This document shows positions 1 to 50,945 of a DNA stretch of 50,945 nt, one piece after another. A program made the translations under genes and the position numbers. Source of the stretch: a virus (lineage: Duplodnaviria; Caudoviricetes); the IMG/VR virus record IMGVR_UViG_3300024182_000004, positions 1 to 50,945 of that record; one strand, written 5' to 3'. Numbering within the stretch: position 1 is the stretch's first letter; each line of letters starts with the position of its first letter. Below the pieces are notes generated by a model, which was given only the letters and a program-made list of their open reading frames with translations, searched no databases and was not told where the DNA came from.

Positions 1-127
1 GGCGAGCTTTACAAGGGCGCCATGACGTACCGCGGCGTGCCGATCCTTTTCGACAAGGTCGCGGACCCGAACACCGTTTGGTACTCCCACGATGACGCCT
101 TCTCCTGGTACGCAGCCCCCGGCTTCA
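1..127. repeat. Terminal direct repeat (identical to 50819-50945); circular-assembly overlap
   Basis: GGCGAGCTTTACAAGGGC...CCCGGCTTCA occurs at both ends; 127 bp equals a common assembler k-mer and the repeat lies inside a gene. Confidence 0.95.
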
Positions 128-258
128 ACATGGACGTCTCTGCCATGCGCCCCGTGGGCAATCAGCCGTACGTCGACTATTGCGTCATCACGCTTTTCCA
201 TCAGTGGGTCTGTGATCGCCGGAATCAACTCGGCAAGATCACGGGCTGGTCTCGGTAA
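1..258 (+). CDS. Major capsid protein, C-terminal part
   Basis: In frame with the 50093 ORF; YRGVPILFD and C-terminal CDRRNQLGKITG are typical of HK97-fold capsid C-termini. Confidence 0.85.
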   Translation, partial: GELYKGAMTYRGVPILFDKVADPNTVWYSHDDAFSWYAAPGFNMDVSAMRPVGNQPYVDYCVITLFHQWVCDRRNQLGKITGWSR

Positions 259-272
259 AGGAGGATGACGCC

Positions 273-1139
273 ATGCCTATGATCAAAATTCTCGACGGCA
301 TCCACGTTTCTCCTTTCAACCCGTTCGCCGGCGAGGGCGAGAACGACCTGTTCTCCTCGTACGCGCCCGCGACAAACGATCGTCTCACCCGCGCCGGCAT
401 ATCGCCAGGCGACTTCTTCCGCTATCGCGAGGGCGTGTTCGGGCTTTTCTACAACCGCTCCGGCTCGTCAACCGCCGTCGGCAACTCGGTCTGTTCGTTC
501 CAAGCTGCTGCTGCGCGTGTGGCGACCATCACCTCGGCGACGGCCGCGGTCATCACCTGCTCGGGGGCGGCTTTCGACGTCCCGGATTCGTCCGGAGCTC
601 CTGGCTTGATCGGCAAGCTGGTCTTCATCAAGACCGGCACCGGCACCGGTCAGGTGCGGCGCATTCTCGACAACACGGCGACAACGATCACCGTCGCCAA
701 GTACATGCCGTCCATTCAGCTATCGGCGACTGATTCCTCGAATCCGAACGCGCTGACCACCGTTCCTGTCAACGGCGACACGCTGATCGTCGTCGGCTTC
801 GACGAGGTCAAGAAGACGACGGCTGTCACGGACGCCGTGCTCGGGGTGGCGATGGCGATCACGACCGACGGCTCGCTCGGCATCTTCCAGGTCGGCGGCC
901 CGGCCATGGCGCTCGTTGTCGGGTCAACCGACGCGACTACCGTGCTCGGTCCTGTCGTTCCGTCGGCGACCGCTGGCACTCTTAAGGGCCCCACTGCGGC
1001 CGGCGAGACTGCGGCAGAAGCGCGACTCGCGTGCGGCATTTCGTTCGATGCCTACGCTGGTGCGGCGGCTCTTCGTCTCATCTTCCTGACGGGCACGAAG
1101 TTCATCGGAGCTTGCGCCCCGCCGCTGGGCGTGCTGTAA
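273..1139 (+). CDS. Putative capsid cement/decoration protein
   Basis: AAGGAGG SD; immediately after the capsid gene; Ala/Thr/Gly-rich; VLGVAMAIT...GIFQVGG motif. Confidence 0.6.
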   Translation: MPMIKILDGIHVSPFNPFAGEGENDLFSSYAPATNDRLTRAGISPGDFFRYREGVFGLFYNRSGSSTAVGNSVCSFQAAAARVATITSATAAVITCSGAAFDVPDSSGAPGLIGKLVFIKTGTGTGQVRRILDNTATTITVAKYMPSIQLSATDSSNPNALTTVPVNGDTLIVVGFDEVKKTTAVTDAVLGVAMAITTDGSLGIFQVGGPAMALVVGSTDATTVLGPVVPSATAGTLKGPTAAGETAAEARLACGISFDAYAGAAALRLIFLTGTKFIGACAPPLGVL

Positions 1140-1172
1140 TCTCTTCCGTCTTGTGACGGTTCTTTTGGCCAT

Positions 1173-1204
1173 GTCGGGGGCTGGCGAAAATTCTGGCCCC
1201 CGAC
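1173..1204 (+). terminator. Stem-loop after capsid/cement genes (terminator or mRNA-stabilising hairpin)
   Basis: GTCGGGGGC...GCCCCCGAC 9-bp stem; no U-tract. Confidence 0.4.
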
Positions 1205-1241
1205 GCCGACCGGAAGAACGGCACAGCGAAGGAGATTGACA

Positions 1242-1526
1242 ATGACACCAAGCATCGGAAGAATCGTCCACTACACCCTCTCGCCGGATGACGTTCGCCG
1301 GATCAACGACAACCGATTGAAGCTCGGCTCCGTCGGCAGGAACCGCGTCGATATCGGCGAGGTCTATCCAGCCATCATCGTCCGCGTCTGGCCTGACGAA
1401 CACGGCCCCGGTATCCCCGGCATCAACGCGCAGGCATTCCTCGACGGCGACGACACCCACTGGATTCTTTCGGCGAAGGAAGGGACCGAAGGCGGGCAGT
1501 GGCAGTGGCCCCCGAGGGTCGAGTAG
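1242..1526 (+). CDS. Conserved phage hypothetical protein
   Basis: AAGGAG SD; PSIGRIVHY...PAIIVRVW...WQWPPRV pattern common in small phage proteins. Confidence 0.75.
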   Translation: MTPSIGRIVHYTLSPDDVRRINDNRLKLGSVGRNRVDIGEVYPAIIVRVWPDEHGPGIPGINAQAFLDGDDTHWILSAKEGTEGGQWQWPPRVE

Positions 1527-1838
1527 ATGTCCGCCACTGAACAGGAAGCCCGTGTCAGCGTCATCGGCCAATCTGGAGTTCCAATCTTCACATTTCATGG
1601 AGGTCGCGCCAGCCTGTTGATCGGCATCGCGGCATCGTTCACGGAAGATGAGCTGGAGGCCGCAAAGAACGAGCAGGACGCCTTCCTTCTCTGCGAGAAG
1701 AAGCGCGAGCAGATGCGCAAAACGCTCGATCAAACAACGCGCGATCTCTTCCGGCACCTCGACGAAGCGCGCGCCGTGATTCCGCCTTCGATCAAGGTTT
1801 CGTTCCCGCCGCTGGCGATGGAGGGTTTCACCAAATGA
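1527..1838 (+). CDS. Hypothetical protein
   Basis: Abuts upstream stop; ATGA overlap with next gene. Confidence 0.65.
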   Translation: MSATEQEARVSVIGQSGVPIFTFHGGRASLLIGIAASFTEDELEAAKNEQDAFLLCEKKREQMRKTLDQTTRDLFRHLDEARAVIPPSIKVSFPPLAMEGFTK

Positions 1839-2467
1839 GCGCCTACGCCCCCGATCCAGCCGCCGACACCAACACGAATTTCATCTCGGCGGATGACGAC
1901 ACGCGCGAGCTGACTGCGCAGGACGTTCTTCCTGCGCTCTTCGAAGCTGGCGTGGTCACCTTCAATCAGGAAGACACCGCCGCGAGCGCGTGGGAGAAGG
2001 AGAACCACCGCGCGATCCTCCGTTCGTGGGAGGTCGGGCTCAAGAGCAGACCGGCCTACAACGAGCGGCGAACTCGTTACAACAAGACTCGCGGGCCGAA
2101 GCCGGTCTCGAAGCTGTCGATGGACCCCGCAATCGCCGAGGAAGAGATCGACCGCCTGATGCGCGGCAACCCGGCGGAGAACGCCGATCGCATCAACACC
2201 CTCCGCGTCGACGTGCTCGGTCTCGACCCGATCGACTTCACGCCGCCGAAGCAGACGCCCTTCGAGGTCGCGCCTCTCACCGCCGAGCAACTCCGCCGCA
2301 ACAACTTCCTCGCTCTCTCGCACGCGAAACAGATGGTCGAGATCGAGAAGATGGAAGACATCGACTTCCTGAACTGGATCTTCGGAAACAAGTCCATCAA
2401 GGTCATGCCGCTGGCGAAGAAGACGGCGCAGGATCGGATCAAGTTGCTGGAGAAGGCGGCGAAGTGA
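1835..2467 (+). CDS. Hypothetical protein
   Basis: Translationally coupled ORF with GC-rich third codon positions. Confidence 0.75.
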   Translation: MSAYAPDPAADTNTNFISADDDTRELTAQDVLPALFEAGVVTFNQEDTAASAWEKENHRAILRSWEVGLKSRPAYNERRTRYNKTRGPKPVSKLSMDPAIAEEEIDRLMRGNPAENADRINTLRVDVLGLDPIDFTPPKQTPFEVAPLTAEQLRRNNFLALSHAKQMVEIEKMEDIDFLNWIFGNKSIKVMPLAKKTAQDRIKLLEKAAK

Positions 2468-2817
2468 GCGCGATCATCAATCCAGTCGTCGAGATTTGCG
2501 AACATCGCGAGTTCGACGCTGGCGTTGACGTGAACAGGCTGACCGACGACGTCGGAAAACTTACCGGTTTCATGGCTCACATTCGCGTGCGTTGCCGCGG
2601 CTGCGGCGTCATGATGAAGTTCCTCGGCCTTCCGATCGGTTGCCACCTCGACGGCGCGACGGTTTCGGTCGGCGCTGAGGAGTTGCGAGCCGCGATTGCG
2701 CCGCACCTCGATTGGATCGCTCCCGGCAAGGCGCCTGAGTTCAGAGGTTTCGTCGCACGTCAGGCGCCGGTCGTTGATGTGCCGGTGAGTGGCGAGATCA
2801 TCAAAGCGAGCCACTGA
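2464..2817 (+). CDS. Hypothetical CxxC protein
   Basis: GTGA overlap start preceded by GAAGG; C-terminal part of track ORF 1990..2817. Confidence 0.65.
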   Translation: MSAIINPVVEICEHREFDAGVDVNRLTDDVGKLTGFMAHIRVRCRGCGVMMKFLGLPIGCHLDGATVSVGAEELRAAIAPHLDWIAPGKAPEFRGFVARQAPVVDVPVSGEIIKASH

Positions 2818-3770
2818 TGCCGCAGACCGCAGGAGACATCGTCCGGTTCGTGATGAGCCGCCTGCCCGGCCTTCAAGAGCTGGAGGCGATGACGCTCTAC
2901 TCCTCGGCCCTGCGCTGGCTCTACAACAAGCACGAGTGGCTCTTCCTGCTCCGCAACGACATCGTCACCACCGAAGCGCCGTACAGCGCCAACACGTTGA
3001 CCGCGACCACCGGCAGCGCCGCACTCGTCGGCGATTCGACACTTTGGGATCCGACGTGGGTCAGCCGGAAGATCGTCATCCAGGGCATCGCGACACCCTT
3101 CGACGTCGTCGTGACCGGCGCGACCACGGCGACTCTCCAGGCAAACGGCGCGAACGTGAACTGGCCTGGCGCGACTAACTCCGGCCTCAGCTACCGGATC
3201 TACCGCGACGTCTACACCCTCGCCGCGAACTTCGATTGGGGACGCTCGTTCTTTTGGTGGGACCCCTCGCAGACCTTCGAGCTCCCGATGATCGACGTGA
3301 CCCTCATGCTCCGCGAGAAGGCGATCATCCCCGGCAACCTCGGGCAACCGATGGCAGTCTGCCGCGCGCCGCTCCAGCAGGCTACACCTACGACGGTCCC
3401 GGCCGCGGCAGTCGAGTTTGGCCCATACGTCCCTGACGCCGTTCGTTCGTACAACCTCTGGGGCTTCCCGATCCCCGCGATCACTACCGCCGACAATCAG
3501 TATCCCTTGTGGCCCGTCGGATCGGAGGATCTCATCGGCAAGCGGATGCAGATCGAATACGGCGACAACCCACGGCACCGGATGGCTCCCTCCGCGAACT
3601 TCATGAATGAGTACCTGATGGCGGTCTGGGATCTCTTCAAGCGGAACGACGGTGGGGCCGAGATCCAGCGGATTCGCCAGCGCTACAACGGCGGCGGAAT
3701 GCGCAGGCCGTACCTCTACCCGAATGGGCGCGTGCTGCCGGATGTGTCGGGGTGGCCGAATTCGGGCTAA
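2817..3770 (+). CDS. Putative head-tail adaptor / tail tubular protein with inserted beta domain
   Basis: Position after capsid module; helical N-terminus plus HEWLFL, VYTLAANFD and YPLWP motifs. Confidence 0.55.
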   Translation: MPQTAGDIVRFVMSRLPGLQELEAMTLYSSALRWLYNKHEWLFLLRNDIVTTEAPYSANTLTATTGSAALVGDSTLWDPTWVSRKIVIQGIATPFDVVVTGATTATLQANGANVNWPGATNSGLSYRIYRDVYTLAANFDWGRSFFWWDPSQTFELPMIDVTLMLREKAIIPGNLGQPMAVCRAPLQQATPTTVPAAAVEFGPYVPDAVRSYNLWGFPIPAITTADNQYPLWPVGSEDLIGKRMQIEYGDNPRHRMAPSANFMNEYLMAVWDLFKRNDGGAEIQRIRQRYNGGGMRRPYLYPNGRVLPDVSGWPNSG

Positions 3771-3780
3771 ACTGCGCGGC

Positions 3781-3945
3781 ATGGAAAACAAAAAGCCTCC
3801 GATCGAATCAGAGCCGGAGCCGTCCTGGTCAGGGTTGATCTACACGAAGGAATGGTGGTCCCTGCCGATCGAAGAGGCAGTCCGGCTCGAAAATAGGGCA
3901 CTCGCAAAACTCCTTGATGAACCGGAGAAGTATTCATGGGCCTGA
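3781..3945 (+). CDS. Small leaderless accessory protein (54 aa)
   Basis: TAAACT -10-like hexamer at 3768-3773, 7 nt before the ATG; inserted between two adaptor-like genes. Confidence 0.55.
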   Translation: MENKKPPIESEPEPSWSGLIYTKEWWSLPIEEAVRLENRALAKLLDEPEKYSWA

Positions 3946-4643
3946 CCGGCCAAGCCCTCATCGACAACCTCTCTGCCCGTCTCGGCTACGGCGCGACACC
4001 ATCTGCCGCTCAGCGCGCGGCCGCGCTCGCCCTTCTGCAGGCCGCCGAATCGTGGATCGCTCAGCAGGGATCGCTCAAGTACCTCGAACGAGACACGACC
4101 CTGACGCTGACGCCCGGCCTCGACTTCATCGACATGCCGGCGTGGGTGGACTTCGGAAAGACGATGTCGCTCGCGCTGCCGGACGGGAACGGCGAGTTGA
4201 AGATCCTTCCCGCCGACCAGTTCCGCCGCGACACGAAGTACACGTACGGCGCATGGAACCTGACCTCGCCGAAGAGCTGCCACGTCGCCCGCGACACGAC
4301 CGGCGCGACGATCCGTTTCATCTTCGACCGATCGAACGCGACGGGCGGGAACCTCGTCTATCCCTTCTCGGCGCAGCAGCTCCCGAACACGCTCTCGGAT
4401 AGCGCGGCGGCCGGAACCGGATCGTCCCTCCCGGGCGACTACGACATCTCGCTCCTCTTGAAGCGCGCCGAGTTCGAGGGCAAGCGCGAGACCCGCAGCC
4501 TCGTGTCGCAGAAAGAGTTCGACGACCTCGACGCGCAGATGGGTCGCTTCTTCGATCAGTACCGCTCATCGAAAGAGCAGCCGAAGCCGGACAGCGAGCA
4601 ACTGGCGCGGAAGAAGAGCGAGATGATTCGGGAGGGGACGTGA
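3936..4643 (+). CDS. Second putative adaptor / tail tubular protein
   Basis: Same layout as 2817..3770 (helical N-terminus, TLTLTPG...MPAW, SLPGDYD). Confidence 0.55.
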   Translation: MGLTGQALIDNLSARLGYGATPSAAQRAAALALLQAAESWIAQQGSLKYLERDTTLTLTPGLDFIDMPAWVDFGKTMSLALPDGNGELKILPADQFRRDTKYTYGAWNLTSPKSCHVARDTTGATIRFIFDRSNATGGNLVYPFSAQQLPNTLSDSAAAGTGSSLPGDYDISLLLKRAEFEGKRETRSLVSQKEFDDLDAQMGRFFDQYRSSKEQPKPDSEQLARKKSEMIREGT

Positions 4644-4912
4644 AGGAAGAGCGCCACCTCATCGCGATGGTTCCGAAGGGATACCGACCGATCCACGAAG
4701 ACAGCATTGCATCCCTTCGGGCATTGATAGCGAAAGCCGAGAAGGGCGAAGTAACGGCCTTCGTGTTCGCCGCGTGCGAGCCCGGCTTCAGCTATTGGCT
4801 CTCGCGAACTGCCACTACGAGGCAAGACCGAACGAACCTCATTGGACAGCTTCAAATGTTGATACGCGATCTATTGAACGATGAAGATGTGGCTCTTCAT
4901 CGCGGTGAATAG
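4640..4912 (+). CDS. Hypothetical protein
   Basis: Coupled GTG start; short accessory ORF. Confidence 0.65.
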   Translation: MKEERHLIAMVPKGYRPIHEDSIASLRALIAKAEKGEVTAFVFAACEPGFSYWLSRTATTRQDRTNLIGQLQMLIRDLLNDEDVALHRGE

Positions 4913-7129
4913 ATGCCAACCGCCAGCAACGCAGCCAGCGCCGATTTCGAGGGCAACCGGGGCCTTTTCACTAATCAACAGGCGCACACCTCCGATCCCT
5001 CCGCGTTCCTGATCTACACCGACATCATCAACACGCAGGACGGGAGGCGGCGCAAGCGCCCCGGAATCGGCACTCCGATTCAGAACGTCGCCGCCGGAGG
5101 AGTCGTCGGGCCCGGCCAGATGCACGAATACACGCGGGTCTCGCCGACGACCGGGGCCATCACCTACTACCAGTTCCGCGCGTGGGGCTCGGTCATTGAG
5201 CGATGGAACAGCGGCGCGGGGACTTGGGACACCTGCGCCCTCGGAGCTGTGGCCTTCACCGGCACGGCCTGGCAATTCGTCAACTTTCGCAACCGGTGCT
5301 ACGCGATCAACGGCGTGGACGGGATCTTCTACTTCGACGGAACGACTGGTCCGGACGGGCGGGAGTGGTACGTGGTCGGGATCGCGACACCGAGCATCTC
5401 GGCCGGCTACTCGCTGAGCGCCGTCGACGCCCCCTACATCACCGGCACCGTGAGCGTCACGAAGGGCGGAACGACGGTCACCGGATCCGGCGCGACGACA
5501 TGGGTCACCAGCGGGGCGTGGGTCGGGAAGACAATGACGATCGGCGGAGTGGCCTACACGATCGCCGTCGTCACTGTGGCTTCGCCGGGCGTCCTGACCA
5601 TCGTCGAGCCCTACCGCGGCGACACCCTGGCCGGAGTGCTCTACACGATCTTTCCCGGGTTGATGGATTGGTCCGAGCCGCCGCGCTACGCCTACAGCTA
5701 CTACAACACGGCCACGGGCCACAGCTCGAACGTCTCGCCGGCCGTGCAGATCACGGAGAAGGATGTCATCGGCCGCACGGTCAGGATCACCGGCATCCCC
5801 TACTCGCCAGTCGACTTCAACAACGGCTACGACAAGATCCAGATATGGCGCTCGGCGAAAGACGGGACGGCAATGGTCGACATCCTTCCATCGCAGGGCG
5901 GACAGATCAACAACTCCGCCGGCGCCGGCACGACCGCCTTCACCGAGACCGCCAACACCTTCAGCGATATCGACCTCGGCCAGGAGTCGGCGCCGATCGT
6001 CTCGAACAGGAAGCCGCTGAATGGGACGGACTCCGCGCCGATCGCGGCTTCATCGATCGCAGAGTGGGGCGGCCGGCTGTGGGTGACGGCGCCTCGCGAG
6101 GCAAAGCTCTATTACTGCGCGATCGGCCCCGAGATCGGATTCGGGCGCGGCGACGAGTGCTGGCCGGCCGAGAATACGCTCGACGTGACGGACGCTCGCG
6201 CTCTCCTGCGGGTCGGCCAGGACAAACAGGACAACCTCCTCGTGCAGACCGGGACGAAGGATCGAGTCGTCATCGGGAACAACATCATCGACTTCGACAC
6301 CGCAGGCCTCGGCACCGACGAACAGGGCGGCGGGTTCAGGGGCGGCGCGATCGCTGTGGCTGGCACCTTCCTGCAGCTCTACGGCGACAATCGGCTGATG
6401 GACAACACGAACGACGCTTCGCTGCTCGAGACTCCGGTCCAGCGCCGCGCGGCGGATCGCGCGAACATCGGACGTGAGATTCAGCCGGACCTCAGCGCGA
6501 TCCCGGCAGCGCAACTCCCGCAGAGCACCCTCGTTCGTTTCGTGCTGAAGGAGTTCAACCTTCTGTTGGTCTCGGTGGCCGTGGCCGCTGGCGACAACAC
6601 CATCACCTACGTCTTCGACTACAACCATTCGACGTGGTACCGGTGGTCGATCGGCTTCTCCGCTTTCGCCGTCGTCCACAACCCAGCGGCCGGGAACGCG
6701 CTGGAGCTCTGGGGCGTCCGCGCCAGCGACAAGAAGGTGTACCGGCTCCTACAGCCGAACGTCTTCACCGACAACGGAGCGAACTTCACCCCCGCGCAGC
6801 GCTCTTCGATCATCCGGCCATTCGGGTACGGAAAACAGGGGTTCTTTAAGTTTCTCAAGCTCTACGTCAACGACCCGGCGAACGCTTGGCAGGCGAAGGT
6901 CTATTGCGACGAAGACACGACCGGCCAGCAGTTCCCCGTCGACATCCCGAACTTTCGCTGGGAGAGCGCGGCGGGGAAGGAACTCATCCTCCCGGCGATC
7001 CACACCGCGAAGAAGATCGGCGAGGTGTTCCAGTTCGACGTGATCTGGCCTACGACGGCGACTGACCTGTGGATCGAGAAGATGGGCACGACGTTCTCGC
7101 TTGAGCAGGACGTTGAGGAGAGGCAGTAG
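4913..7129 (+). CDS. Putative tail nozzle / packaged-DNA stabilisation protein (P22 gp10-like or T7 gp12-like)
   Basis: 738 aa, beta-rich; N-terminal RRKRPG, NRCYAINGVD and YVFDYNHSTWYRW motifs; position after adaptors. Confidence 0.65.
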   Translation: MPTASNAASADFEGNRGLFTNQQAHTSDPSAFLIYTDIINTQDGRRRKRPGIGTPIQNVAAGGVVGPGQMHEYTRVSPTTGAITYYQFRAWGSVIERWNSGAGTWDTCALGAVAFTGTAWQFVNFRNRCYAINGVDGIFYFDGTTGPDGREWYVVGIATPSISAGYSLSAVDAPYITGTVSVTKGGTTVTGSGATTWVTSGAWVGKTMTIGGVAYTIAVVTVASPGVLTIVEPYRGDTLAGVLYTIFPGLMDWSEPPRYAYSYYNTATGHSSNVSPAVQITEKDVIGRTVRITGIPYSPVDFNNGYDKIQIWRSAKDGTAMVDILPSQGGQINNSAGAGTTAFTETANTFSDIDLGQESAPIVSNRKPLNGTDSAPIAASSIAEWGGRLWVTAPREAKLYYCAIGPEIGFGRGDECWPAENTLDVTDARALLRVGQDKQDNLLVQTGTKDRVVIGNNIIDFDTAGLGTDEQGGGFRGGAIAVAGTFLQLYGDNRLMDNTNDASLLETPVQRRAADRANIGREIQPDLSAIPAAQLPQSTLVRFVLKEFNLLLVSVAVAAGDNTITYVFDYNHSTWYRWSIGFSAFAVVHNPAAGNALELWGVRASDKKVYRLLQPNVFTDNGANFTPAQRSSIIRPFGYGKQGFFKFLKLYVNDPANAWQAKVYCDEDTTGQQFPVDIPNFRWESAAGKELILPAIHTAKKIGEVFQFDVIWPTTATDLWIEKMGTTFSLEQDVEERQ

Positions 7130-7144
7130 GTTACAATCTGCGCC
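7129..7144 (+). promoter_or_regulatory. Repeated promoter motif copy 1 (GGTTACAATCTGCGCC), leaderless
   Basis: TACAAT at 7132-7137, ATG at 7145. Confidence 0.75.
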
Positions 7145-7606
7145 ATGCCTATCACACCCTCACCAACCGGAAGCGGAGCGCCGTATTGGAGAACGGGTTG
7201 CGGCTCGTTCGTCGCCAACGGTAGCTTCGGCACCGCGAACGACTACATGCTTCAAATGTTCGTCACCTGCGCAGACCCTCCGAATACCCCGACACGCATC
7301 GCCATGGGCGACCTCGTGTTTCAATGCTGGCGGCAAGCGCAAGAGAGACAACTTCAGTTCCTCGTTCGCCACATCCGCAGAATTCTTGACGATCCGACCG
7401 ATTGGATGAAGAACGTCTCGGTTGCAAGCCTCGACTCGGCGGCGGAAATCCTCCGTTCCTTGCGAGATCTCTCCGCTCACATTACGACCCAGCGGGACCG
7501 ATATCTAGCCGCCGAGGTCATTCACGATAGAGAACTCATCGAAGGCCAGATGCTCTTCTACGTCGGCGAGAAGCTGGTCGGCGAGTGCAGCGGGTGGACG
7601 GCGTAA
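7145..7606 (+). CDS. Truncated paralog of the major capsid protein (153 aa)
   Basis: GSFVANGSFGTANDYMLQMFVTC versus capsid GSFAANGHNGTANDYMLDMWITC (17/23 aa; 56/69 nt). Confidence 0.8.
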   Translation: MPITPSPTGSGAPYWRTGCGSFVANGSFGTANDYMLQMFVTCADPPNTPTRIAMGDLVFQCWRQAQERQLQFLVRHIRRILDDPTDWMKNVSVASLDSAAEILRSLRDLSAHITTQRDRYLAAEVIHDRELIEGQMLFYVGEKLVGECSGWTA

Positions 7607-7610
7607 CCTT

Positions 7611-9731
7611 GTGGGACTCCTCGCCGGACAGACCGACTCGCCGAGCAACCTCACCGGCCCTCGCGACCGTCCGCGCCAACTCCTCCCGCTCCCGCCGTAC
7701 GACCTGATCGTTCGAGTCAGCGGCAACGCCGTCCAGCTCCTCGCCGTCGATCGAGCGCAGTTCATTACCGCCGACGGCAACCTCTCCGGGTCGACGAAGT
7801 ACATCTTCTATTGGGTCGCGATGATGGACTCTTCGACGCACGATGGGAGGCTTGAAGCGCTGAACCGCGCGCTCGTCGTCGGCAGCGTTCCGCGAACCTA
7901 CGTGAGCGGCCAGCGGCTCCCCTGCCCCCTACTCACCGACGCTCGCTTCACTAGCGGTTACTTCCTCTGCGTCGGGATGGATGACGAAGGGAACGTCTCG
8001 CAAGGAATCCTCGCGTCCTCGGCGCAATCGAGCACGATCCTCGATGGCTCCGTGCCGGGCCCGGTGACCGACCTGCAGATCAGCGAAGACGGCGAGCAGG
8101 CGAACGGCACCGTCGTTTCGGTTCTCAGCTTCACCTACGTCGCGCCGAATCCGAAGAACTCCTTCATCGGCATCCAGCCGGTTATCCGCGACTACCCGGC
8201 AGTCGGCGATCTGACGGAGTTCGGGCCTCTCGGTTACGGCGGACCAGGGGGGGGCGCCGGAGGCGGACAGCTCCGCATCGTTCCAGCCAGGCGCACCGGC
8301 GACGGGACGATCACGATCACGATGTCGTCCGTCGTCGGGACCGGGACTCACTTCACTCTCTTCGCGAAGACTGGCGACCAGATCGAGGTGTTCGGCGTTC
8401 TCGGTCGCGTTACGGTCAACAGCGACACTCTCATGACTCTCGACGTGGCGTGGCCAGCGACCGCGCCGGTGGTGACGGCGGTCGACCAGTACGTCATGAT
8501 CGGACGCTGCCGGGTGTACGCCGTAGCGCTCTCCCAGCTCCTCGCGCACACCGACGATCAGACCGATTGGCCGTATGTCGACGTCGATATCGACGGGCTC
8601 CTGTCCGCTCCGAACGCGCCAGCCGCCCTGACCCTGACTCCTTTCGGCAACGGGATCCGCGGGCAGTTCGCGCAGGTGGCCGGCGTCGGCATCCGCGGCT
8701 ATCTCGTCTTCCGTTCGACCGGTACGAGCGTCGACCTCTTCAACGCCTTCCAGATCGGCAAAGAGATCAGGCACGATCCGACGACACCGAATGGCGGCAC
8801 GATCCTCCAGTTCGAGGATACGAATTTCACGGTGTTCGAGCGCGAGCAAGGGCAGATTTTCCGGTACTACGTGAAGACGGTCAACGTCCGCGACGAATGG
8901 TCCGGACTCTTCGCGACGGCCACGGCTGCGTGCCGGCTCGACGCACCATCCGACAACAGCCCGACGAATCCAGCCCGCGAGATCGCGCTCAATCAACTAT
9001 GGGACGGCCACATCAACGGGACGGCTGGACTCGTTGGCGTCGGCGACGCTGGCCAGGACGTCAACATGGGCGGCACTCCTCCGGCTGGTCGCGCCAGGTG
9101 GGCGGGCGTCGCTGGCGGGGTGGGCGTGGCTCCCTCGCACGTGAGCTCCACGGAGGTCATCCTCGCGATGAGCGCGCCCGCCGCTGTCGGCCAGAGCGCC
9201 ATCCAGCAGGACATCGGGGGATGGGACAACGCCGCGGCGACCGACAGGCGGCTTCCGACGAACAAGCTGCTCTGCCTCCAGGTCAAGGCGCGTACGACCG
9301 GCGGCCAACCGAACGGAACGCTCTTCCTGGAGATCCAGCAGTGGAACGGCGGCGCGCAGAGCGGGGTGGCGAACTATCGCCAGCGCCTCTCGAACGACGT
9401 CCTCGACACGACGGCGACGAGCCTCGCGATTCAGGGGTCCGACATCGTCACCGACTACACGGTCTACTGGGGCGTCTTCGTCCCCGATCCGAACGTGGTA
9501 ACGACGTTCTTCCGCGCTCGCATCCACTACGACGTGACGAACTGGAACGGGGTGAACGTCTTCGTCACCGAGGCGATGCTGGCGATCGCGGAGACGTTGC
9601 CGCCGTACAATCCGCAGATGGCCGATCCTTCGATCACGTACACGCGGCCGAGCGGCGGGGCTCCTCTTCCGCATGGAGGCTTCGACCCCGACAACGGCGG
9701 CGGTCGAGACCGTATCCCGCTTCCGCCTTGA
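7611..9731 (+). CDS. Tail protein with fibronectin-III-like and carbohydrate-binding-like domains
   Basis: PGPVTDLQI, PNAPAALT, GYLVFRS and YYVKTVN..DEWS FN3-type motifs; beta-sandwich-like C-terminus. Confidence 0.6.
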   Translation: MGLLAGQTDSPSNLTGPRDRPRQLLPLPPYDLIVRVSGNAVQLLAVDRAQFITADGNLSGSTKYIFYWVAMMDSSTHDGRLEALNRALVVGSVPRTYVSGQRLPCPLLTDARFTSGYFLCVGMDDEGNVSQGILASSAQSSTILDGSVPGPVTDLQISEDGEQANGTVVSVLSFTYVAPNPKNSFIGIQPVIRDYPAVGDLTEFGPLGYGGPGGGAGGGQLRIVPARRTGDGTITITMSSVVGTGTHFTLFAKTGDQIEVFGVLGRVTVNSDTLMTLDVAWPATAPVVTAVDQYVMIGRCRVYAVALSQLLAHTDDQTDWPYVDVDIDGLLSAPNAPAALTLTPFGNGIRGQFAQVAGVGIRGYLVFRSTGTSVDLFNAFQIGKEIRHDPTTPNGGTILQFEDTNFTVFEREQGQIFRYYVKTVNVRDEWSGLFATATAACRLDAPSDNSPTNPAREIALNQLWDGHINGTAGLVGVGDAGQDVNMGGTPPAGRARWAGVAGGVGVAPSHVSSTEVILAMSAPAAVGQSAIQQDIGGWDNAAATDRRLPTNKLLCLQVKARTTGGQPNGTLFLEIQQWNGGAQSGVANYRQRLSNDVLDTTATSLAIQGSDIVTDYTVYWGVFVPDPNVVTTFFRARIHYDVTNWNGVNVFVTEAMLAIAETLPPYNPQMADPSITYTRPSGGAPLPHGGFDPDNGGGRDRIPLPP

Positions 9732-9735
9732 GATC

Positions 9736-9751
9736 GGTTACAATCTGCGCC
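9736..9751 (+). promoter_or_regulatory. Repeated promoter motif copy 2, leaderless
   Basis: GGTTACAATCTGCGCC then ATG at 9752. Confidence 0.75.
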
Positions 9752-10069
9752 ATGTTGAAGCGTGAATGGTCCCTGATCGTCGCTGCATTGAAACTTTACG
9801 AAGTCACGAGCCGCGAGTTCGGAGGTCGCCAGATACCCGTTCCGTCTGGCGAGAATGAGTGGGTCGGAATCGCCGATGAATGCGTCGAGCTTCTCAAGAA
9901 GTTGCCTCCGGAGGAACCGGCGACGCCGCCAAAACTGGTACTCACGCGCCCGGACGGTCCGCTCTTCAACGGACTCTCCGTCGAATGTGATTTCTGTCGA
10001 CCGCAGCACCGCATAATCCTCACGCTCGCCGACGACGGAACGGCGTATTGCCAGCACGAATCGCCATGA
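9752..10069 (+). CDS. Small accessory protein with C-terminal CxxC/CxH
   Basis: MLKREWSL...CDFC...YCQH; real start lies inside track ORF 8450..10069. Confidence 0.65.
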   Translation: MLKREWSLIVAALKLYEVTSREFGGRQIPVPSGENEWVGIADECVELLKKLPPEEPATPPKLVLTRPDGPLFNGLSVECDFCRPQHRIILTLADDGTAYCQHESP

Positions 10070-10542
10070 CCACCCACATCGGCCCCCCCTCGATCGACAA
10101 GAGCGGTCAGCACGGCGTTGCGGTTCATCTCCACCTCGAAGCCGGAGGCTGGCACGGCAGCTACCGGATCGCCACGCACGGCAGGAGCGCTGATTGGGTC
10201 GCCGCCGAGCATGCGCGGATCGTCGAGTGGCACAGCAGGAAAGCCGCGAAGTTGACCGAGCTGCAGTCGCTCGTCGGGATGACGATCGCGGGCGGCTTCG
10301 TCATCATGGACGCGACGGTTCGTGATCGCGGCCACGGATGCGAGTTGATCTGCCGCGCTCTCTTCGCCGGGCCACCTTCCGTTCCTCTGCGCATGGTCGA
10401 GTTCTTCGACGATCCGAGCCACGTTCCCTCGGCGCAGGCACTCGTGAACGCGATGAACGAGCGAATCCATCTTCAGGCGAAGAGCGCGGACGCTCGCGAT
10501 CAGCACGTCGCTGAGGTGCGCGGCATTCTCGGTTTGACTTGA
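10066..10542 (+). CDS. Hypothetical protein (possibly virion-associated)
   Basis: ATGA-coupled ORF. Confidence 0.65.
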   Translation: MTTHIGPPSIDKSGQHGVAVHLHLEAGGWHGSYRIATHGRSADWVAAEHARIVEWHSRKAAKLTELQSLVGMTIAGGFVIMDATVRDRGHGCELICRALFAGPPSVPLRMVEFFDDPSHVPSAQALVNAMNERIHLQAKSADARDQHVAEVRGILGLT

Positions 10543-10570
10543 TCTTCGTTTATCGGTTACACTCCGCGCC
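10534..10570 (+). promoter_or_regulatory. Sigma70-like promoter, motif copy 3
   Basis: TTGACT-N18-TACACT-CCGCGCC. Confidence 0.75.
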
Positions 10571-10749
10571 GTTAGTCCACGTCGGGTAATCGCGCGTAAC
10601 TTGTGGACTGGTGCCGAAGCAACCCGATAACGGAGGCATCACGGCAGGACGGGCCGTACATGGGTGGCCGCACCCTGAAACCGACTGGCGGCACTCTTTT
10701 GCCGTGAAAACGTGCATAATTGCCTCCGTCGAAAGGCAGGAGGTCGCGC
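10571..10749 (+). ncRNA. Structured 5' leader with alternative anti-SD pairing
   Basis: Stems 10574-80/10603-09, 10630-38/10721-29 and 10639-46/10700-07; possible pseudoknot 10582-87/10622-27. Confidence 0.6.
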
Positions 10750-11325
10750 GTGGCATTCGGGTTGTCCACAAAGGCGGACGTCAACGCCATCAAGTTCATG
10801 GGCCAGGACTGGCTCACCTCCGGAAAAGGCATCACCGACATGTCGCTCGATGACCTTCATCGGATGAGCGGCGACTTCCAAAACCAGATCAACACGGGCG
10901 GACTCACTCCGGCGCTCAACAGGCAATACGATGTAGCCGGCGGCGCGATCTCAGACAATGCCGTTCGCGCGGCGCGCTCGTTCAGGGCTGGCCTCGGCCA
11001 AACCGCGATACAGAACGGTGGAACGTTGTCGACGGCGGCTCAGGCCGAACTCGCGACGCGCAACGAGGCGAACATCAACGAAGACACCTTTACAGCGCGG
11101 AACAACCTCGCGTTCGACAAGGCGAAGGTCTCGCAGGCGGCCACCTCCGAGCTCCAGGACCGCATCCTCAAAGTCGCGGACATGGTACGCACGACTGGTC
11201 TCACGCGCGAACAGATGGGGTCCGCGGCGCTGATACAGGCGGCGGTTCTGAAGCTCCAGCAGAAGCGGGATACGCTCAACGCCTTGACGTCCATCCTCCA
11301 CGCTGGCGTTGGCGGGGGCGGCTAA
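10750..11325 (+). CDS. Putative internal virion (ejection) protein 1
   Basis: AGGAGG plus GTG; Ala/Gln/Gly-rich helical sequence; position after tail genes. Confidence 0.55.
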   Translation: MAFGLSTKADVNAIKFMGQDWLTSGKGITDMSLDDLHRMSGDFQNQINTGGLTPALNRQYDVAGGAISDNAVRAARSFRAGLGQTAIQNGGTLSTAAQAELATRNEANINEDTFTARNNLAFDKAKVSQAATSELQDRILKVADMVRTTGLTREQMGSAALIQAAVLKLQQKRDTLNALTSILHAGVGGGG

Positions 11326-11328
11326 GCC

Positions 11329-12729
11329 GTGCCGGTACTTGGCGGGTTGTTCAATAATCAGTGGCAGGACGGCGGTGGCGACTTCGGCGTGATTGCCTCG
11401 CGCGTGGCCGAGCAGCTCGCGAATACGAACGCGGCCTCGACCAGCGAGCAGCAGAAAAAGATCACCGAGATCGCCAAGCGGCCGCAACCGGTCAGATCCG
11501 TCACTGTCACGCACAAGCCCGATGGGACGATGGACCAGATCGTCACCGTCAAGAACGCGCCGCAGCAAGATCCGGCGCAGGAAGCGCAGGCGGCCAGCGC
11601 GGGACCGCAGGCCGACTACCTTCAGCATGTTGTCGCTCCGATCATCCACGGCGGCGCTGCGACGATCTCGGCACTGCCGGATCCCGAATCGATCGACCCG
11701 GGCCTCCTCGCCAGCCGGCAAGGGCGAGAGCAACTTCTCAAACAGTCCGGGCTCGATGCGGCGTTCGGGCACAGGCCTGGCGAGGGGTTGCTCGGGATGG
11801 CGGCCCGGCTCGACAAGCGCGACGAGTTGCTCAACGACCCGGAGCGTCTCAAGCGCCTCGTCATGGCGCAGAGGTTTCGCGAACGAGCCGCCGTAGGTGA
11901 CGAGGTTCGACCGTTCCAGCAAGACCTCAACGCCATGGACACGCAGAGGCGCCAGCACGAGATGGAGGTGCGGCAGGGCATCGCCGAGGATCGTAGGCAG
12001 AAAACTGAGGCGCGGCGCGAGGAGGAGACCTTCATCGGCGACTTCACCCGTGGCGACCACAATTACGGATTCATGGACGACAAGGGTGCGCAGACGCTGA
12101 TCGATGCCGAGAAGCAGCGGTATAAGGCCCGGTTCGGCGAGGACAAAGAGATGCCCGCGTGGATGGAAACCATGATGCATTCGAGGATCATGGACGACCG
12201 CGCGAAGAACTCCTCGGACAAAGCGAAGACGCAGTTCACCCAGGACAACCAGGACCGCAGCTACGAGCGGCTGATGACGATCCTCGGGATGCAGCAGGCC
12301 AACACGCAGAGCATGATTGCGGCGCGGGATGCGAAGGCGAACACCACGCGCGTTTCCCGCCGCGACGCGATCGAGACCCCGGCGAACGAGTTGCTATCGT
12401 ACCTCGGCGACGACAGCTACGATCAGAAGTCGGTCAACCGCGCGCTGACCACGAAAGACAACGTGCTCGGGCAGGAGCGCAACAAACTCACTGCGGCGAT
12501 CCGTCTCGATTCCCCCACCGTGAACACGATGGCCACGAGCGAGCCGTGGAAGAAGAGCGAGATCGCGAAGATCATCGCGCGGATCAAAAACAACCAACAG
12601 CGCATCCGCGAGATCGACGCAGAGCGCGCAATCATTGCGAGACGCTCGGCCACGGCTACGCCAGCCGGCGCACCGCCTCCTCCTCCTCCATCCGCCGCGC
12701 CTCGTGACCCGCTCGGAATCCTTCACTAA
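11329..12729 (+). CDS. Putative internal virion (ejection) protein 2
   Basis: Coiled-coil-rich 466 aa ending DPLGIL. Confidence 0.55.
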   Translation: MPVLGGLFNNQWQDGGGDFGVIASRVAEQLANTNAASTSEQQKKITEIAKRPQPVRSVTVTHKPDGTMDQIVTVKNAPQQDPAQEAQAASAGPQADYLQHVVAPIIHGGAATISALPDPESIDPGLLASRQGREQLLKQSGLDAAFGHRPGEGLLGMAARLDKRDELLNDPERLKRLVMAQRFRERAAVGDEVRPFQQDLNAMDTQRRQHEMEVRQGIAEDRRQKTEARREEETFIGDFTRGDHNYGFMDDKGAQTLIDAEKQRYKARFGEDKEMPAWMETMMHSRIMDDRAKNSSDKAKTQFTQDNQDRSYERLMTILGMQQANTQSMIAARDAKANTTRVSRRDAIETPANELLSYLGDDSYDQKSVNRALTTKDNVLGQERNKLTAAIRLDSPTVNTMATSEPWKKSEIAKIIARIKNNQQRIREIDAERAIIARRSATATPAGAPPPPPPSAAPRDPLGILH

Positions 12730-15700
12730 TGCCCCAGATGACGACTGCTCAGTTCGCGCAGAGCGTCCGCGCGAAGTATCCGGGCTCGTACGATGATCTC
12801 GGGGATGACGATCTGGTCTCGAGGGTAGTCGCCAAACATCCTGAGTACGTGGCTGATGGGGTGGTCGAAGCGCCGAAGACTGCCGCGGCGCCGGCGCCGT
12901 CGAGATTGGACGCCGCGCGAGCGAAACTCTCTCAGCCGCAAGGCGACGGAGGCAGCGCGTGGGATTACGTGACCGGCGCCGCCAAGGGTATCGCTCGCGC
13001 GGTAGGGGTTCCGACCAGCGTCGACGAACTGAAGGCAGACGCGAAAGACTCCGTGCTCAACGTGCTCACCGCCGGAGTCGTACCGGCAGCGAACAAGGCC
13101 GTCGGGATGGTTCAGCAGGGCATCAGCGCATACCAGAGGGCGAAGGACGCTAAAGGCGCAGCGCGGACGGCCCAGGCTGTGGCGTCTGGAGTCCCGTTTG
13201 TCGGTCAGCCGGTGGCCGCCGTCGTCGATCCGGCGATCTCCGAAGCGGAGGGCTACGGGCCTACGCACGAACAGAATGTCGCCGCAGTCGAAGGGGGCGC
13301 TTCCCTCGCTACGCTCATGCTCGCTCCGAAGGTGCTCAGGAAGGTGAGCAAGCTCGCCGAGGCCCGCGCCGCGCTCAAGGCTCGAAGCGCGCCGGTGGAA
13401 GCGGCGGCGGTTAGTCCACCATCTGAAGCCATCCCTTCAGAGGCTTCCGCGCCGGCCGGACCAGTTGCCGCGCCGGCGGACGAAATTAGTCCACCCTCAA
13501 CCGAGGCCGCAAAACCGGACCAGCCGCCCACGATCCGCACCCCCGAGGCGATCTTCGCCGACATGCAGAAGGCCGAGACGGACCTGAAGGCCGCGACCGA
13601 TGCGGTTCAGCCCCGGGAATCACCAGCAGCCGCAGCCTCTCCTGCCGCCGCAGCGCCATCAGAAGCCGAGCCTCCGCCAGCCCCCCCCACGCCGCCGATC
13701 GCGCCACGGGGCGATTCTGGGACAAATGGAGGTGGTTTCGACGCTCAGGCGTACGTCAAGGAACAGGTTGCCGCCCGCGAGGCCGCCAGGAAAGCCGGAT
13801 CACCCGCTGGTGTTTTGGCTAAAGGGCGGTCGTTGCTTTCCGATATCAAGCGAAAGCTGGTCGACTCGAACGCCCCGATCGAGGATCTATTGAACGACAT
13901 CACCAAGCGCGAGAAGATCAAGCTGGCGCCATCGCGGGACATCACCAACGCAATCGACCGGGTCTACCGCGCGCCCTCCATCGCCGGCCAGTTCGCGAAG
14001 GAGAACGGGATCGAAGGTGTCATCCGTGACGTCCCTGACCTCGACACCCTCGACCAGTACCTCATAGCAAAGCAGGCGCAGACCGTAGCCGAATCTGGTC
14101 GCGAGACCGGTCGCAACCTCCCAGAGGATCGGCTCTTTATGGATACCGTGGGTCCGACCTATGAGCCGTTCGCGCAACAGATCAACACCTACTCCCAGAG
14201 GCTCCTTGACTACGCCACCGAATCCGGTCTCGTGAGTCCCGAGCTCGCAGCCAGCCTCAAAGAGCAATACCCGGATTACGTTCCCCTCCAGCGCGTCTTC
14301 GGTGAGGCCGAGAACACAGGAGCGCCCGGCGGCGGAAGTGGGCCGGCTTCAATTTCCGGACAAACGGTCGTCCGCAAATTGAAGGGGTCCGCGCGTCAGA
14401 TCGAGAGCCCGGTAGAGTCGATGATGGCGAAGACGACGGAGGCGTTCACGCAGGGCGAGAAGAACAAGGCGGGGCAGCTGCTGGCTGGCTACCGAGATCT
14501 ACCCGGCAACCCGTTCCAGATTGAGGAAGTGATGGGCGACAAGGTGCCGACCGGCGCCCATACGATCTCGTACCTCGACCAGGGCGTGAAGCGAACCTTC
14601 ACGGCGCCGAAGCTCATCGCTAACGCCGCAAAGGCGCTCGATGTCCAGCGCCTCGGCATCGTCGGGCGAATCCTCGCGACTCCAGTTCGCGTGGCGAAGG
14701 TCGGCATCACCGGCATCAACCCGGCCTTTCTGGCCTCGAACATCGCGAAAGACCAGATCACTGGATTCATCAACTCCGAGCGCGGGATCAATACCCTCGC
14801 CAATCCGATGACCTTCAGCAAGGCGCTATTCCAGGCCGTCGGCCACGGCGATCTCTTTGACGAGATGATCCGTGAGGGGGCGCTCGGGACCTCCTTCGAC
14901 ATGGCGAGGAATCAGATCCCAGCCACGGTCGCTTCGATCCGGAGCACGCGCTCGCTGATGACACGCGCCGCCTACATGGTCCGACATCCGAGCCAGGTAT
15001 TGCGCGCGGCCGAAGACGTTCTTGCTCGAGGCGAAGAGTTCACCCGCATCCAGCACTACATCGCCGGCAAGGAAGGCGCTCTGCAGTCAGGCCTTCCAGA
15101 GGAAGAGGCGCGCATCGCCGGCGCCAGAGCAGCTCGCGAGAACACTGTCAACTTCGCCCGCCGCGGCGAATGGGGGACGGTCCTCAACTCCACATTTCTT
15201 TACCTTAACGCGCAGATCCAGGGCACGCGCACGCTCCTTCGGAACCTCCAGTCCCGGCCGATGGCCACGGGGGCGAAGATCGGAACGGCGGTCTTCATGC
15301 CGGTAGCGATGGCTACGGCGTGGAACATGAAAGACCCGGCGCGACGCAAGGCCTACCAGGACATTTCGGAGTTTGAGCATCAGAACAACATCATCCTCGT
15401 GCCGCCGAACCCTACCCAGAACGAGAAAGGGCAGTGGCGCGTCCTAAAGATCCCCCTCTCCCAGGAGATCAACAACCTCGCCGACGTACCGCGGCGCGTC
15501 ATCGAGCACGCCTTCGGTGCTGACCCGATTCGCGCTGGCCAGGTCGCGGAGGCGCTGGTCGGAACGGTATCGCCGGTCGGGACGACAAAGGGGCAGGTGT
15601 TCTCGACGATGACTCCGCAGTTCATCAAGCCAGCGCTCGAAATCGCAATGAACAAGAACATCTTCACGGGTCGCGAGATCGTCCCTCAGTCGCCCGGCTC

Positions 15701-16010
15701 GCGCTACCGTAAGGACATGGCCACAGGCGGCACAGCGCGCGCCATCGCGAGGCAGCTCGGAGCGTCGCCTATCCAAGTTGAGGAGGCGATCCGTGAGACC
15801 TTCGGGGGCACAGGAACGCAGGTGATGAACCTCACCGACCAGACAACGAAGGTGCTGACCGGCAATCCGAAGTATCCAGTTGGCGGCGAGAGTTCGCTGG
15901 AGGCTACGCGCCGCCGGTTCGGTTTGGCATTCGGCGGAGAGGTTCAGCGAAAGCAGAACCAGCAGGCAAAGGACGCGCAGGAGAAGGCAGCGCAGTCGAT
16001 GGTGAAATGA
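12729..16010 (+). CDS. Large internal virion / polyvalent protein (LPD38-like C-terminus)
   Basis: 1093 aa; N-terminal FAQSVRAKYPGSYDDL motif; YVPLQRVF, TVNFARRG, FLYLNAQIQG and PALEIAMNKNIFTGREI motifs. Confidence 0.7.
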   Translation: MPQMTTAQFAQSVRAKYPGSYDDLGDDDLVSRVVAKHPEYVADGVVEAPKTAAAPAPSRLDAARAKLSQPQGDGGSAWDYVTGAAKGIARAVGVPTSVDELKADAKDSVLNVLTAGVVPAANKAVGMVQQGISAYQRAKDAKGAARTAQAVASGVPFVGQPVAAVVDPAISEAEGYGPTHEQNVAAVEGGASLATLMLAPKVLRKVSKLAEARAALKARSAPVEAAAVSPPSEAIPSEASAPAGPVAAPADEISPPSTEAAKPDQPPTIRTPEAIFADMQKAETDLKAATDAVQPRESPAAAASPAAAAPSEAEPPPAPPTPPIAPRGDSGTNGGGFDAQAYVKEQVAAREAARKAGSPAGVLAKGRSLLSDIKRKLVDSNAPIEDLLNDITKREKIKLAPSRDITNAIDRVYRAPSIAGQFAKENGIEGVIRDVPDLDTLDQYLIAKQAQTVAESGRETGRNLPEDRLFMDTVGPTYEPFAQQINTYSQRLLDYATESGLVSPELAASLKEQYPDYVPLQRVFGEAENTGAPGGGSGPASISGQTVVRKLKGSARQIESPVESMMAKTTEAFTQGEKNKAGQLLAGYRDLPGNPFQIEEVMGDKVPTGAHTISYLDQGVKRTFTAPKLIANAAKALDVQRLGIVGRILATPVRVAKVGITGINPAFLASNIAKDQITGFINSERGINTLANPMTFSKALFQAVGHGDLFDEMIREGALGTSFDMARNQIPATVASIRSTRSLMTRAAYMVRHPSQVLRAAEDVLARGEEFTRIQHYIAGKEGALQSGLPEEEARIAGARAARENTVNFARRGEWGTVLNSTFLYLNAQIQGTRTLLRNLQSRPMATGAKIGTAVFMPVAMATAWNMKDPARRKAYQDISEFEHQNNIILVPPNPTQNEKGQWRVLKIPLSQEINNLADVPRRVIEHAFGADPIRAGQVAEALVGTVSPVGTTKGQVFSTMTPQFIKPALEIAMNKNIFTGREIVPQSPGSRYRKDMATGGTARAIARQLGASPIQVEEAIRETFGGTGTQVMNLTDQTTKVLTGNPKYPVGGESSLEATRRRFGLAFGGEVQRKQNQQAKDAQEKAAQSMVK

Positions 16011-16052
16011 TTTTTGTGGCACTATGTCCCGTACAGAGGGAGGGGCCGTGGA

Positions 16053-16424
16053 ATGGCTGAGCACGAAACGCCGCATCGGGGTGGCGACCGCAGATCGGCG
16101 TGGACAGACCCGCACTTCTGGATGCCGCTCGTCATTCAGGCCATCATCTCCCTTGTCGCCATCGTCACGATCGTTGCGAACACGCGTTCGGATGTCTCCA
16201 GCCTCAAGGAGACAATCGCCGAACTGCGTGGCCAGGTTACCGCCCTGCAATCACTCGTCACCATCACCACGGAGCAAAAGGGGAAGATGGAAGCGCTCGA
16301 AGGTCGCGTGACAAAGCTGGAGAATTTCCAGGAGACGCAGGAGAAGGCCTACAATATCAACTTCACGACGCGGCTCGCGAGGGTCGAAGCGCGGCAAGGC
16401 GTATCAACGAAAGCGGGGGAGTGA
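16053..16424 (+). CDS. Membrane protein with coiled coil (holin or lysis candidate)
   Basis: One hydrophobic segment followed by heptad repeats. Confidence 0.5.
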   Translation: MAEHETPHRGGDRRSAWTDPHFWMPLVIQAIISLVAIVTIVANTRSDVSSLKETIAELRGQVTALQSLVTITTEQKGKMEALEGRVTKLENFQETQEKAYNINFTTRLARVEARQGVSTKAGE

Positions 16425-16427
16425 ACG

Positions 16428-16766
16428 ATGTGCGACGCGGCCTGTATCAAGAACATCATCAACGGACAGTTCATGGCCACCCTCGCGCCGATTCTGGCCG
16501 AGAGTACGAGCAATGCCCAAATCCGCGATGCAGCAAAAGGTCTCGGGATCGCCGCCGCTGCGCAAGCTGAAATGTTCGACGCGCTCGGGTTCATCATCGC
16601 GAGCGAAGAGCGGTCGGCCAGCTTCAGCGGATGCGCGCAGGCGCAGGCTCTCGTCAAATGGATCGTCGCCGGATCGGACGTGGCGAACGTCGACAAGATG
16701 CTGAACTGGACAGCCGATATCTGGAAGTCCATCGCCGATCTCGCCGCCGGAAAGTTGTCCACATAG
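16428..16766 (+). CDS. Hypothetical protein
   Basis: GGGGGAG SD; coupled ORF. Confidence 0.6.
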   Translation: MCDAACIKNIINGQFMATLAPILAESTSNAQIRDAAKGLGIAAAAQAEMFDALGFIIASEERSASFSGCAQAQALVKWIVAGSDVANVDKMLNWTADIWKSIADLAAGKLST

Positions 16767-16770
16767 CCGC

Positions 16771-17193
16771 ATGGCCGAGCCGGTAATCGACCCGACGAAG
16801 AACGTCGCCGACCAACTGAACGCGGCGGTCAAGCGGCTCGACGATCTACGCGAGTCGGATTCTCGGCACATCAGGGAGCTGCTAGAGAAGGAAGCGCAGC
16901 GCATCGACGCCAACCGCCAAGTTGACCAACTCGCGGTAACCAACCTCGCCGCACGACGGGAGCAGGACGCCGAAGCGCAGCGACAGCTCGTATCATCCAC
17001 GGCGGCAGCGCTGGCGGCGGCGCAGACGGTCCTCGCTACCGGCTTCAATGAACGACTTTCGAAGCTGGAGGAGCGCAGCTACAAAGGCGAGGGCCGCGGC
17101 GGCGGGATGCAACAGTTTTGGGGCTGGATCGTCGGTGTGATCTTCTTGCTCATCGCGCTCTGGAATCAGATCCGGCCGGCGCTGGGGCACTGA
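16771..17193 (+). CDS. Coiled-coil protein with C-terminal transmembrane helix
   Basis: RLSKLEE...GGG...WGWIVGVIFLLIALW. Confidence 0.65.
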   Translation: MAEPVIDPTKNVADQLNAAVKRLDDLRESDSRHIRELLEKEAQRIDANRQVDQLAVTNLAARREQDAEAQRQLVSSTAAALAAAQTVLATGFNERLSKLEERSYKGEGRGGGMQQFWGWIVGVIFLLIALWNQIRPALGH

Positions 17194-17300
17194 GCATTTC
17201 AAAACGAACGCCCCGGCACAGTCGTCTTTCCATGCCTGGGCGCGCGCTGCCTGTTCGGTCGATCTCCGAAGGCCCCCTATGGGCCGGCACGCTTTGAAGC

Positions 17301-17735
17301 CTACTGGATAGGAATCGGCAGGACGGCTCCGGCCGCACGGGCGATCGGCCCGAACACCCCCTGCCACGAATAGACCGGTGCGCAGTCGTCCTGCAACTGC
17401 TGCCAGAGCAATGCATGCTGCGCTGAGGACAGCCGCAGGATGCGCTTCTCTTCCGCAAGCGAAGCGATCCCGAGCAGCTTGATGTCACCGATCGCCGAGA
17501 AGGTGTCGAGCACACGGAGCCCGGTTGCGTGGCACTGCATGCCGCGTACGTCGTTCACGCTGGCTGCCATCTGCGCAGCGTTGGTGACGTCGGCGCGGGC
17601 GTCGGCTACGAGGTGCTGGACGATGCCGAGGTCGATGTTGATGCCGCCGGGCGTGGTGACGGGTCCGATGGTCAGAGGGTGAGATGCGCACGCCGCGAGG
17701 GCGAGCGCGAGGACTGCGATGGCGATGCGTTTCAT
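17301..17735 (-). CDS. Predicted lipoprotein
   Basis: MKRIAIAVLALALAA-C lipobox. Confidence 0.7.
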   Translation of the reverse strand: MKRIAIAVLALALAACASHPLTIGPVTTPGGINIDLGIVQHLVADARADVTNAAQMAASVNDVRGMQCHATGLRVLDTFSAIGDIKLLGIASLAEEKRILRLSSAQHALLWQQLQDDCAPVYSWQGVFGPIARAAGAVLPIPIQ

Positions 17736-17920
17736 GCGAGCGCCCCCTTCAGTGAAGCGGCGAGTTCGTAGATGCCGTTGGCGACCTCACGCCGCTCCTC
17801 GGCGCGACGGAATGTCGGGTCGGTTTTGCGGCGGACGGCGTAGGCTTTCTCGCCGCCTTGCGGAGGCAGTCCTTCGATGATTTTTCGGTTGAGCTTGCGG
17901 GCGAACGTTCTGATGCTCAT
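17732..17920 (-). CDS. Small basic hypothetical protein
   Basis: GGAGG SD; coupled at both ends. Confidence 0.6.
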   Translation of the reverse strand: MSIRTFARKLNRKIIEGLPPQGGEKAYAVRRKTDPTFRRAEERREVANGIYELAASLKGALA

Positions 17921-18138
17921 TTGCCCTCCAAGCGGTATCCAGCGACATCAAGAGCGGCGAGCACTGCGCGCACCGAACCTCTGTCGAGATCCTTCGCCTT
18001 GGCGCTGAGCTGGCCGTACGGCACCATCAACTCCTCGCCGTCTTCGGCCTTTCGGGTCGTGACGCCTTGGTCGCGCTTGGTCTGCATCCATTGATCGTGA
18101 ACTGCGGCGGAGACTTCTTCGACGACTTGGTCTTCCAT
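17917..18138 (-). CDS. RyR-domain-like small protein
   Basis: AVHDQWM...G...LMVPYGQLSAKAKDLDR matches the RyR repeat pattern. Confidence 0.7.
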   Translation of the reverse strand: MEDQVVEEVSAAVHDQWMQTKRDQGVTTRKAEDGEELMVPYGQLSAKAKDLDRGSVRAVLAALDVAGYRLEGK

Positions 18139-18162
18139 TTATGGCTCCTTCTGTTGAGAGGG

Positions 18163-18432
18163 TTAACGACAGATTCCGCTCTCCGGTTTCGGAGGCGGTC
18201 CTTTGACCAGCTTACAATTGCATCGTCCGTCGCACACCGCGACCATCGCGTAGACATCACCAGGGCGCACCCAAGCGGAAACCATTCCGCACTGCTGCGT
18301 GATGCGCCACGTGAATGCCGTCCTGCCTTGCACAGCGTGAACGAGCATCGGCGATTGGTAGCGGATCTCGCGGACGGCGGCGCATCCGGCGAGCGCGATG
18401 GCGAGGAGTGCGGCTGTGGCGATTCTGGTCAT
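18163..18432 (-). CDS. Predicted lipoprotein
   Basis: AAAGGAGG SD; MTRIATAALLAIALAG-C lipobox. Confidence 0.65.
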   Translation of the reverse strand: MTRIATAALLAIALAGCAAVREIRYQSPMLVHAVQGRTAFTWRITQQCGMVSAWVRPGDVYAMVAVCDGRCNCKLVKGPPPKPESGICR

Positions 18433-18662
18433 TGTTCCTCCTTTACTTGAAACGGACATTCTTCCCCTGTGATTGCGATGTAAATTCGATCCCATTGTGG
18501 GCCTGACTTACCGACATGATTCCGACAGTCGCGGCACCACGGGTCTGAGATGTTTCCGCTCTCAGGGCCGATGTCACGACCACAACAGCCGCAGTAATCG
18601 CGTTTGGGCTGGTACGATAACCCGGACGCGGACTTGCGAGCCCTTCGCGCTGCTCGCGTCAT
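18429..18662 (-). CDS. Small Cys-rich (Zn-finger-like) protein
   Basis: CGCC...WCRDC; GGAGG SD. Confidence 0.6.
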   Translation of the reverse strand: MTRAARRARKSASGLSYQPKRDYCGCCGRDIGPESGNISDPWCRDCRNHVGKSGPQWDRIYIAITGEECPFQVKEEQ

Positions 18663-19669
18663 GACCTCCTCCCCGGCTGTCTGCCGGTTCCTTGTTGTGG
18701 CGCTGGTCCATTGATCTCAGCAAACAATGCTTGGAACTTCCGCCCGAAATCGCTGACAACGGGTCCATCCTTGCCGTACGTCCAGCTCGACCATGTGTCG
18801 CTTCCGGTACCGTTCGGAACGCGCGTGAAGAAGTAGGCCGGGTCACCGTATGCGATCCCCTTCACGTTCGGGAAATCGGTATGTGTTGATCGCGTCCAAT
18901 CGAGAAGGATCTGTAACTCGCTGTCGGTCGCAAGTCCGCGCGCTGCCCCGCCTGCATCGTTCGCCTGTCGAGGCGTTGCGCCGGAAGCGAGGGCTGCGGC
19001 TGTAGCGTCTTGCATCCGCTGCATGGCCTCGGGAAGATTCTGGATGTCGATCTCGCTATAGTACTGATCGCGCAGAGGTTTCGCGCCGAGCCGGTAGACG
19101 CGCTCGAATTCCTCGCGGGTCGCGTAGTCGCCACCACCCATTGGACGACCGTAGGAATGGACAAATTCAAGATCGCAGATGTCGACACCAGCATCGCTGA
19201 GCAGGAGTTCGTTCGCTTCTTCAATGAAAATCTGCTGCGTGTCCTGACTCTCCGCATCGCACCCGCCGATGACCGCCGCAGGATTTGCGCGCCGGACTCC
19301 ACGAGCGAATGGCACAAAGTAGTTCATCACGTAGTCGCGCATACCGTCGTGACCGACCGTGTAGCCCGGCTCGTTGCCAAAGGAAACCCGAGCCATCTGC
19401 GGGCCATAGAACTCCATCCATTCGAAAGCGTTTTCCTCGATATCGTGCGACGGCTCGGTGAGGTTCGCGACGAAATTACCGGTGATGCGCATTCCGCCCT
19501 GCACTGCCTCACGCAGAGCCGCGCCCCACCATCGCGGGTCGTCGAAGTTGTACTGCAAGCGCACGCCCGTAATGCCGATCGGAAGGAGCGCGCGATAGCT
19601 CGCAGCGGTCGGGGCGGGGGGAATCCAGCCATGCGGCTCATGAGGCACGTAGCAGATTTCGAACTCCAT
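18659..19669 (-). CDS. Clan GH-A glycoside hydrolase-like TIM-barrel protein
   Basis: SFGNEPG (acid/base), VRRANPAAVIGG, HSY and YYSEI (nucleophile) in the expected order. Confidence 0.6.
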   Translation of the reverse strand: MEFEICYVPHEPHGWIPPAPTAASYRALLPIGITGVRLQYNFDDPRWWGAALREAVQGGMRITGNFVANLTEPSHDIEENAFEWMEFYGPQMARVSFGNEPGYTVGHDGMRDYVMNYFVPFARGVRRANPAAVIGGCDAESQDTQQIFIEEANELLLSDAGVDICDLEFVHSYGRPMGGGDYATREEFERVYRLGAKPLRDQYYSEIDIQNLPEAMQRMQDATAAALASGATPRQANDAGGAARGLATDSELQILLDWTRSTHTDFPNVKGIAYGDPAYFFTRVPNGTGSDTWSSWTYGKDGPVVSDFGRKFQALFAEINGPAPQQGTGRQPGRRS

Positions 19670-20199
19670 CAGCGGTCCTCCTTCGTCTTCGCCAACAACG
19701 CGGCGATGCGCCTGTCTCGCTCAGCGATCTCCTCATCATTACGAATTATTTCTGCGGTCAACTGGAGGTTGCGTTCTTTGCGTTCCTCGATCTCGATATC
19801 CAGCTCCGCAACGCGCTGCTTGAGCGCGTCGATTTCGGCATCCTTTGCGGCGAATCCTCGTCCTGCCGCAGTGAGCGCTTCGGCCATGCTGTGACGACGG
19901 CCAGCACTATAGCCATAAGCGAAAGCAATCGGCAAACACGTTTCGACAGCAGGATGAGCAGCGCGGAAATGATCCCTACGGAACTCTTCGAACCCCTCCT
20001 CTACTGACTTCGCAACGGCGGCATCCTGCGCGGCGCGGGCTTTGATGAAGTCGCGGGCGGCAGTGAGTACGGCCATCTCACGATTGAATGCTGCCCGCTG
20101 CTCTTCCGGCAACCATCCTCGCAGCACTCCCTCGTGTGAGTTGATTTTGACATCGATCGCCGCAATCATCTCCTCGGGCGTGACGGTCGGCGGGGTCAT
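19669..20199 (-). CDS. Hypothetical coiled-coil protein
   Basis: Coupled ORF with C-terminal heptads. Confidence 0.6.
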   Translation of the reverse strand: MTPPTVTPEEMIAAIDVKINSHEGVLRGWLPEEQRAAFNREMAVLTAARDFIKARAAQDAAVAKSVEEGFEEFRRDHFRAAHPAVETCLPIAFAYGYSAGRRHSMAEALTAAGRGFAAKDAEIDALKQRVAELDIEIEERKERNLQLTAEIIRNDEEIAERDRRIAALLAKTKEDR

Positions 20200-20660
20200 G
20201 GCAACTCCCTGATTTCGATCTTCACCCCCGGCGCATCGAGCGCGTCGGAGTCTTCGTTGATGTAGACCTTCGCGAGACGGATGTATTCCACGATCCTGGC
20301 ATCATCCTCGTAGGCCCGCGCGTCGGTCAAGGCGTCCTCAGTTGACCTGGCGAGCTTGGAGAGGTCAGGGCGGCCGTGTGGGCGTGGCGGGGCGCTGGCT
20401 TTGACCTGGCCGGAGTTCTTGCCGCTTCCGAAGTGTCCAGCCGGCCGCGCGAAGGTGAAGACCATCGAGACTGCGACAGGGCCGGTGATCGGAAGGCCTC
20501 CGTCCCGCGCTGCGATGGCGGCGAACTTCACGGCCTCGCGCCAAGGCTTCAGCTTCTTTCCTTTGTCGTCATCCACGATGATCACGTAATGCTTTTTCGG
20601 ATGGACGAACCCTTTCTTAGAGCCCTGTGGCGTAGGTTGCCCGTACACGGTGATCTTCAA
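20196..20660 (-). CDS. rusA: RusA-family Holliday junction resolvase
   Basis: GQPTPQGSK, KPWR, RPDLSKLARSTEDAL and YEDDARIV motifs; TTG start after GGAGGTGA. Confidence 0.9.
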   Translation of the reverse strand: MKITVYGQPTPQGSKKGFVHPKKHYVIIVDDDKGKKLKPWREAVKFAAIAARDGGLPITGPVAVSMVFTFARPAGHFGSGKNSGQVKASAPPRPHGRPDLSKLARSTEDALTDARAYEDDARIVEYIRLAKVYINEDSDALDAPGVKIEIRELP

Positions 20661-20815
20661 ATTGTCACCTCCATGATGACTTTTCTTCGAGGGCCGAGAT
20701 TGCGCTGCCTCTCGCATACCCCGCAGATGACGTTGTCTTGCATGGCCGGTGCGCCGCAGATTTCACATCGCGACCCCCAGAGTTCGCGGAAGATTCGGCG
20801 CGCGAGCTTCTTCAT
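20657..20815 (-). CDS. Small Zn-finger protein
   Basis: CEIC...CGVC; coupled to neighbours. Confidence 0.55.
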   Translation of the reverse strand: MKKLARRIFRELWGSRCEICGAPAMQDNVICGVCERQRNLGPRRKVIMEVTI

Positions 20816-21690
20816 TTGCCTTCCCTCCTCAGACTCTTCCCGCTCACCAGCACCGAGATCGCAGCGCGTTTGTCGCTGAGGCGATCGCAAAGCAGCTCGA
20901 CGTTCTTCGTCTTCCGTGGATCGTCGACGTCCGACCACAGATCGAACAGCTCCTTGACCGAATAGTTGGAGCTGACCAGCGTCGGGCGGTTCGTTCGGTA
21001 CCGCTCGTCGACCACTTGCAGCAGAGTCGACACCTCCCATTCCGTCGGCGTCGTCTTCCGCGCGATGTCGTCGATGGCCAGCAGGGCACACCCAGCTAGG
21101 TCAGAGATCACCCGCGCCTCGCTCTGCGCCTTCTCGTCGGCGCTGTCTCCGAAGCCGGCCTTGATGTCCGACCACAGCTTTATCGGCGAGGTGAAGACGG
21201 CGCCGCGGCCGAGTTCACGGATCACGTAGGCGACCGCGGCCTCGAGCAGCCAAGTCTTCCCCGTTCCCTTCTCGCCGTGGAGGCAGAGGATCGAGGCGAT
21301 GCCCGAGGTCCGCAGCAGGGGCGGCACGTTGACGAAGTCTTTGACGATCTGCGCGATCTCGCGGTAGCGCTCAGGGTCAACGCCGCCTCTGATGCGCGTC
21401 TCGGCGTAGAGGTCCGGCAGGGTGTCCAGAGTGCGGCGGCCGGTCGCGGTCTCTCCGGAGAGGTTGGCGCCGGCGGTCAGGTTACGGCGGATGTGCTCGC
21501 GCTCGGAGTCGATGAAGAACTGAGTCCTTGCCTTTGCCGCCTGTTCACGCTCCACATCGCACCGGTCGCACCACAACGGACGCCATCGCGGTAGCCCGTC
21601 CTCGGCCCACGGAACCTCGTAGGACTCCTGCTCGATCTCGGCTTTGCAGTCGAGGCAGGGGGCGGTGCGGGTGGAGGGGGTGTCGGTCAT
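20812..21690 (-). CDS. DnaC/IstB-like AAA+ ATPase (helicase loader)
   Basis: N-terminal CxxC pairs; Walker A GEKGTGKT; Walker B LLAIDDI; VVDERYRTNRPTLVSSN; DRL. Confidence 0.88.
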   Translation of the reverse strand: MTDTPSTRTAPCLDCKAEIEQESYEVPWAEDGLPRWRPLWCDRCDVEREQAAKARTQFFIDSEREHIRRNLTAGANLSGETATGRRTLDTLPDLYAETRIRGGVDPERYREIAQIVKDFVNVPPLLRTSGIASILCLHGEKGTGKTWLLEAAVAYVIRELGRGAVFTSPIKLWSDIKAGFGDSADEKAQSEARVISDLAGCALLAIDDIARKTTPTEWEVSTLLQVVDERYRTNRPTLVSSNYSVKELFDLWSDVDDPRKTKNVELLCDRLSDKRAAISVLVSGKSLRREGK

Positions 21691-21887
21691 TTCGGTGCCA
21701 GCTTCTTTTCGATGCGCCTGTTTGCGTCGCGGATGTCGAACCACTCGCGTTCCCACCCGAAGCGAATCAAGCGAGAGAGGTTGCCTTTGCGGATGAAACG
21801 CGGACGCAGGATCGTCATCCACGCTGGGCCGATGGCGGACTCAAACATCGTCGCCCCACGAAAGGCGATCAGCGGCCCGATCCTCAT
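21687..21887 (-). CDS. Hypothetical protein
   Basis: ATGA-coupled between the two replication genes. Confidence 0.5.
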   Translation of the reverse strand: MRIGPLIAFRGATMFESAIGPAWMTILRPRFIRKGNLSRLIRFGWEREWFDIRDANRRIEKKLAPK

Positions 21888-22174
21888 CTCTCCGTCCCCT
21901 CGAAGTCCTGCCCGCCGACCGGGCGATGACCTCTCTGCGGCTCGACGTAATCGATCCAGTCGCGCCAGTTGTTGAACCACGTGCTGCCGTTCTGGACGAA
22001 GCCGTCGGCAACCCGGCGGCTCCCTTTGTAGTTTGCGAGGGCGCGGCGGATGGCGTCGACGTCGGCCATCGTCTTCACGCTCGCGGCGAAGTGTCTGGCC
22101 GCCGCTTTCTTTCCGACGCTGCCGGGGTACTCCTTCCAGAGCCCCTCGAAGATGGCCGAGAAGGTGGCGTCCAT
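21884..22174 (-). CDS. Replication-initiator C-terminal-domain-like protein (stand-alone, 96 aa)
   Basis: FEGLWKEYPGSVGKKAA...FVQNGSTWFN pattern; upstream of the DnaC-like gene. Confidence 0.7.
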   Translation of the reverse strand: MDATFSAIFEGLWKEYPGSVGKKAAARHFAASVKTMADVDAIRRALANYKGSRRVADGFVQNGSTWFNNWRDWIDYVEPQRGHRPVGGQDFEGTER

Positions 22175-22461
22175 CAGAACGGCGCTCCTTCCTCGTCTTC
22201 CGGCGACGATCTCTGCGCCGAGGCGAGCGTGATGCTGTCGATGTTCGAATAGCGTCCGCTGCTTTCGTAGTCGATGATGAGTGGACGACTCTCTTCTACT
22301 GCGCGATCACAGATTTTGGCGTGCGCCTCGCGAAACACGCATGCCTCGAAACCGTTGGTCAGCTTCAGATTCCAGTATGGCTTCCCCTTTTTCGTAAGCT
22401 TCTCGGACTTGGCGAAGCGAAGAACGTAGCCGGTGACGGAGAGGAGGTTTTTATCGCTCAT
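22174..22461 (-). CDS. Putative OB-fold ssDNA-binding protein
   Basis: TKKGKPYWNLKL beta pattern; acidic tail EDEEGAPF. Confidence 0.55.
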   Translation of the reverse strand: MSDKNLLSVTGYVLRFAKSEKLTKKGKPYWNLKLTNGFEACVFREAHAKICDRAVEESRPLIIDYESSGRYSNIDSITLASAQRSSPEDEEGAPF

Positions 22462-23798
22462 CGCTCCGGCTCCTGCATGCCGCGATGGTCGCCGCGTTTC
22501 ACCGACCCGTCTTCGATCACGAAGCCGACCGTTCCGCTGGAGTCGACGCGCTCGATCCAGACCTGATACGGGGGTTCTGCGCCCGCCGCCATCGCTTCGA
22601 TCTGCGCAAGCGAGTCATCGTCCAGCAGCGAGCCGTCGCGCATGAGGATGACGCGCAGCTCCGGGTTCGCGGCCATCGCGATCGCCACGCTGACCTTCAT
22701 CTGCTCGGACGCGCTGGCCTGATCGAACGGGACGCCGTTGAACATCACGACGCCGTCGCCGACCGAAAGACCTTCGATGGGATACTTCGCGGCGGACAGA
22801 GCGTCGGACTTCTGTTTGTCGCGGGCCTCCATCTGCGCGGTCAGGGTTTCGGATTCCGCTTCGGCAGAGGCGGCGGCATCCTCCAGCTCCTTCTTCTTCG
22901 TTGCCGCGTTCCTCGCTGTCTCGATCTGACGGTTCCGCTCTTTCGCCGCTTCGAGTTCGGAGCGAAGAGCAGAGACGTCGATCGGCTCAGGGACCGCAGG
23001 GAGCGCTTCGATCTTCCTTTGCAACTCTTCCGCCGCGCTACGGTAGCGAGCCGCCTCCTCGTCTGCCTCGTCTGCGAGTTTGCGATATCGCTCGGCGCTC
23101 GACTCGCATCGGAGCACCTCGGCGCGGGCCGTATCGAGCGATGCATCCATCGAGATCCGGTTGGCCTTCTGCGTCTCGATGCGCGCGTTCGAAGCGCCAG
23201 CTTCCTGCATCTGATCGATCAGCGCGTCCTCGTCGATCGGCTCGGCAGGCACGCCAATAGGCACGATCACCGCCGCCGCCTGCGCGCGTTTAGCTCGCGC
23301 CTCGCGGTTGATCTCCGTCCGCTTCGCGTAGTCGGTGCGGTTCAGACCGTCGAGTTGCGCGAGATCGACGCCGATCGGAAAGACGCGAAGGAACTCGTCA
23401 AACTGCCGCTTGGAGTCCATCCGCGCGAACTCGCCGGGGTCGAAGGAGAGGTGCGCTTTGAGCGCGTTGAGGATCGTCTGCGCCCCGCCGGGAGGCGTGA
23501 ATCCCTTCTCGGTGGTGACGTGCAGTTCGCTCTTGTCGCCGGAGAATTTGCGCTCGACGATAAGCTCAATCTCCTTGCCCTCTCCGAGGCTGGCCTTGAT
23601 GCGCCCCTTCGTCTGCCCCTTTCGCAGAGGCTTCGACTGGATGCCCTTCGTCCCGTCGATCAGCCACTGGATCGAATCGAGGAGTGAGGACTTGCCGGCG
23701 CCGTTCTTGCCGGAGATGGTGACGACGTTCCCCTCCGGCGTGATCTCGACCGCGACGAGGCGTTTGACGTTTTCGGCGGTCAACTGGATGATTCTCAT
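22458..23798 (-). CDS. SMC/SbcC-like ABC ATPase with coiled coil
   Basis: MRIIQLTAENVKRL; Walker A GKNGAGKSS; signature-like ASASEQ; VILMRDGSLLD. Confidence 0.85.
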   Translation of the reverse strand: MRIIQLTAENVKRLVAVEITPEGNVVTISGKNGAGKSSLLDSIQWLIDGTKGIQSKPLRKGQTKGRIKASLGEGKEIELIVERKFSGDKSELHVTTEKGFTPPGGAQTILNALKAHLSFDPGEFARMDSKRQFDEFLRVFPIGVDLAQLDGLNRTDYAKRTEINREARAKRAQAAAVIVPIGVPAEPIDEDALIDQMQEAGASNARIETQKANRISMDASLDTARAEVLRCESSAERYRKLADEADEEAARYRSAAEELQRKIEALPAVPEPIDVSALRSELEAAKERNRQIETARNAATKKKELEDAAASAEAESETLTAQMEARDKQKSDALSAAKYPIEGLSVGDGVVMFNGVPFDQASASEQMKVSVAIAMAANPELRVILMRDGSLLDDDSLAQIEAMAAGAEPPYQVWIERVDSSGTVGFVIEDGSVKRGDHRGMQEPER

Positions 23799-24922
23799 CG
23801 ACCCTCCTCCTTCTGCAGATACTCCTCGATCGACGTGGCCCATTCGATCTTCTCGGTGAGTGCGGCGGTCAGGTCGCTGAGCTTCTGCAGCTTCCCTCCG
23901 GTCGCGGCCGAGAGTTCGAGATCGGCCTTCTTCTTGTTGCCGGCGACCAGGGCCAGCAGCCGGCGCTCGAAGTCGGCCGCCAGCTTGTCGGCGTACCCTT
24001 CGTTGCCGTCCTCGGGCTCGGGTTCCTTCTCTTCCGGCTCGGGCTTGACGTCGATCACGGGCTCGGGGCCCTGCTGCTTTTTGAGCTTGTCGGCGACCTT
24101 GGCCGTGGCGGACTTCGGCGCCTCGGGCCCAGGAATTGGTTCTTCCGGCATGAGGTCGGTCGCCAGATCCTGCGCCTCCCCGGCGTCGTAGCGGTCGTCC
24201 AGGTCCAGCGCCCTCACCAGCTCGATCGACGCCGGGCAGAGCTTCGTGCAGCGACGGACGGCGGTCTTGATGGCCATCGCGGCGTAGTCGGAGACCCACG
24301 GGCCGAAGTCTTTGGCTTTGGAGCGCGCCCGTACTGCGTCGATCTGTCTCCTTGTGAGGACGATCGGCTGATATCCGCCGTCGAGGAACCGGATGATGCA
24401 GTAGGCGTGGGTCAGCATCTTGTCGTCCGGCTCGACGATAGAGACGTGCTCGAACTTGTCTTCCGTCAGGCCGATGGAGTAGGAGAACGTGTCGCCTTGG
24501 TACACCGCCGCGGCGATGACGCTCTTGACGGCGGCAGAGCGCCGCACGAGGTCGACGAGGCCCTGATACCCGGGGATGAGCTGCGCCTCCATGCGGTAGC
24601 TCTCGCGGCCCGACACGGGGTCTTTGACCTTGTTGTTGAACGGCACGAGGTAGGCGCGGCCGAGCGCGAAAGTGAGACCCAAACTCGCCGCCTCGACGAT
24701 CGCCCGCATGACGCTGAGGGGATGACACTCCATCAGCTTCGGAGAGCGGTACATCGCCGAGAGAGCTGTCCTGGCCACGGACTCAGGGGTGATCCCGATC
24801 CGCGGCATGGCCGAGGTGATGGCCGGGAGGTTCTTCTGAACGAATTTCTTCCAGCTATCAGGGGTGGAGAAGGGGGCGACGGCGGTTGATTCCTTCGTCG
24901 CGAGGTCGGTCGGCTCAGCCAC
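23795..24922 (-). CDS. recT: RecT-family single-strand annealing protein
   Basis: EAASLGL, AYLVPF, AQLIPGYQGLVDLVRRS, GPWVSDYAAMAIKTAVRR motifs. Confidence 0.92.
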   Translation of the reverse strand: MAEPTDLATKESTAVAPFSTPDSWKKFVQKNLPAITSAMPRIGITPESVARTALSAMYRSPKLMECHPLSVMRAIVEAASLGLTFALGRAYLVPFNNKVKDPVSGRESYRMEAQLIPGYQGLVDLVRRSAAVKSVIAAAVYQGDTFSYSIGLTEDKFEHVSIVEPDDKMLTHAYCIIRFLDGGYQPIVLTRRQIDAVRARSKAKDFGPWVSDYAAMAIKTAVRRCTKLCPASIELVRALDLDDRYDAGEAQDLATDLMPEEPIPGPEAPKSATAKVADKLKKQQGPEPVIDVKPEPEEKEPEPEDGNEGYADKLAADFERRLLALVAGNKKKADLELSAATGGKLQKLSDLTAALTEKIEWATSIEEYLQKEEGR

Positions 24923-25403
24923 GTTCCACCACCTTTTCGGTCTTGCGCGTTTCGGTGCGGAACTTGCGGGCCTCGCGGAGGCGGAGGATGCGCTCGCCTT
25001 CGCGGTAGGCGTCGGTTTCGTAGACCGATTCGCGGGCGGCGTCTCGAACGCGATTACTCGCGTCAAGTCGGTAGTCGTTTTCCTTTCTTGCCTGAATGCC
25101 CCCGAACTCCCTGAGGTACTGCGCCGCATCAGCCAGCACCGTGCAGATGACCGGAGCGCCGCCGAAGTTGTACGACTCCTCGCGCAGCACGTCTAGCGCC
25201 TGCGCCGCCGACCAGATGTCGGTGGAGTGGGGGCGGGCATCGAGAATGCCCTGCGTCGCCATGACCTCGGATGCCGTGCGGGAATCGGCTTTCGGATCCT
25301 CTGGCCGGAACGGTGGTGTCTTGCTCTTGAACACCGCCTCCAGTAGACGTTTCGACCCCGCTATCTCATTCGCCGCTTGTGATTTGTCTTTGCTTGAAGC
25401 CAT
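24915..25403 (-). CDS. Hypothetical protein
   Basis: AAGGAG SD; lies between the exonuclease and RecT genes. Confidence 0.6.
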   Translation of the reverse strand: MASSKDKSQAANEIAGSKRLLEAVFKSKTPPFRPEDPKADSRTASEVMATQGILDARPHSTDIWSAAQALDVLREESYNFGGAPVICTVLADAAQYLREFGGIQARKENDYRLDASNRVRDAARESVYETDAYREGERILRLREARKFRTETRKTEKVVERG

Positions 25404-26433
25404 CGAGAATCTCCTTCCTCTTCTCTCTTCGGTTGTTGTTCCCCACGACCACGTCGAGAACGATCGACTCCTCGACGTCGTAGGCGTTGACGTGGTAGGC
25501 GGCGCGCGTCTTGCGGCGGATGGCCAGGCCACCCATTCCGTCGATCTCCACGCGCCCGGCTTCCTCTGCGATGTTCATCAGCTCCGCGTTCGCCGCCGCA
25601 AATCGAGCCTCGGCTGTGTCCTTGAGCGCCGCAGCTTCGTCTCGCTCGGCGATGAGCGAAACGATCGTGTGCTCGGATGACGGTAGGCGGTAGTCGGCCG
25701 GCACGTACACCGTCGACCCCGAGACCTTGTTCCAGATGCGGCGCTGGAGCTCGACGGCGTTCTTCGCTGAGTAGTCGAATGGCGGCGGCTTGCGCTCGAG
25801 CACGAGCTGCCAGAATTCGGTAAGGCGCTGGATGATGACGCCGGCGAGCTCCTCGTCGTAGGGGATGTGGAAGGTCCTGAAGTCGTTCCCTCCGATCAGC
25901 ACAGCGAAGTCGCCGAGGGTGAATCCGTCGTGCCGGCGGACGATGAGGTAGACCAGGAGCTGCACGAGATACCAGTCCGGAACTTCGTCGGATCCGTCCG
26001 CGCCCCACATCGCCGTGCGGTGCTGCACCCATGCGTCCATGGTCTTCGCCTCGACGATCCGTTTGTCGCCGTGAGGTGTGACCACGTCGCCGTCGAGGGT
26101 GCCGCCAATGAACGGCAGCTCGGGGTGTCGATAGAGAGTCAGGCCCGGCCGCCGCACCTCGTAGCCGGTGACGTCCTGGTATTCGTCGAGGACAACGCGC
26201 TCAAGGCGTTTCCCCCAACGAGTGAACCGATTCTCCATCTCTGGATCGATCGTCTCGTCGCCGGAGTCCAGCCGGTCGCGAGCCTGAACCTTCTCGATCC
26301 AGACCTCGCCGGGGCTGCGGTAGGGGGAGAGCCCGAGGATCGCCGCGGCGTCGCTACCTCCGATGTACGTGCCTCGCAGCCGCTTCCACTCGTCGAAGGT
26401 CGCGCAGGGGGTGATGAGGGGGAGGTCGGTCAT
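25366..26433 (-). CDS. YqaJ-like (lambda exonuclease family) recombination nuclease
   Basis: IGGSDAAAILGLSPY, WGKRLE, TLDG, VEAKT, VPDWYLVQ motifs. Confidence 0.92.
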   Translation of the reverse strand: MTDLPLITPCATFDEWKRLRGTYIGGSDAAAILGLSPYRSPGEVWIEKVQARDRLDSGDETIDPEMENRFTRWGKRLERVVLDEYQDVTGYEVRRPGLTLYRHPELPFIGGTLDGDVVTPHGDKRIVEAKTMDAWVQHRTAMWGADGSDEVPDWYLVQLLVYLIVRRHDGFTLGDFAVLIGGNDFRTFHIPYDEELAGVIIQRLTEFWQLVLERKPPPFDYSAKNAVELQRRIWNKVSGSTVYVPADYRLPSSEHTIVSLIAERDEAAALKDTAEARFAAANAELMNIAEEAGRVEIDGMGGLAIRRKTRAAYHVNAYDVEESIVLDVVVGNNNRREKRKEILDGFKQRQITSGE

Positions 26434-26702
26434 GACACCTCCTGCGGCGGTTCCGGCAGCGGCATCCACGCAATAGGCTTCGTTGCTTTGTCGAAGAGGC
26501 GGCCGTTCCAGAAATACCAGCCGCGATCAATAGGGGGGTGGTCTTCGATGCAATGACCACCTTGCATGAAGTGACCGACCAACATGCAGCCCGGAACTCC
26601 GGCGCGGAGTTCTACCGCGAGGATGATTTCACGGCCATTCCGTGGCGCGGTCTCCATCGGTTGCCATTCGCTGGCTACCCGTGCTACTTTCTCTTCCGCC
26701 AT
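26430..26702 (-). CDS. DUF551-like phage protein
   Basis: WQPMETAP...WMPLPEPP. Confidence 0.8.
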   Translation of the reverse strand: MAEEKVARVASEWQPMETAPRNGREIILAVELRAGVPGCMLVGHFMQGGHCIEDHPPIDRGWYFWNGRLFDKATKPIAWMPLPEPPQEVS

Positions 26703-26723
26703 TGTTCACCTCCGGGTTGATTT

Positions 26724-26761
26724 GAAGGGCGCGGTAAACCTTGACCGGGACCGCGCCCTTC
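26724..26761 (-). terminator. Stem-loop after the 26772 gene
   Basis: GAAGGGCGCGGT...ACCGCGCCCTTC 12-bp stem. Confidence 0.55.
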
Positions 26762-26771
26762 GTGTTTTTGC

Positions 26772-27344
26772 TCACTGAATCGTGATCGTCATGAAGCCCT
26801 GGACGTTCGGATTGCTGATGTCGGTCACGGTGACCGTCGACGTCCCGAGGCCATGGCTCAACATCTGGAACACGTGAACGCCGTGGTCGACGTTCGGATC
26901 GAACGTGTACTGTGATGGCAGGCCCGCGAGCGTGCCGGGCGCCTGTGTGGTGAAGTTGACCGAGCCGGCGTAACCCTGCACGATCTGGCCGCTGGCGTCG
27001 ATAGCTGCGACCTGGAAGGCGAAGGTGCTCTGGAGCGGATGCGGAGATCCGCCCTGCGGGTCGAGGACGCGGAAGGCGACGACGGTTCCCGCGGGTTGCG
27101 GGGCCGGAGTCGGAGGCGGCGGTATGGGAGCCGAAACCGGTGTCTCCGGCGGAACAGCCGCCACGGCCGCGGCGAGCGCATCGGCATTCTGGTTCATCTG
27201 CGCGACCACCTGCTCGATCCTGATCGGGTCGTCCTTCGCGTCGAGGACTTGGCCGCCGAAGCCTTTGATGAGCGAGAGCGCCCCGTTGATGACGGTCGTC
27301 TCTTTTTGAACTGCTGCCGTTAGATCGTCTACTGCTTTAGACAT
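26772..27344 (-). CDS. Helical N-domain, Pro linker and Ig-like domain protein
   Basis: DDLTAAV...LAAAVAA helices; PPPPTPAP linker; YAGSVNFTT...LPSQYTF...GVHVF Ig-like motif; possible upstream ACG start at 27416. Confidence 0.75.
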   Translation of the reverse strand: MSKAVDDLTAAVQKETTVINGALSLIKGFGGQVLDAKDDPIRIEQVVAQMNQNADALAAAVAAVPPETPVSAPIPPPPTPAPQPAGTVVAFRVLDPQGGSPHPLQSTFAFQVAAIDASGQIVQGYAGSVNFTTQAPGTLAGLPSQYTFDPNVDHGVHVFQMLSHGLGTSTVTVTDISNPNVQGFMTITIQ

Positions 27345-27440
27345 CTGCTTTTCTCCTTCGTTCTCGTTGATGATGATGATCGTGACGTGACTGCCGATGA
27401 TGGAAATGGTTTCCGTGGTTCACCTCCTCGGCTGAGGATT

Positions 27441-27821
27441 CTACTCTCCACGCGCCGCGCGCTTGTTCTCTTCTTTCTGCGCCCGGACGCTGAACTCTCG
27501 ATCGATTCGTTTGAGGGCGAGAAGCATCGAGCGCTGCGGCTTTCGGCCCGGCGGGATGCGTCCGGCCATGCCCTGCCGATACCTCCAGAGCGTGTACCGC
27601 GTGACCTGGAGAATCTTCGCCTTCTCATCCTCGGTGCCGGGGTTCGGCTCGCGAAGGTCAAGGCCGCGGTGGTGTTTCGCCCCGCACCCCGGACACGACA
27701 AGTGCTGCTGTTTGGTTGCCCATCGGCAGGGCTTTCCGCAGCCGCACTTGAAGGTCCGAGACGAGACGTCATGGTAGGTCGATCCACGTTTCTTCTGAGC
27801 TGATGATCGGTGTCTGCGCAT
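27441..27821 (-). CDS. Zn-ribbon plus HTH-like putative regulator
   Basis: CGCG...CPGC and AKILQVTRYTLWRY. Confidence 0.6.
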   Translation of the reverse strand: MRRHRSSAQKKRGSTYHDVSSRTFKCGCGKPCRWATKQQHLSCPGCGAKHHRGLDLREPNPGTEDEKAKILQVTRYTLWRYRQGMAGRIPPGRKPQRSMLLALKRIDREFSVRAQKEENKRAARGE

Positions 27822-27825
27822 CTGA

Positions 27826-27862
27826 GGCGCGAAGTGTAACCGAGTTGCGCGACCCGAGTCAA
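27826..27862 (-). promoter_or_regulatory. Sigma70-like promoter, motif copy 4
   Basis: TTGACT-N18-TACACT-TCGCGCC on the minus strand. Confidence 0.75.
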
Positions 27863-28039
27863 ACGTAGTTTGCGTGAACGGGGCAGGGGAGTTCGCCGTC
27901 GCCGTGAAAACATTCGCCAGCGCCTCGGCACATGTCGTCGATGCAGATCACCAAGGTAACCGGTGCCGTCGCAGATACAGCGCGGATCATCATCGTCCAT
28001 CGGATCGTCGTCGAGGTCGAGAAACTGTTCGTCATTCAT
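27859..28039 (-). pseudogene. Frameshifted small Cys-rich protein
   Basis: MNDEQF...CICDGTGY then, after removing one base near 27955, LVICIDDMCRGAGECFHGDGELPCPVHANYV*; span is 181 nt (3n+1). Confidence 0.6.
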
Positions 28040-28242
28040 GACTCTCCCCTTTTCGCAATCTCCTCGACGAGCGCGGCCATGTCGGCGGTCGCGACCAGGG
28101 CATCGAGAACGAGGGAGCGCGATACGCTGCGCCCCGTCTTCTCTCTCAGCTGAATGGTTGCCTCGACGATGGCGAGGTAGTGGTGGTTCTGCAACGTGCA
28201 GGCGAACTTGATGGACGGCTCGGGGACTCCGGTTTCTCTCAT
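28036..28242 (-). CDS. Ribbon-helix-helix-like small DNA-binding protein
   Basis: KFACTL strand, helix, VSRSLVLDALV. Confidence 0.5.
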   Translation of the reverse strand: MRETGVPEPSIKFACTLQNHHYLAIVEATIQLREKTGRSVSRSLVLDALVATADMAALVEEIAKRGES

Positions 28243-28727
28243 TTCGCGCGCTCCAGTATTTCTTCCGGCAGGGCATCTACCCTGACCATGTGAGTGATTT
28301 CGCTTTTCATTTCAAAGCACAATCCGCAGATGAGTAGCGATGCCCGCGTACCTCGCGCGATCTGCTGGCAGTCGGGGCATTGGAACTTCAGAAGCCGCGT
28401 CTTGCTCGCCTTCACGGCCGCCCGCTCGATTGCAGAATTCGACGGCTGAGCACGGCCATGCACGATAGACGGAGTGAAGAGAGTCTCGAGAAGGTCCAGA
28501 CACTCCACTGTCGACACTCGCCGCGACGTGAAGCCGCGATCCCAGAGGAGCTCGCCTACTTCATCGATCGTGCGGCCGGCTTTGCGGCAGTAGCGGAGTC
28601 TGGTCCCTACGTTGCTGAATAGCTGGCGGCACTCCGCAGGGAACAGGGGGTCCACTCGGACCCCTTGCTCTCGAATCGCTTCGAGGACGAGGCGCATGTC
28701 GTCGACGATCAGGACTTGCGCGTTCAC
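28239..28727 (-). CDS. Hypothetical protein with C-terminal Zn ribbon
   Basis: GTG start after GGAG; KFQCPDC...LICGLC. Confidence 0.6.
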   Translation of the reverse strand: MNAQVLIVDDMRLVLEAIREQGVRVDPLFPAECRQLFSNVGTRLRYCRKAGRTIDEVGELLWDRGFTSRRVSTVECLDLLETLFTPSIVHGRAQPSNSAIERAAVKASKTRLLKFQCPDCQQIARGTRASLLICGLCFEMKSEITHMVRVDALPEEILERAK

Positions 28728-28960
28728 GGCCTGATCTCCGGCGTTTCCGCTCCGCAGAACGTACAGCAGTGCTCGACGTCGCCGAAGATGTCTTTCTGCC
28801 ATCCGGACTCGGGATGTAGACACGCCGGCGCCGGCACGACCTGGGCCGGCGGAGGGGCAAAGAGCATGCTCTGTACCGCCCTCGGTTGCTGAGCGTGCAG
28901 GGTGATGCGGAACGATGGCGCACGTCCGTCGAAGTGGCCGCGGGCGATGGACGCGCTCAC
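28724..28960 (-). CDS. Hypothetical protein
   Basis: GTG start inside a 16-bp junction repeat; CLH...CTFC. Confidence 0.5.
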   Translation of the reverse strand: MSASIARGHFDGRAPSFRITLHAQQPRAVQSMLFAPPPAQVVPAPACLHPESGWQKDIFGDVEHCCTFCGAETPEIRP

Positions 28961-29262
28961 AATGCACGCTCCTGCATAGCCTTCGTCTCGACGATGACCG
29001 TCCCGCTTATCCACGCGGTAGGAATTCCACCGGCGGACCAGTACAACTTCGACGCCTCTTCGTTAAGGTCTACGTTCTTGAAACTGCCGTCTTCGTCGCA
29101 CCACAGATGCCCGCCGCCGGGCAGGGCTATGTGCTCCACGGTGGTGCAGCCGTTGCCGATGATCGCGCACATTTCGCGCAACCTGCCGGCCGTATCGCGT
29201 GGTTTGCTCTTGTAGGTGTATCCGGTCCTGGTTCCATCGGGGGTGATGATCTCGGTTTTCAC
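28957..29262 (-). CDS. DUF3846-like protein
   Basis: IITPDG...VEHI...LWCDEDG...LNEEAS...ISGTVIV. Confidence 0.7.
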   Translation of the reverse strand: MKTEIITPDGTRTGYTYKSKPRDTAGRLREMCAIIGNGCTTVEHIALPGGGHLWCDEDGSFKNVDLNEEASKLYWSAGGIPTAWISGTVIVETKAMQERAL

Positions 29263-29459
29263 AATGCACGCTCCCGCGCGTCTTGCGCGTCAGGGCCAGC
29301 AACCGCCTGCAGGTGTACCGCGTGCTCGCCCCTGGCCTGCTGAGCCGTCAGGTTGCGAGCTGACCATTTCCCGCATGAGCACGTAGCATCGTATTTCGTT
29401 TCGCGCCTGGCGCGGTCGACGCGGCCGTTTGAAGTGAGTCTGAGTGTGTGAGGGTTCAT
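29259..29459 (-). CDS. Small Zn-binding protein
   Basis: H...ATCSCGKW...HAVH. Confidence 0.6.
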   Translation of the reverse strand: MNPHTLRLTSNGRVDRARRETKYDATCSCGKWSARNLTAQQARGEHAVHLQAVAGPDAQDARERAL

Positions 29460-29671
29460 GATGCGCCGCCGGTCGACTTAATTCGCGGATCATGGATGAA
29501 TTTGCCCTCCGCATCCTTGCGAAACCAGCGCGTAGAAGAAACGGCGCATCGCACCGTAGCGTCTCCTGATTTCTTGCCGTCCATTGTTGACAACTGGTAC
29601 AAACGGGCGGATAGGTTAACCGGGATCACGGGATACTTTTCGCCAGCGATTTCTACATACAGGTTGTGCAT
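29456..29671 (-). CDS. Hypothetical protein
   Basis: AGGAGG SD; coupled to next gene. Confidence 0.6.
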   Translation of the reverse strand: MHNLYVEIAGEKYPVIPVNLSARLYQLSTMDGKKSGDATVRCAVSSTRWFRKDAEGKFIHDPRIKSTGGAS

Positions 29672-29891
29672 TGTTTGTAACCTCCTTTCTGCCCTCCGAA
29701 CGTCTCACGCGCTGGAGGGCAGGAGCAGGCTACGATTCAGTGTTTATTGGCGACCGCGCCACACTCGCAATACACATAGCACGGTCCCTCACTTGCGACC
29801 ACGTGAACGTGTGCGGGTTCATCGAACCCAGGCAAGCGACACAGCGCGCAGACATGCCAGACGAACAGATCGGCATATATGGCGACGGGCA

Positions 29892-30140
29892 TCACAGCAC
29901 CTCCGCGAGAGATTCCCACGCGGGGAATGTCCACACCGGAACGTGACTCGGTGCCGGGGCGTACGCGCGTTCTGCTATCTCCCTTGCAGCGACTTCGACT
30001 CCCGCCCTCCGCTCACTCCACCAATCGTAATGTGCGCGGCAGACCTTGAACGTCGTTCCGTTATGCATCGTCAGGAGTCTAATCTTTCCATTACTGCATA
30101 CGTCCTGTGCGAAGAATATGAAATCGCATGTGGCGGGCAT
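29892..30140 (-). CDS. Hypothetical protein
   Basis: TGATG-coupled to the upstream gene. Confidence 0.5.
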   Translation of the reverse strand: MPATCDFIFFAQDVCSNGKIRLLTMHNGTTFKVCRAHYDWWSERRAGVEVAAREIAERAYAPAPSHVPVWTFPAWESLAEVL

Positions 30141-30613
30141 CAGAGCCACCTTTGAGACAGCGCGTATCCGCCGTCTTTGTGCATCATGTTGCCGTCTTTC
30201 TCCGAGCCAGCCTTCCATGTCCGTTTGTTGCCATCGCGACCGCTATAGACATATTCGCCTCGATGTTCACTTGACCGGCAACTCTCCCCGCTGCACGTAT
30301 ACCCCTCGCGGAATAGAACACTCGAAAGGTTGTAGACAAGCGAGAATCCCATGTCCATGCCGCAACCACCGACCACGATCCCGTCATGCTTGCCGATGCG
30401 CTCGCCACACGCCAGCGCCACATTGCCGTCCAAGTGCAGCATTCCTTCGCTTCCGTCCTTGTGCATCGCCTTCAAGCTGATTTCGCGCTGCATACCGCTC
30501 CTCGACACGTTGCGAAGGATCGTATAGACCGTGTCCCCCGGTTTGAGCCATTCCCTCAAACGTTCGATCGCGTCCTGCTTCTCGGTCTCGCGGACTGCCT
30601 TTTTGGTTGCCAT
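30140..30613 (-). CDS. Conserved phage early protein (GCGMDMGF motif)
   Basis: LKPGDTVYTILRNVSRSGMQREI and VGGCGMDMGFSLVYNL. Confidence 0.75.
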   Translation of the reverse strand: MATKKAVRETEKQDAIERLREWLKPGDTVYTILRNVSRSGMQREISLKAMHKDGSEGMLHLDGNVALACGERIGKHDGIVVGGCGMDMGFSLVYNLSSVLFREGYTCSGESCRSSEHRGEYVYSGRDGNKRTWKAGSEKDGNMMHKDGGYALSQRWL

Positions 30614-30669
30614 GGCGTCTCTCGCTTTCCTGTTGTCTGTTTGGATGGCCCGTAATTGAGTCACTCCGC

Positions 30670-30698
30670 ACAACCGTCGACCAGTGGTCGACGGTTGT
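30670..30698. repeat. Perfect inverted repeat (13-bp stem)
   Basis: ACAACCGTCGACC-AGT-GGTCGACGGTTGT just downstream of the ComEA-like stop. Confidence 0.75.
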
Positions 30699-30704
30699 AC
30701 GTTG

Positions 30705-31088
30705 TTACTCGACCACAAGCGCGCCGTTCGCGTACTGAATCACTTCCCGATCCGCACCGACGCGCGCCTGACATTGCGCACCGGACTCGCCAGCTCGGCA
30801 CGTAACGATTTTCGCGGCCGCCGTGGTCGCGCCGGAAGTCACGACGAAATGAAACATCACCTTGAGGCGCGCATCCTTGATGCCCTTGACGTACAGGAGC
30901 GAGCCGGGATTCGCGTACGGACGACCGGCGACGATCCGCGCAGCCATTACGGTGCCGACGCCGGGGAGGAACTGGAGCTGAGCCAGTGTGGCCGTGTTGA
31001 CGTTCACGGACGGCGGCGCCGCGGCGTGAGGTTGCGCGTTGATCGTGGCAGCGGACAAGAGCGCGAGGGCGAGGATTGCGCGCCTCAT
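30705..31088 (-). CDS. ComEA-like helix-hairpin-helix DNA-binding protein with signal peptide
   Basis: MRRAILALALLSAATINA-QP; VNVNTATLAQLQFLPGVG...AARIV...RPY...L..VKGI. Confidence 0.85.
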   Translation of the reverse strand: MRRAILALALLSAATINAQPHAAAPPSVNVNTATLAQLQFLPGVGTVMAARIVAGRPYANPGSLLYVKGIKDARLKVMFHFVVTSGATTAAAKIVTCRAGESGAQCQARVGADREVIQYANGALVVE

Positions 31089-31228
31089 GCTGTCCACCCT
31101 TCACCCTCGGGCGCGAAATCGCCCCCCGTCATCCACGCAACGAAATGAGCGATCAACGCGAAACGTGTAACGTAGTATGCCTTGCCGTCAATCGGATTGA
31201 ACACCTCGAACTCGACTCGCATTTTCAT
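31085..31228 (-). CDS. First early gene, 47 aa (not in ORF track)
   Basis: GGAGG SD; MKMRVEFEVFNPIDGKAYYV...; ATGA overlap with the ComEA-like gene. Confidence 0.6.
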   Translation of the reverse strand: MKMRVEFEVFNPIDGKAYYVTRFALIAHFVAWMTGGDFAPEGEGWTA

Positions 31229-31248
31229 GACTGCCTCCATGACCGTGC

Positions 31249-31277
31249 AAGTTACGTCCTCAATTCGAATACGTCAA
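31249..31277 (-). promoter_or_regulatory. Leftward sigma70-like early promoter
   Basis: TTGACG-N17-TAACTT heading the minus-strand arm. Confidence 0.65.
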
Positions 31278-31279
31278 GC

Positions 31280-31960
31280 GAAATCTCTCACTTTCTCAAA
31301 CAAAGTCGCGAGACTGGAGGAGCGTAATTCGGCTTACGGCATACTTTCGCCTCGTTTGTCAAGTCAGGACGCAATCCCTCTCCCAGGGAATCACATCGGC
31401 GACGACAACGTTTAAACACTCCGCTCGCGCTGGGGTGGTGAAGAACCAGCCTCCGCGCCGGCCCCGCCTCGTGCTCTGCCACCCTGTCTGACAGGAATCG
31501 CATCACGAGGCGTCTATCCCCTCCCTCCTCGATAGTGACAATCTTCGTCACGCCAACACTGACACTTTCTGTCACTGCTGGCTGCTCGAAGGCCTTGACG
31601 GTTGTCGATTCCGGGCCTCGACGCTACCCCTACCTCGCCCCTACCTGGCCGCCGGAACAGGACCGTTCGGAGCTGTCCCATGCATAGCATGCAACGCGTT
31701 TAAACGCCTATGCATCAATGAGATAGCGTCATCACCACTACCACGCTGCGCACACCAGAATCGACCCCCACCGGGTCTCCCCGGGCTTCCCTTTCCCTCC
31801 GTTTGGGACCCCCTGTAGCTCTCCATCCGACGATCTCCCTCATCGGTGCCTATGTCACCAGAAAAGGACAAAGGAATCAGCGAGTTACGAGACTTGAGGT
31901 TCGAAAAAGGCTGGCTCGGGAGAAAGCGCGAAAAAATCTGATTTTGTTTCACATGGAACA
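31280..31960. other. Divergent non-coding region (candidate packaging site, physical end or origin)
   Basis: Strand switch point; no convincing ORF; palindromes and A/T tracts. Confidence 0.5.
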
Positions 31961-31962
31961 TC

Positions 31963-31978
31963 GGTTACAATCCGCGCC
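31963..31978 (+). promoter_or_regulatory. Repeated promoter motif copy 5
   Basis: GGTTACAATCCGCGCC; ATG at 31983. Confidence 0.75.
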
Positions 31979-31982
31979 CACG

Positions 31983-32078
31983 ATGAGCGAATACAACTTC
32001 TACCTTCCTCTGGCGCTGGTACTGGTCGGCGCCTTCCTGGCGTATGTTTGGTGGACGTGGAAGAGGGCGACGAGGTGA
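31983..32078 (+). CDS. Small membrane peptide (31 aa)
   Basis: MSEYNFYLPLALVLVGAFLAYVWWTWKRATR; GTGA overlap with the methyltransferase. Confidence 0.55.
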   Translation: MSEYNFYLPLALVLVGAFLAYVWWTWKRATR

Positions 32079-33511
32079 GAAGGCCTCTGGCGATCGACCT
32101 GTGCTGCGGTCTTGGCGGTTGGACCGAAGGTCTGCTGGCCGAGGGTTGGGATGTCGTCGGCTTCGATATCGAGCGCCATCGGTACGGCGCGCATCAGTAT
32201 CCCGCGCAGCTCGTGCTTCAGGACATCTTGACCCTCGACGGCCGCCAGTTCCGCAGCGTGGCGTCGCTGATCGTCGCCTCGCCACCGTGCCAGCGCTACA
32301 GCTACATGGCGATGCCGTGGTCGCGAGCAAAGGCGCTGATCGCCTGGCACCGAGAGGATGGCCACCCTGAGCGCATCGTCGAGCTCAACGCGCTGTTCAA
32401 CGCCTGCCTGCGGATTGGTCGCGAGGCTGGCTGTCCGATCGTCATCGAGAATGTGCGCGGGGCGATTCCTTGGGTGGGGCGCTCGCGTTGGAATTACGGC
32501 TCATTCCACCTTTGGGGCGATGTGCCGGCGCTGATGCCGATCACATTTCGAAGATCAGTCATGAAGTCCGGCGTCACGCATCGAGCCGGTACAAATTTCC
32601 ACCGCAAGACTCCCGCCGGATCATGGGATCCGACGCGAGCGAATTTCGTCCAAGGAACGAAGGAATGGGTCGAGGAATGGGTCGATGACTCGATCAAGGT
32701 CGGAGATGTCGGCTGGCGTCGCGACAACGATATTCATCCGGTCGGCTTCAATGTGATGGCTACGCGTCAGATGCTCGCCGATGATTCGGTCAAGGTCGGC
32801 GGCTCAGCCGGTGACGATTGGTTCACCCACCACAACCGCCCCGAATTCGATCGCCGCGCAGGCCTGACAGTGCCGGTCGAATGCGAGGGCTGCGGAACGT
32901 CCGTGGTGATGAGCAGCTGGACGATCGAAGCTGACCTCAACGAATTCGGGCGCGCCCACTCCGGGTGCATCGGATCGAAAGTCATTGTTGGCAGAGCGGA
33001 GATACGCGAACATGGAGGAACAGATGGAACAGAGGATTTGCGCGGGCTGTGCAGTGATGGAGCCGTGGCAACACAGATGCTTCGGAGCGAAGGATTGCGA
33101 CTGTCCGGAGTGTCGGGAAGCGGACCGGTTGTTCCCGACGTATCCCGACGAACTTCCGAATTGGAAATCGCCGGACGTGACGGGCTGAAGGTGCCGAGCC
33201 GGGACGGTAGACGCACCGATCCAGGCAACGGCGCACGCTTCACCAGCGACGAGGACCGCGCCACGAAGAACTCCGGCGGCTCCTGGTTCAACGTCGCGCA
33301 CAACACGGAGAGCGGGAAGGGGCAGAATCCGGATGGGCGGAAGGTCACCGGCGATTGGTTCGGCGACTATGCGGCGATGAAAGAATCCGGCACGATCTCA
33401 CCTGGACGAATGCATGGCAAAGGAAGTCAGGCCCGCAAAGCCGCATCGGCGCGGATCGCGAAGATACCGCTGGCTCTGGCGCGGCACATCGCGAGGGTCT
33501 ACCACCCATGA
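32075..33511 (+). CDS. C5 cytosine DNA methyltransferase-like protein with long modular variable region
   Basis: Motif I IDLCCGLGG, motif IV SPPCQRYS, motif VI IENV; C-terminal IAKIPLALARHIA. Confidence 0.8.
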   Translation: MRRPLAIDLCCGLGGWTEGLLAEGWDVVGFDIERHRYGAHQYPAQLVLQDILTLDGRQFRSVASLIVASPPCQRYSYMAMPWSRAKALIAWHREDGHPERIVELNALFNACLRIGREAGCPIVIENVRGAIPWVGRSRWNYGSFHLWGDVPALMPITFRRSVMKSGVTHRAGTNFHRKTPAGSWDPTRANFVQGTKEWVEEWVDDSIKVGDVGWRRDNDIHPVGFNVMATRQMLADDSVKVGGSAGDDWFTHHNRPEFDRRAGLTVPVECEGCGTSVVMSSWTIEADLNEFGRAHSGCIGSKVIVGRAEIREHGGTDGTEDLRGLCSDGAVATQMLRSEGLRLSGVSGSGPVVPDVSRRTSELEIAGRDGLKVPSRDGRRTDPGNGARFTSDEDRATKNSGGSWFNVAHNTESGKGQNPDGRKVTGDWFGDYAAMKESGTISPGRMHGKGSQARKAASARIAKIPLALARHIARVYHP

Positions 33512-33717
33512 TCGCCGACTGCCCTGACTGCGGCCGGGTGGAGTTGTACCGCGGCAGGTGTCCGGTGTGCGGCGGGGAGTCGTGGGGTGTGCCAGGTGGG
33601 ATTCCGGCGCGGTCGGCGAAGAAACTGCCGTTCCTGCAGCTCATCAAGGCCGTAAAGAAGCCGGCGGCGGTGCAGAGGTCGATCGCGGCGTTCTCGAGGT
33701 TCAGGAGGAGAGGGTGA
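33508..33717 (+). CDS. Small Zn-finger protein
   Basis: CPDC...CPVC; coupled at both ends. Confidence 0.6.
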   Translation: MIADCPDCGRVELYRGRCPVCGGESWGVPGGIPARSAKKLPFLQLIKAVKKPAAVQRSIAAFSRFRRRG

Positions 33718-34340
33718 GTCTCTTCCGAACCATCGTCGCGGATCCGCCGTGGCCGATCAAATGGACCGGAGGGGCGGCTCGGCGAACGAATGGCCGCAAG
33801 GTCGTCTATTGGAACTCGCGCTTCAAGACGAAGCTGCCGTACGAAACGATGTCGATCGACGCGATCTGCGCGCTGCCGGTTGGCGACATGGCCGATCGAG
33901 ACGCTCACCTCTACCTCTGGATTCCCGACCAGTTCCTTATCGCTGGCGACGGAGCGCGGGTAGCTGCAGCGTGGGGCTTCAAGCCGATTCGCCTACTCGT
34001 CTGGAAGAAAACCGGGTTCGGTCTCGGCCGGTTCCCGCGCCCACAGCACGAGGCCGTGATCGTTTGCAAGCGTGGGAGCCTCCCGTTTCGCGTGGCAGAC
34101 GTCGGTAGCGTCCAGACGTGGAAGATGCCCTACAAGCGCATCGTGACGGCCAGCGGGCGGCCTGGCGCGGCGCGCGATCACTCGCGGAAGCCGGAAGAAC
34201 TACAGGATCTGGTCGAGCTAGCCAGCCACGGCCCCTACCTCGAGCTTTTCGCCCGTCGCGCCCGTCCCGGGTGGTCATCGTGGGGCGACCAGGTCGCGTC
34301 CGATGTGACGCTTCCCTTGCCGGATCAGCGCCTCTTCTGA
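33714..34340 (+). CDS. MT-A70-family adenine methyltransferase
   Basis: IVADPPW, YETMS, HLYLW, HSRKP, YLELFARR...GW..WGD. Confidence 0.92.
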   Translation: MSLFRTIVADPPWPIKWTGGAARRTNGRKVVYWNSRFKTKLPYETMSIDAICALPVGDMADRDAHLYLWIPDQFLIAGDGARVAAAWGFKPIRLLVWKKTGFGLGRFPRPQHEAVIVCKRGSLPFRVADVGSVQTWKMPYKRIVTASGRPGAARDHSRKPEELQDLVELASHGPYLELFARRARPGWSSWGDQVASDVTLPLPDQRLF

Positions 34341-34349
34341 GAAAAGAAA

Positions 34350-34375
34350 AGCCCCGGGTCGAGGCCGGGGCTCTT
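34350..34375. terminator. Intrinsic terminator-like hairpin
   Basis: AGCCCCGG-gtcgagg-CCGGGGCT flanked by an A-tract and CTT. Confidence 0.65.
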
Positions 34376-34415
34376 GCTGTAGCGAATCTCCCCAAGGTGT
34401 AGCGTTTTGCCCCAT

Positions 34416-34464
34416 TGTGCGGAAAATCGCACAGTTGACTCGCCGACACTCGAGGTCGTAAGCT
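34416..34464 (+). promoter_or_regulatory. Promoter with upstream palindromic operator
   Basis: TGTGCG-N6-CGCACA at 34416-33, then TTGACT-N18-TAAGCT. Confidence 0.55.
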
Positions 34465-34469
34465 CGCCG

Positions 34470-34850
34470 ACAGAATGACGATCCAAGCAAGGTCACTCCG
34501 GGGGATGTATCAGTTTGCTCCTCCGACGGAAACGAGAAGACCACCCGCGAAGGTGGCCTTTCGTCTTTCCGGAGCGCCGGTGGTTACGAGGTCAGCCGGC
34601 GCAACAAAAGCTCTCTGTCACGGGAGCGAAAAGCACTATAAAACATTTGCGTCGACCTCGCAAGTATCTACCCCGAGAGGCTGGGAGCTCGTACATCCGC
34701 GAGCCAATCGATTCCCGCAGAGTCGAGAGATAAGAGTTGCCGGGTATTTGAGGGACACGACTGACGGGGCCCGGCGGTCCTAGACCTGGAAGTGGGGTGG
34801 TGTTTGGGTAGCGTCCGGGGTTGCTCCAACCCCTCATCCTGGACGCTGTA
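34470..34850 (+). ncRNA. Candidate structured ncRNA of about 380 nt
   Basis: Series of hairpins (34528-70, 34574-602, 34810-47 and others); no coding-like ORF. Confidence 0.5.
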
Positions 34851-34886
34851 TAGACTCTGGAATATTTTGTGCTCGAAATCTTCCGC

Positions 34887-34922
34887 TTGCATGGCGCGTG
34901 AGGGTCGGTTACACTCCGCGCC
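34887..34922 (+). promoter_or_regulatory. Sigma70-like promoter, motif copy 6, leaderless
   Basis: TTGCAT-N17-TACACT-CCGCGCC-ATG. Confidence 0.78.
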
Positions 34923-35483
34923 ATGTGGACATCGAAAGCAACGATTCCTCCGATCAAGATCAGGCTGGCCGCGTTGAAGGTTGCGTTAGCTGATGCTGCC
35001 GATGGGCGTGTCGGCCGTCTTCAACAACAGCTTGAAATCGCAGTGCACGATCTCGACACCCTCCTCGCCGCCTATTACGACCAGGTCCGCTACAACGCCA
35101 CGGCGATCGAGATCATCCGCACCCTCAGCGACAACCCGGCAACCGAGAACGCGCGCTGCAGCGGCCGGACGGCGCGGTTGGCGCTTCGAGCCCTCATCGC
35201 TCTTTCGGCCGGCCATGACGTCGCGGTCGTCGGCCTGAACGTGCGGCATGCGCTCGAGATGAAGCTCAAGATCGAGCGGAACGCGATGAAGTGGCACATC
35301 CCCTACGACGGCGGCATGTACGCGCCGCGGGAGTCCAGGGGCGAGCGAGCGCCGATGGTGCGAGCCTTCACGCCCGACGAGGACCGCAGTGGCTTTCGCG
35401 GCGTCGTCCTGGTCGATCACGCAGTCATCGAACGAATGGAAGCGGTCGCCGGTGTGGGGCCGGTTGTAGAGGAGGTTGTCTGA
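34923..35483 (+). CDS. Degenerate P-loop (terminase-ATPase-like) protein
   Basis: ARCSGRT (Walker A-like), VAVVG, SGFRGVVLVDH (Walker B-like). Confidence 0.55.
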   Translation: MWTSKATIPPIKIRLAALKVALADAADGRVGRLQQQLEIAVHDLDTLLAAYYDQVRYNATAIEIIRTLSDNPATENARCSGRTARLALRALIALSAGHDVAVVGLNVRHALEMKLKIERNAMKWHIPYDGGMYAPRESRGERAPMVRAFTPDEDRSGFRGVVLVDHAVIERMEAVAGVGPVVEEVV

Positions 35484-35719
35484 TGCACGTCATTGATGCA
35501 GCTCGGGTGATGCACGAAACGGTTCGCGGGTTCTATTTGCCGCAGGGCGCGCGGCATCCGACGATCACTGCCGCATGGGGGGACCTACCGCAGGACAAGC
35601 GCGACGAGGCCGTCTCGATTGCGCAGAAGGTCGTCGATGGTGACTTCAAATCGGCGGGCGACATCGACAACCTCCGCTTCGCCGTCGTCAGCGCCCTGCG
35701 CCCGTTCGTCGAAGAATGA
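35483..35719 (+). CDS. Hypothetical protein (RyR-associated-like)
   Basis: AARVMHE...WGDLPQDKRD; GGAGG SD. Confidence 0.6.
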   Translation: MHVIDAARVMHETVRGFYLPQGARHPTITAAWGDLPQDKRDEAVSIAQKVVDGDFKSAGDIDNLRFAVVSALRPFVEE

Positions 35720-35949
35720 TTGAGCCGATTTTTTCCGTCGCCGCCGTGGAAAGTATTTCCGTGGGAATTCGGCCTTTCGAAGAGCTGGTCCGCGTTGATG
35801 CGCTTTTTCGGAAGTGGAACGAGCGCCGATGGTGGAGGTACTTTACGAAACCGCCACGCGAGACACCGCTCTCAATTCACGAGGTCATCGCAATGAAGCA
35901 CAAAATCGCGTACGACTCAATGGAGCGAATGCTGAGGAGTGCGTTGTGA
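35716..35949 (+). CDS. Hypothetical protein
   Basis: Coupled at both ends. Confidence 0.6.
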   Translation: MIEPIFSVAAVESISVGIRPFEELVRVDALFRKWNERRWWRYFTKPPRETPLSIHEVIAMKHKIAYDSMERMLRSAL

Positions 35950-36335
35950 TCGCCTTCAACCTCCGCCCCCTCCCGCGCATCCTCGCGCGCTTCGTAGGTC
36001 TCGGCCGCCGCCGGCCGTACAAGTTCGCCGCGGACGTGATCGCGCTATGGCACATCGAGACCTACGTCCCTGGCGAGGCGCTCATCCTGACCGAGAAGGG
36101 GCCGGTTCACCTCACCCTCGCGGCTCACGAGTCAGTCCGTAAGTTCTCGCTCCCGCGCACCGGCTGGACGGGGGTCTACCTCCAGAAGCAGCGCAACACC
36201 TGGACGTTGACGACGATCGCGTTCTGCTGCACGTTGACGCTGATGTGGTGCCACACGCCGAATGTCGAGAAAATCGAGCCGTGGGAAGTCGCCTCGGCAG
36301 CACAAGCGAAAGGAGGCAAGAGGATGCGGAACTAA
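35946..36335 (+). CDS. Hypothetical protein
   Basis: GAGGAG SD plus GTG; followed by a terminator. Confidence 0.6.
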   Translation: MIAFNLRPLPRILARFVGLGRRRPYKFAADVIALWHIETYVPGEALILTEKGPVHLTLAAHESVRKFSLPRTGWTGVYLQKQRNTWTLTTIAFCCTLTLMWCHTPNVEKIEPWEVASAAQAKGGKRMRN

Positions 36336-36362
36336 CACCACAAAACAGGTCTACTGAGGAGG

Positions 36363-36394
36363 AAACGCCGTCCGTGAAATCGGGCGGCGTTTTT
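36363..36394 (+). terminator. Intrinsic terminator
   Basis: AAACGCCGTCCG-tgaaat-CGGGCGGCGTTT followed by a T-rich tail. Confidence 0.8.
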
Positions 36395-36398
36395 GTTG

Positions 36399-36434
36399 TT
36401 GACTCCTGTTTCGTGCTCGGTTACACTTCGCGCC
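36399..36434 (+). promoter_or_regulatory. Sigma70-like promoter, motif copy 7
   Basis: TTGACT-N17-TACACT-TCGCGCC, then AGGAGG SD. Confidence 0.8.
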
Positions 36435-36449
36435 CATAGGAGGATTGTC

Positions 36450-36767
36450 ATGGCCCAGAAACAAGACGAGATCCCCGGATTCGAACGACCGAAGATCAAG
36501 GCGATCGAGGATGCGGCGACGGCGCATCGTGATCTGGTCGAGAAACGGCTCAAACTTCAAGAGAAGGAAGAGGCGACTGCTGATGCCCTCCAGAAGATTC
36601 TCCACAAGTACGAAGATAAACTCGTCGACCGCGACAAGGACGGCAACCCCGGCTACGTCTACTACGATGGCGAGCAGCCGATGATCGCGACGCTCAAACG
36701 CTCCGAGGAAAAAGTGAGCGTTCGCAAGTACACGCCGCCGAAAGAAAAGGCCGAGAAGAAAGAGTAA
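36450..36767 (+). CDS. Highly charged hypothetical protein
   Basis: Own promoter and strong SD; Lys/Glu-rich. Confidence 0.75.
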   Translation: MAQKQDEIPGFERPKIKAIEDAATAHRDLVEKRLKLQEKEEATADALQKILHKYEDKLVDRDKDGNPGYVYYDGEQPMIATLKRSEEKVSVRKYTPPKEKAEKKE

Positions 36768-36771
36768 CGCT

Positions 36772-37020
36772 CAGCGGCGCGGCGAGTCGCCTGAACTCGC
36801 CCGCTGCGATCGACCGCGCAGTTGCTCACCGGATCTCGGCGGCCATGACACGCCTACTCTCTCCCGGTGACCTCGGACCCCTGCGCGGTCGTTCGGAGCG
36901 GTATGTCGGTAAACACGGCGCAGATAGGGTAGGCCGCCTGTAGGGCGCGGCTTGGTCGTTGATGAATGGTTCGAACCCTTACCTTCGACCTGACGCCTGA
37001 ACGACCTCGGCAACCGCTCC
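36772..37020 (+). ncRNA. Candidate structured ncRNA of about 250 nt with three long stems
   Basis: Stems 36772-806, 36811-21/36881-91 and 36895-902/37013-20 with nested helices. Confidence 0.55.
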
Positions 37021-37046
37021 ACTGAGAGTTCAAAAAGGAGAACACC

Positions 37047-37223
37047 ATGGAACAGCCAGTGAGAACGAAGTACGTTTGTCAAAATCCCGAATGCCAGGCC
37101 GAAGACTTCGACCGCGGCAACAACCTGCCGGCGCCGAAGATGCTGATCTGCTGGAACTGCAAGGCCGGCCGAGATCAGGGCTCCATCGGCATGCTTCCGG
37201 TGTCGACCGAACAGGCCGCATGA
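37047..37223 (+). CDS. Small Zn-ribbon protein, 58 aa (not in ORF track)
   Basis: AAGGAG SD; YVCQNPEC...ICWNC. Confidence 0.65.
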   Translation: MEQPVRTKYVCQNPECQAEDFDRGNNLPAPKMLICWNCKAGRDQGSIGMLPVSTEQAA

Positions 37224-37390
37224 TGCACAGCGCACCATGGAAGTCGTCCGATGGCACGCAGTACGTAACCATCAACCAAAGTGGAACCGTTCGCCGATTC
37301 GAGAATGGAGCGTTTCTGATTCGACCCGGGAAGGCGGCGCGGAAAGCCGCAAAACGCGCGAGGCAGAAAGCAAGAAAGGTGGCGCGCTGA
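37220..37390 (+). CDS. Small basic protein
   Basis: Coupled at both ends; GKAARKAAKRARQKARK tail. Confidence 0.55.
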   Translation: MMHSAPWKSSDGTQYVTINQSGTVRRFENGAFLIRPGKAARKAAKRARQKARKVAR

Positions 37391-38127
37391 TGCTGACCCT
37401 CCTCTACTCGCGCGTCTCCACCGACAAGCAATCGGAGTCCGGGCTCGGGCTGGATGTGCAGCACAAGCGGAACATGTCACTCATCAAGTTGCTCGACGTA
37501 CCGACGGACATCGAGCACTTCAGGGACGAAGGAGTCTCGGCCTCCGTTCCGTTCGAGCACCGTCCGGCTGGCAACGACCTGATGCTCAAGATCGGCGCGA
37601 GGTGGGACATCGGTCGCGTCAGTGACAGCAGCGAGGAGACGCGCCTAATCGCCTACTCCCTCGATCGCCTCTTCCGCGACGTCGACGACGGCCGCGCGAT
37701 GCTCAAGTGGTTCGACGAGCGCGGCGTGCGCGTCTTCCTGTCCAACGAGGGCGGCAACGCGATCGACGCCTCCTCGGCGATGGGTCGGTTCCTCATCACG
37801 ATCCGGCTCGCCCAGGGGGAGTTCGAGCGCGGGCTCACTGGCGAGCGGACGAAGGCGGCGCTGGGGGCGCTCAAGGCGCGCGGCGGTCGCGTCGGCGAGC
37901 CGCCGTACGGGTGGAAGACGACCTGTGTCAAGGCCAAGTTCGAGCACGATCCGGCGGAACAGATGGTCATCGCGTCGATCTTGGATTGGGATGGCGAAGG
38001 ATGTTCGTCACGCGAGATCGCGCGCCGGCTGAACGACGTCATCGAAGTCAAAACCCGCGACGGAAAGCAGTGGTCCCACACCCAGATACTTAGAATCCTC
38101 GGCAGAGCCGGGAACGAAGGAGAATGA
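37390..38127 (+). CDS. Serine recombinase (resolvase catalytic domain plus short recombinase domain)
   Basis: YSRVSTDKQ, DEGVSA, SLDRLFR, EFER...ERTKAAL, PPYGW, SREIARRLN...W. Confidence 0.92.
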   Translation: MLTLLYSRVSTDKQSESGLGLDVQHKRNMSLIKLLDVPTDIEHFRDEGVSASVPFEHRPAGNDLMLKIGARWDIGRVSDSSEETRLIAYSLDRLFRDVDDGRAMLKWFDERGVRVFLSNEGGNAIDASSAMGRFLITIRLAQGEFERGLTGERTKAALGALKARGGRVGEPPYGWKTTCVKAKFEHDPAEQMVIASILDWDGEGCSSREIARRLNDVIEVKTRDGKQWSHTQILRILGRAGNEGE

Positions 38128-38130
38128 TCG

Positions 38131-38322
38131 ATGGCCAACCCTGATCTCGTGAACGGAATCGCGAAACTGTTGCTCGCCCCGGAGTGCATCGCGACCACTC
38201 GGACCATGCTGGAAGATCGGCTCAAGGACGCGATGGCGGCCGATAACGTCGTAGAGACCCTCGCCATCGGCCAGATGATCGCCGGGGTCGACAAACAGAT
38301 CAAGCGGTACGCGGCGAAATGA
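38131..38322 (+). CDS. Hypothetical protein
   Basis: AAGGAG SD; coupled to next gene. Confidence 0.6.
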   Translation: MANPDLVNGIAKLLLAPECIATTRTMLEDRLKDAMAADNVVETLAIGQMIAGVDKQIKRYAAK

Positions 38323-38522
38323 AGGCGCTCTCCGAGCTGAGCCAACACGCCGGAGGCTACTGCGGCGAAGGTGCCACGCCAGGGTGTTTTGCGCGGATGC
38401 GACACTTGATCGAAGAGGTGACGTCTACCGTCTCGCGCATCAAAGAAAAGACGGAGCGATGCGAGTGCATTCCCGGAGTCTACGACTGCATCCTGCACGA
38501 GGCCGAATCCATCCTTCCTTGA
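38319..38522 (+). CDS. Small Cys-rich hypothetical protein
   Basis: ATGA-coupled ORF. Confidence 0.5.
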   Translation: MKALSELSQHAGGYCGEGATPGCFARMRHLIEEVTSTVSRIKEKTERCECIPGVYDCILHEAESILP

Positions 38523-38611
38523 CCCCGCCCCCTTCCCTGCCCCACAATCCCGCCTGACTCTGCCGCAGAGGAGAGCGCGGTTGTGGCGGCAGGGTCAAAG
38601 GGAGGAGCGGG

Positions 38612-39016
38612 ATGGCATTCACTTTCACGGGCACAGCGGCGGCCGGAACCTCGGCTGCAGCAGGAGCCATCGCCGGCGGGGTTACTCCCTGGTACCGCAT
38701 CTCCGAGCGCTCCGAGAAGAGTTCCTTCCACCTCACCGGAGTCTTCGTCGCCACCATCCAACCTGAATACTCGAACGCGGCCACCTTCGACAAAGGGAAC
38801 GACTTCGCTCCTGACGCCGCCACCTACTCTGCACCTACCCTCCGCGAGCTGCCCCTCGGAATCGCCGACTTCGTGAGATACCGCTGCACGGCGTTCACGA
38901 GTGGCACGCCGATGCTGAGCATGGCCAAGGCGCTCAATCCCTCGGGCGTTGCGGCCGTCATCCAAGAAGACACGAAGAAGACGCCGGCGCCGTCCAGCGT
39001 GGGGCCGAACAACTGA
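38612..39016 (+). CDS. Putative virion structural protein
   Basis: GGAGG SD; TGVFVATIQPE and VRYRCTAFTSGT jelly-roll-like pattern; preceded by a TTGACC...CACAAT promoter-like site near 38519-38548. Confidence 0.55.
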   Translation: MAFTFTGTAAAGTSAAAGAIAGGVTPWYRISERSEKSSFHLTGVFVATIQPEYSNAATFDKGNDFAPDAATYSAPTLRELPLGIADFVRYRCTAFTSGTPMLSMAKALNPSGVAAVIQEDTKKTPAPSSVGPNN

Positions 39017-40662
39017 TGACGGCCTCCGTGGGATCCCCGGCGCTCGAGGGCGCGACCAACCCTTTTGACGCGGCGTCCGGCAGTTCGTCTGTCGTCACCC
39101 CGTACGTCATGGCTCCCGCGCCGTCTGGCGGCGACGATCTCGCGGTCATCCAGGCGCTCATCACCGCCAACGCGCCGCTCGGTATCGTGACGATCCTCAC
39201 TGACTCCGAGTACCTGCTTTCCGGCGAGCTCTCCGTTCCAGCTACTGCCCACGGCGAGATCCTTCGCGGTACGCCAGGCAAGTATGACGTCGCCCAAGGG
39301 ACGCGCTTCAAGTTGACCGGTGCGGCGCGCTCTTGCCTCGCGACGACGAACTGCTACCGGGTGAAAATATCCGGAATCACCTTCAACGGGAACCGCCTCG
39401 GCGCGGCGGTCTTCCTGAACGGCTTCACCTGGGGCGCGTTCGAGGATTGCAACTTCATCAACGGCCTATTCGACGGCCTCCACCTCGGCCCGGACCCGAA
39501 CCTAAACGACACGAACACTTTCACGCGCTGTTTCTTTGTCGGCTGCGGCACTCTGCGCGCCACGGCTGGCGTCATCGCCGGGTACACGACGGGCGTGCGT
39601 ACGGTCATCGCCGGAACCTGTACGACCGTCGCGGGCAACGCCACCATCACTTTCGTCGGCGCCCCCGACCTGACCACGCTCGACATCCGCCGCGGCGAGA
39701 AGATGCGTGTCCACTTCACCGCACCGAACACGCCACAGGTCATTCAAATTGAGTCCGTCACCGCTAACACGATCACGGCGATGGTCAACGCCGACAACAA
39801 GCCGCAGGTCTCCGCTGCGGGTTTGGACTTCGCGATTGGCATTGGTGCCGGATATTTCGAGGAACGGGCGACGAACAACAACGTCAATCACTTTATCGAT
39901 TGCGTCTCGCGTGGCAATCCGGTCGGCCTTCATTTCGATGGACTGTACGGCCCCATAGTCGACGGCGGTCAGATCGACTTCAACAGCCTCATAGCAATCT
40001 CCGTGTCTGCCGCAGACAACAACACGGCATTTATTGGAGCACAGTTCAACCACGTTTACACGGAGGCGAACACTGCTGGGCAGTACTTCCTCGGCCAATC
40101 TCAGGACATAGTCATCACTGCTCCGAACGGTGACGCCACTCCACTCTTCGCCAATCCGGCCCTCAACGTTTCGGACTGCACGATCATCCGCAAGGGCCGC
40201 GTCGAAACGATGAAGTTCGGGGCGGATCAGTCGCTCGTCATTCAGGTCACGCGCACGGGCGGCGTTCTTCAGCACCGTATGATCTCCGACCTCATCAACC
40301 AAAGCGGCTCGGCTGAGGCGGATAAGATCAACGGCGCGAGCAACGCCTACGCGAATACGCCGACGCTCGATCCTGGCAACGTCGCGTTTGTGAGCGGAGC
40401 CGGGATCTACGGCTTTGCGCTGGTGTTGGACACAGGTCCGCAAGGGGCCGTTCCCTTCGGTGCGGCTCCGGCATTCGAGGCGAATACCACCGGCGTTGCC
40501 GTACGCGCCTCCATCTCCGTGACGGAAGTCAACATCAACGGTGTGACGCAGAAGCGGACGACGCTGCGACTGATCGATGCTGCCGGAGCCGAGGCGGATT
40601 GGGCGGCGACAGTCGGCAACGGTACGACGCTGGCGGTTCGCGTCGACATGAGAATCAGGTAA
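39016..40662 (+). CDS. Tailspike-like protein with pectin-lyase-type beta-helix
   Basis: GDDLAVIQALI start motif; ISGITFNGN, FEDCNF, NTFTRCFF, NHFIDC beta-helix rungs. Confidence 0.7.
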   Translation: MTASVGSPALEGATNPFDAASGSSSVVTPYVMAPAPSGGDDLAVIQALITANAPLGIVTILTDSEYLLSGELSVPATAHGEILRGTPGKYDVAQGTRFKLTGAARSCLATTNCYRVKISGITFNGNRLGAAVFLNGFTWGAFEDCNFINGLFDGLHLGPDPNLNDTNTFTRCFFVGCGTLRATAGVIAGYTTGVRTVIAGTCTTVAGNATITFVGAPDLTTLDIRRGEKMRVHFTAPNTPQVIQIESVTANTITAMVNADNKPQVSAAGLDFAIGIGAGYFEERATNNNVNHFIDCVSRGNPVGLHFDGLYGPIVDGGQIDFNSLIAISVSAADNNTAFIGAQFNHVYTEANTAGQYFLGQSQDIVITAPNGDATPLFANPALNVSDCTIIRKGRVETMKFGADQSLVIQVTRTGGVLQHRMISDLINQSGSAEADKINGASNAYANTPTLDPGNVAFVSGAGIYGFALVLDTGPQGAVPFGAAPAFEANTTGVAVRASISVTEVNINGVTQKRTTLRLIDAAGAEADWAATVGNGTTLAVRVDMRIR

Positions 40663-40673
40663 GGAGGCAAACG

Positions 40674-41135
40674 ATGTCGCAACGGGTTCAGAAGGCTGGC
40701 TGGCGTAGCAGAGGGTGGATGTCGTTCACGATCGCGAACAACGCGCATCTACTGCTCGGCGGCCCGAGCGCGACCGTGCCGACGAAGGCCAAGAGCGCGA
40801 ACAAGGATGAGACAGACCCGGCGTGCTTTCTGGTGAACGGAATCCCGCAGAACGCCGACAAGTCGCGCTTCGCCGAAATCGGCTCGCAAGGGTTCACCGA
40901 GACGAATGGCCACGCGATCAAGCACGCCCTCATCGACATCATCAGCTCGGGGGCGACGATCACGCCGGCGGCGCGAACGATGACCGACACCTCGGCTCCG
41001 GACTCGACGCACGGTCAGTACGTCACAACCCCCGACACGCTCATTATCGAAGACGCGCGAGATGACATTTTCCGTTTCGACCTTATCAACGTCTCGGGCG
41101 GGAACATGGTCGTGGAAGTGAGGCCGTTCGAATGA
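40674..41135 (+). CDS. Hypothetical (probably structural) protein
   Basis: TAAGGAGG SD; within the fibre cluster. Confidence 0.65.
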   Translation: MSQRVQKAGWRSRGWMSFTIANNAHLLLGGPSATVPTKAKSANKDETDPACFLVNGIPQNADKSRFAEIGSQGFTETNGHAIKHALIDIISSGATITPAARTMTDTSAPDSTHGQYVTTPDTLIIEDARDDIFRFDLINVSGGNMVVEVRPFE

Positions 41136-42475
41136 GACGGCTCCTGCTGGTCGCGATCTTCTTGTCGGCCGCATCGGCATCAGCGCAGCCGCGCCCGCCC
41201 CTTACGCTACAGCAAGCTATCTCGCTCTTCGTACTGCGCGCGGGCGGGAGCACGATCGGCGGAACGACGACCGTCAACAACTTGACCATCAATGGCACCT
41301 GCATTGGTTGTACGACTGGAGCCGTTCTCGCCACGCGCACGATCTCTACGACGTCTCCTCTCGGCGGCGGTGGCGATCTTTCCGCTGATCGCACGCTGAC
41401 CTGCACGACCTGCGCGACCTCCAGCAACAACCTTTCATTTTTCTCGGCCACATCATCCGCGCAACTCGCGACGCTTTTGAACGACGAAACAGGCTTCAGC
41501 TCGGGCGCACTCGCCGTGTTCAGTAAATCTCCGGTGATCGAGACCCCGACGATCGCCTCTTTCACGAACGCGACACACAATCATCAGAACGCGGCTGGCG
41601 GCGGAACGCTCGGCGATGCGGCGATCACGTTCACGGCTCCCGCACTTGGCGCTCCGACCGCAACGACAGTTCAGACTTCCGGCAACGTCGGTGTCGGTGC
41701 GGCGCCGTCCGCGGTGGCTGGGGAAATGTTGGTTGCTACGGACAACTTCAACGGCGCGACCATCATCCGCGCCTCGAACCCCGATGCAACGGATACTGGC
41801 TCGCTTGCGGCCCTCGAAGTTCTGGGCGGGGCAACAGTGCTTGGGAGGCTGCAAGCACACCAGGCCGGACGTACAGCTACCCGTCTTGGGGTAACACTTG
41901 CGAACTATGTCGAACTTTTTCAATCGACGGGAAATGGTTTGCTCATCGATACCACCGGCGCCAATCCTGTCATTGTAGGAACTGGCGGCTTACGCGCCAT
42001 AACGATCAGCGGCTCAACACAGGCCGTCTCTCTTCGCGGCTCTCAAACGAACGACAGCGCGACGGCCGGGGACGTCGGGGAGTTGATTTCAGGAACGGTC
42101 GCTGCGAACACAACGTCGCTCTCGACCAACACTACCGCGAACGTCGGAACCAACACGAACATCACCCTGACCGCCGGAGATTGGGACTGCGATGGCGTCG
42201 TCAATTTCACCTTCGGAGCAACGACTTCGATCACGAACCTGACGGGCGGCGTCAGCACGACCACCGCAACGCTTCCGGCCCAGGACTCCTACTTCGACTA
42301 CGAGACGAGTGCAATCGTGCCGACCGGCTCTGCTGTGGCGACGTGGGTTGTGCCGACCGTAAATATCAAGGTCGCGAACGCCACTACCACACCAGTCTTT
42401 CTAGTTTCGCAGGCGACCTTCACTGTTTCTACAATCAAGGTTGGCGGCACGATTCGCTGCCGGAGGATGAGGTAG
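41132..42475 (+). CDS. Tail-fibre-like protein with N-terminal signal-peptide-like segment
   Basis: Thr/Gly/Ala-rich; LGGGGDLSADRTL, TSSAQLATLLNDETG, NDSATAGDVGE, LTAGDWD and IRCRRMR fibre motifs. Confidence 0.65.
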   Translation: MRRLLLVAIFLSAASASAQPRPPLTLQQAISLFVLRAGGSTIGGTTTVNNLTINGTCIGCTTGAVLATRTISTTSPLGGGGDLSADRTLTCTTCATSSNNLSFFSATSSAQLATLLNDETGFSSGALAVFSKSPVIETPTIASFTNATHNHQNAAGGGTLGDAAITFTAPALGAPTATTVQTSGNVGVGAAPSAVAGEMLVATDNFNGATIIRASNPDATDTGSLAALEVLGGATVLGRLQAHQAGRTATRLGVTLANYVELFQSTGNGLLIDTTGANPVIVGTGGLRAITISGSTQAVSLRGSQTNDSATAGDVGELISGTVAANTTSLSTNTTANVGTNTNITLTAGDWDCDGVVNFTFGATTSITNLTGGVSTTTATLPAQDSYFDYETSAIVPTGSAVATWVVPTVNIKVANATTTPVFLVSQATFTVSTIKVGGTIRCRRMR

Positions 42476-42479
42476 AACA

Positions 42480-43118
42480 ATGCCGCGCAAAAAAACCGTC
42501 GATCCCCGGCTCACGAAAGCTCTCGCCACCATCGAGGCGCAGAAGAACGCCAGCGCGGCGCAGCAGGCCGAGCTCGAACAGCTCCGCGGGATGGTGACCG
42601 CCGCCAAGCCGGGACGCCCCTTCCGCGCTCGCACCCTCTTTCATGGGCCGCTCGACGTGAAGCTCAAGGGCGTCGACGTCGCCGAGGATGAGGTCTGGAT
42701 TGAGCAACGGGGCGAGATGCTGATGATCTTGGTCGGCAATGCCGCGCAAGCGGCCAAGTTCGGAATCAGGCGGACGATGGTTCAGCAGGAGACGCCTGAA
42801 GTCGTCCAGCAACTAGCCGCTCAGCCGCTGTTGCCGCCGCGCCCGCAAGTCGACCTGCAGGAGTTGGAATTGAAGCGCGTCGGCCTCGGCTCCCTCGACG
42901 CCGCCTCCCCTTTCGGCCCGCAGCTCGCCAACGTCTTCACCGATGACGGCCAGCCGGTAGTGAACGCCGCCGTAGCGCCGCAGGGTGATCCGCGCCGACC
43001 CGGGGGATGGCAGGACCGCACCGAGGCCGCTGTGATCGCGCGGGAGGCATACGGAGGCTACAACGGTTCCGGGCCGCGGCCGGCCGGATGGGTCGACCCG
43101 GATTCGCAGCCGAGCTGA
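42480..43118 (+). CDS. Hypothetical protein upstream of the terminase
   Basis: GAGGT SD; TGATG-coupled to the large terminase gene. Confidence 0.65.
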   Translation: MPRKKTVDPRLTKALATIEAQKNASAAQQAELEQLRGMVTAAKPGRPFRARTLFHGPLDVKLKGVDVAEDEVWIEQRGEMLMILVGNAAQAAKFGIRRTMVQQETPEVVQQLAAQPLLPPRPQVDLQELELKRVGLGSLDAASPFGPQLANVFTDDGQPVVNAAVAPQGDPRRPGGWQDRTEAAVIAREAYGGYNGSGPRPAGWVDPDSQPS

Positions 43119-45274
43119 TGTCGGCAATCGAGCAGGAAGTCCAGCGCAAGATCATCTTCAAAGAGGACCGTCTCATCGTCCTTGACGGGTCGATCATCTG
43201 CCCGAGTCGCGCGGCGTGCGATCGCAAGGCCTACGAGCGCCAGGAGGTCTACATTCGGCGCCACTGCCGCGAACACCAGCTCGGGGAGTTCGAGGATCTC
43301 GAAGACGCCGAGCGCAACCTCTTCCTCAATTGCTTCTACTTCGCGCACAAGTACGGCACCGGCAATCTATCGATCGGGCCGGATCCATTCTGGGAACACC
43401 ACGTCTTCATGGCCGATTGGAGTTTCCACCCGAACGACCTCGAGCAAGGCTTCGTTCGCGAGAAGCGGCGCTATCGGATGCCTGACTACGACGGCATGCA
43501 CGTCGGACGCATCGAGAAGCGCTTCAAGAAGGTGCAGAAGCCCCGCGGTACGCAGAAGTCGTCCGTCGGCCGCGCGTACGTAACCTGGCGCCTCTTGCGC
43601 TCCTTCTACGTCGAGAACAACCCCTACTTCCGCGTGCTGGTGATCTCGGCGACCTCGAAGCTCGGGCGTACGCAGTGGTTCGGGCCGCTCAAAAAGCTCT
43701 GGTCGATCAATAAGCACCTGATTCGCCTCTTCGGCGCGTGGGAGTTCACTTGTGACCACTGCGGCGACGTCCAAGACGTTCCGCGCAAGCTCGTTGTGAA
43801 CGTCGACCGCTGCCCGCGCTGCAACGAGGTTCTCGGCCGCCGCGTGCGGATGCGCAACGTCGGGCTCGTGACGAAGGGATCATTCGGGAAAGACAGCATT
43901 CAGATGCGGTGGACCGTTCACCCCGAGGATGACTTCTCCGGCATGGCGGTCGAGAATTTTCAGTTCGGCGGCGTCGACACCGAGCTCACCGGCCAGCGCT
44001 TCGATCTGGTCATGGCTGATGATCTGTCGACCTCGAAGAACTCCTACTCGTTCGATCTGCGCGAGGGCGTCAAGGACACATTCGCGGAAGTCACCCGGCA
44101 GCTCGACGACGGGCAGATGATCCTCTCCTGCACGCCGTACCACCTCGACGACCTGGCCAACGACATCGAGCGCAAGGAAGGCCCGTACTACGAGCAGTTC
44201 CACATCATGCGCCGCGCTGCGGCCTGGCTCGACGACAAGGGCGAGACGCAATACTACTGGCCGGTAAGCGCCGAGGGCGTCGAGAAGCTCTCCGAGCGAA
44301 AGTTGGCCGCCAAGAAGGCGATGACGGCCGATCGCAACTTCTCCTCGCAGTACATGGATCAGCCGGAAGACCCGACGCTCTCCAGCTTCAAGAGCGATTG
44401 GTTCGAGTTCGTCGAGCAGTCGGAAGTGCCGGCGCCGGTGCTCTGGGGGTACGGAGAGGATTACACCGAAGAGCAACTCAAGCGAATCAACGAGGAGCAC
44501 GTCGTCGTCGACTCGTTCCTCTACGTCGACCCGGCCGGCCACGACCTGCAGAAGAAGCGCAATGATGACACCGCGCTCTTCGGCGGGAAGGTCTATCTCG
44601 GCATCGTCTACGTGATGGTCTTGGACTCGTTCAAGGGACCGGACTCGAAAGAGAAGGAGCGCATCTTCAACGCCGCGACACTCCTGCGCCCGCGGATCAT
44701 CCGCTACTTCCGCAAGAACAACGACCGCGAGGGCGCGCTCGTCAACGGCTTCGCGAACTTCTGTAACGAGAAGTCGAGAGAGTTAACGGTCTCCCAGGCG
44801 AAGCCGGTGAACGTCTACCTGCCGATGTACTTCCAGCCCGAGTCGACGATCGTGTCCAAGCGCGACAAGATCGAGAAGACCGAGCCGCTCTGGCGCAACC
44901 GTCGGGTGAAGATCGTCCGCTGCGCCGGCGTGACCGAGGCCGAGCGCGTGAAGTGTCGCGAACAGTACGTCGGGCTCGGCATCACCACCCACGACGATTA
45001 CCCCGACGCCGGAAGCGCGCTACAGGAAGACGTCGGGATCCCGACGATGTCGGTGGTCACCGCGGCCGCGCAGAGCGCCAGCACCTCGAGGGTGAACGAG
45101 AAGGGCAATATCGAGATCCCGATCGGCGACCTTCTGCGCGAGATGCGAAAGCGCCACGCCGCGCCGGAGCGACGGGATAAGTGGGCCTCCGGGGTCGCCG
45201 ATCAGGAGACCTCGAAGGCGGATGTCGTAAACTCTGACATTCCCGAGCCAGAGGACTGGAGGGCTGCAAGGTGA
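43118..45274 (+). CDS. terL: Terminase large subunit
   Basis: Walker A KPRGTQKSS, VLVISAT, Walker B FDLVMADD, CTPYHLDD, FSSQYMDQP, nuclease YVDPA...DDTA, HDDYPDA. Confidence 0.9.
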   Translation: MSAIEQEVQRKIIFKEDRLIVLDGSIICPSRAACDRKAYERQEVYIRRHCREHQLGEFEDLEDAERNLFLNCFYFAHKYGTGNLSIGPDPFWEHHVFMADWSFHPNDLEQGFVREKRRYRMPDYDGMHVGRIEKRFKKVQKPRGTQKSSVGRAYVTWRLLRSFYVENNPYFRVLVISATSKLGRTQWFGPLKKLWSINKHLIRLFGAWEFTCDHCGDVQDVPRKLVVNVDRCPRCNEVLGRRVRMRNVGLVTKGSFGKDSIQMRWTVHPEDDFSGMAVENFQFGGVDTELTGQRFDLVMADDLSTSKNSYSFDLREGVKDTFAEVTRQLDDGQMILSCTPYHLDDLANDIERKEGPYYEQFHIMRRAAAWLDDKGETQYYWPVSAEGVEKLSERKLAAKKAMTADRNFSSQYMDQPEDPTLSSFKSDWFEFVEQSEVPAPVLWGYGEDYTEEQLKRINEEHVVVDSFLYVDPAGHDLQKKRNDDTALFGGKVYLGIVYVMVLDSFKGPDSKEKERIFNAATLLRPRIIRYFRKNNDREGALVNGFANFCNEKSRELTVSQAKPVNVYLPMYFQPESTIVSKRDKIEKTEPLWRNRRVKIVRCAGVTEAERVKCREQYVGLGITTHDDYPDAGSALQEDVGIPTMSVVTAAAQSASTSRVNEKGNIEIPIGDLLREMRKRHAAPERRDKWASGVADQETSKADVVNSDIPEPEDWRAAR

Positions 45275-47478
45275 TCGAAGACGTCAAACAAGCGGCTCTC
45301 TACACGTGGGTAGGCGACTTCGTAACCCCTATCGGTAGGAAGTGGCGCCCGCGCATCGAGGCGGCTGAGGACTACCACAACGAGAACTCTGCCGACTGGC
45401 CGTACCTCCGCGACCTGTTCGTCAACATGCAGGCCAGGAAGGCGGCAACGTGGTCGCCGACGGTGGCGATGGCCTACTCGATCATCACCGCCGCGGCCTC
45501 TGATACCTACTTCAACAACCCCGAGAGCTGGATTCAGGCGAAGAGCGGCGACCCCGACGGCGACATTTCGAGGGCCTTCCGAGACATCGCCAACACAGCG
45601 CACCGCGACGCAGACACCGAAGGGATCATGCGTAAATGCTTGATCTGCGACGGGTTTGCGGGTTTCGGGGTTCATTGGGCCTACTTCGAGCAGGTGGAGG
45701 AAACGCCGACACCTGCTTTACAGCCTTCATTGGATGTAAAGCAAGAGTCTCAAAACGACGAAATCGGTCAAGTTAATGCGACGCAGGATGAGACAGAGCC
45801 GCCGGGCCAGCCGCCAGCCGCCGACGAAGCGGAACCCCCGATGCAGGTCGCAGCGCCCCCTCCTAACGTCATTGCACAGAAGGTTTGCGGCGACTTCTGC
45901 GAGCCGTGGGACTGGCGCTGTGACCCCGATGGCCGCGACTGGAAGCTGACCGATCACAAATACATCATCCGCAAGTACCGCAAGACGATCGCCGAGCTGA
46001 TCGCGATGCCCTTCGCCAGCGAGAACGGCAAGGCCATGCTCTACACCTGGGGCAAGAGCCGGCGGCAGTCGAAGGAGCACTACTCGGACTCGAAGTGGGG
46101 ATCGGACTCCTCCTCGATCGACAACGACATCGGCTACATGCCGGTTGACATGTGGGAAATCTGGGACCGCGTCTCGAAGATGACCATCCACATCCCCGTC
46201 GGCGCCGACTTCGACCTCGGCTCGCTCCCGTGGCCGCGGGCGTGGAGGTACGCGAACACCTTCCCGGCGACCTTCGTTGCGTTCAATTGGGAGCCAGGCG
46301 ACAAGGCTCGGAAGCGCGGCTTCTATCCGATCCCCCTCCTCCGGCTCATCCGCGACCAACTGGAGAACATCAACGACCTCGAAGCGCTCTACATGGAGGC
46401 GGCGACGGCGTCCGTCATCAAATACCTGACGGTCAAAGGCCTACTCGACGATCCCGAGATCACGAACCTGACGAACAATCAGAGCCGGATCGTGGTGTCG
46501 ATCGACATCATGAAGATCAAACAGTTCTTCCCGACCGCCGTCAACAACATCGGCGACATCGACCTCAAGCGCGTCTTCCATCAGCTCGAAGCGAACGACA
46601 AAGGGGCGTCGTTCGAATACGAGAAGGCGATCGAGCACGAGCTCCGGCAGATCGGGCGCATTGTCAGTTCCGGGCCACAGGACCGATACGGGCTCCCCGA
46701 GGCGCGCTCGGCAACGGAATCGGCCGGCCTCATCGACGCGATGAATAAGCGCGGACGCTCAAAGAGCGAGCTGGCCGCGAACATGTACGACCAGATCACC
46801 GAGAAATTCTTTCTCATCTTCAAGACGATGCAGACGCTCCCGATCGAATACCGCGCCTCGACGCCGGACTTCTCGGAAGGCGTCTGGCGGCAGTGGACAG
46901 ACCTGGCTTCGGTGCGGACGCTCAGCCTCGCATTCGACCACAGGACCGGAACCTCGACGGCGCGTGACCCGCAGGCTGAGACCGCGGCGCGGAACGCTTT
47001 CGGGCAGATGGTGCTCCCGATCTACGCGCAGGCCCAGCAGTTCGACAAGGTCGACGAGATCGTGAAGTGGATGGCTGAACCTCAGAACTTCAGAAACCTC
47101 AACATCTTCCAGTCGCAGTCAAAACAGATCGCGATGCAGCTCGCTTACATGACGGCGCTTCTGAAGGTGAACCCGATGCTGGCGGCCGACCCGGACTTCG
47201 CGGACAAGAAGGCGGATCTTGCCTCGCAGCTCGCGCTCTCGCTTCTCTCGCCGACGGACCAGCAGGCAGTGGCTCAGCAGGTCAATAAGGCCGTGGAGTC
47301 TGGCGAGGCGATGCAGGGCGGCGGTGGACAAGGGGGCGGCGGACAGCAGCGAGGTCAAGGCCCGTCTCCCGGCTCGCTCCCGACGCAAGATACTCCCGGC
47401 CAGGCGGCGTTCGGCGCGTCGCAGGCTGGAGGCGGCGGAGTGCCATCGGCGGCGGCGGGGATGACAGGCGGCCGGTAA
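45271..47478 (+). CDS. Portal protein
   Basis: 735 aa directly after terL; GFGVHW, MWEIWDR, FYPIP...INDL, SATES; Gly/Gln-rich tail typical of podoviral portals. Confidence 0.85.
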   Translation: MIEDVKQAALYTWVGDFVTPIGRKWRPRIEAAEDYHNENSADWPYLRDLFVNMQARKAATWSPTVAMAYSIITAAASDTYFNNPESWIQAKSGDPDGDISRAFRDIANTAHRDADTEGIMRKCLICDGFAGFGVHWAYFEQVEETPTPALQPSLDVKQESQNDEIGQVNATQDETEPPGQPPAADEAEPPMQVAAPPPNVIAQKVCGDFCEPWDWRCDPDGRDWKLTDHKYIIRKYRKTIAELIAMPFASENGKAMLYTWGKSRRQSKEHYSDSKWGSDSSSIDNDIGYMPVDMWEIWDRVSKMTIHIPVGADFDLGSLPWPRAWRYANTFPATFVAFNWEPGDKARKRGFYPIPLLRLIRDQLENINDLEALYMEAATASVIKYLTVKGLLDDPEITNLTNNQSRIVVSIDIMKIKQFFPTAVNNIGDIDLKRVFHQLEANDKGASFEYEKAIEHELRQIGRIVSSGPQDRYGLPEARSATESAGLIDAMNKRGRSKSELAANMYDQITEKFFLIFKTMQTLPIEYRASTPDFSEGVWRQWTDLASVRTLSLAFDHRTGTSTARDPQAETAARNAFGQMVLPIYAQAQQFDKVDEIVKWMAEPQNFRNLNIFQSQSKQIAMQLAYMTALLKVNPMLAADPDFADKKADLASQLALSLLSPTDQQAVAQQVNKAVESGEAMQGGGGQGGGGQQRGQGPSPGSLPTQDTPGQAAFGASQAGGGGVPSAAAGMTGGR

Positions 47479-47496
47479 GAGGTTACAATCCGCGCC
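47461..47496 (+). promoter_or_regulatory. Promoter motif copy 8, leaderless
   Basis: ATGACA-N17-TACAAT-CCGCGCC-ATG. Confidence 0.78.
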
Positions 47497-47826
47497 ATGT
47501 TGATTCTCGTGTTGGTTCTTTTGATATTCAATTTGGCCTTGACCGCATTCTGCCTTAACCGGATCGACAAGCATACCGACGAGCACCACGCCGAGCAGTC
47601 CGCTCATTACGCCGTCGTCATTTCGCTCCAGAATTTGCTCGTGTCTTTGAGTGAATACGTCAGAGAGCTGAGCGGCACGGAAACTCGCTCACTGGAAGAG
47701 ATGAAGTGGCTTCTCCGCGAAATCCGCAAGGACAAGGATTGCGCATCCGAAGTCCTTCATTCGATCAAGGGGCTGCGAACGGACATCACGAACTGGCGCA
47801 GCGCCGAAGACGAGGAAGCGCCATGA
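47497..47826 (+). CDS. Membrane-anchored coiled-coil accessory protein
   Basis: Hydrophobic N-terminus; AT-richer start; own promoter. Confidence 0.7.
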   Translation: MLILVLVLLIFNLALTAFCLNRIDKHTDEHHAEQSAHYAVVISLQNLLVSLSEYVRELSGTETRSLEEMKWLLREIRKDKDCASEVLHSIKGLRTDITNWRSAEDEEAP

Positions 47827-48080
47827 TCGACCTCGACGCGATCCGGGCGCGGAATGAGACGCGCAAGAGCGGTTGGTGCTACGACTGCAAGCATGCGCAC
47901 AACGACAGTGATCCGAAGGCCGATATCGACGCCCTCCTCGCCGAGGTCGAGAGGCTACGGATCGTCGCGTTCCGCGATCCGATGAAAGTCGAAAGGCGTA
48001 TCGCGGAACGCCAATCCCGGAATCGATGCAAGCAAGGCCACGATCACACCTACAGCGCGCCCGGACCTATGTGCAAATGA
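47823..48080 (+). CDS. Hypothetical protein
   Basis: DLDAIRAR...DIDALLAEVERLR motif common in small phage proteins. Confidence 0.65.
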   Translation: MIDLDAIRARNETRKSGWCYDCKHAHNDSDPKADIDALLAEVERLRIVAFRDPMKVERRIAERQSRNRCKQGHDHTYSAPGPMCK

Positions 48081-48736
48081 CCGTCATCGTCAAAGTCCGC
48101 GGCGCAGTCGGCGCAGCCACCTCGCGCGAGTTCTACTGCGAGCCCTGCAAGGCGTGGTTCACCGCGTGGACCAGCATGAATGCCGAGGGCGAGATCGCCA
48201 AGCGCACGCACTCCTGCGGAGCACTTTGTGAGACAAAGATCAAACCCGGAAGCCGCATCGCTTTCCGCTCCTCCGAGGTCGTTCCGCGCGATCGACGGAG
48301 GGTCATCCAGCGGTATCTTTCGCTGAACGACGAGCAGATCCAGCACGTCAGGAACGACGACATCGATCGCTACTTCAAAGCGCACGGACTTGTCGAAGTC
48401 GATTCTTCGTGGGATGATGCGCGAAATGGCGGGAAGCGGGAGCGCGGCGAACTCGTCGATCTTCCGCCCGAAACCGACGACCCGAATGCAGTCCGCGAGT
48501 GGAACGCGAAAAAGCATGGACATGACGCGGTGCAGCGAGACCAGGAGCGAACCAGGGCGAGTTTCGAAGCTCTCGCTAGAGGTGATGAACCGCCTCATCT
48601 CCCAGTTGCCGACGGAGTCGATGTCCACTCCACCCCGCACGTTATTGACGTCGAGCGCACCATCGAAGCAGTCAAATCGCAGCCGGTCGTTGATCCTCAG
48701 CGGCGGCGCGAGCTTCAGGGTCGGATCGTTGCCTAA
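48077..48736 (+). CDS. FmdB-like Zn-ribbon protein
   Basis: EFYCEPC...HSCG; typical position between portal and scaffold. Confidence 0.6.
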   Translation: MTVIVKVRGAVGAATSREFYCEPCKAWFTAWTSMNAEGEIAKRTHSCGALCETKIKPGSRIAFRSSEVVPRDRRRVIQRYLSLNDEQIQHVRNDDIDRYFKAHGLVEVDSSWDDARNGGKRERGELVDLPPETDDPNAVREWNAKKHGHDAVQRDQERTRASFEALARGDEPPHLPVADGVDVHSTPHVIDVERTIEAVKSQPVVDPQRRRELQGRIVA

Positions 48737-48922
48737 CATGCCGATATACAACAGGGGGCGACACAGATCGCTACGGGCCGTCCACGCGGTCGACAACCCC
48801 GCTCATGTGAAACGAGCGAGCTACCCATCCCGTAGTACGAGCCCGAGTGTGGGCGAAGGAGTTGGGCGCGAACGGCGTTCGTGGGGCGCGGCCGGAGCCA
48901 GATCCGGCCATGGAACTTCCGA

Positions 48923-50029
48923 ATGAGTGTAATTCCAGATCCAGTCGCACCCGCAGCACCGGCAGGGACGCCAGCGCCTCCCCCGGCAGCTCCGCGTAGT
49001 GTGGCTGATATCGTGAAATCCGACCCGCAAGGCTTCGCAGCCGCGACGGGTCAAGGGTCCGGGGGCACCGCAGAGCCCCCCGCCGCACCCGCAGCGAAAC
49101 CCGACGCCACAGCCTCGGGAGCCGCAGCCAAGGGCGAGCCGCCAGTCGAAGCGAAACCAGCAGTCCAGACAGCGCCCGCGCCGGCCGCGAAGCCTCCGTA
49201 CACAGCGGAGGAATTCGCCGCCTTCGATGGGAACTACCACGACCGCAATTTCGATTGGGACAGATGGCCAGCGGAACTCCAAGACGCAAAGGTGTTCGCG
49301 AAGAAGGTCGCATCGGGCTACGGCACGCGCCACGCTCAGTTGCAGGCCGAGCGCGCGACATTCGAAGCTGAGAGAGCGAAACCGGCCACGGTTCAACCTG
49401 CCCCAGCAACAGAGAGATCAGCAAGCCTCGACACGCCGGAAGCGAAAACGGCCGCGCTCGAAGAGTTTCTAAACCCCGACACGTGGGCCAGCGGTATGCG
49501 AAAGCTACTCGGCAGCGACGAAGGGAAGCAGATTCTTTCCGACCTCGGCTACGCGGACCCGACCGAGCGAGGCGTTGTCAGCGAGCTTGTAAAGGAGCGC
49601 ACGATTTCGACGGCGGTCGCAGCGATTGCGGATGGTGAAGGCGCGCCGTTCCCTCAGTACCTCGCGGATGAGAAGTACCGCGATGAGGTGAACGCGTACG
49701 TCCGGAACGATCCGTTCTTGCGGGCCAAGGTCGACAGTCGCGACGTGAACGACGTGACGTATGCCTTCGCAGCAGCGAACGGTGTCATCACGGCGCGGCG
49801 TTACGCGCAACTCGAAGGAACGCTGGCGACTCGGGAACAGGCGCTCGCCGCACGTGAAGCGGCGGTCGTAGCCGGTGAAGCAACGCTCAAAGCTCAGATC
49901 GAATCGACGAACCGGCAGGAGCCGGCCTCGCCAGCGGTCAACGGCCAGAGCGGTAACGGCTTCATCAAGCGGCCAGCGATGACGACGCGCGAGCTCGTCG
50001 CCGCAGCCGGCCCGATCCCGGTTCAGTAG
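48923..50029 (+). CDS. Putative capsid scaffolding protein
   Basis: Pro/Ala-rich N-terminus, helical core; directly upstream of the capsid gene. Confidence 0.7.
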   Translation: MSVIPDPVAPAAPAGTPAPPPAAPRSVADIVKSDPQGFAAATGQGSGGTAEPPAAPAAKPDATASGAAAKGEPPVEAKPAVQTAPAPAAKPPYTAEEFAAFDGNYHDRNFDWDRWPAELQDAKVFAKKVASGYGTRHAQLQAERATFEAERAKPATVQPAPATERSASLDTPEAKTAALEEFLNPDTWASGMRKLLGSDEGKQILSDLGYADPTERGVVSELVKERTISTAVAAIADGEGAPFPQYLADEKYRDEVNAYVRNDPFLRAKVDSRDVNDVTYAFAAANGVITARRYAQLEGTLATREQALAAREAAVVAGEATLKAQIESTNRQEPASPAVNGQSGNGFIKRPAMTTRELVAAAGPIPVQ

Positions 50030-50092
50030 TAGTACCTCTCTCTGTCGAAGTAGCTGTGCCGCTGGGGCGTGACGTGCGGAGGATGCAGCAGC

Positions 50093-50945
50093 ATGACTGC
50101 TATCTCAACGCTCACCCAGAATTGGGACTCGTACACGATCGCCATCATGGCGGAACGAGCGCCCACACTGGCAAAGCAAACAATCGACGACAACCCTCTG
50201 CTCGAGGCGGCGACCCAGCGCGAGATTTCCAGCGCCATGGGCCTTCGAATCGAGCGTCCCCTCGAAATCGGCCGCAATCCGAACGCTGGCTATTTGCAGT
50301 CGTTCGATGCGATGGTCGAGATCGTCCCCACCGAAGTTGCCGCGATGGCTGTCTACAAACCGTCGCTCCTCGCTTGCCCGATCCGTTTCAACGCGGGTGA
50401 GAAGAAGATCAACGACTCCAACAAATACGCCGACCTGATCGATCTTCGGATGAACCAGGCGCGGCGCACGCTCGCCGAGATCCTCAACCAGGCACTCTAC
50501 GGCGTCGGCGCGAACCTCAAGACGATCGGACTCGGGGCGTACATCCCAACGACGGTCGGCTCGAACACCGTCGGCACCATCAACGAAGCGAACGCTCCTT
50601 TCTGGCGCTCGCAGGTCCGCACCGGCGCCGGCTCGTTCGCCGCGAACGGTCACAACGGCACGGCGAACGACTACATGCTCGACATGTGGATCACCTGCAG
50701 CAGCTCGGGCAACGGGACCAAGGGCGCCCCCTCGAAGCTGATCGCCGACCCGCTCTTCTACCAGTATTACTCGGCCTCGGAAGGCCAGCGCACGCGCATC
50801 CTCAAGGGTGACGACTTCGGCGAGCTTTACAAGGGCGCCATGACGTACCGCGGCGTGCCGATCCTTTTCGACAAGGTCGCGGACCCGAACACCGTTTGGT
50901 ACTCCCACGATGACGCCTTCTCCTGGTACGCAGCCCCCGGCTTCA
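50093..50945 (+). CDS. Major capsid protein, N-terminal part (continues across the join to 258; 327 aa in total)
   Basis: GGAGG then ATG at 50093 (MTAISTLTQNWDSY...); frame stays open through the repeat into 22..258; follows scaffold-like gene; spine-helix-like DLIDLRMNQARRTLAEILNQALYG; missed by the ORF track because it crosses the end. Confidence 0.88.
   Translation, partial: MTAISTLTQNWDSYTIAIMAERAPTLAKQTIDDNPLLEAATQREISSAMGLRIERPLEIGRNPNAGYLQSFDAMVEIVPTEVAAMAVYKPSLLACPIRFNAGEKKINDSNKYADLIDLRMNQARRTLAEILNQALYGVGANLKTIGLGAYIPTTVGSNTVGTINEANAPFWRSQVRTGAGSFAANGHNGTANDYMLDMWITCSSSGNGTKGAPSKLIADPLFYQYYSASEGQRTRILKGDDFGELYKGAMTYRGVPILFDKVADPNTVWYSHDDAFSWYAAPGF
50819..50945. repeat. Second copy of the 127-bp terminal repeat
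   Basis: Exact match to 1-127. Confidence 0.95.

Follow-up and report, generated by a model that had tools for sequence, protein, structure and literature searches.

A promoter-led, capsid-derived small protein in probable moron-like cassettes of a soil phage

The window, the whole stretch of 50,945 nucleotides analysed here, is a complete 50.9-kb soil phage with a 127-nt overlap between the two ends of its record. The first-pass annotation had proposed that this phage makes decoys, namely separately promoted fragments of its own morphogenesis proteins. The explanation that accounts best for the evidence as a whole, and which we regard as probable, combines a sigma-type promoter core, moron-like cassettes, a capsid-derived protein (gp7145) and an unrelated protein (gp34923), with no decoy system.

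The promoter motif, GGTTACAMTCYGCGCC, was found in eight copies at ≤2 mismatches on both strands of the window, as compared with a chance expectation of 0.13; none of 100 shuffles gave eight. It is made up of a −10 element, TACAMT, and a GC-rich spacer with a fixed length of 7 nt. The pattern TACANT-N7-RTG gave four matches against 0.29 expected. The copies and the units behind them were as follows.

7129–7144, plus strand: motif copy 1 (GGTTACAATCTGCGCC), with ATG directly at 7145 and no good −35
9736–9751, plus strand: motif copy 2, heading 9752–10069; identical to copy 1 over 19 nt including the ATG
9752–10069, plus strand: 105-aa ORFan behind copy 2, no family match
10533–10697, plus strand: 165-bp indel segment with −35 TTGACT, motif copy 3 (10555–10570) and ∼125 nt without an ORF start
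27826–27841, minus strand (27841 to 27826): motif copy with 1 mismatch, −35 TTGACT, 18-nt spacer, ATG 4 nt on
27441–27821, minus strand: 126-aa ORFan, its ATG 4 nt past that motif
31963–31978, plus strand: motif copy opening a rightward block, ATG 4 nt on
31983–32078, plus strand: 31-aa hydrophobic ORF behind the 31963 motif, DNA methyltransferase genes next
34907–34922, plus strand: motif copy before gp34923, −35 TTGCAT, 17-nt spacer
36363–36434, plus strand: composite of terminator hairpin, −35 TTGACT and motif copy (36419–36434, 1 mismatch)
36450–36767, plus strand: Shine-Dalgarno-led gene driven by that composite
47481–47496, plus strand: motif copy directly behind the portal gene, −35 ATGACA, 17-nt spacer
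47497–47826, plus strand: 109-aa protein with a hydrophobic N-terminus, headed by the 47481 motif

An ATG directly follows four of the eight copies (at 7145, 9752, 34923 and 47497); of the remaining four, two have an ATG 4 nt off, one lies before the Shine-Dalgarno gene and another is not followed by an ORF. Hexamers resembling a −35 stand 17–18 nt from the −10 in six copies, those at 7129 and 9736 having none. The motif is most probably the general promoter core of the phage, of sigma-70/sigmaA type, its activity and start sites being deduced from sequence. To judge from the spacing, transcripts would start at the start codon or a few bases before it. Since promoter and ATG form a single unit, any ORF joined behind it would be expressed without a ribosome-binding site. 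The original observation that two genes, at 7145 and 34923, lie behind one motif was therefore real and wider than claimed. As a functional tie between these genes the motif did not hold up, since it also heads six unrelated units, including the Shine-Dalgarno-led gene and the minus-strand gene. Altogether it would head eight transcription units, on both strands and with unrelated contents.

Alternatively, the 16-nt motif could be recognized by a factor specific to the phage, whether activator, repressor or sigma-like protein, that switches the eight units together as a regulon. Conservation spans all 16 nt, including the spacer between −10 and start, which exceeds the need of a host sigma factor, and the motif is lineage-specific within IMG/VR, where a search gave 30 single matches, none with a start codon next to it, and no contig with two copies. 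However, the −35 hexamers of six copies are of host type, scanning the proteins turned up neither a phage RNA polymerase nor a sigma factor (several ORFans are unassigned), and the similarity between copies could equally reflect recent spread of cassettes by recombination. We consider such a regulon unlikely and retain a general promoter core.

The gene behind copy 1 encodes a fragment of the capsid protein, as had been suggested, and this part of the annotation was confirmed by the following features.

50069–50945 and on to 258, plus strand: major capsid protein gene, HK97-type (phrog_9953 'major head protein', E 2e-29)
50588–50794, plus strand: capsid segment, residues 166–234, source of the gp7145 segment (repeat family D5)
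7145–7606, plus strand: gp7145, 153 aa, leaderless-type start
7172–7354, plus strand: capsid-homologous segment, gp7145 residues 10–70 (61 residues), found by hhalign, blastp and DNA match
7355–7474, plus strand: predicted-helical middle unique to gp7145, residues 71–110, its best-conserved part (36 of 40 residues identical in P0001)

The capsid gene was read across the record ends, from 50069 to 258; the ATG at 50093 is its likely start, since P0033, a database protein of 100% identity, is 327 aa long. In hhalign, gp7145 residues 10–70 matched capsid residues 166–234 (98.3%, E 1.3e-14). A blastp comparison among the phage's own proteins aligned gp7145 10–73 with 174–245 of the major head protein ORF (39% identity, E 4e-13), and the DNA of the segment matched the capsid gene at 81% over ∼75 nt. 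The fragment was 36–44% identical to 11 of 11 close capsid proteins and 24–33% to two distant ones, and its codon identity with the capsid gene (14/20 vs 10.7 expected, P 0.07) was not above expectation. These comparisons indicate an old, diverged copy of part of the phage's own capsid protein.

The copied block begins ∼30 residues past the spine helix, is the most conserved in the capsid protein and would correspond to the start of the axial domain. Invariant or near-invariant residues of the capsid family (W171, S181, A183, N185/G186, G189 and D193) are kept in gp7145, and the N-arm, E-loop and spine helix are absent. Homologs of gp7145 formed one cluster, P0001 (151 aa, 75% identity), as compared with 12 non-self clusters for the capsid protein, and identity to P0001 runs 69%, 90% and 70% along gp7145. 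The protein would thus join an old copy of the most conserved HK97-type capsid block to a novel, better-conserved helical region.

Contigs of near-identical phages (the X13 and X15 records; flanks 93–98% identical) were compared with the window over 4.3 kb covering three motif sites, and differed structurally at the motif edge in all three. One of these differences removes gp7145.

7129–7610, plus strand: indel cassette of motif and gene 7145–7606, absent in X15 record 24 with flanks 93–96% identical

In that record 7128 is joined to 7611 with four other letters between, the flanks differing at 9 of 132 nt on one side and at 8 of 191 nt on the other; the loss is seen in a single 327-nt contig of depth 6.1 from one run. 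The segment at 10533–10697 is missing in two relatives (X13 record 15 and X15 record 29), and the gene after it starts from its own AGGAGG-N6-GTG at 10750. The match to X13 record 14 ends at 9754, with the ATG of copy 2, and is followed by 64 nt unlike the window; this one contig diverges at its other end (9161) too, and the break could stem from mosaic divergence instead of a clean gene swap. The structural differences at all three sites suggest moron-like exchangeable cassettes, with gp7145 dispensable. The motif-headed units of the virion block would be small accessory insertions, present, absent or replaced among near-identical phages. Within this block gp7145 is flanked by two tail-fibre-like genes, and its GC3 of 0.70 looks foreign beside the 0.87 and 0.83 of its neighbours. 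Motif copy 1 begins on the last letter (G) of the TAG that ends the upstream gene, the gene after gp7145 begins 4 nt past 7606, and terminator-like counts were at or below shuffle expectation. Lacking terminators of their own, these units do not qualify as classical insulated morons, and their promoters may do no more than raise expression of the long virion operon. PADLOC gave no match for the cassette genes.

The earlier view of gp7145 as a separately promoted, capsid-derived small protein is thus upheld, its host-form promoter being recognized by sequence. It is in all likelihood an accessory, dispensable gene, of a kind that often serves phage–host or phage–phage conflict. Although dispensable, it would be under selection, as the P0001 ORF is kept at 75% identity with uneven constraint. 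The role that we favour, tentatively, is an accessory conflict function that exploits the capsid likeness. The protein could disturb capsid assembly of competing relatives, as the blocker Tab does with tails, or could instead occupy a host factor that recognizes this capsid block.

A doubtful alternative casts gp7145 as a non-essential accessory of the virion or of its assembly (for example a decoration protein, a vertex-associated protein or a fibre anchor) that docks via its capsid-like surface. Its position between tail-fibre-like genes, with which it would be co-transcribed for want of a terminator, is consistent with this. Presence or absence among close relatives is also typical of decoration proteins, as with Dec of phage L compared with P22, and capsid paralogs are known as special capsid components, as is T4 gp24 compared with gp23. 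However, ∼61 residues of the capsid fold are kept while N-arm, E-loop and spine helix are missing, the best-conserved part is the non-capsid helical region, and codon composition is unlike that of the surrounding virion genes. The conservation of the helical middle (90% vs 69% in the capsid-derived part) is also consistent with the capsid likeness being a by-product, in which illegitimate recombination supplied the 5′ piece and any function lies in the helical part, unrelated to the capsid. The duplication is old, nothing points to continuing conversion between it and the capsid gene, and gp7145 is rare among relatives and dispensable. Against this, the residues kept are the invariant or near-invariant ones, which suggests that the capsid-like surface itself was retained, and the ORF is intact in P0001. 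A by-product is therefore rather improbable, and a conflict function remains the preferred reading.

The second proposed fragment was described as having degenerate terminase-like ATPase motifs.

34923–35483, plus strand: gp34923, 186 aa, an N-terminal helical hairpin and a C-terminal reduced P-loop-like alpha/beta core

Its Walker-A-like SGRTAR (residues 80–85) and Walker-B-like VVLVDH (161–166) are indeed conserved: in a family of 26 representatives, all of 88–219 aa, SGRTxR and LVDH are nearly invariant. The terminase part of the claim fared less well. No sequence link to any terminase was found in PHROG and profile comparisons, and the structural link is weak: the TerL ATPase ranked first for the core in both solved-structure searches, at a noise-level Z of 6.1–6.6, and the viral structure library gave a terminase name to 0 of 50 among the matches listed. 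Given these first ranks, a distant terminase kinship is conceivable. The possibility that gp34923 is a piece of the phage's own terminase was rejected, given an hhalign probability of 0.1% against its TerL, a conserved family, and a family member in phage L006 that lies in the replication module, between phrog_862 and an exonuclease and next to the DNA polymerase. The L006 member matches PHROG 5437 at E 5e-6 and gp34923 itself at E 0.084; PHROG 5437 carries no function, so the family is merely already catalogued as unknown. A member in L005 also starts at TATTAT-N7-ATG. We conclude that gp34923 represents a small free-standing P-loop-like family of early/replication regions, unrelated to gp7145.

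The remaining proteins gave little that resembles a morphogenesis protein. The window's 71 proteins were compared with four profiles (capsid, gp34923 family, TerL and portal), giving 284 hhalign comparisons, of which 280 were parsed and four were self-hits. Only gp7145 against capsid reached at least 5% probability among the 280; no further protein resembled capsid, terminase or portal at that level. The two further genes said to carry capsid-like or terminase-like segments in the second operon were not recovered at this threshold, a sub-threshold small-terminase match of 36393–36767 to phrog_4044 (E 0.024) being the lone hint. With one such fragment among 71 proteins, the claim of a system of several falls away.

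Under the decoy proposal, inert capsid and terminase mimics made early from host-type promoters would saturate sensors such as CapRel and Avs. Consistent with it, gp7145 carries the best-conserved block of the capsid protein and is led by a host-type promoter core, the core of gp34923 has conserved Walker-like motifs with the TerL ATPase ranked first, and both proteins are small and without catalytic-family matches. However, only one of the 71 proteins looks like any of the phage's morphogenesis proteins; gp34923 has no detectable TerL relation, its Arg-for-Lys P-loop being a conserved family trait and not decay; its relative in L006 belongs to replication; the structure library named no terminase among the matches listed; and the motif serves six other units. 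In addition, a mimic with the sensed epitope would on general grounds be expected to trigger the sensor, not silence it. Coordinated decoys are therefore very unlikely, and such a system is not supported.

Among known systems, TerL ATPases resemble gp34923 in having a Walker-A-like and then a Walker-B-like motif. The best-ranked solved fold for its core was P74-26 TerL (4zni; Z 6.1, 115 residues aligned, rmsd 4.3), and T4 gp17 (2o0h) gave Z 5.6; many SF1/SF2 helicases score within 1 of these values, which fall short of the range in which the tool is trusted. Unlike TerL, gp34923 is modelled without a strand ahead of the P-loop and has Arg in place of Lys and His in place of Glu; the protein has neither a nuclease domain nor a terminase family match.

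Capsid-sensing defences such as Lit, which recognizes the Gol peptide of T4 gp23, show that host proteins can recognize a short conserved piece of a major capsid protein, and any decoy reading of gp7145 presupposes this. CapRel and type I Thoeris (PMC12409349 and 10.64898/2026.06.04.730250, in the portions available) belong to the same group; neither such a defence nor a phage capsid-fragment inhibitor of one was linked to the window's phage.

Tab of Pseudomonas phage JBD26, a tail assembly blocker, is a moron that keeps competing phages from assembling virions (PMC10884400, compared by description in the part available). Like gp7145 it is small, of no known family, and within the late operon with its own promoter. 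Unlike gp7145 it is encoded on the opposite strand, has the tape measure protein as its target and bears no likeness to a structural protein, and it is paired with an anti-Tab gene, a partner not identified for gp7145.

Phage morons such as HK97 gp15 are, in the excerpted account of PMC3594210, small accessory genes with their own promoter between late-operon genes. gp7145 differs in lacking its own terminator and in a leaderless-type start fused to the promoter core. Lysogeny is conjectural here; a protein scan of the window found no repressor, and the serine recombinase ORF is short, with an in-frame stop after it. Like a moron, gp7145 has its own promoter, lies exactly between two late-operon genes, is present or absent in relatives and differs in composition from its neighbours.

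The PeSL of T4-type phages are mobile regulatory cassettes (PMC2839356, in the text available). The present phage is a high-GC soil phage of ∼51 kb, not T4-type, most of its motif copies lack a stem-loop and its promoter is fused to the start codon. As in PeSL, repeated sigma-70-like promoters bound insertions, deletions or replacements of non-essential ORFans in close relatives, and one motif copy, that at 36363–36434, is a terminator–promoter composite.

The first-pass annotation had read gene 7145-7606 as a fragment of a capsid protein, and this was confirmed. Residues 10-73 of its product (gp7145, 153 aa) share 39% identity with the phage's own major head protein (E 4e-13), and DNA 7201-7275 matches 50629-50703 at 81%. 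Profile-profile comparison aligned gp7145 residues 10-70 to capsid residues 166-234 (98.3%, E 1.3e-14) and found no further homology. The full HK97 fold (N-arm, E-loop, spine helix, P and A domains) is missing from gp7145, in which nothing aligns to capsid residues 1-150; a whole HK97-fold capsid protein was rejected, as only the counterpart of capsid residues 166-234 is present. A GxxxGW(T/S) likeness between the C-termini of gp7145 and the capsid protein was visible in the multiple alignment, outside the hhalign match, and homology at this end was set aside as lacking statistical support. The capsid family profile matched solved HK97-type capsid proteins (6j3q_A, 2e-4; 7f38_A, 3e-3). In the capsid alignment the spine helix spans approximately 103-139. 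Because the block common to both proteins starts about 30 residues past it, this block would, by the usual order of the fold, be the beginning of the axial domain.

Positions invariant in the capsid family are kept in the gp7145 fragment, which is 36-44% identical to all eleven close capsid proteins and 24-33% identical to two distant ones. At conserved residues, 14 of 20 codons were identical to those of the capsid gene as compared with 10.7 expected (P 0.07), and a recent gene conversion between fragment and capsid gene was rejected for want of a codon excess. As the fragment is about equally distant from the close capsid proteins and identical codons are not in excess, the capsid-derived copy appears to be old. 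The only gp7145 homolog among 5.8 billion proteins (P0001, 151 aa, 75% identity) shares 69% identity over the capsid-derived part, 90% over the unique helical middle and 70% over the C-terminal part. Gene 7145-7606 is under selection. A function unrelated to the capsid piece, which might be sought in the unique middle, is unlikely; a gp7145 without function is a further alternative. ESM Atlas searches with whole gp7145 and with residues 66-153 gave best scores of 0.85-0.86, under the lead threshold and with a low-confidence Atlas model. Complex prediction for the capsid protein with gp7145 scored 0.00, the partner's own fold being uncertain, and this speaks in neither direction about binding. 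That gp7145 is a virion or assembly accessory protein we consider doubtful.

The window is a complete 50,945-bp viral record of IMG/VR, with a GC content of about 62%, and related DNA is present in soil-metagenome runs. An exact 127-nt repeat at the window ends (1-127 and 50819-50945) cuts through the major capsid gene. Because this gene runs across the record ends, the repeat most plausibly reflects overlapping ends of an assembled circle and not a physical terminal repeat.

Main features of the genome
31,963 to 17,193 across the ends, rightward: rightward block, holding the next eight entries
32048-33511 and 33558-34340, rightward: two DNA methyltransferases
after the methyltransferases, rightward: the '34923 operon'
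37237-38127, rightward: serine recombinase
43007-45274, rightward: large terminase, TerL (phrog_38, 1e-40)
45271-47478, rightward: portal, weakly SU10-like
50069 to 258 across the ends, rightward: major head protein (phrog_9953, 2e-29)
4913-7129 and 7611-9731, rightward: two tail-fibre-like proteins
12729-16010, rightward: LPD38 protein, 1093 aa (PF18857, 4e-23)
17,301-31,100, leftward: leftward block, with RecT, a YqaJ-type exonuclease, an SbcC-like ATPase, a DnaC-like loader and RusA

The proteins scanned included neither a recognizable phage RNA polymerase nor a sigma factor. Megablast found no close DNA relatives among annotated phages, and IMG/VR held no relatives detectable via the capsid protein, TerL, the gp7145 profile or the close family of gp34923 (the product of gene 34923-35483); a wide gp34923 profile retrieved only two distant loci there. 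The one hit of a metagenome scan was a distantly related capsid gene carried by contig L004 (627 kb). The genome collection scanned with the capsid and gp34923 profiles gave no match, and neither did Rfam over the whole window.

The promoter motif that had been proposed as common to genes 7145-7606 and 34923-35483 is real. As a 19-mer including the ATG it has six matches at ≤3 mismatches, against 0.02 expected, and its 16-nt core, GGTTACAMTCYGCGCC, has eight in the window at ≤2 mismatches, against 0.13 expected. In the core, seven fixed bases come after what looks like a -10 hexamer (TACAAT or TACACT), and a -35-like hexamer lies 17-18 nt upstream in six of the eight copies (TTGACT three times, TTGCAT, ATGACA and TTGTTT).

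Arrangement downstream of the motif copies
ATG immediately after the motif: gene starts 7145, 9752, 34923 and 47497
ATG 4 nt downstream: gene starts 31983 and 27821 (minus strand)
motif between a terminator hairpin (upstream) and a normal AGGAGG-led gene (downstream): gene start 36450
motif without any ORF start behind it: copy at 10555

At 7145, the -10 TACAAT and conserved core abut the ATG, and this copy has no -35-like hexamer. Because the downstream arrangement varies from copy to copy, the motif appears to be the phage's general promoter type, and its presence before two genes is no evidence that they work together. The spacing, with no room for a ribosome-binding site, suggests leaderless transcripts from the ATG-abutting copies. 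Elsewhere in IMG/VR, the core turned up only singly: of 30 isolated matches none had a start codon behind it, and two copies never lay on one contig. A small RNA behind the copy at 10555 was rejected, as the fold of 10571-10700 was no better than that of shuffles (z 0.0). On a distant viral contig (L005, 4240-4268), a gp34923-family member starts directly behind TATTAT-N7-ATG; another phage lineage thus has a leaderless-type start as well, behind a promoter of different sequence.

Several other regions drew attention. About 860 bp between the leftward and rightward blocks (31100-31960) hold no convincing ORF, have a lower GC (0.58) and end at the motif copy at 31963; this is probably a regulatory or origin region. 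A strong hairpin (34347-34375) stands after the MT-A70 methyltransferase gene, in some 570 bp of poorly coding DNA (34340-34906; ORF 34475-34783 has flat codon-position GC), and the promoter copy at 34907 then follows. The serine recombinase ORF from 37237 (296 aa) encodes a Resolvase domain and the first part of a Recombinase domain and ends at a stop, past which the same frame is open for 63 more codons (38131-38322; region noted as 37237-38525). The enzyme may be a short one of invertase type, or else a large serine recombinase into which a single in-frame stop has come. The LPD38 protein also matches parts of giant 'polyvalent' phage proteins (phrog_9854, 1e-39). The product of 41132-42475, a gene lying among those for packaging and the virion, has 447 aa and no family match; its N-terminus, MRRLLLVAIFLSAASASAQ, looks like a signal peptide.

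Contigs from four soil runs were surveyed against 6500-10800, a 4.3-kb region with three motif copies. At all three motif sites, relatives had a structural difference at the motif edge.

Differences from the window in contigs ('records') of soil runs X13 and X15
site 7129, X15 record 24: 7128 joined to 7611, with four other letters between
site 9736, X13 record 14: 97% identity over 9161-9754, then 64 nt unlike the window
site 10555, X13 record 15 and X15 record 29: 10533-10697 skipped, from the -35 on, with the motif inside

The contig at site 7129, a single short one, lacks exactly the motif and gene 7145-7606; its flanks, 132 and 191 nt long, show 9 and 8 differences respectively. That at site 9736 departs from the window after the G of the motif's ATG, and diverges at its other end too. 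Run X13 retains gene 7145-7606 (record 11, 98% identity), and run X12 contains the same strain as the window. With differences at all three sites, the motif-headed units of 6500-10800 are cassettes subject to insertion, deletion or replacement. The phage can dispense with gp7145, the loss of which was seen in one short contig.

The GC3 of gene 7145-7606 is 0.70, as compared with 0.87 and 0.83 in the neighbouring 4913-7129 and 7611-9731, and its codon-position GC is coding-like (0.58/0.47/0.70). No terminator-like site follows 7606, and the next gene begins 4 nt past the stop; since the cassettes lack terminators of their own, transcripts would be expected to continue into the virion genes behind them. 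Only in the 36363-36434 copy is the motif accompanied by a hairpin with a T-run, which is missing from the other seven. Inverted hexamers (GGTTAC/GTAACC) lie at the ends of the 7129-7608 unit and occur 13 and 9 times in the window.

The terminase likeness of 34923-35483 stood only in part: the Walker-like motifs are present and conserved, whereas no terminase was matched at the level of sequence or profile, and hhalign against the phage's own TerL gave 0.1%. Seven close relatives of gp34923 were found, and a profile search of 1.84 billion representatives yielded 26 proteins, with no long ATPase among them. All 26 have 88-219 aa (gp34923 has 186 aa), and the C-terminal RNase-H-like nuclease domain is absent. 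SGRT(T/A)R and GFRGVTLVDH are nearly invariant in an alignment of 23 sequences. The Walker A GK(S/T) is absent, SGRT(T/A)R standing in its place; of the 22 aligned sequences covering this stretch, 21 have Arg and P0008 alone Lys. The Walker B hhhhDE is likewise replaced by LVDH, in which Asp165 is invariant and His stands for Glu in nearly all members. Such near-invariance, with Lys for Arg in a single member, argues that the motifs are a conserved family trait and not the decay of a terminase copy. Pfam, PHROG and PADLOC searches with the family gave nothing beyond phrog_5437 ('unknown function'), and sequence and profile searches of the PDB gave no match to gp34923.

The AlphaFold model of gp34923 was moderate for the whole protein (pLDDT 66) and better for the core (residues 57-186, 76.8), in which a helix runs from the SGRT loop, followed by three short parallel strands and two helices; no strand precedes the loop. 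Foldseek found nothing in the PDB at E ≤ 0.001. An exhaustive VIA search with the core model ranked the P74-26 TerL ATPase first (4zni_A, Z 6.1, 115 aligned, rmsd 4.3), the T4 gp17 ATPase third (Z 5.6; full-length gp17 was 46th), chain E of an Avs3-terminase complex, known by its chain letter alone, eighth (Z 5.4) and a herpesvirus terminase 30th. Most other rows were SF1/SF2 helicases within one Z unit, and no chain reached Z 8 among the matches listed. With the whole model, the P74-26 TerL ATPase (Z 6.6) was the only one of the 50 matches listed to cover the core. In BFVD nothing reached E ≤ 0.001; uncharacterised phage proteins of small size came first (E 0.014-0.05), larger proteins that bear a name were mostly SF2 helicases, and none of the 50 matches listed was a named terminase. 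A fair statement from the model is that the core would be a reduced ASCE/RecA-like P-loop domain, and terminase kinship is possible. On contig L006, a family member lies between phrog_862 and an exonuclease, adjoining a DNA polymerase; the genomic context of the family points away from packaging. We conclude that the gp34923 family is conserved, small and P-loop-like, with no detectable relation to the phage's own terminase.

The match of gp34923 to its close homologs (P0003-P0008, identity as high as 89%) extends over only about 75% of the protein. Some 45 N-terminal residues differ between relatives, a pattern suggestive of recombination a short way into gene 34923 from its 5' end, close to the promoter copy. 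Separately, ORF 47823-48080 overlaps the stop of 47497-47826 (ATGA), and its N-terminus (IDLDAIRARNE...) resembles by eye those of gp34923-family members such as P0012 and P0003.

Each of the 71 predicted proteins was set against four references, namely the capsid profile, the profile of the gp34923 family, TerL and the portal. Of these 284 comparisons 280 were parsed, the other four being self-hits, and gp7145 against the capsid was the only one to reach at least 5% probability. The further capsid-like or terminase-like genes that the first-pass annotation had placed in the second operon were therefore not borne out. The genes after 34923 (35483-35719, 35716-35949, 35814-36335 and 36450-36767) have no family matches save one, a sub-threshold match to a small-terminase PHROG (E 0.024). 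The coordinated decoy system that had been proposed is not supported either: 7145-7606 is the sole capsid-derived gene, gp34923 shows no detectable relation to TerL and the motif is a general promoter. The original observation was thus partly confirmed and its interpretation partly supported, and gp7145 may act as a decoy alone. PADLOC gave no match to ten cassette and operon proteins. Literature searches brought up no phage-encoded capsid-fragment decoy or truncated capsid paralog; in the reviews consulted, 'decoy' stands for DNA mimics (Ocr, for instance) or for decoy nucleotides of the host. Genes with a promoter motif in common need not form a system, and a small protein with Walker-like motifs need not be a terminase fragment.

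What we have shown is an eight-copy promoter core, one capsid-derived accessory gene and cassette-like change at the motif sites examined; by the same division, any function proposed for gp7145 is inferred. Capsid proteins are known triggers of several bacterial defences. We tentatively favour an accessory role in conflict that uses the capsid likeness. Dispensable, putatively expressed from its own promoter and built from a conserved capsid core, gp7145 is a candidate for a new use of structural-protein likeness in phage conflicts. A bolder and rather improbable reading makes gp7145 a capsid mimic on a mobile, leaderless expression socket, with the promoter core as recombination handle. The kept capsid block, with the family's invariant residues, would then cap or poison the capsomers of rivals, or alternatively soak up a host protein that recognizes that block. 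The 16-nt promoter-plus-ATG core would serve as a universal handle by which soil phages swap conflict genes without a ribosome-binding site. Whatever the role of gp7145, the promoter core fused to the start codon marks edges of gene gain, loss and replacement, and this fusion would explain how leaderless genes can be shuffled as plug-in units.

Literature analogy offers a precedent for the favoured conflict role in Tab, which PMC10884400 outlines as a moron inside a late operon that blocks the assembly of rival phages. A defence of the Tab kind is defined by its function and comes with a paired self-protection gene. The motif-headed units themselves would be moron-like, morons being independent transcription units that a phage genome has gained: as in the outline of morons in PMC3594210, gene 7145-7606 shows precise presence or absence among close relatives (in a single contig) and a composition unlike that of its flanks, but unlike them it has no terminator of its own. 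A second comparison is with the PeSLs of T4-type phages, presented in PMC2839356 as mobile regulatory cassettes. As in that account, sigma-70-like promoter repeats lie at the boundaries of indels and replacements, and by analogy the units would be exchanged by recombination at the promoter core; in contrast to it, the stem-loop terminator is missing from seven of the eight window copies. The idea of a mobile regulatory cassette is hereby carried over from phages of the T4 type to a soil phage with high GC. Morons and mobile promoter cassettes are known kinds of element, and what is unusual here is one capsid-derived cargo.
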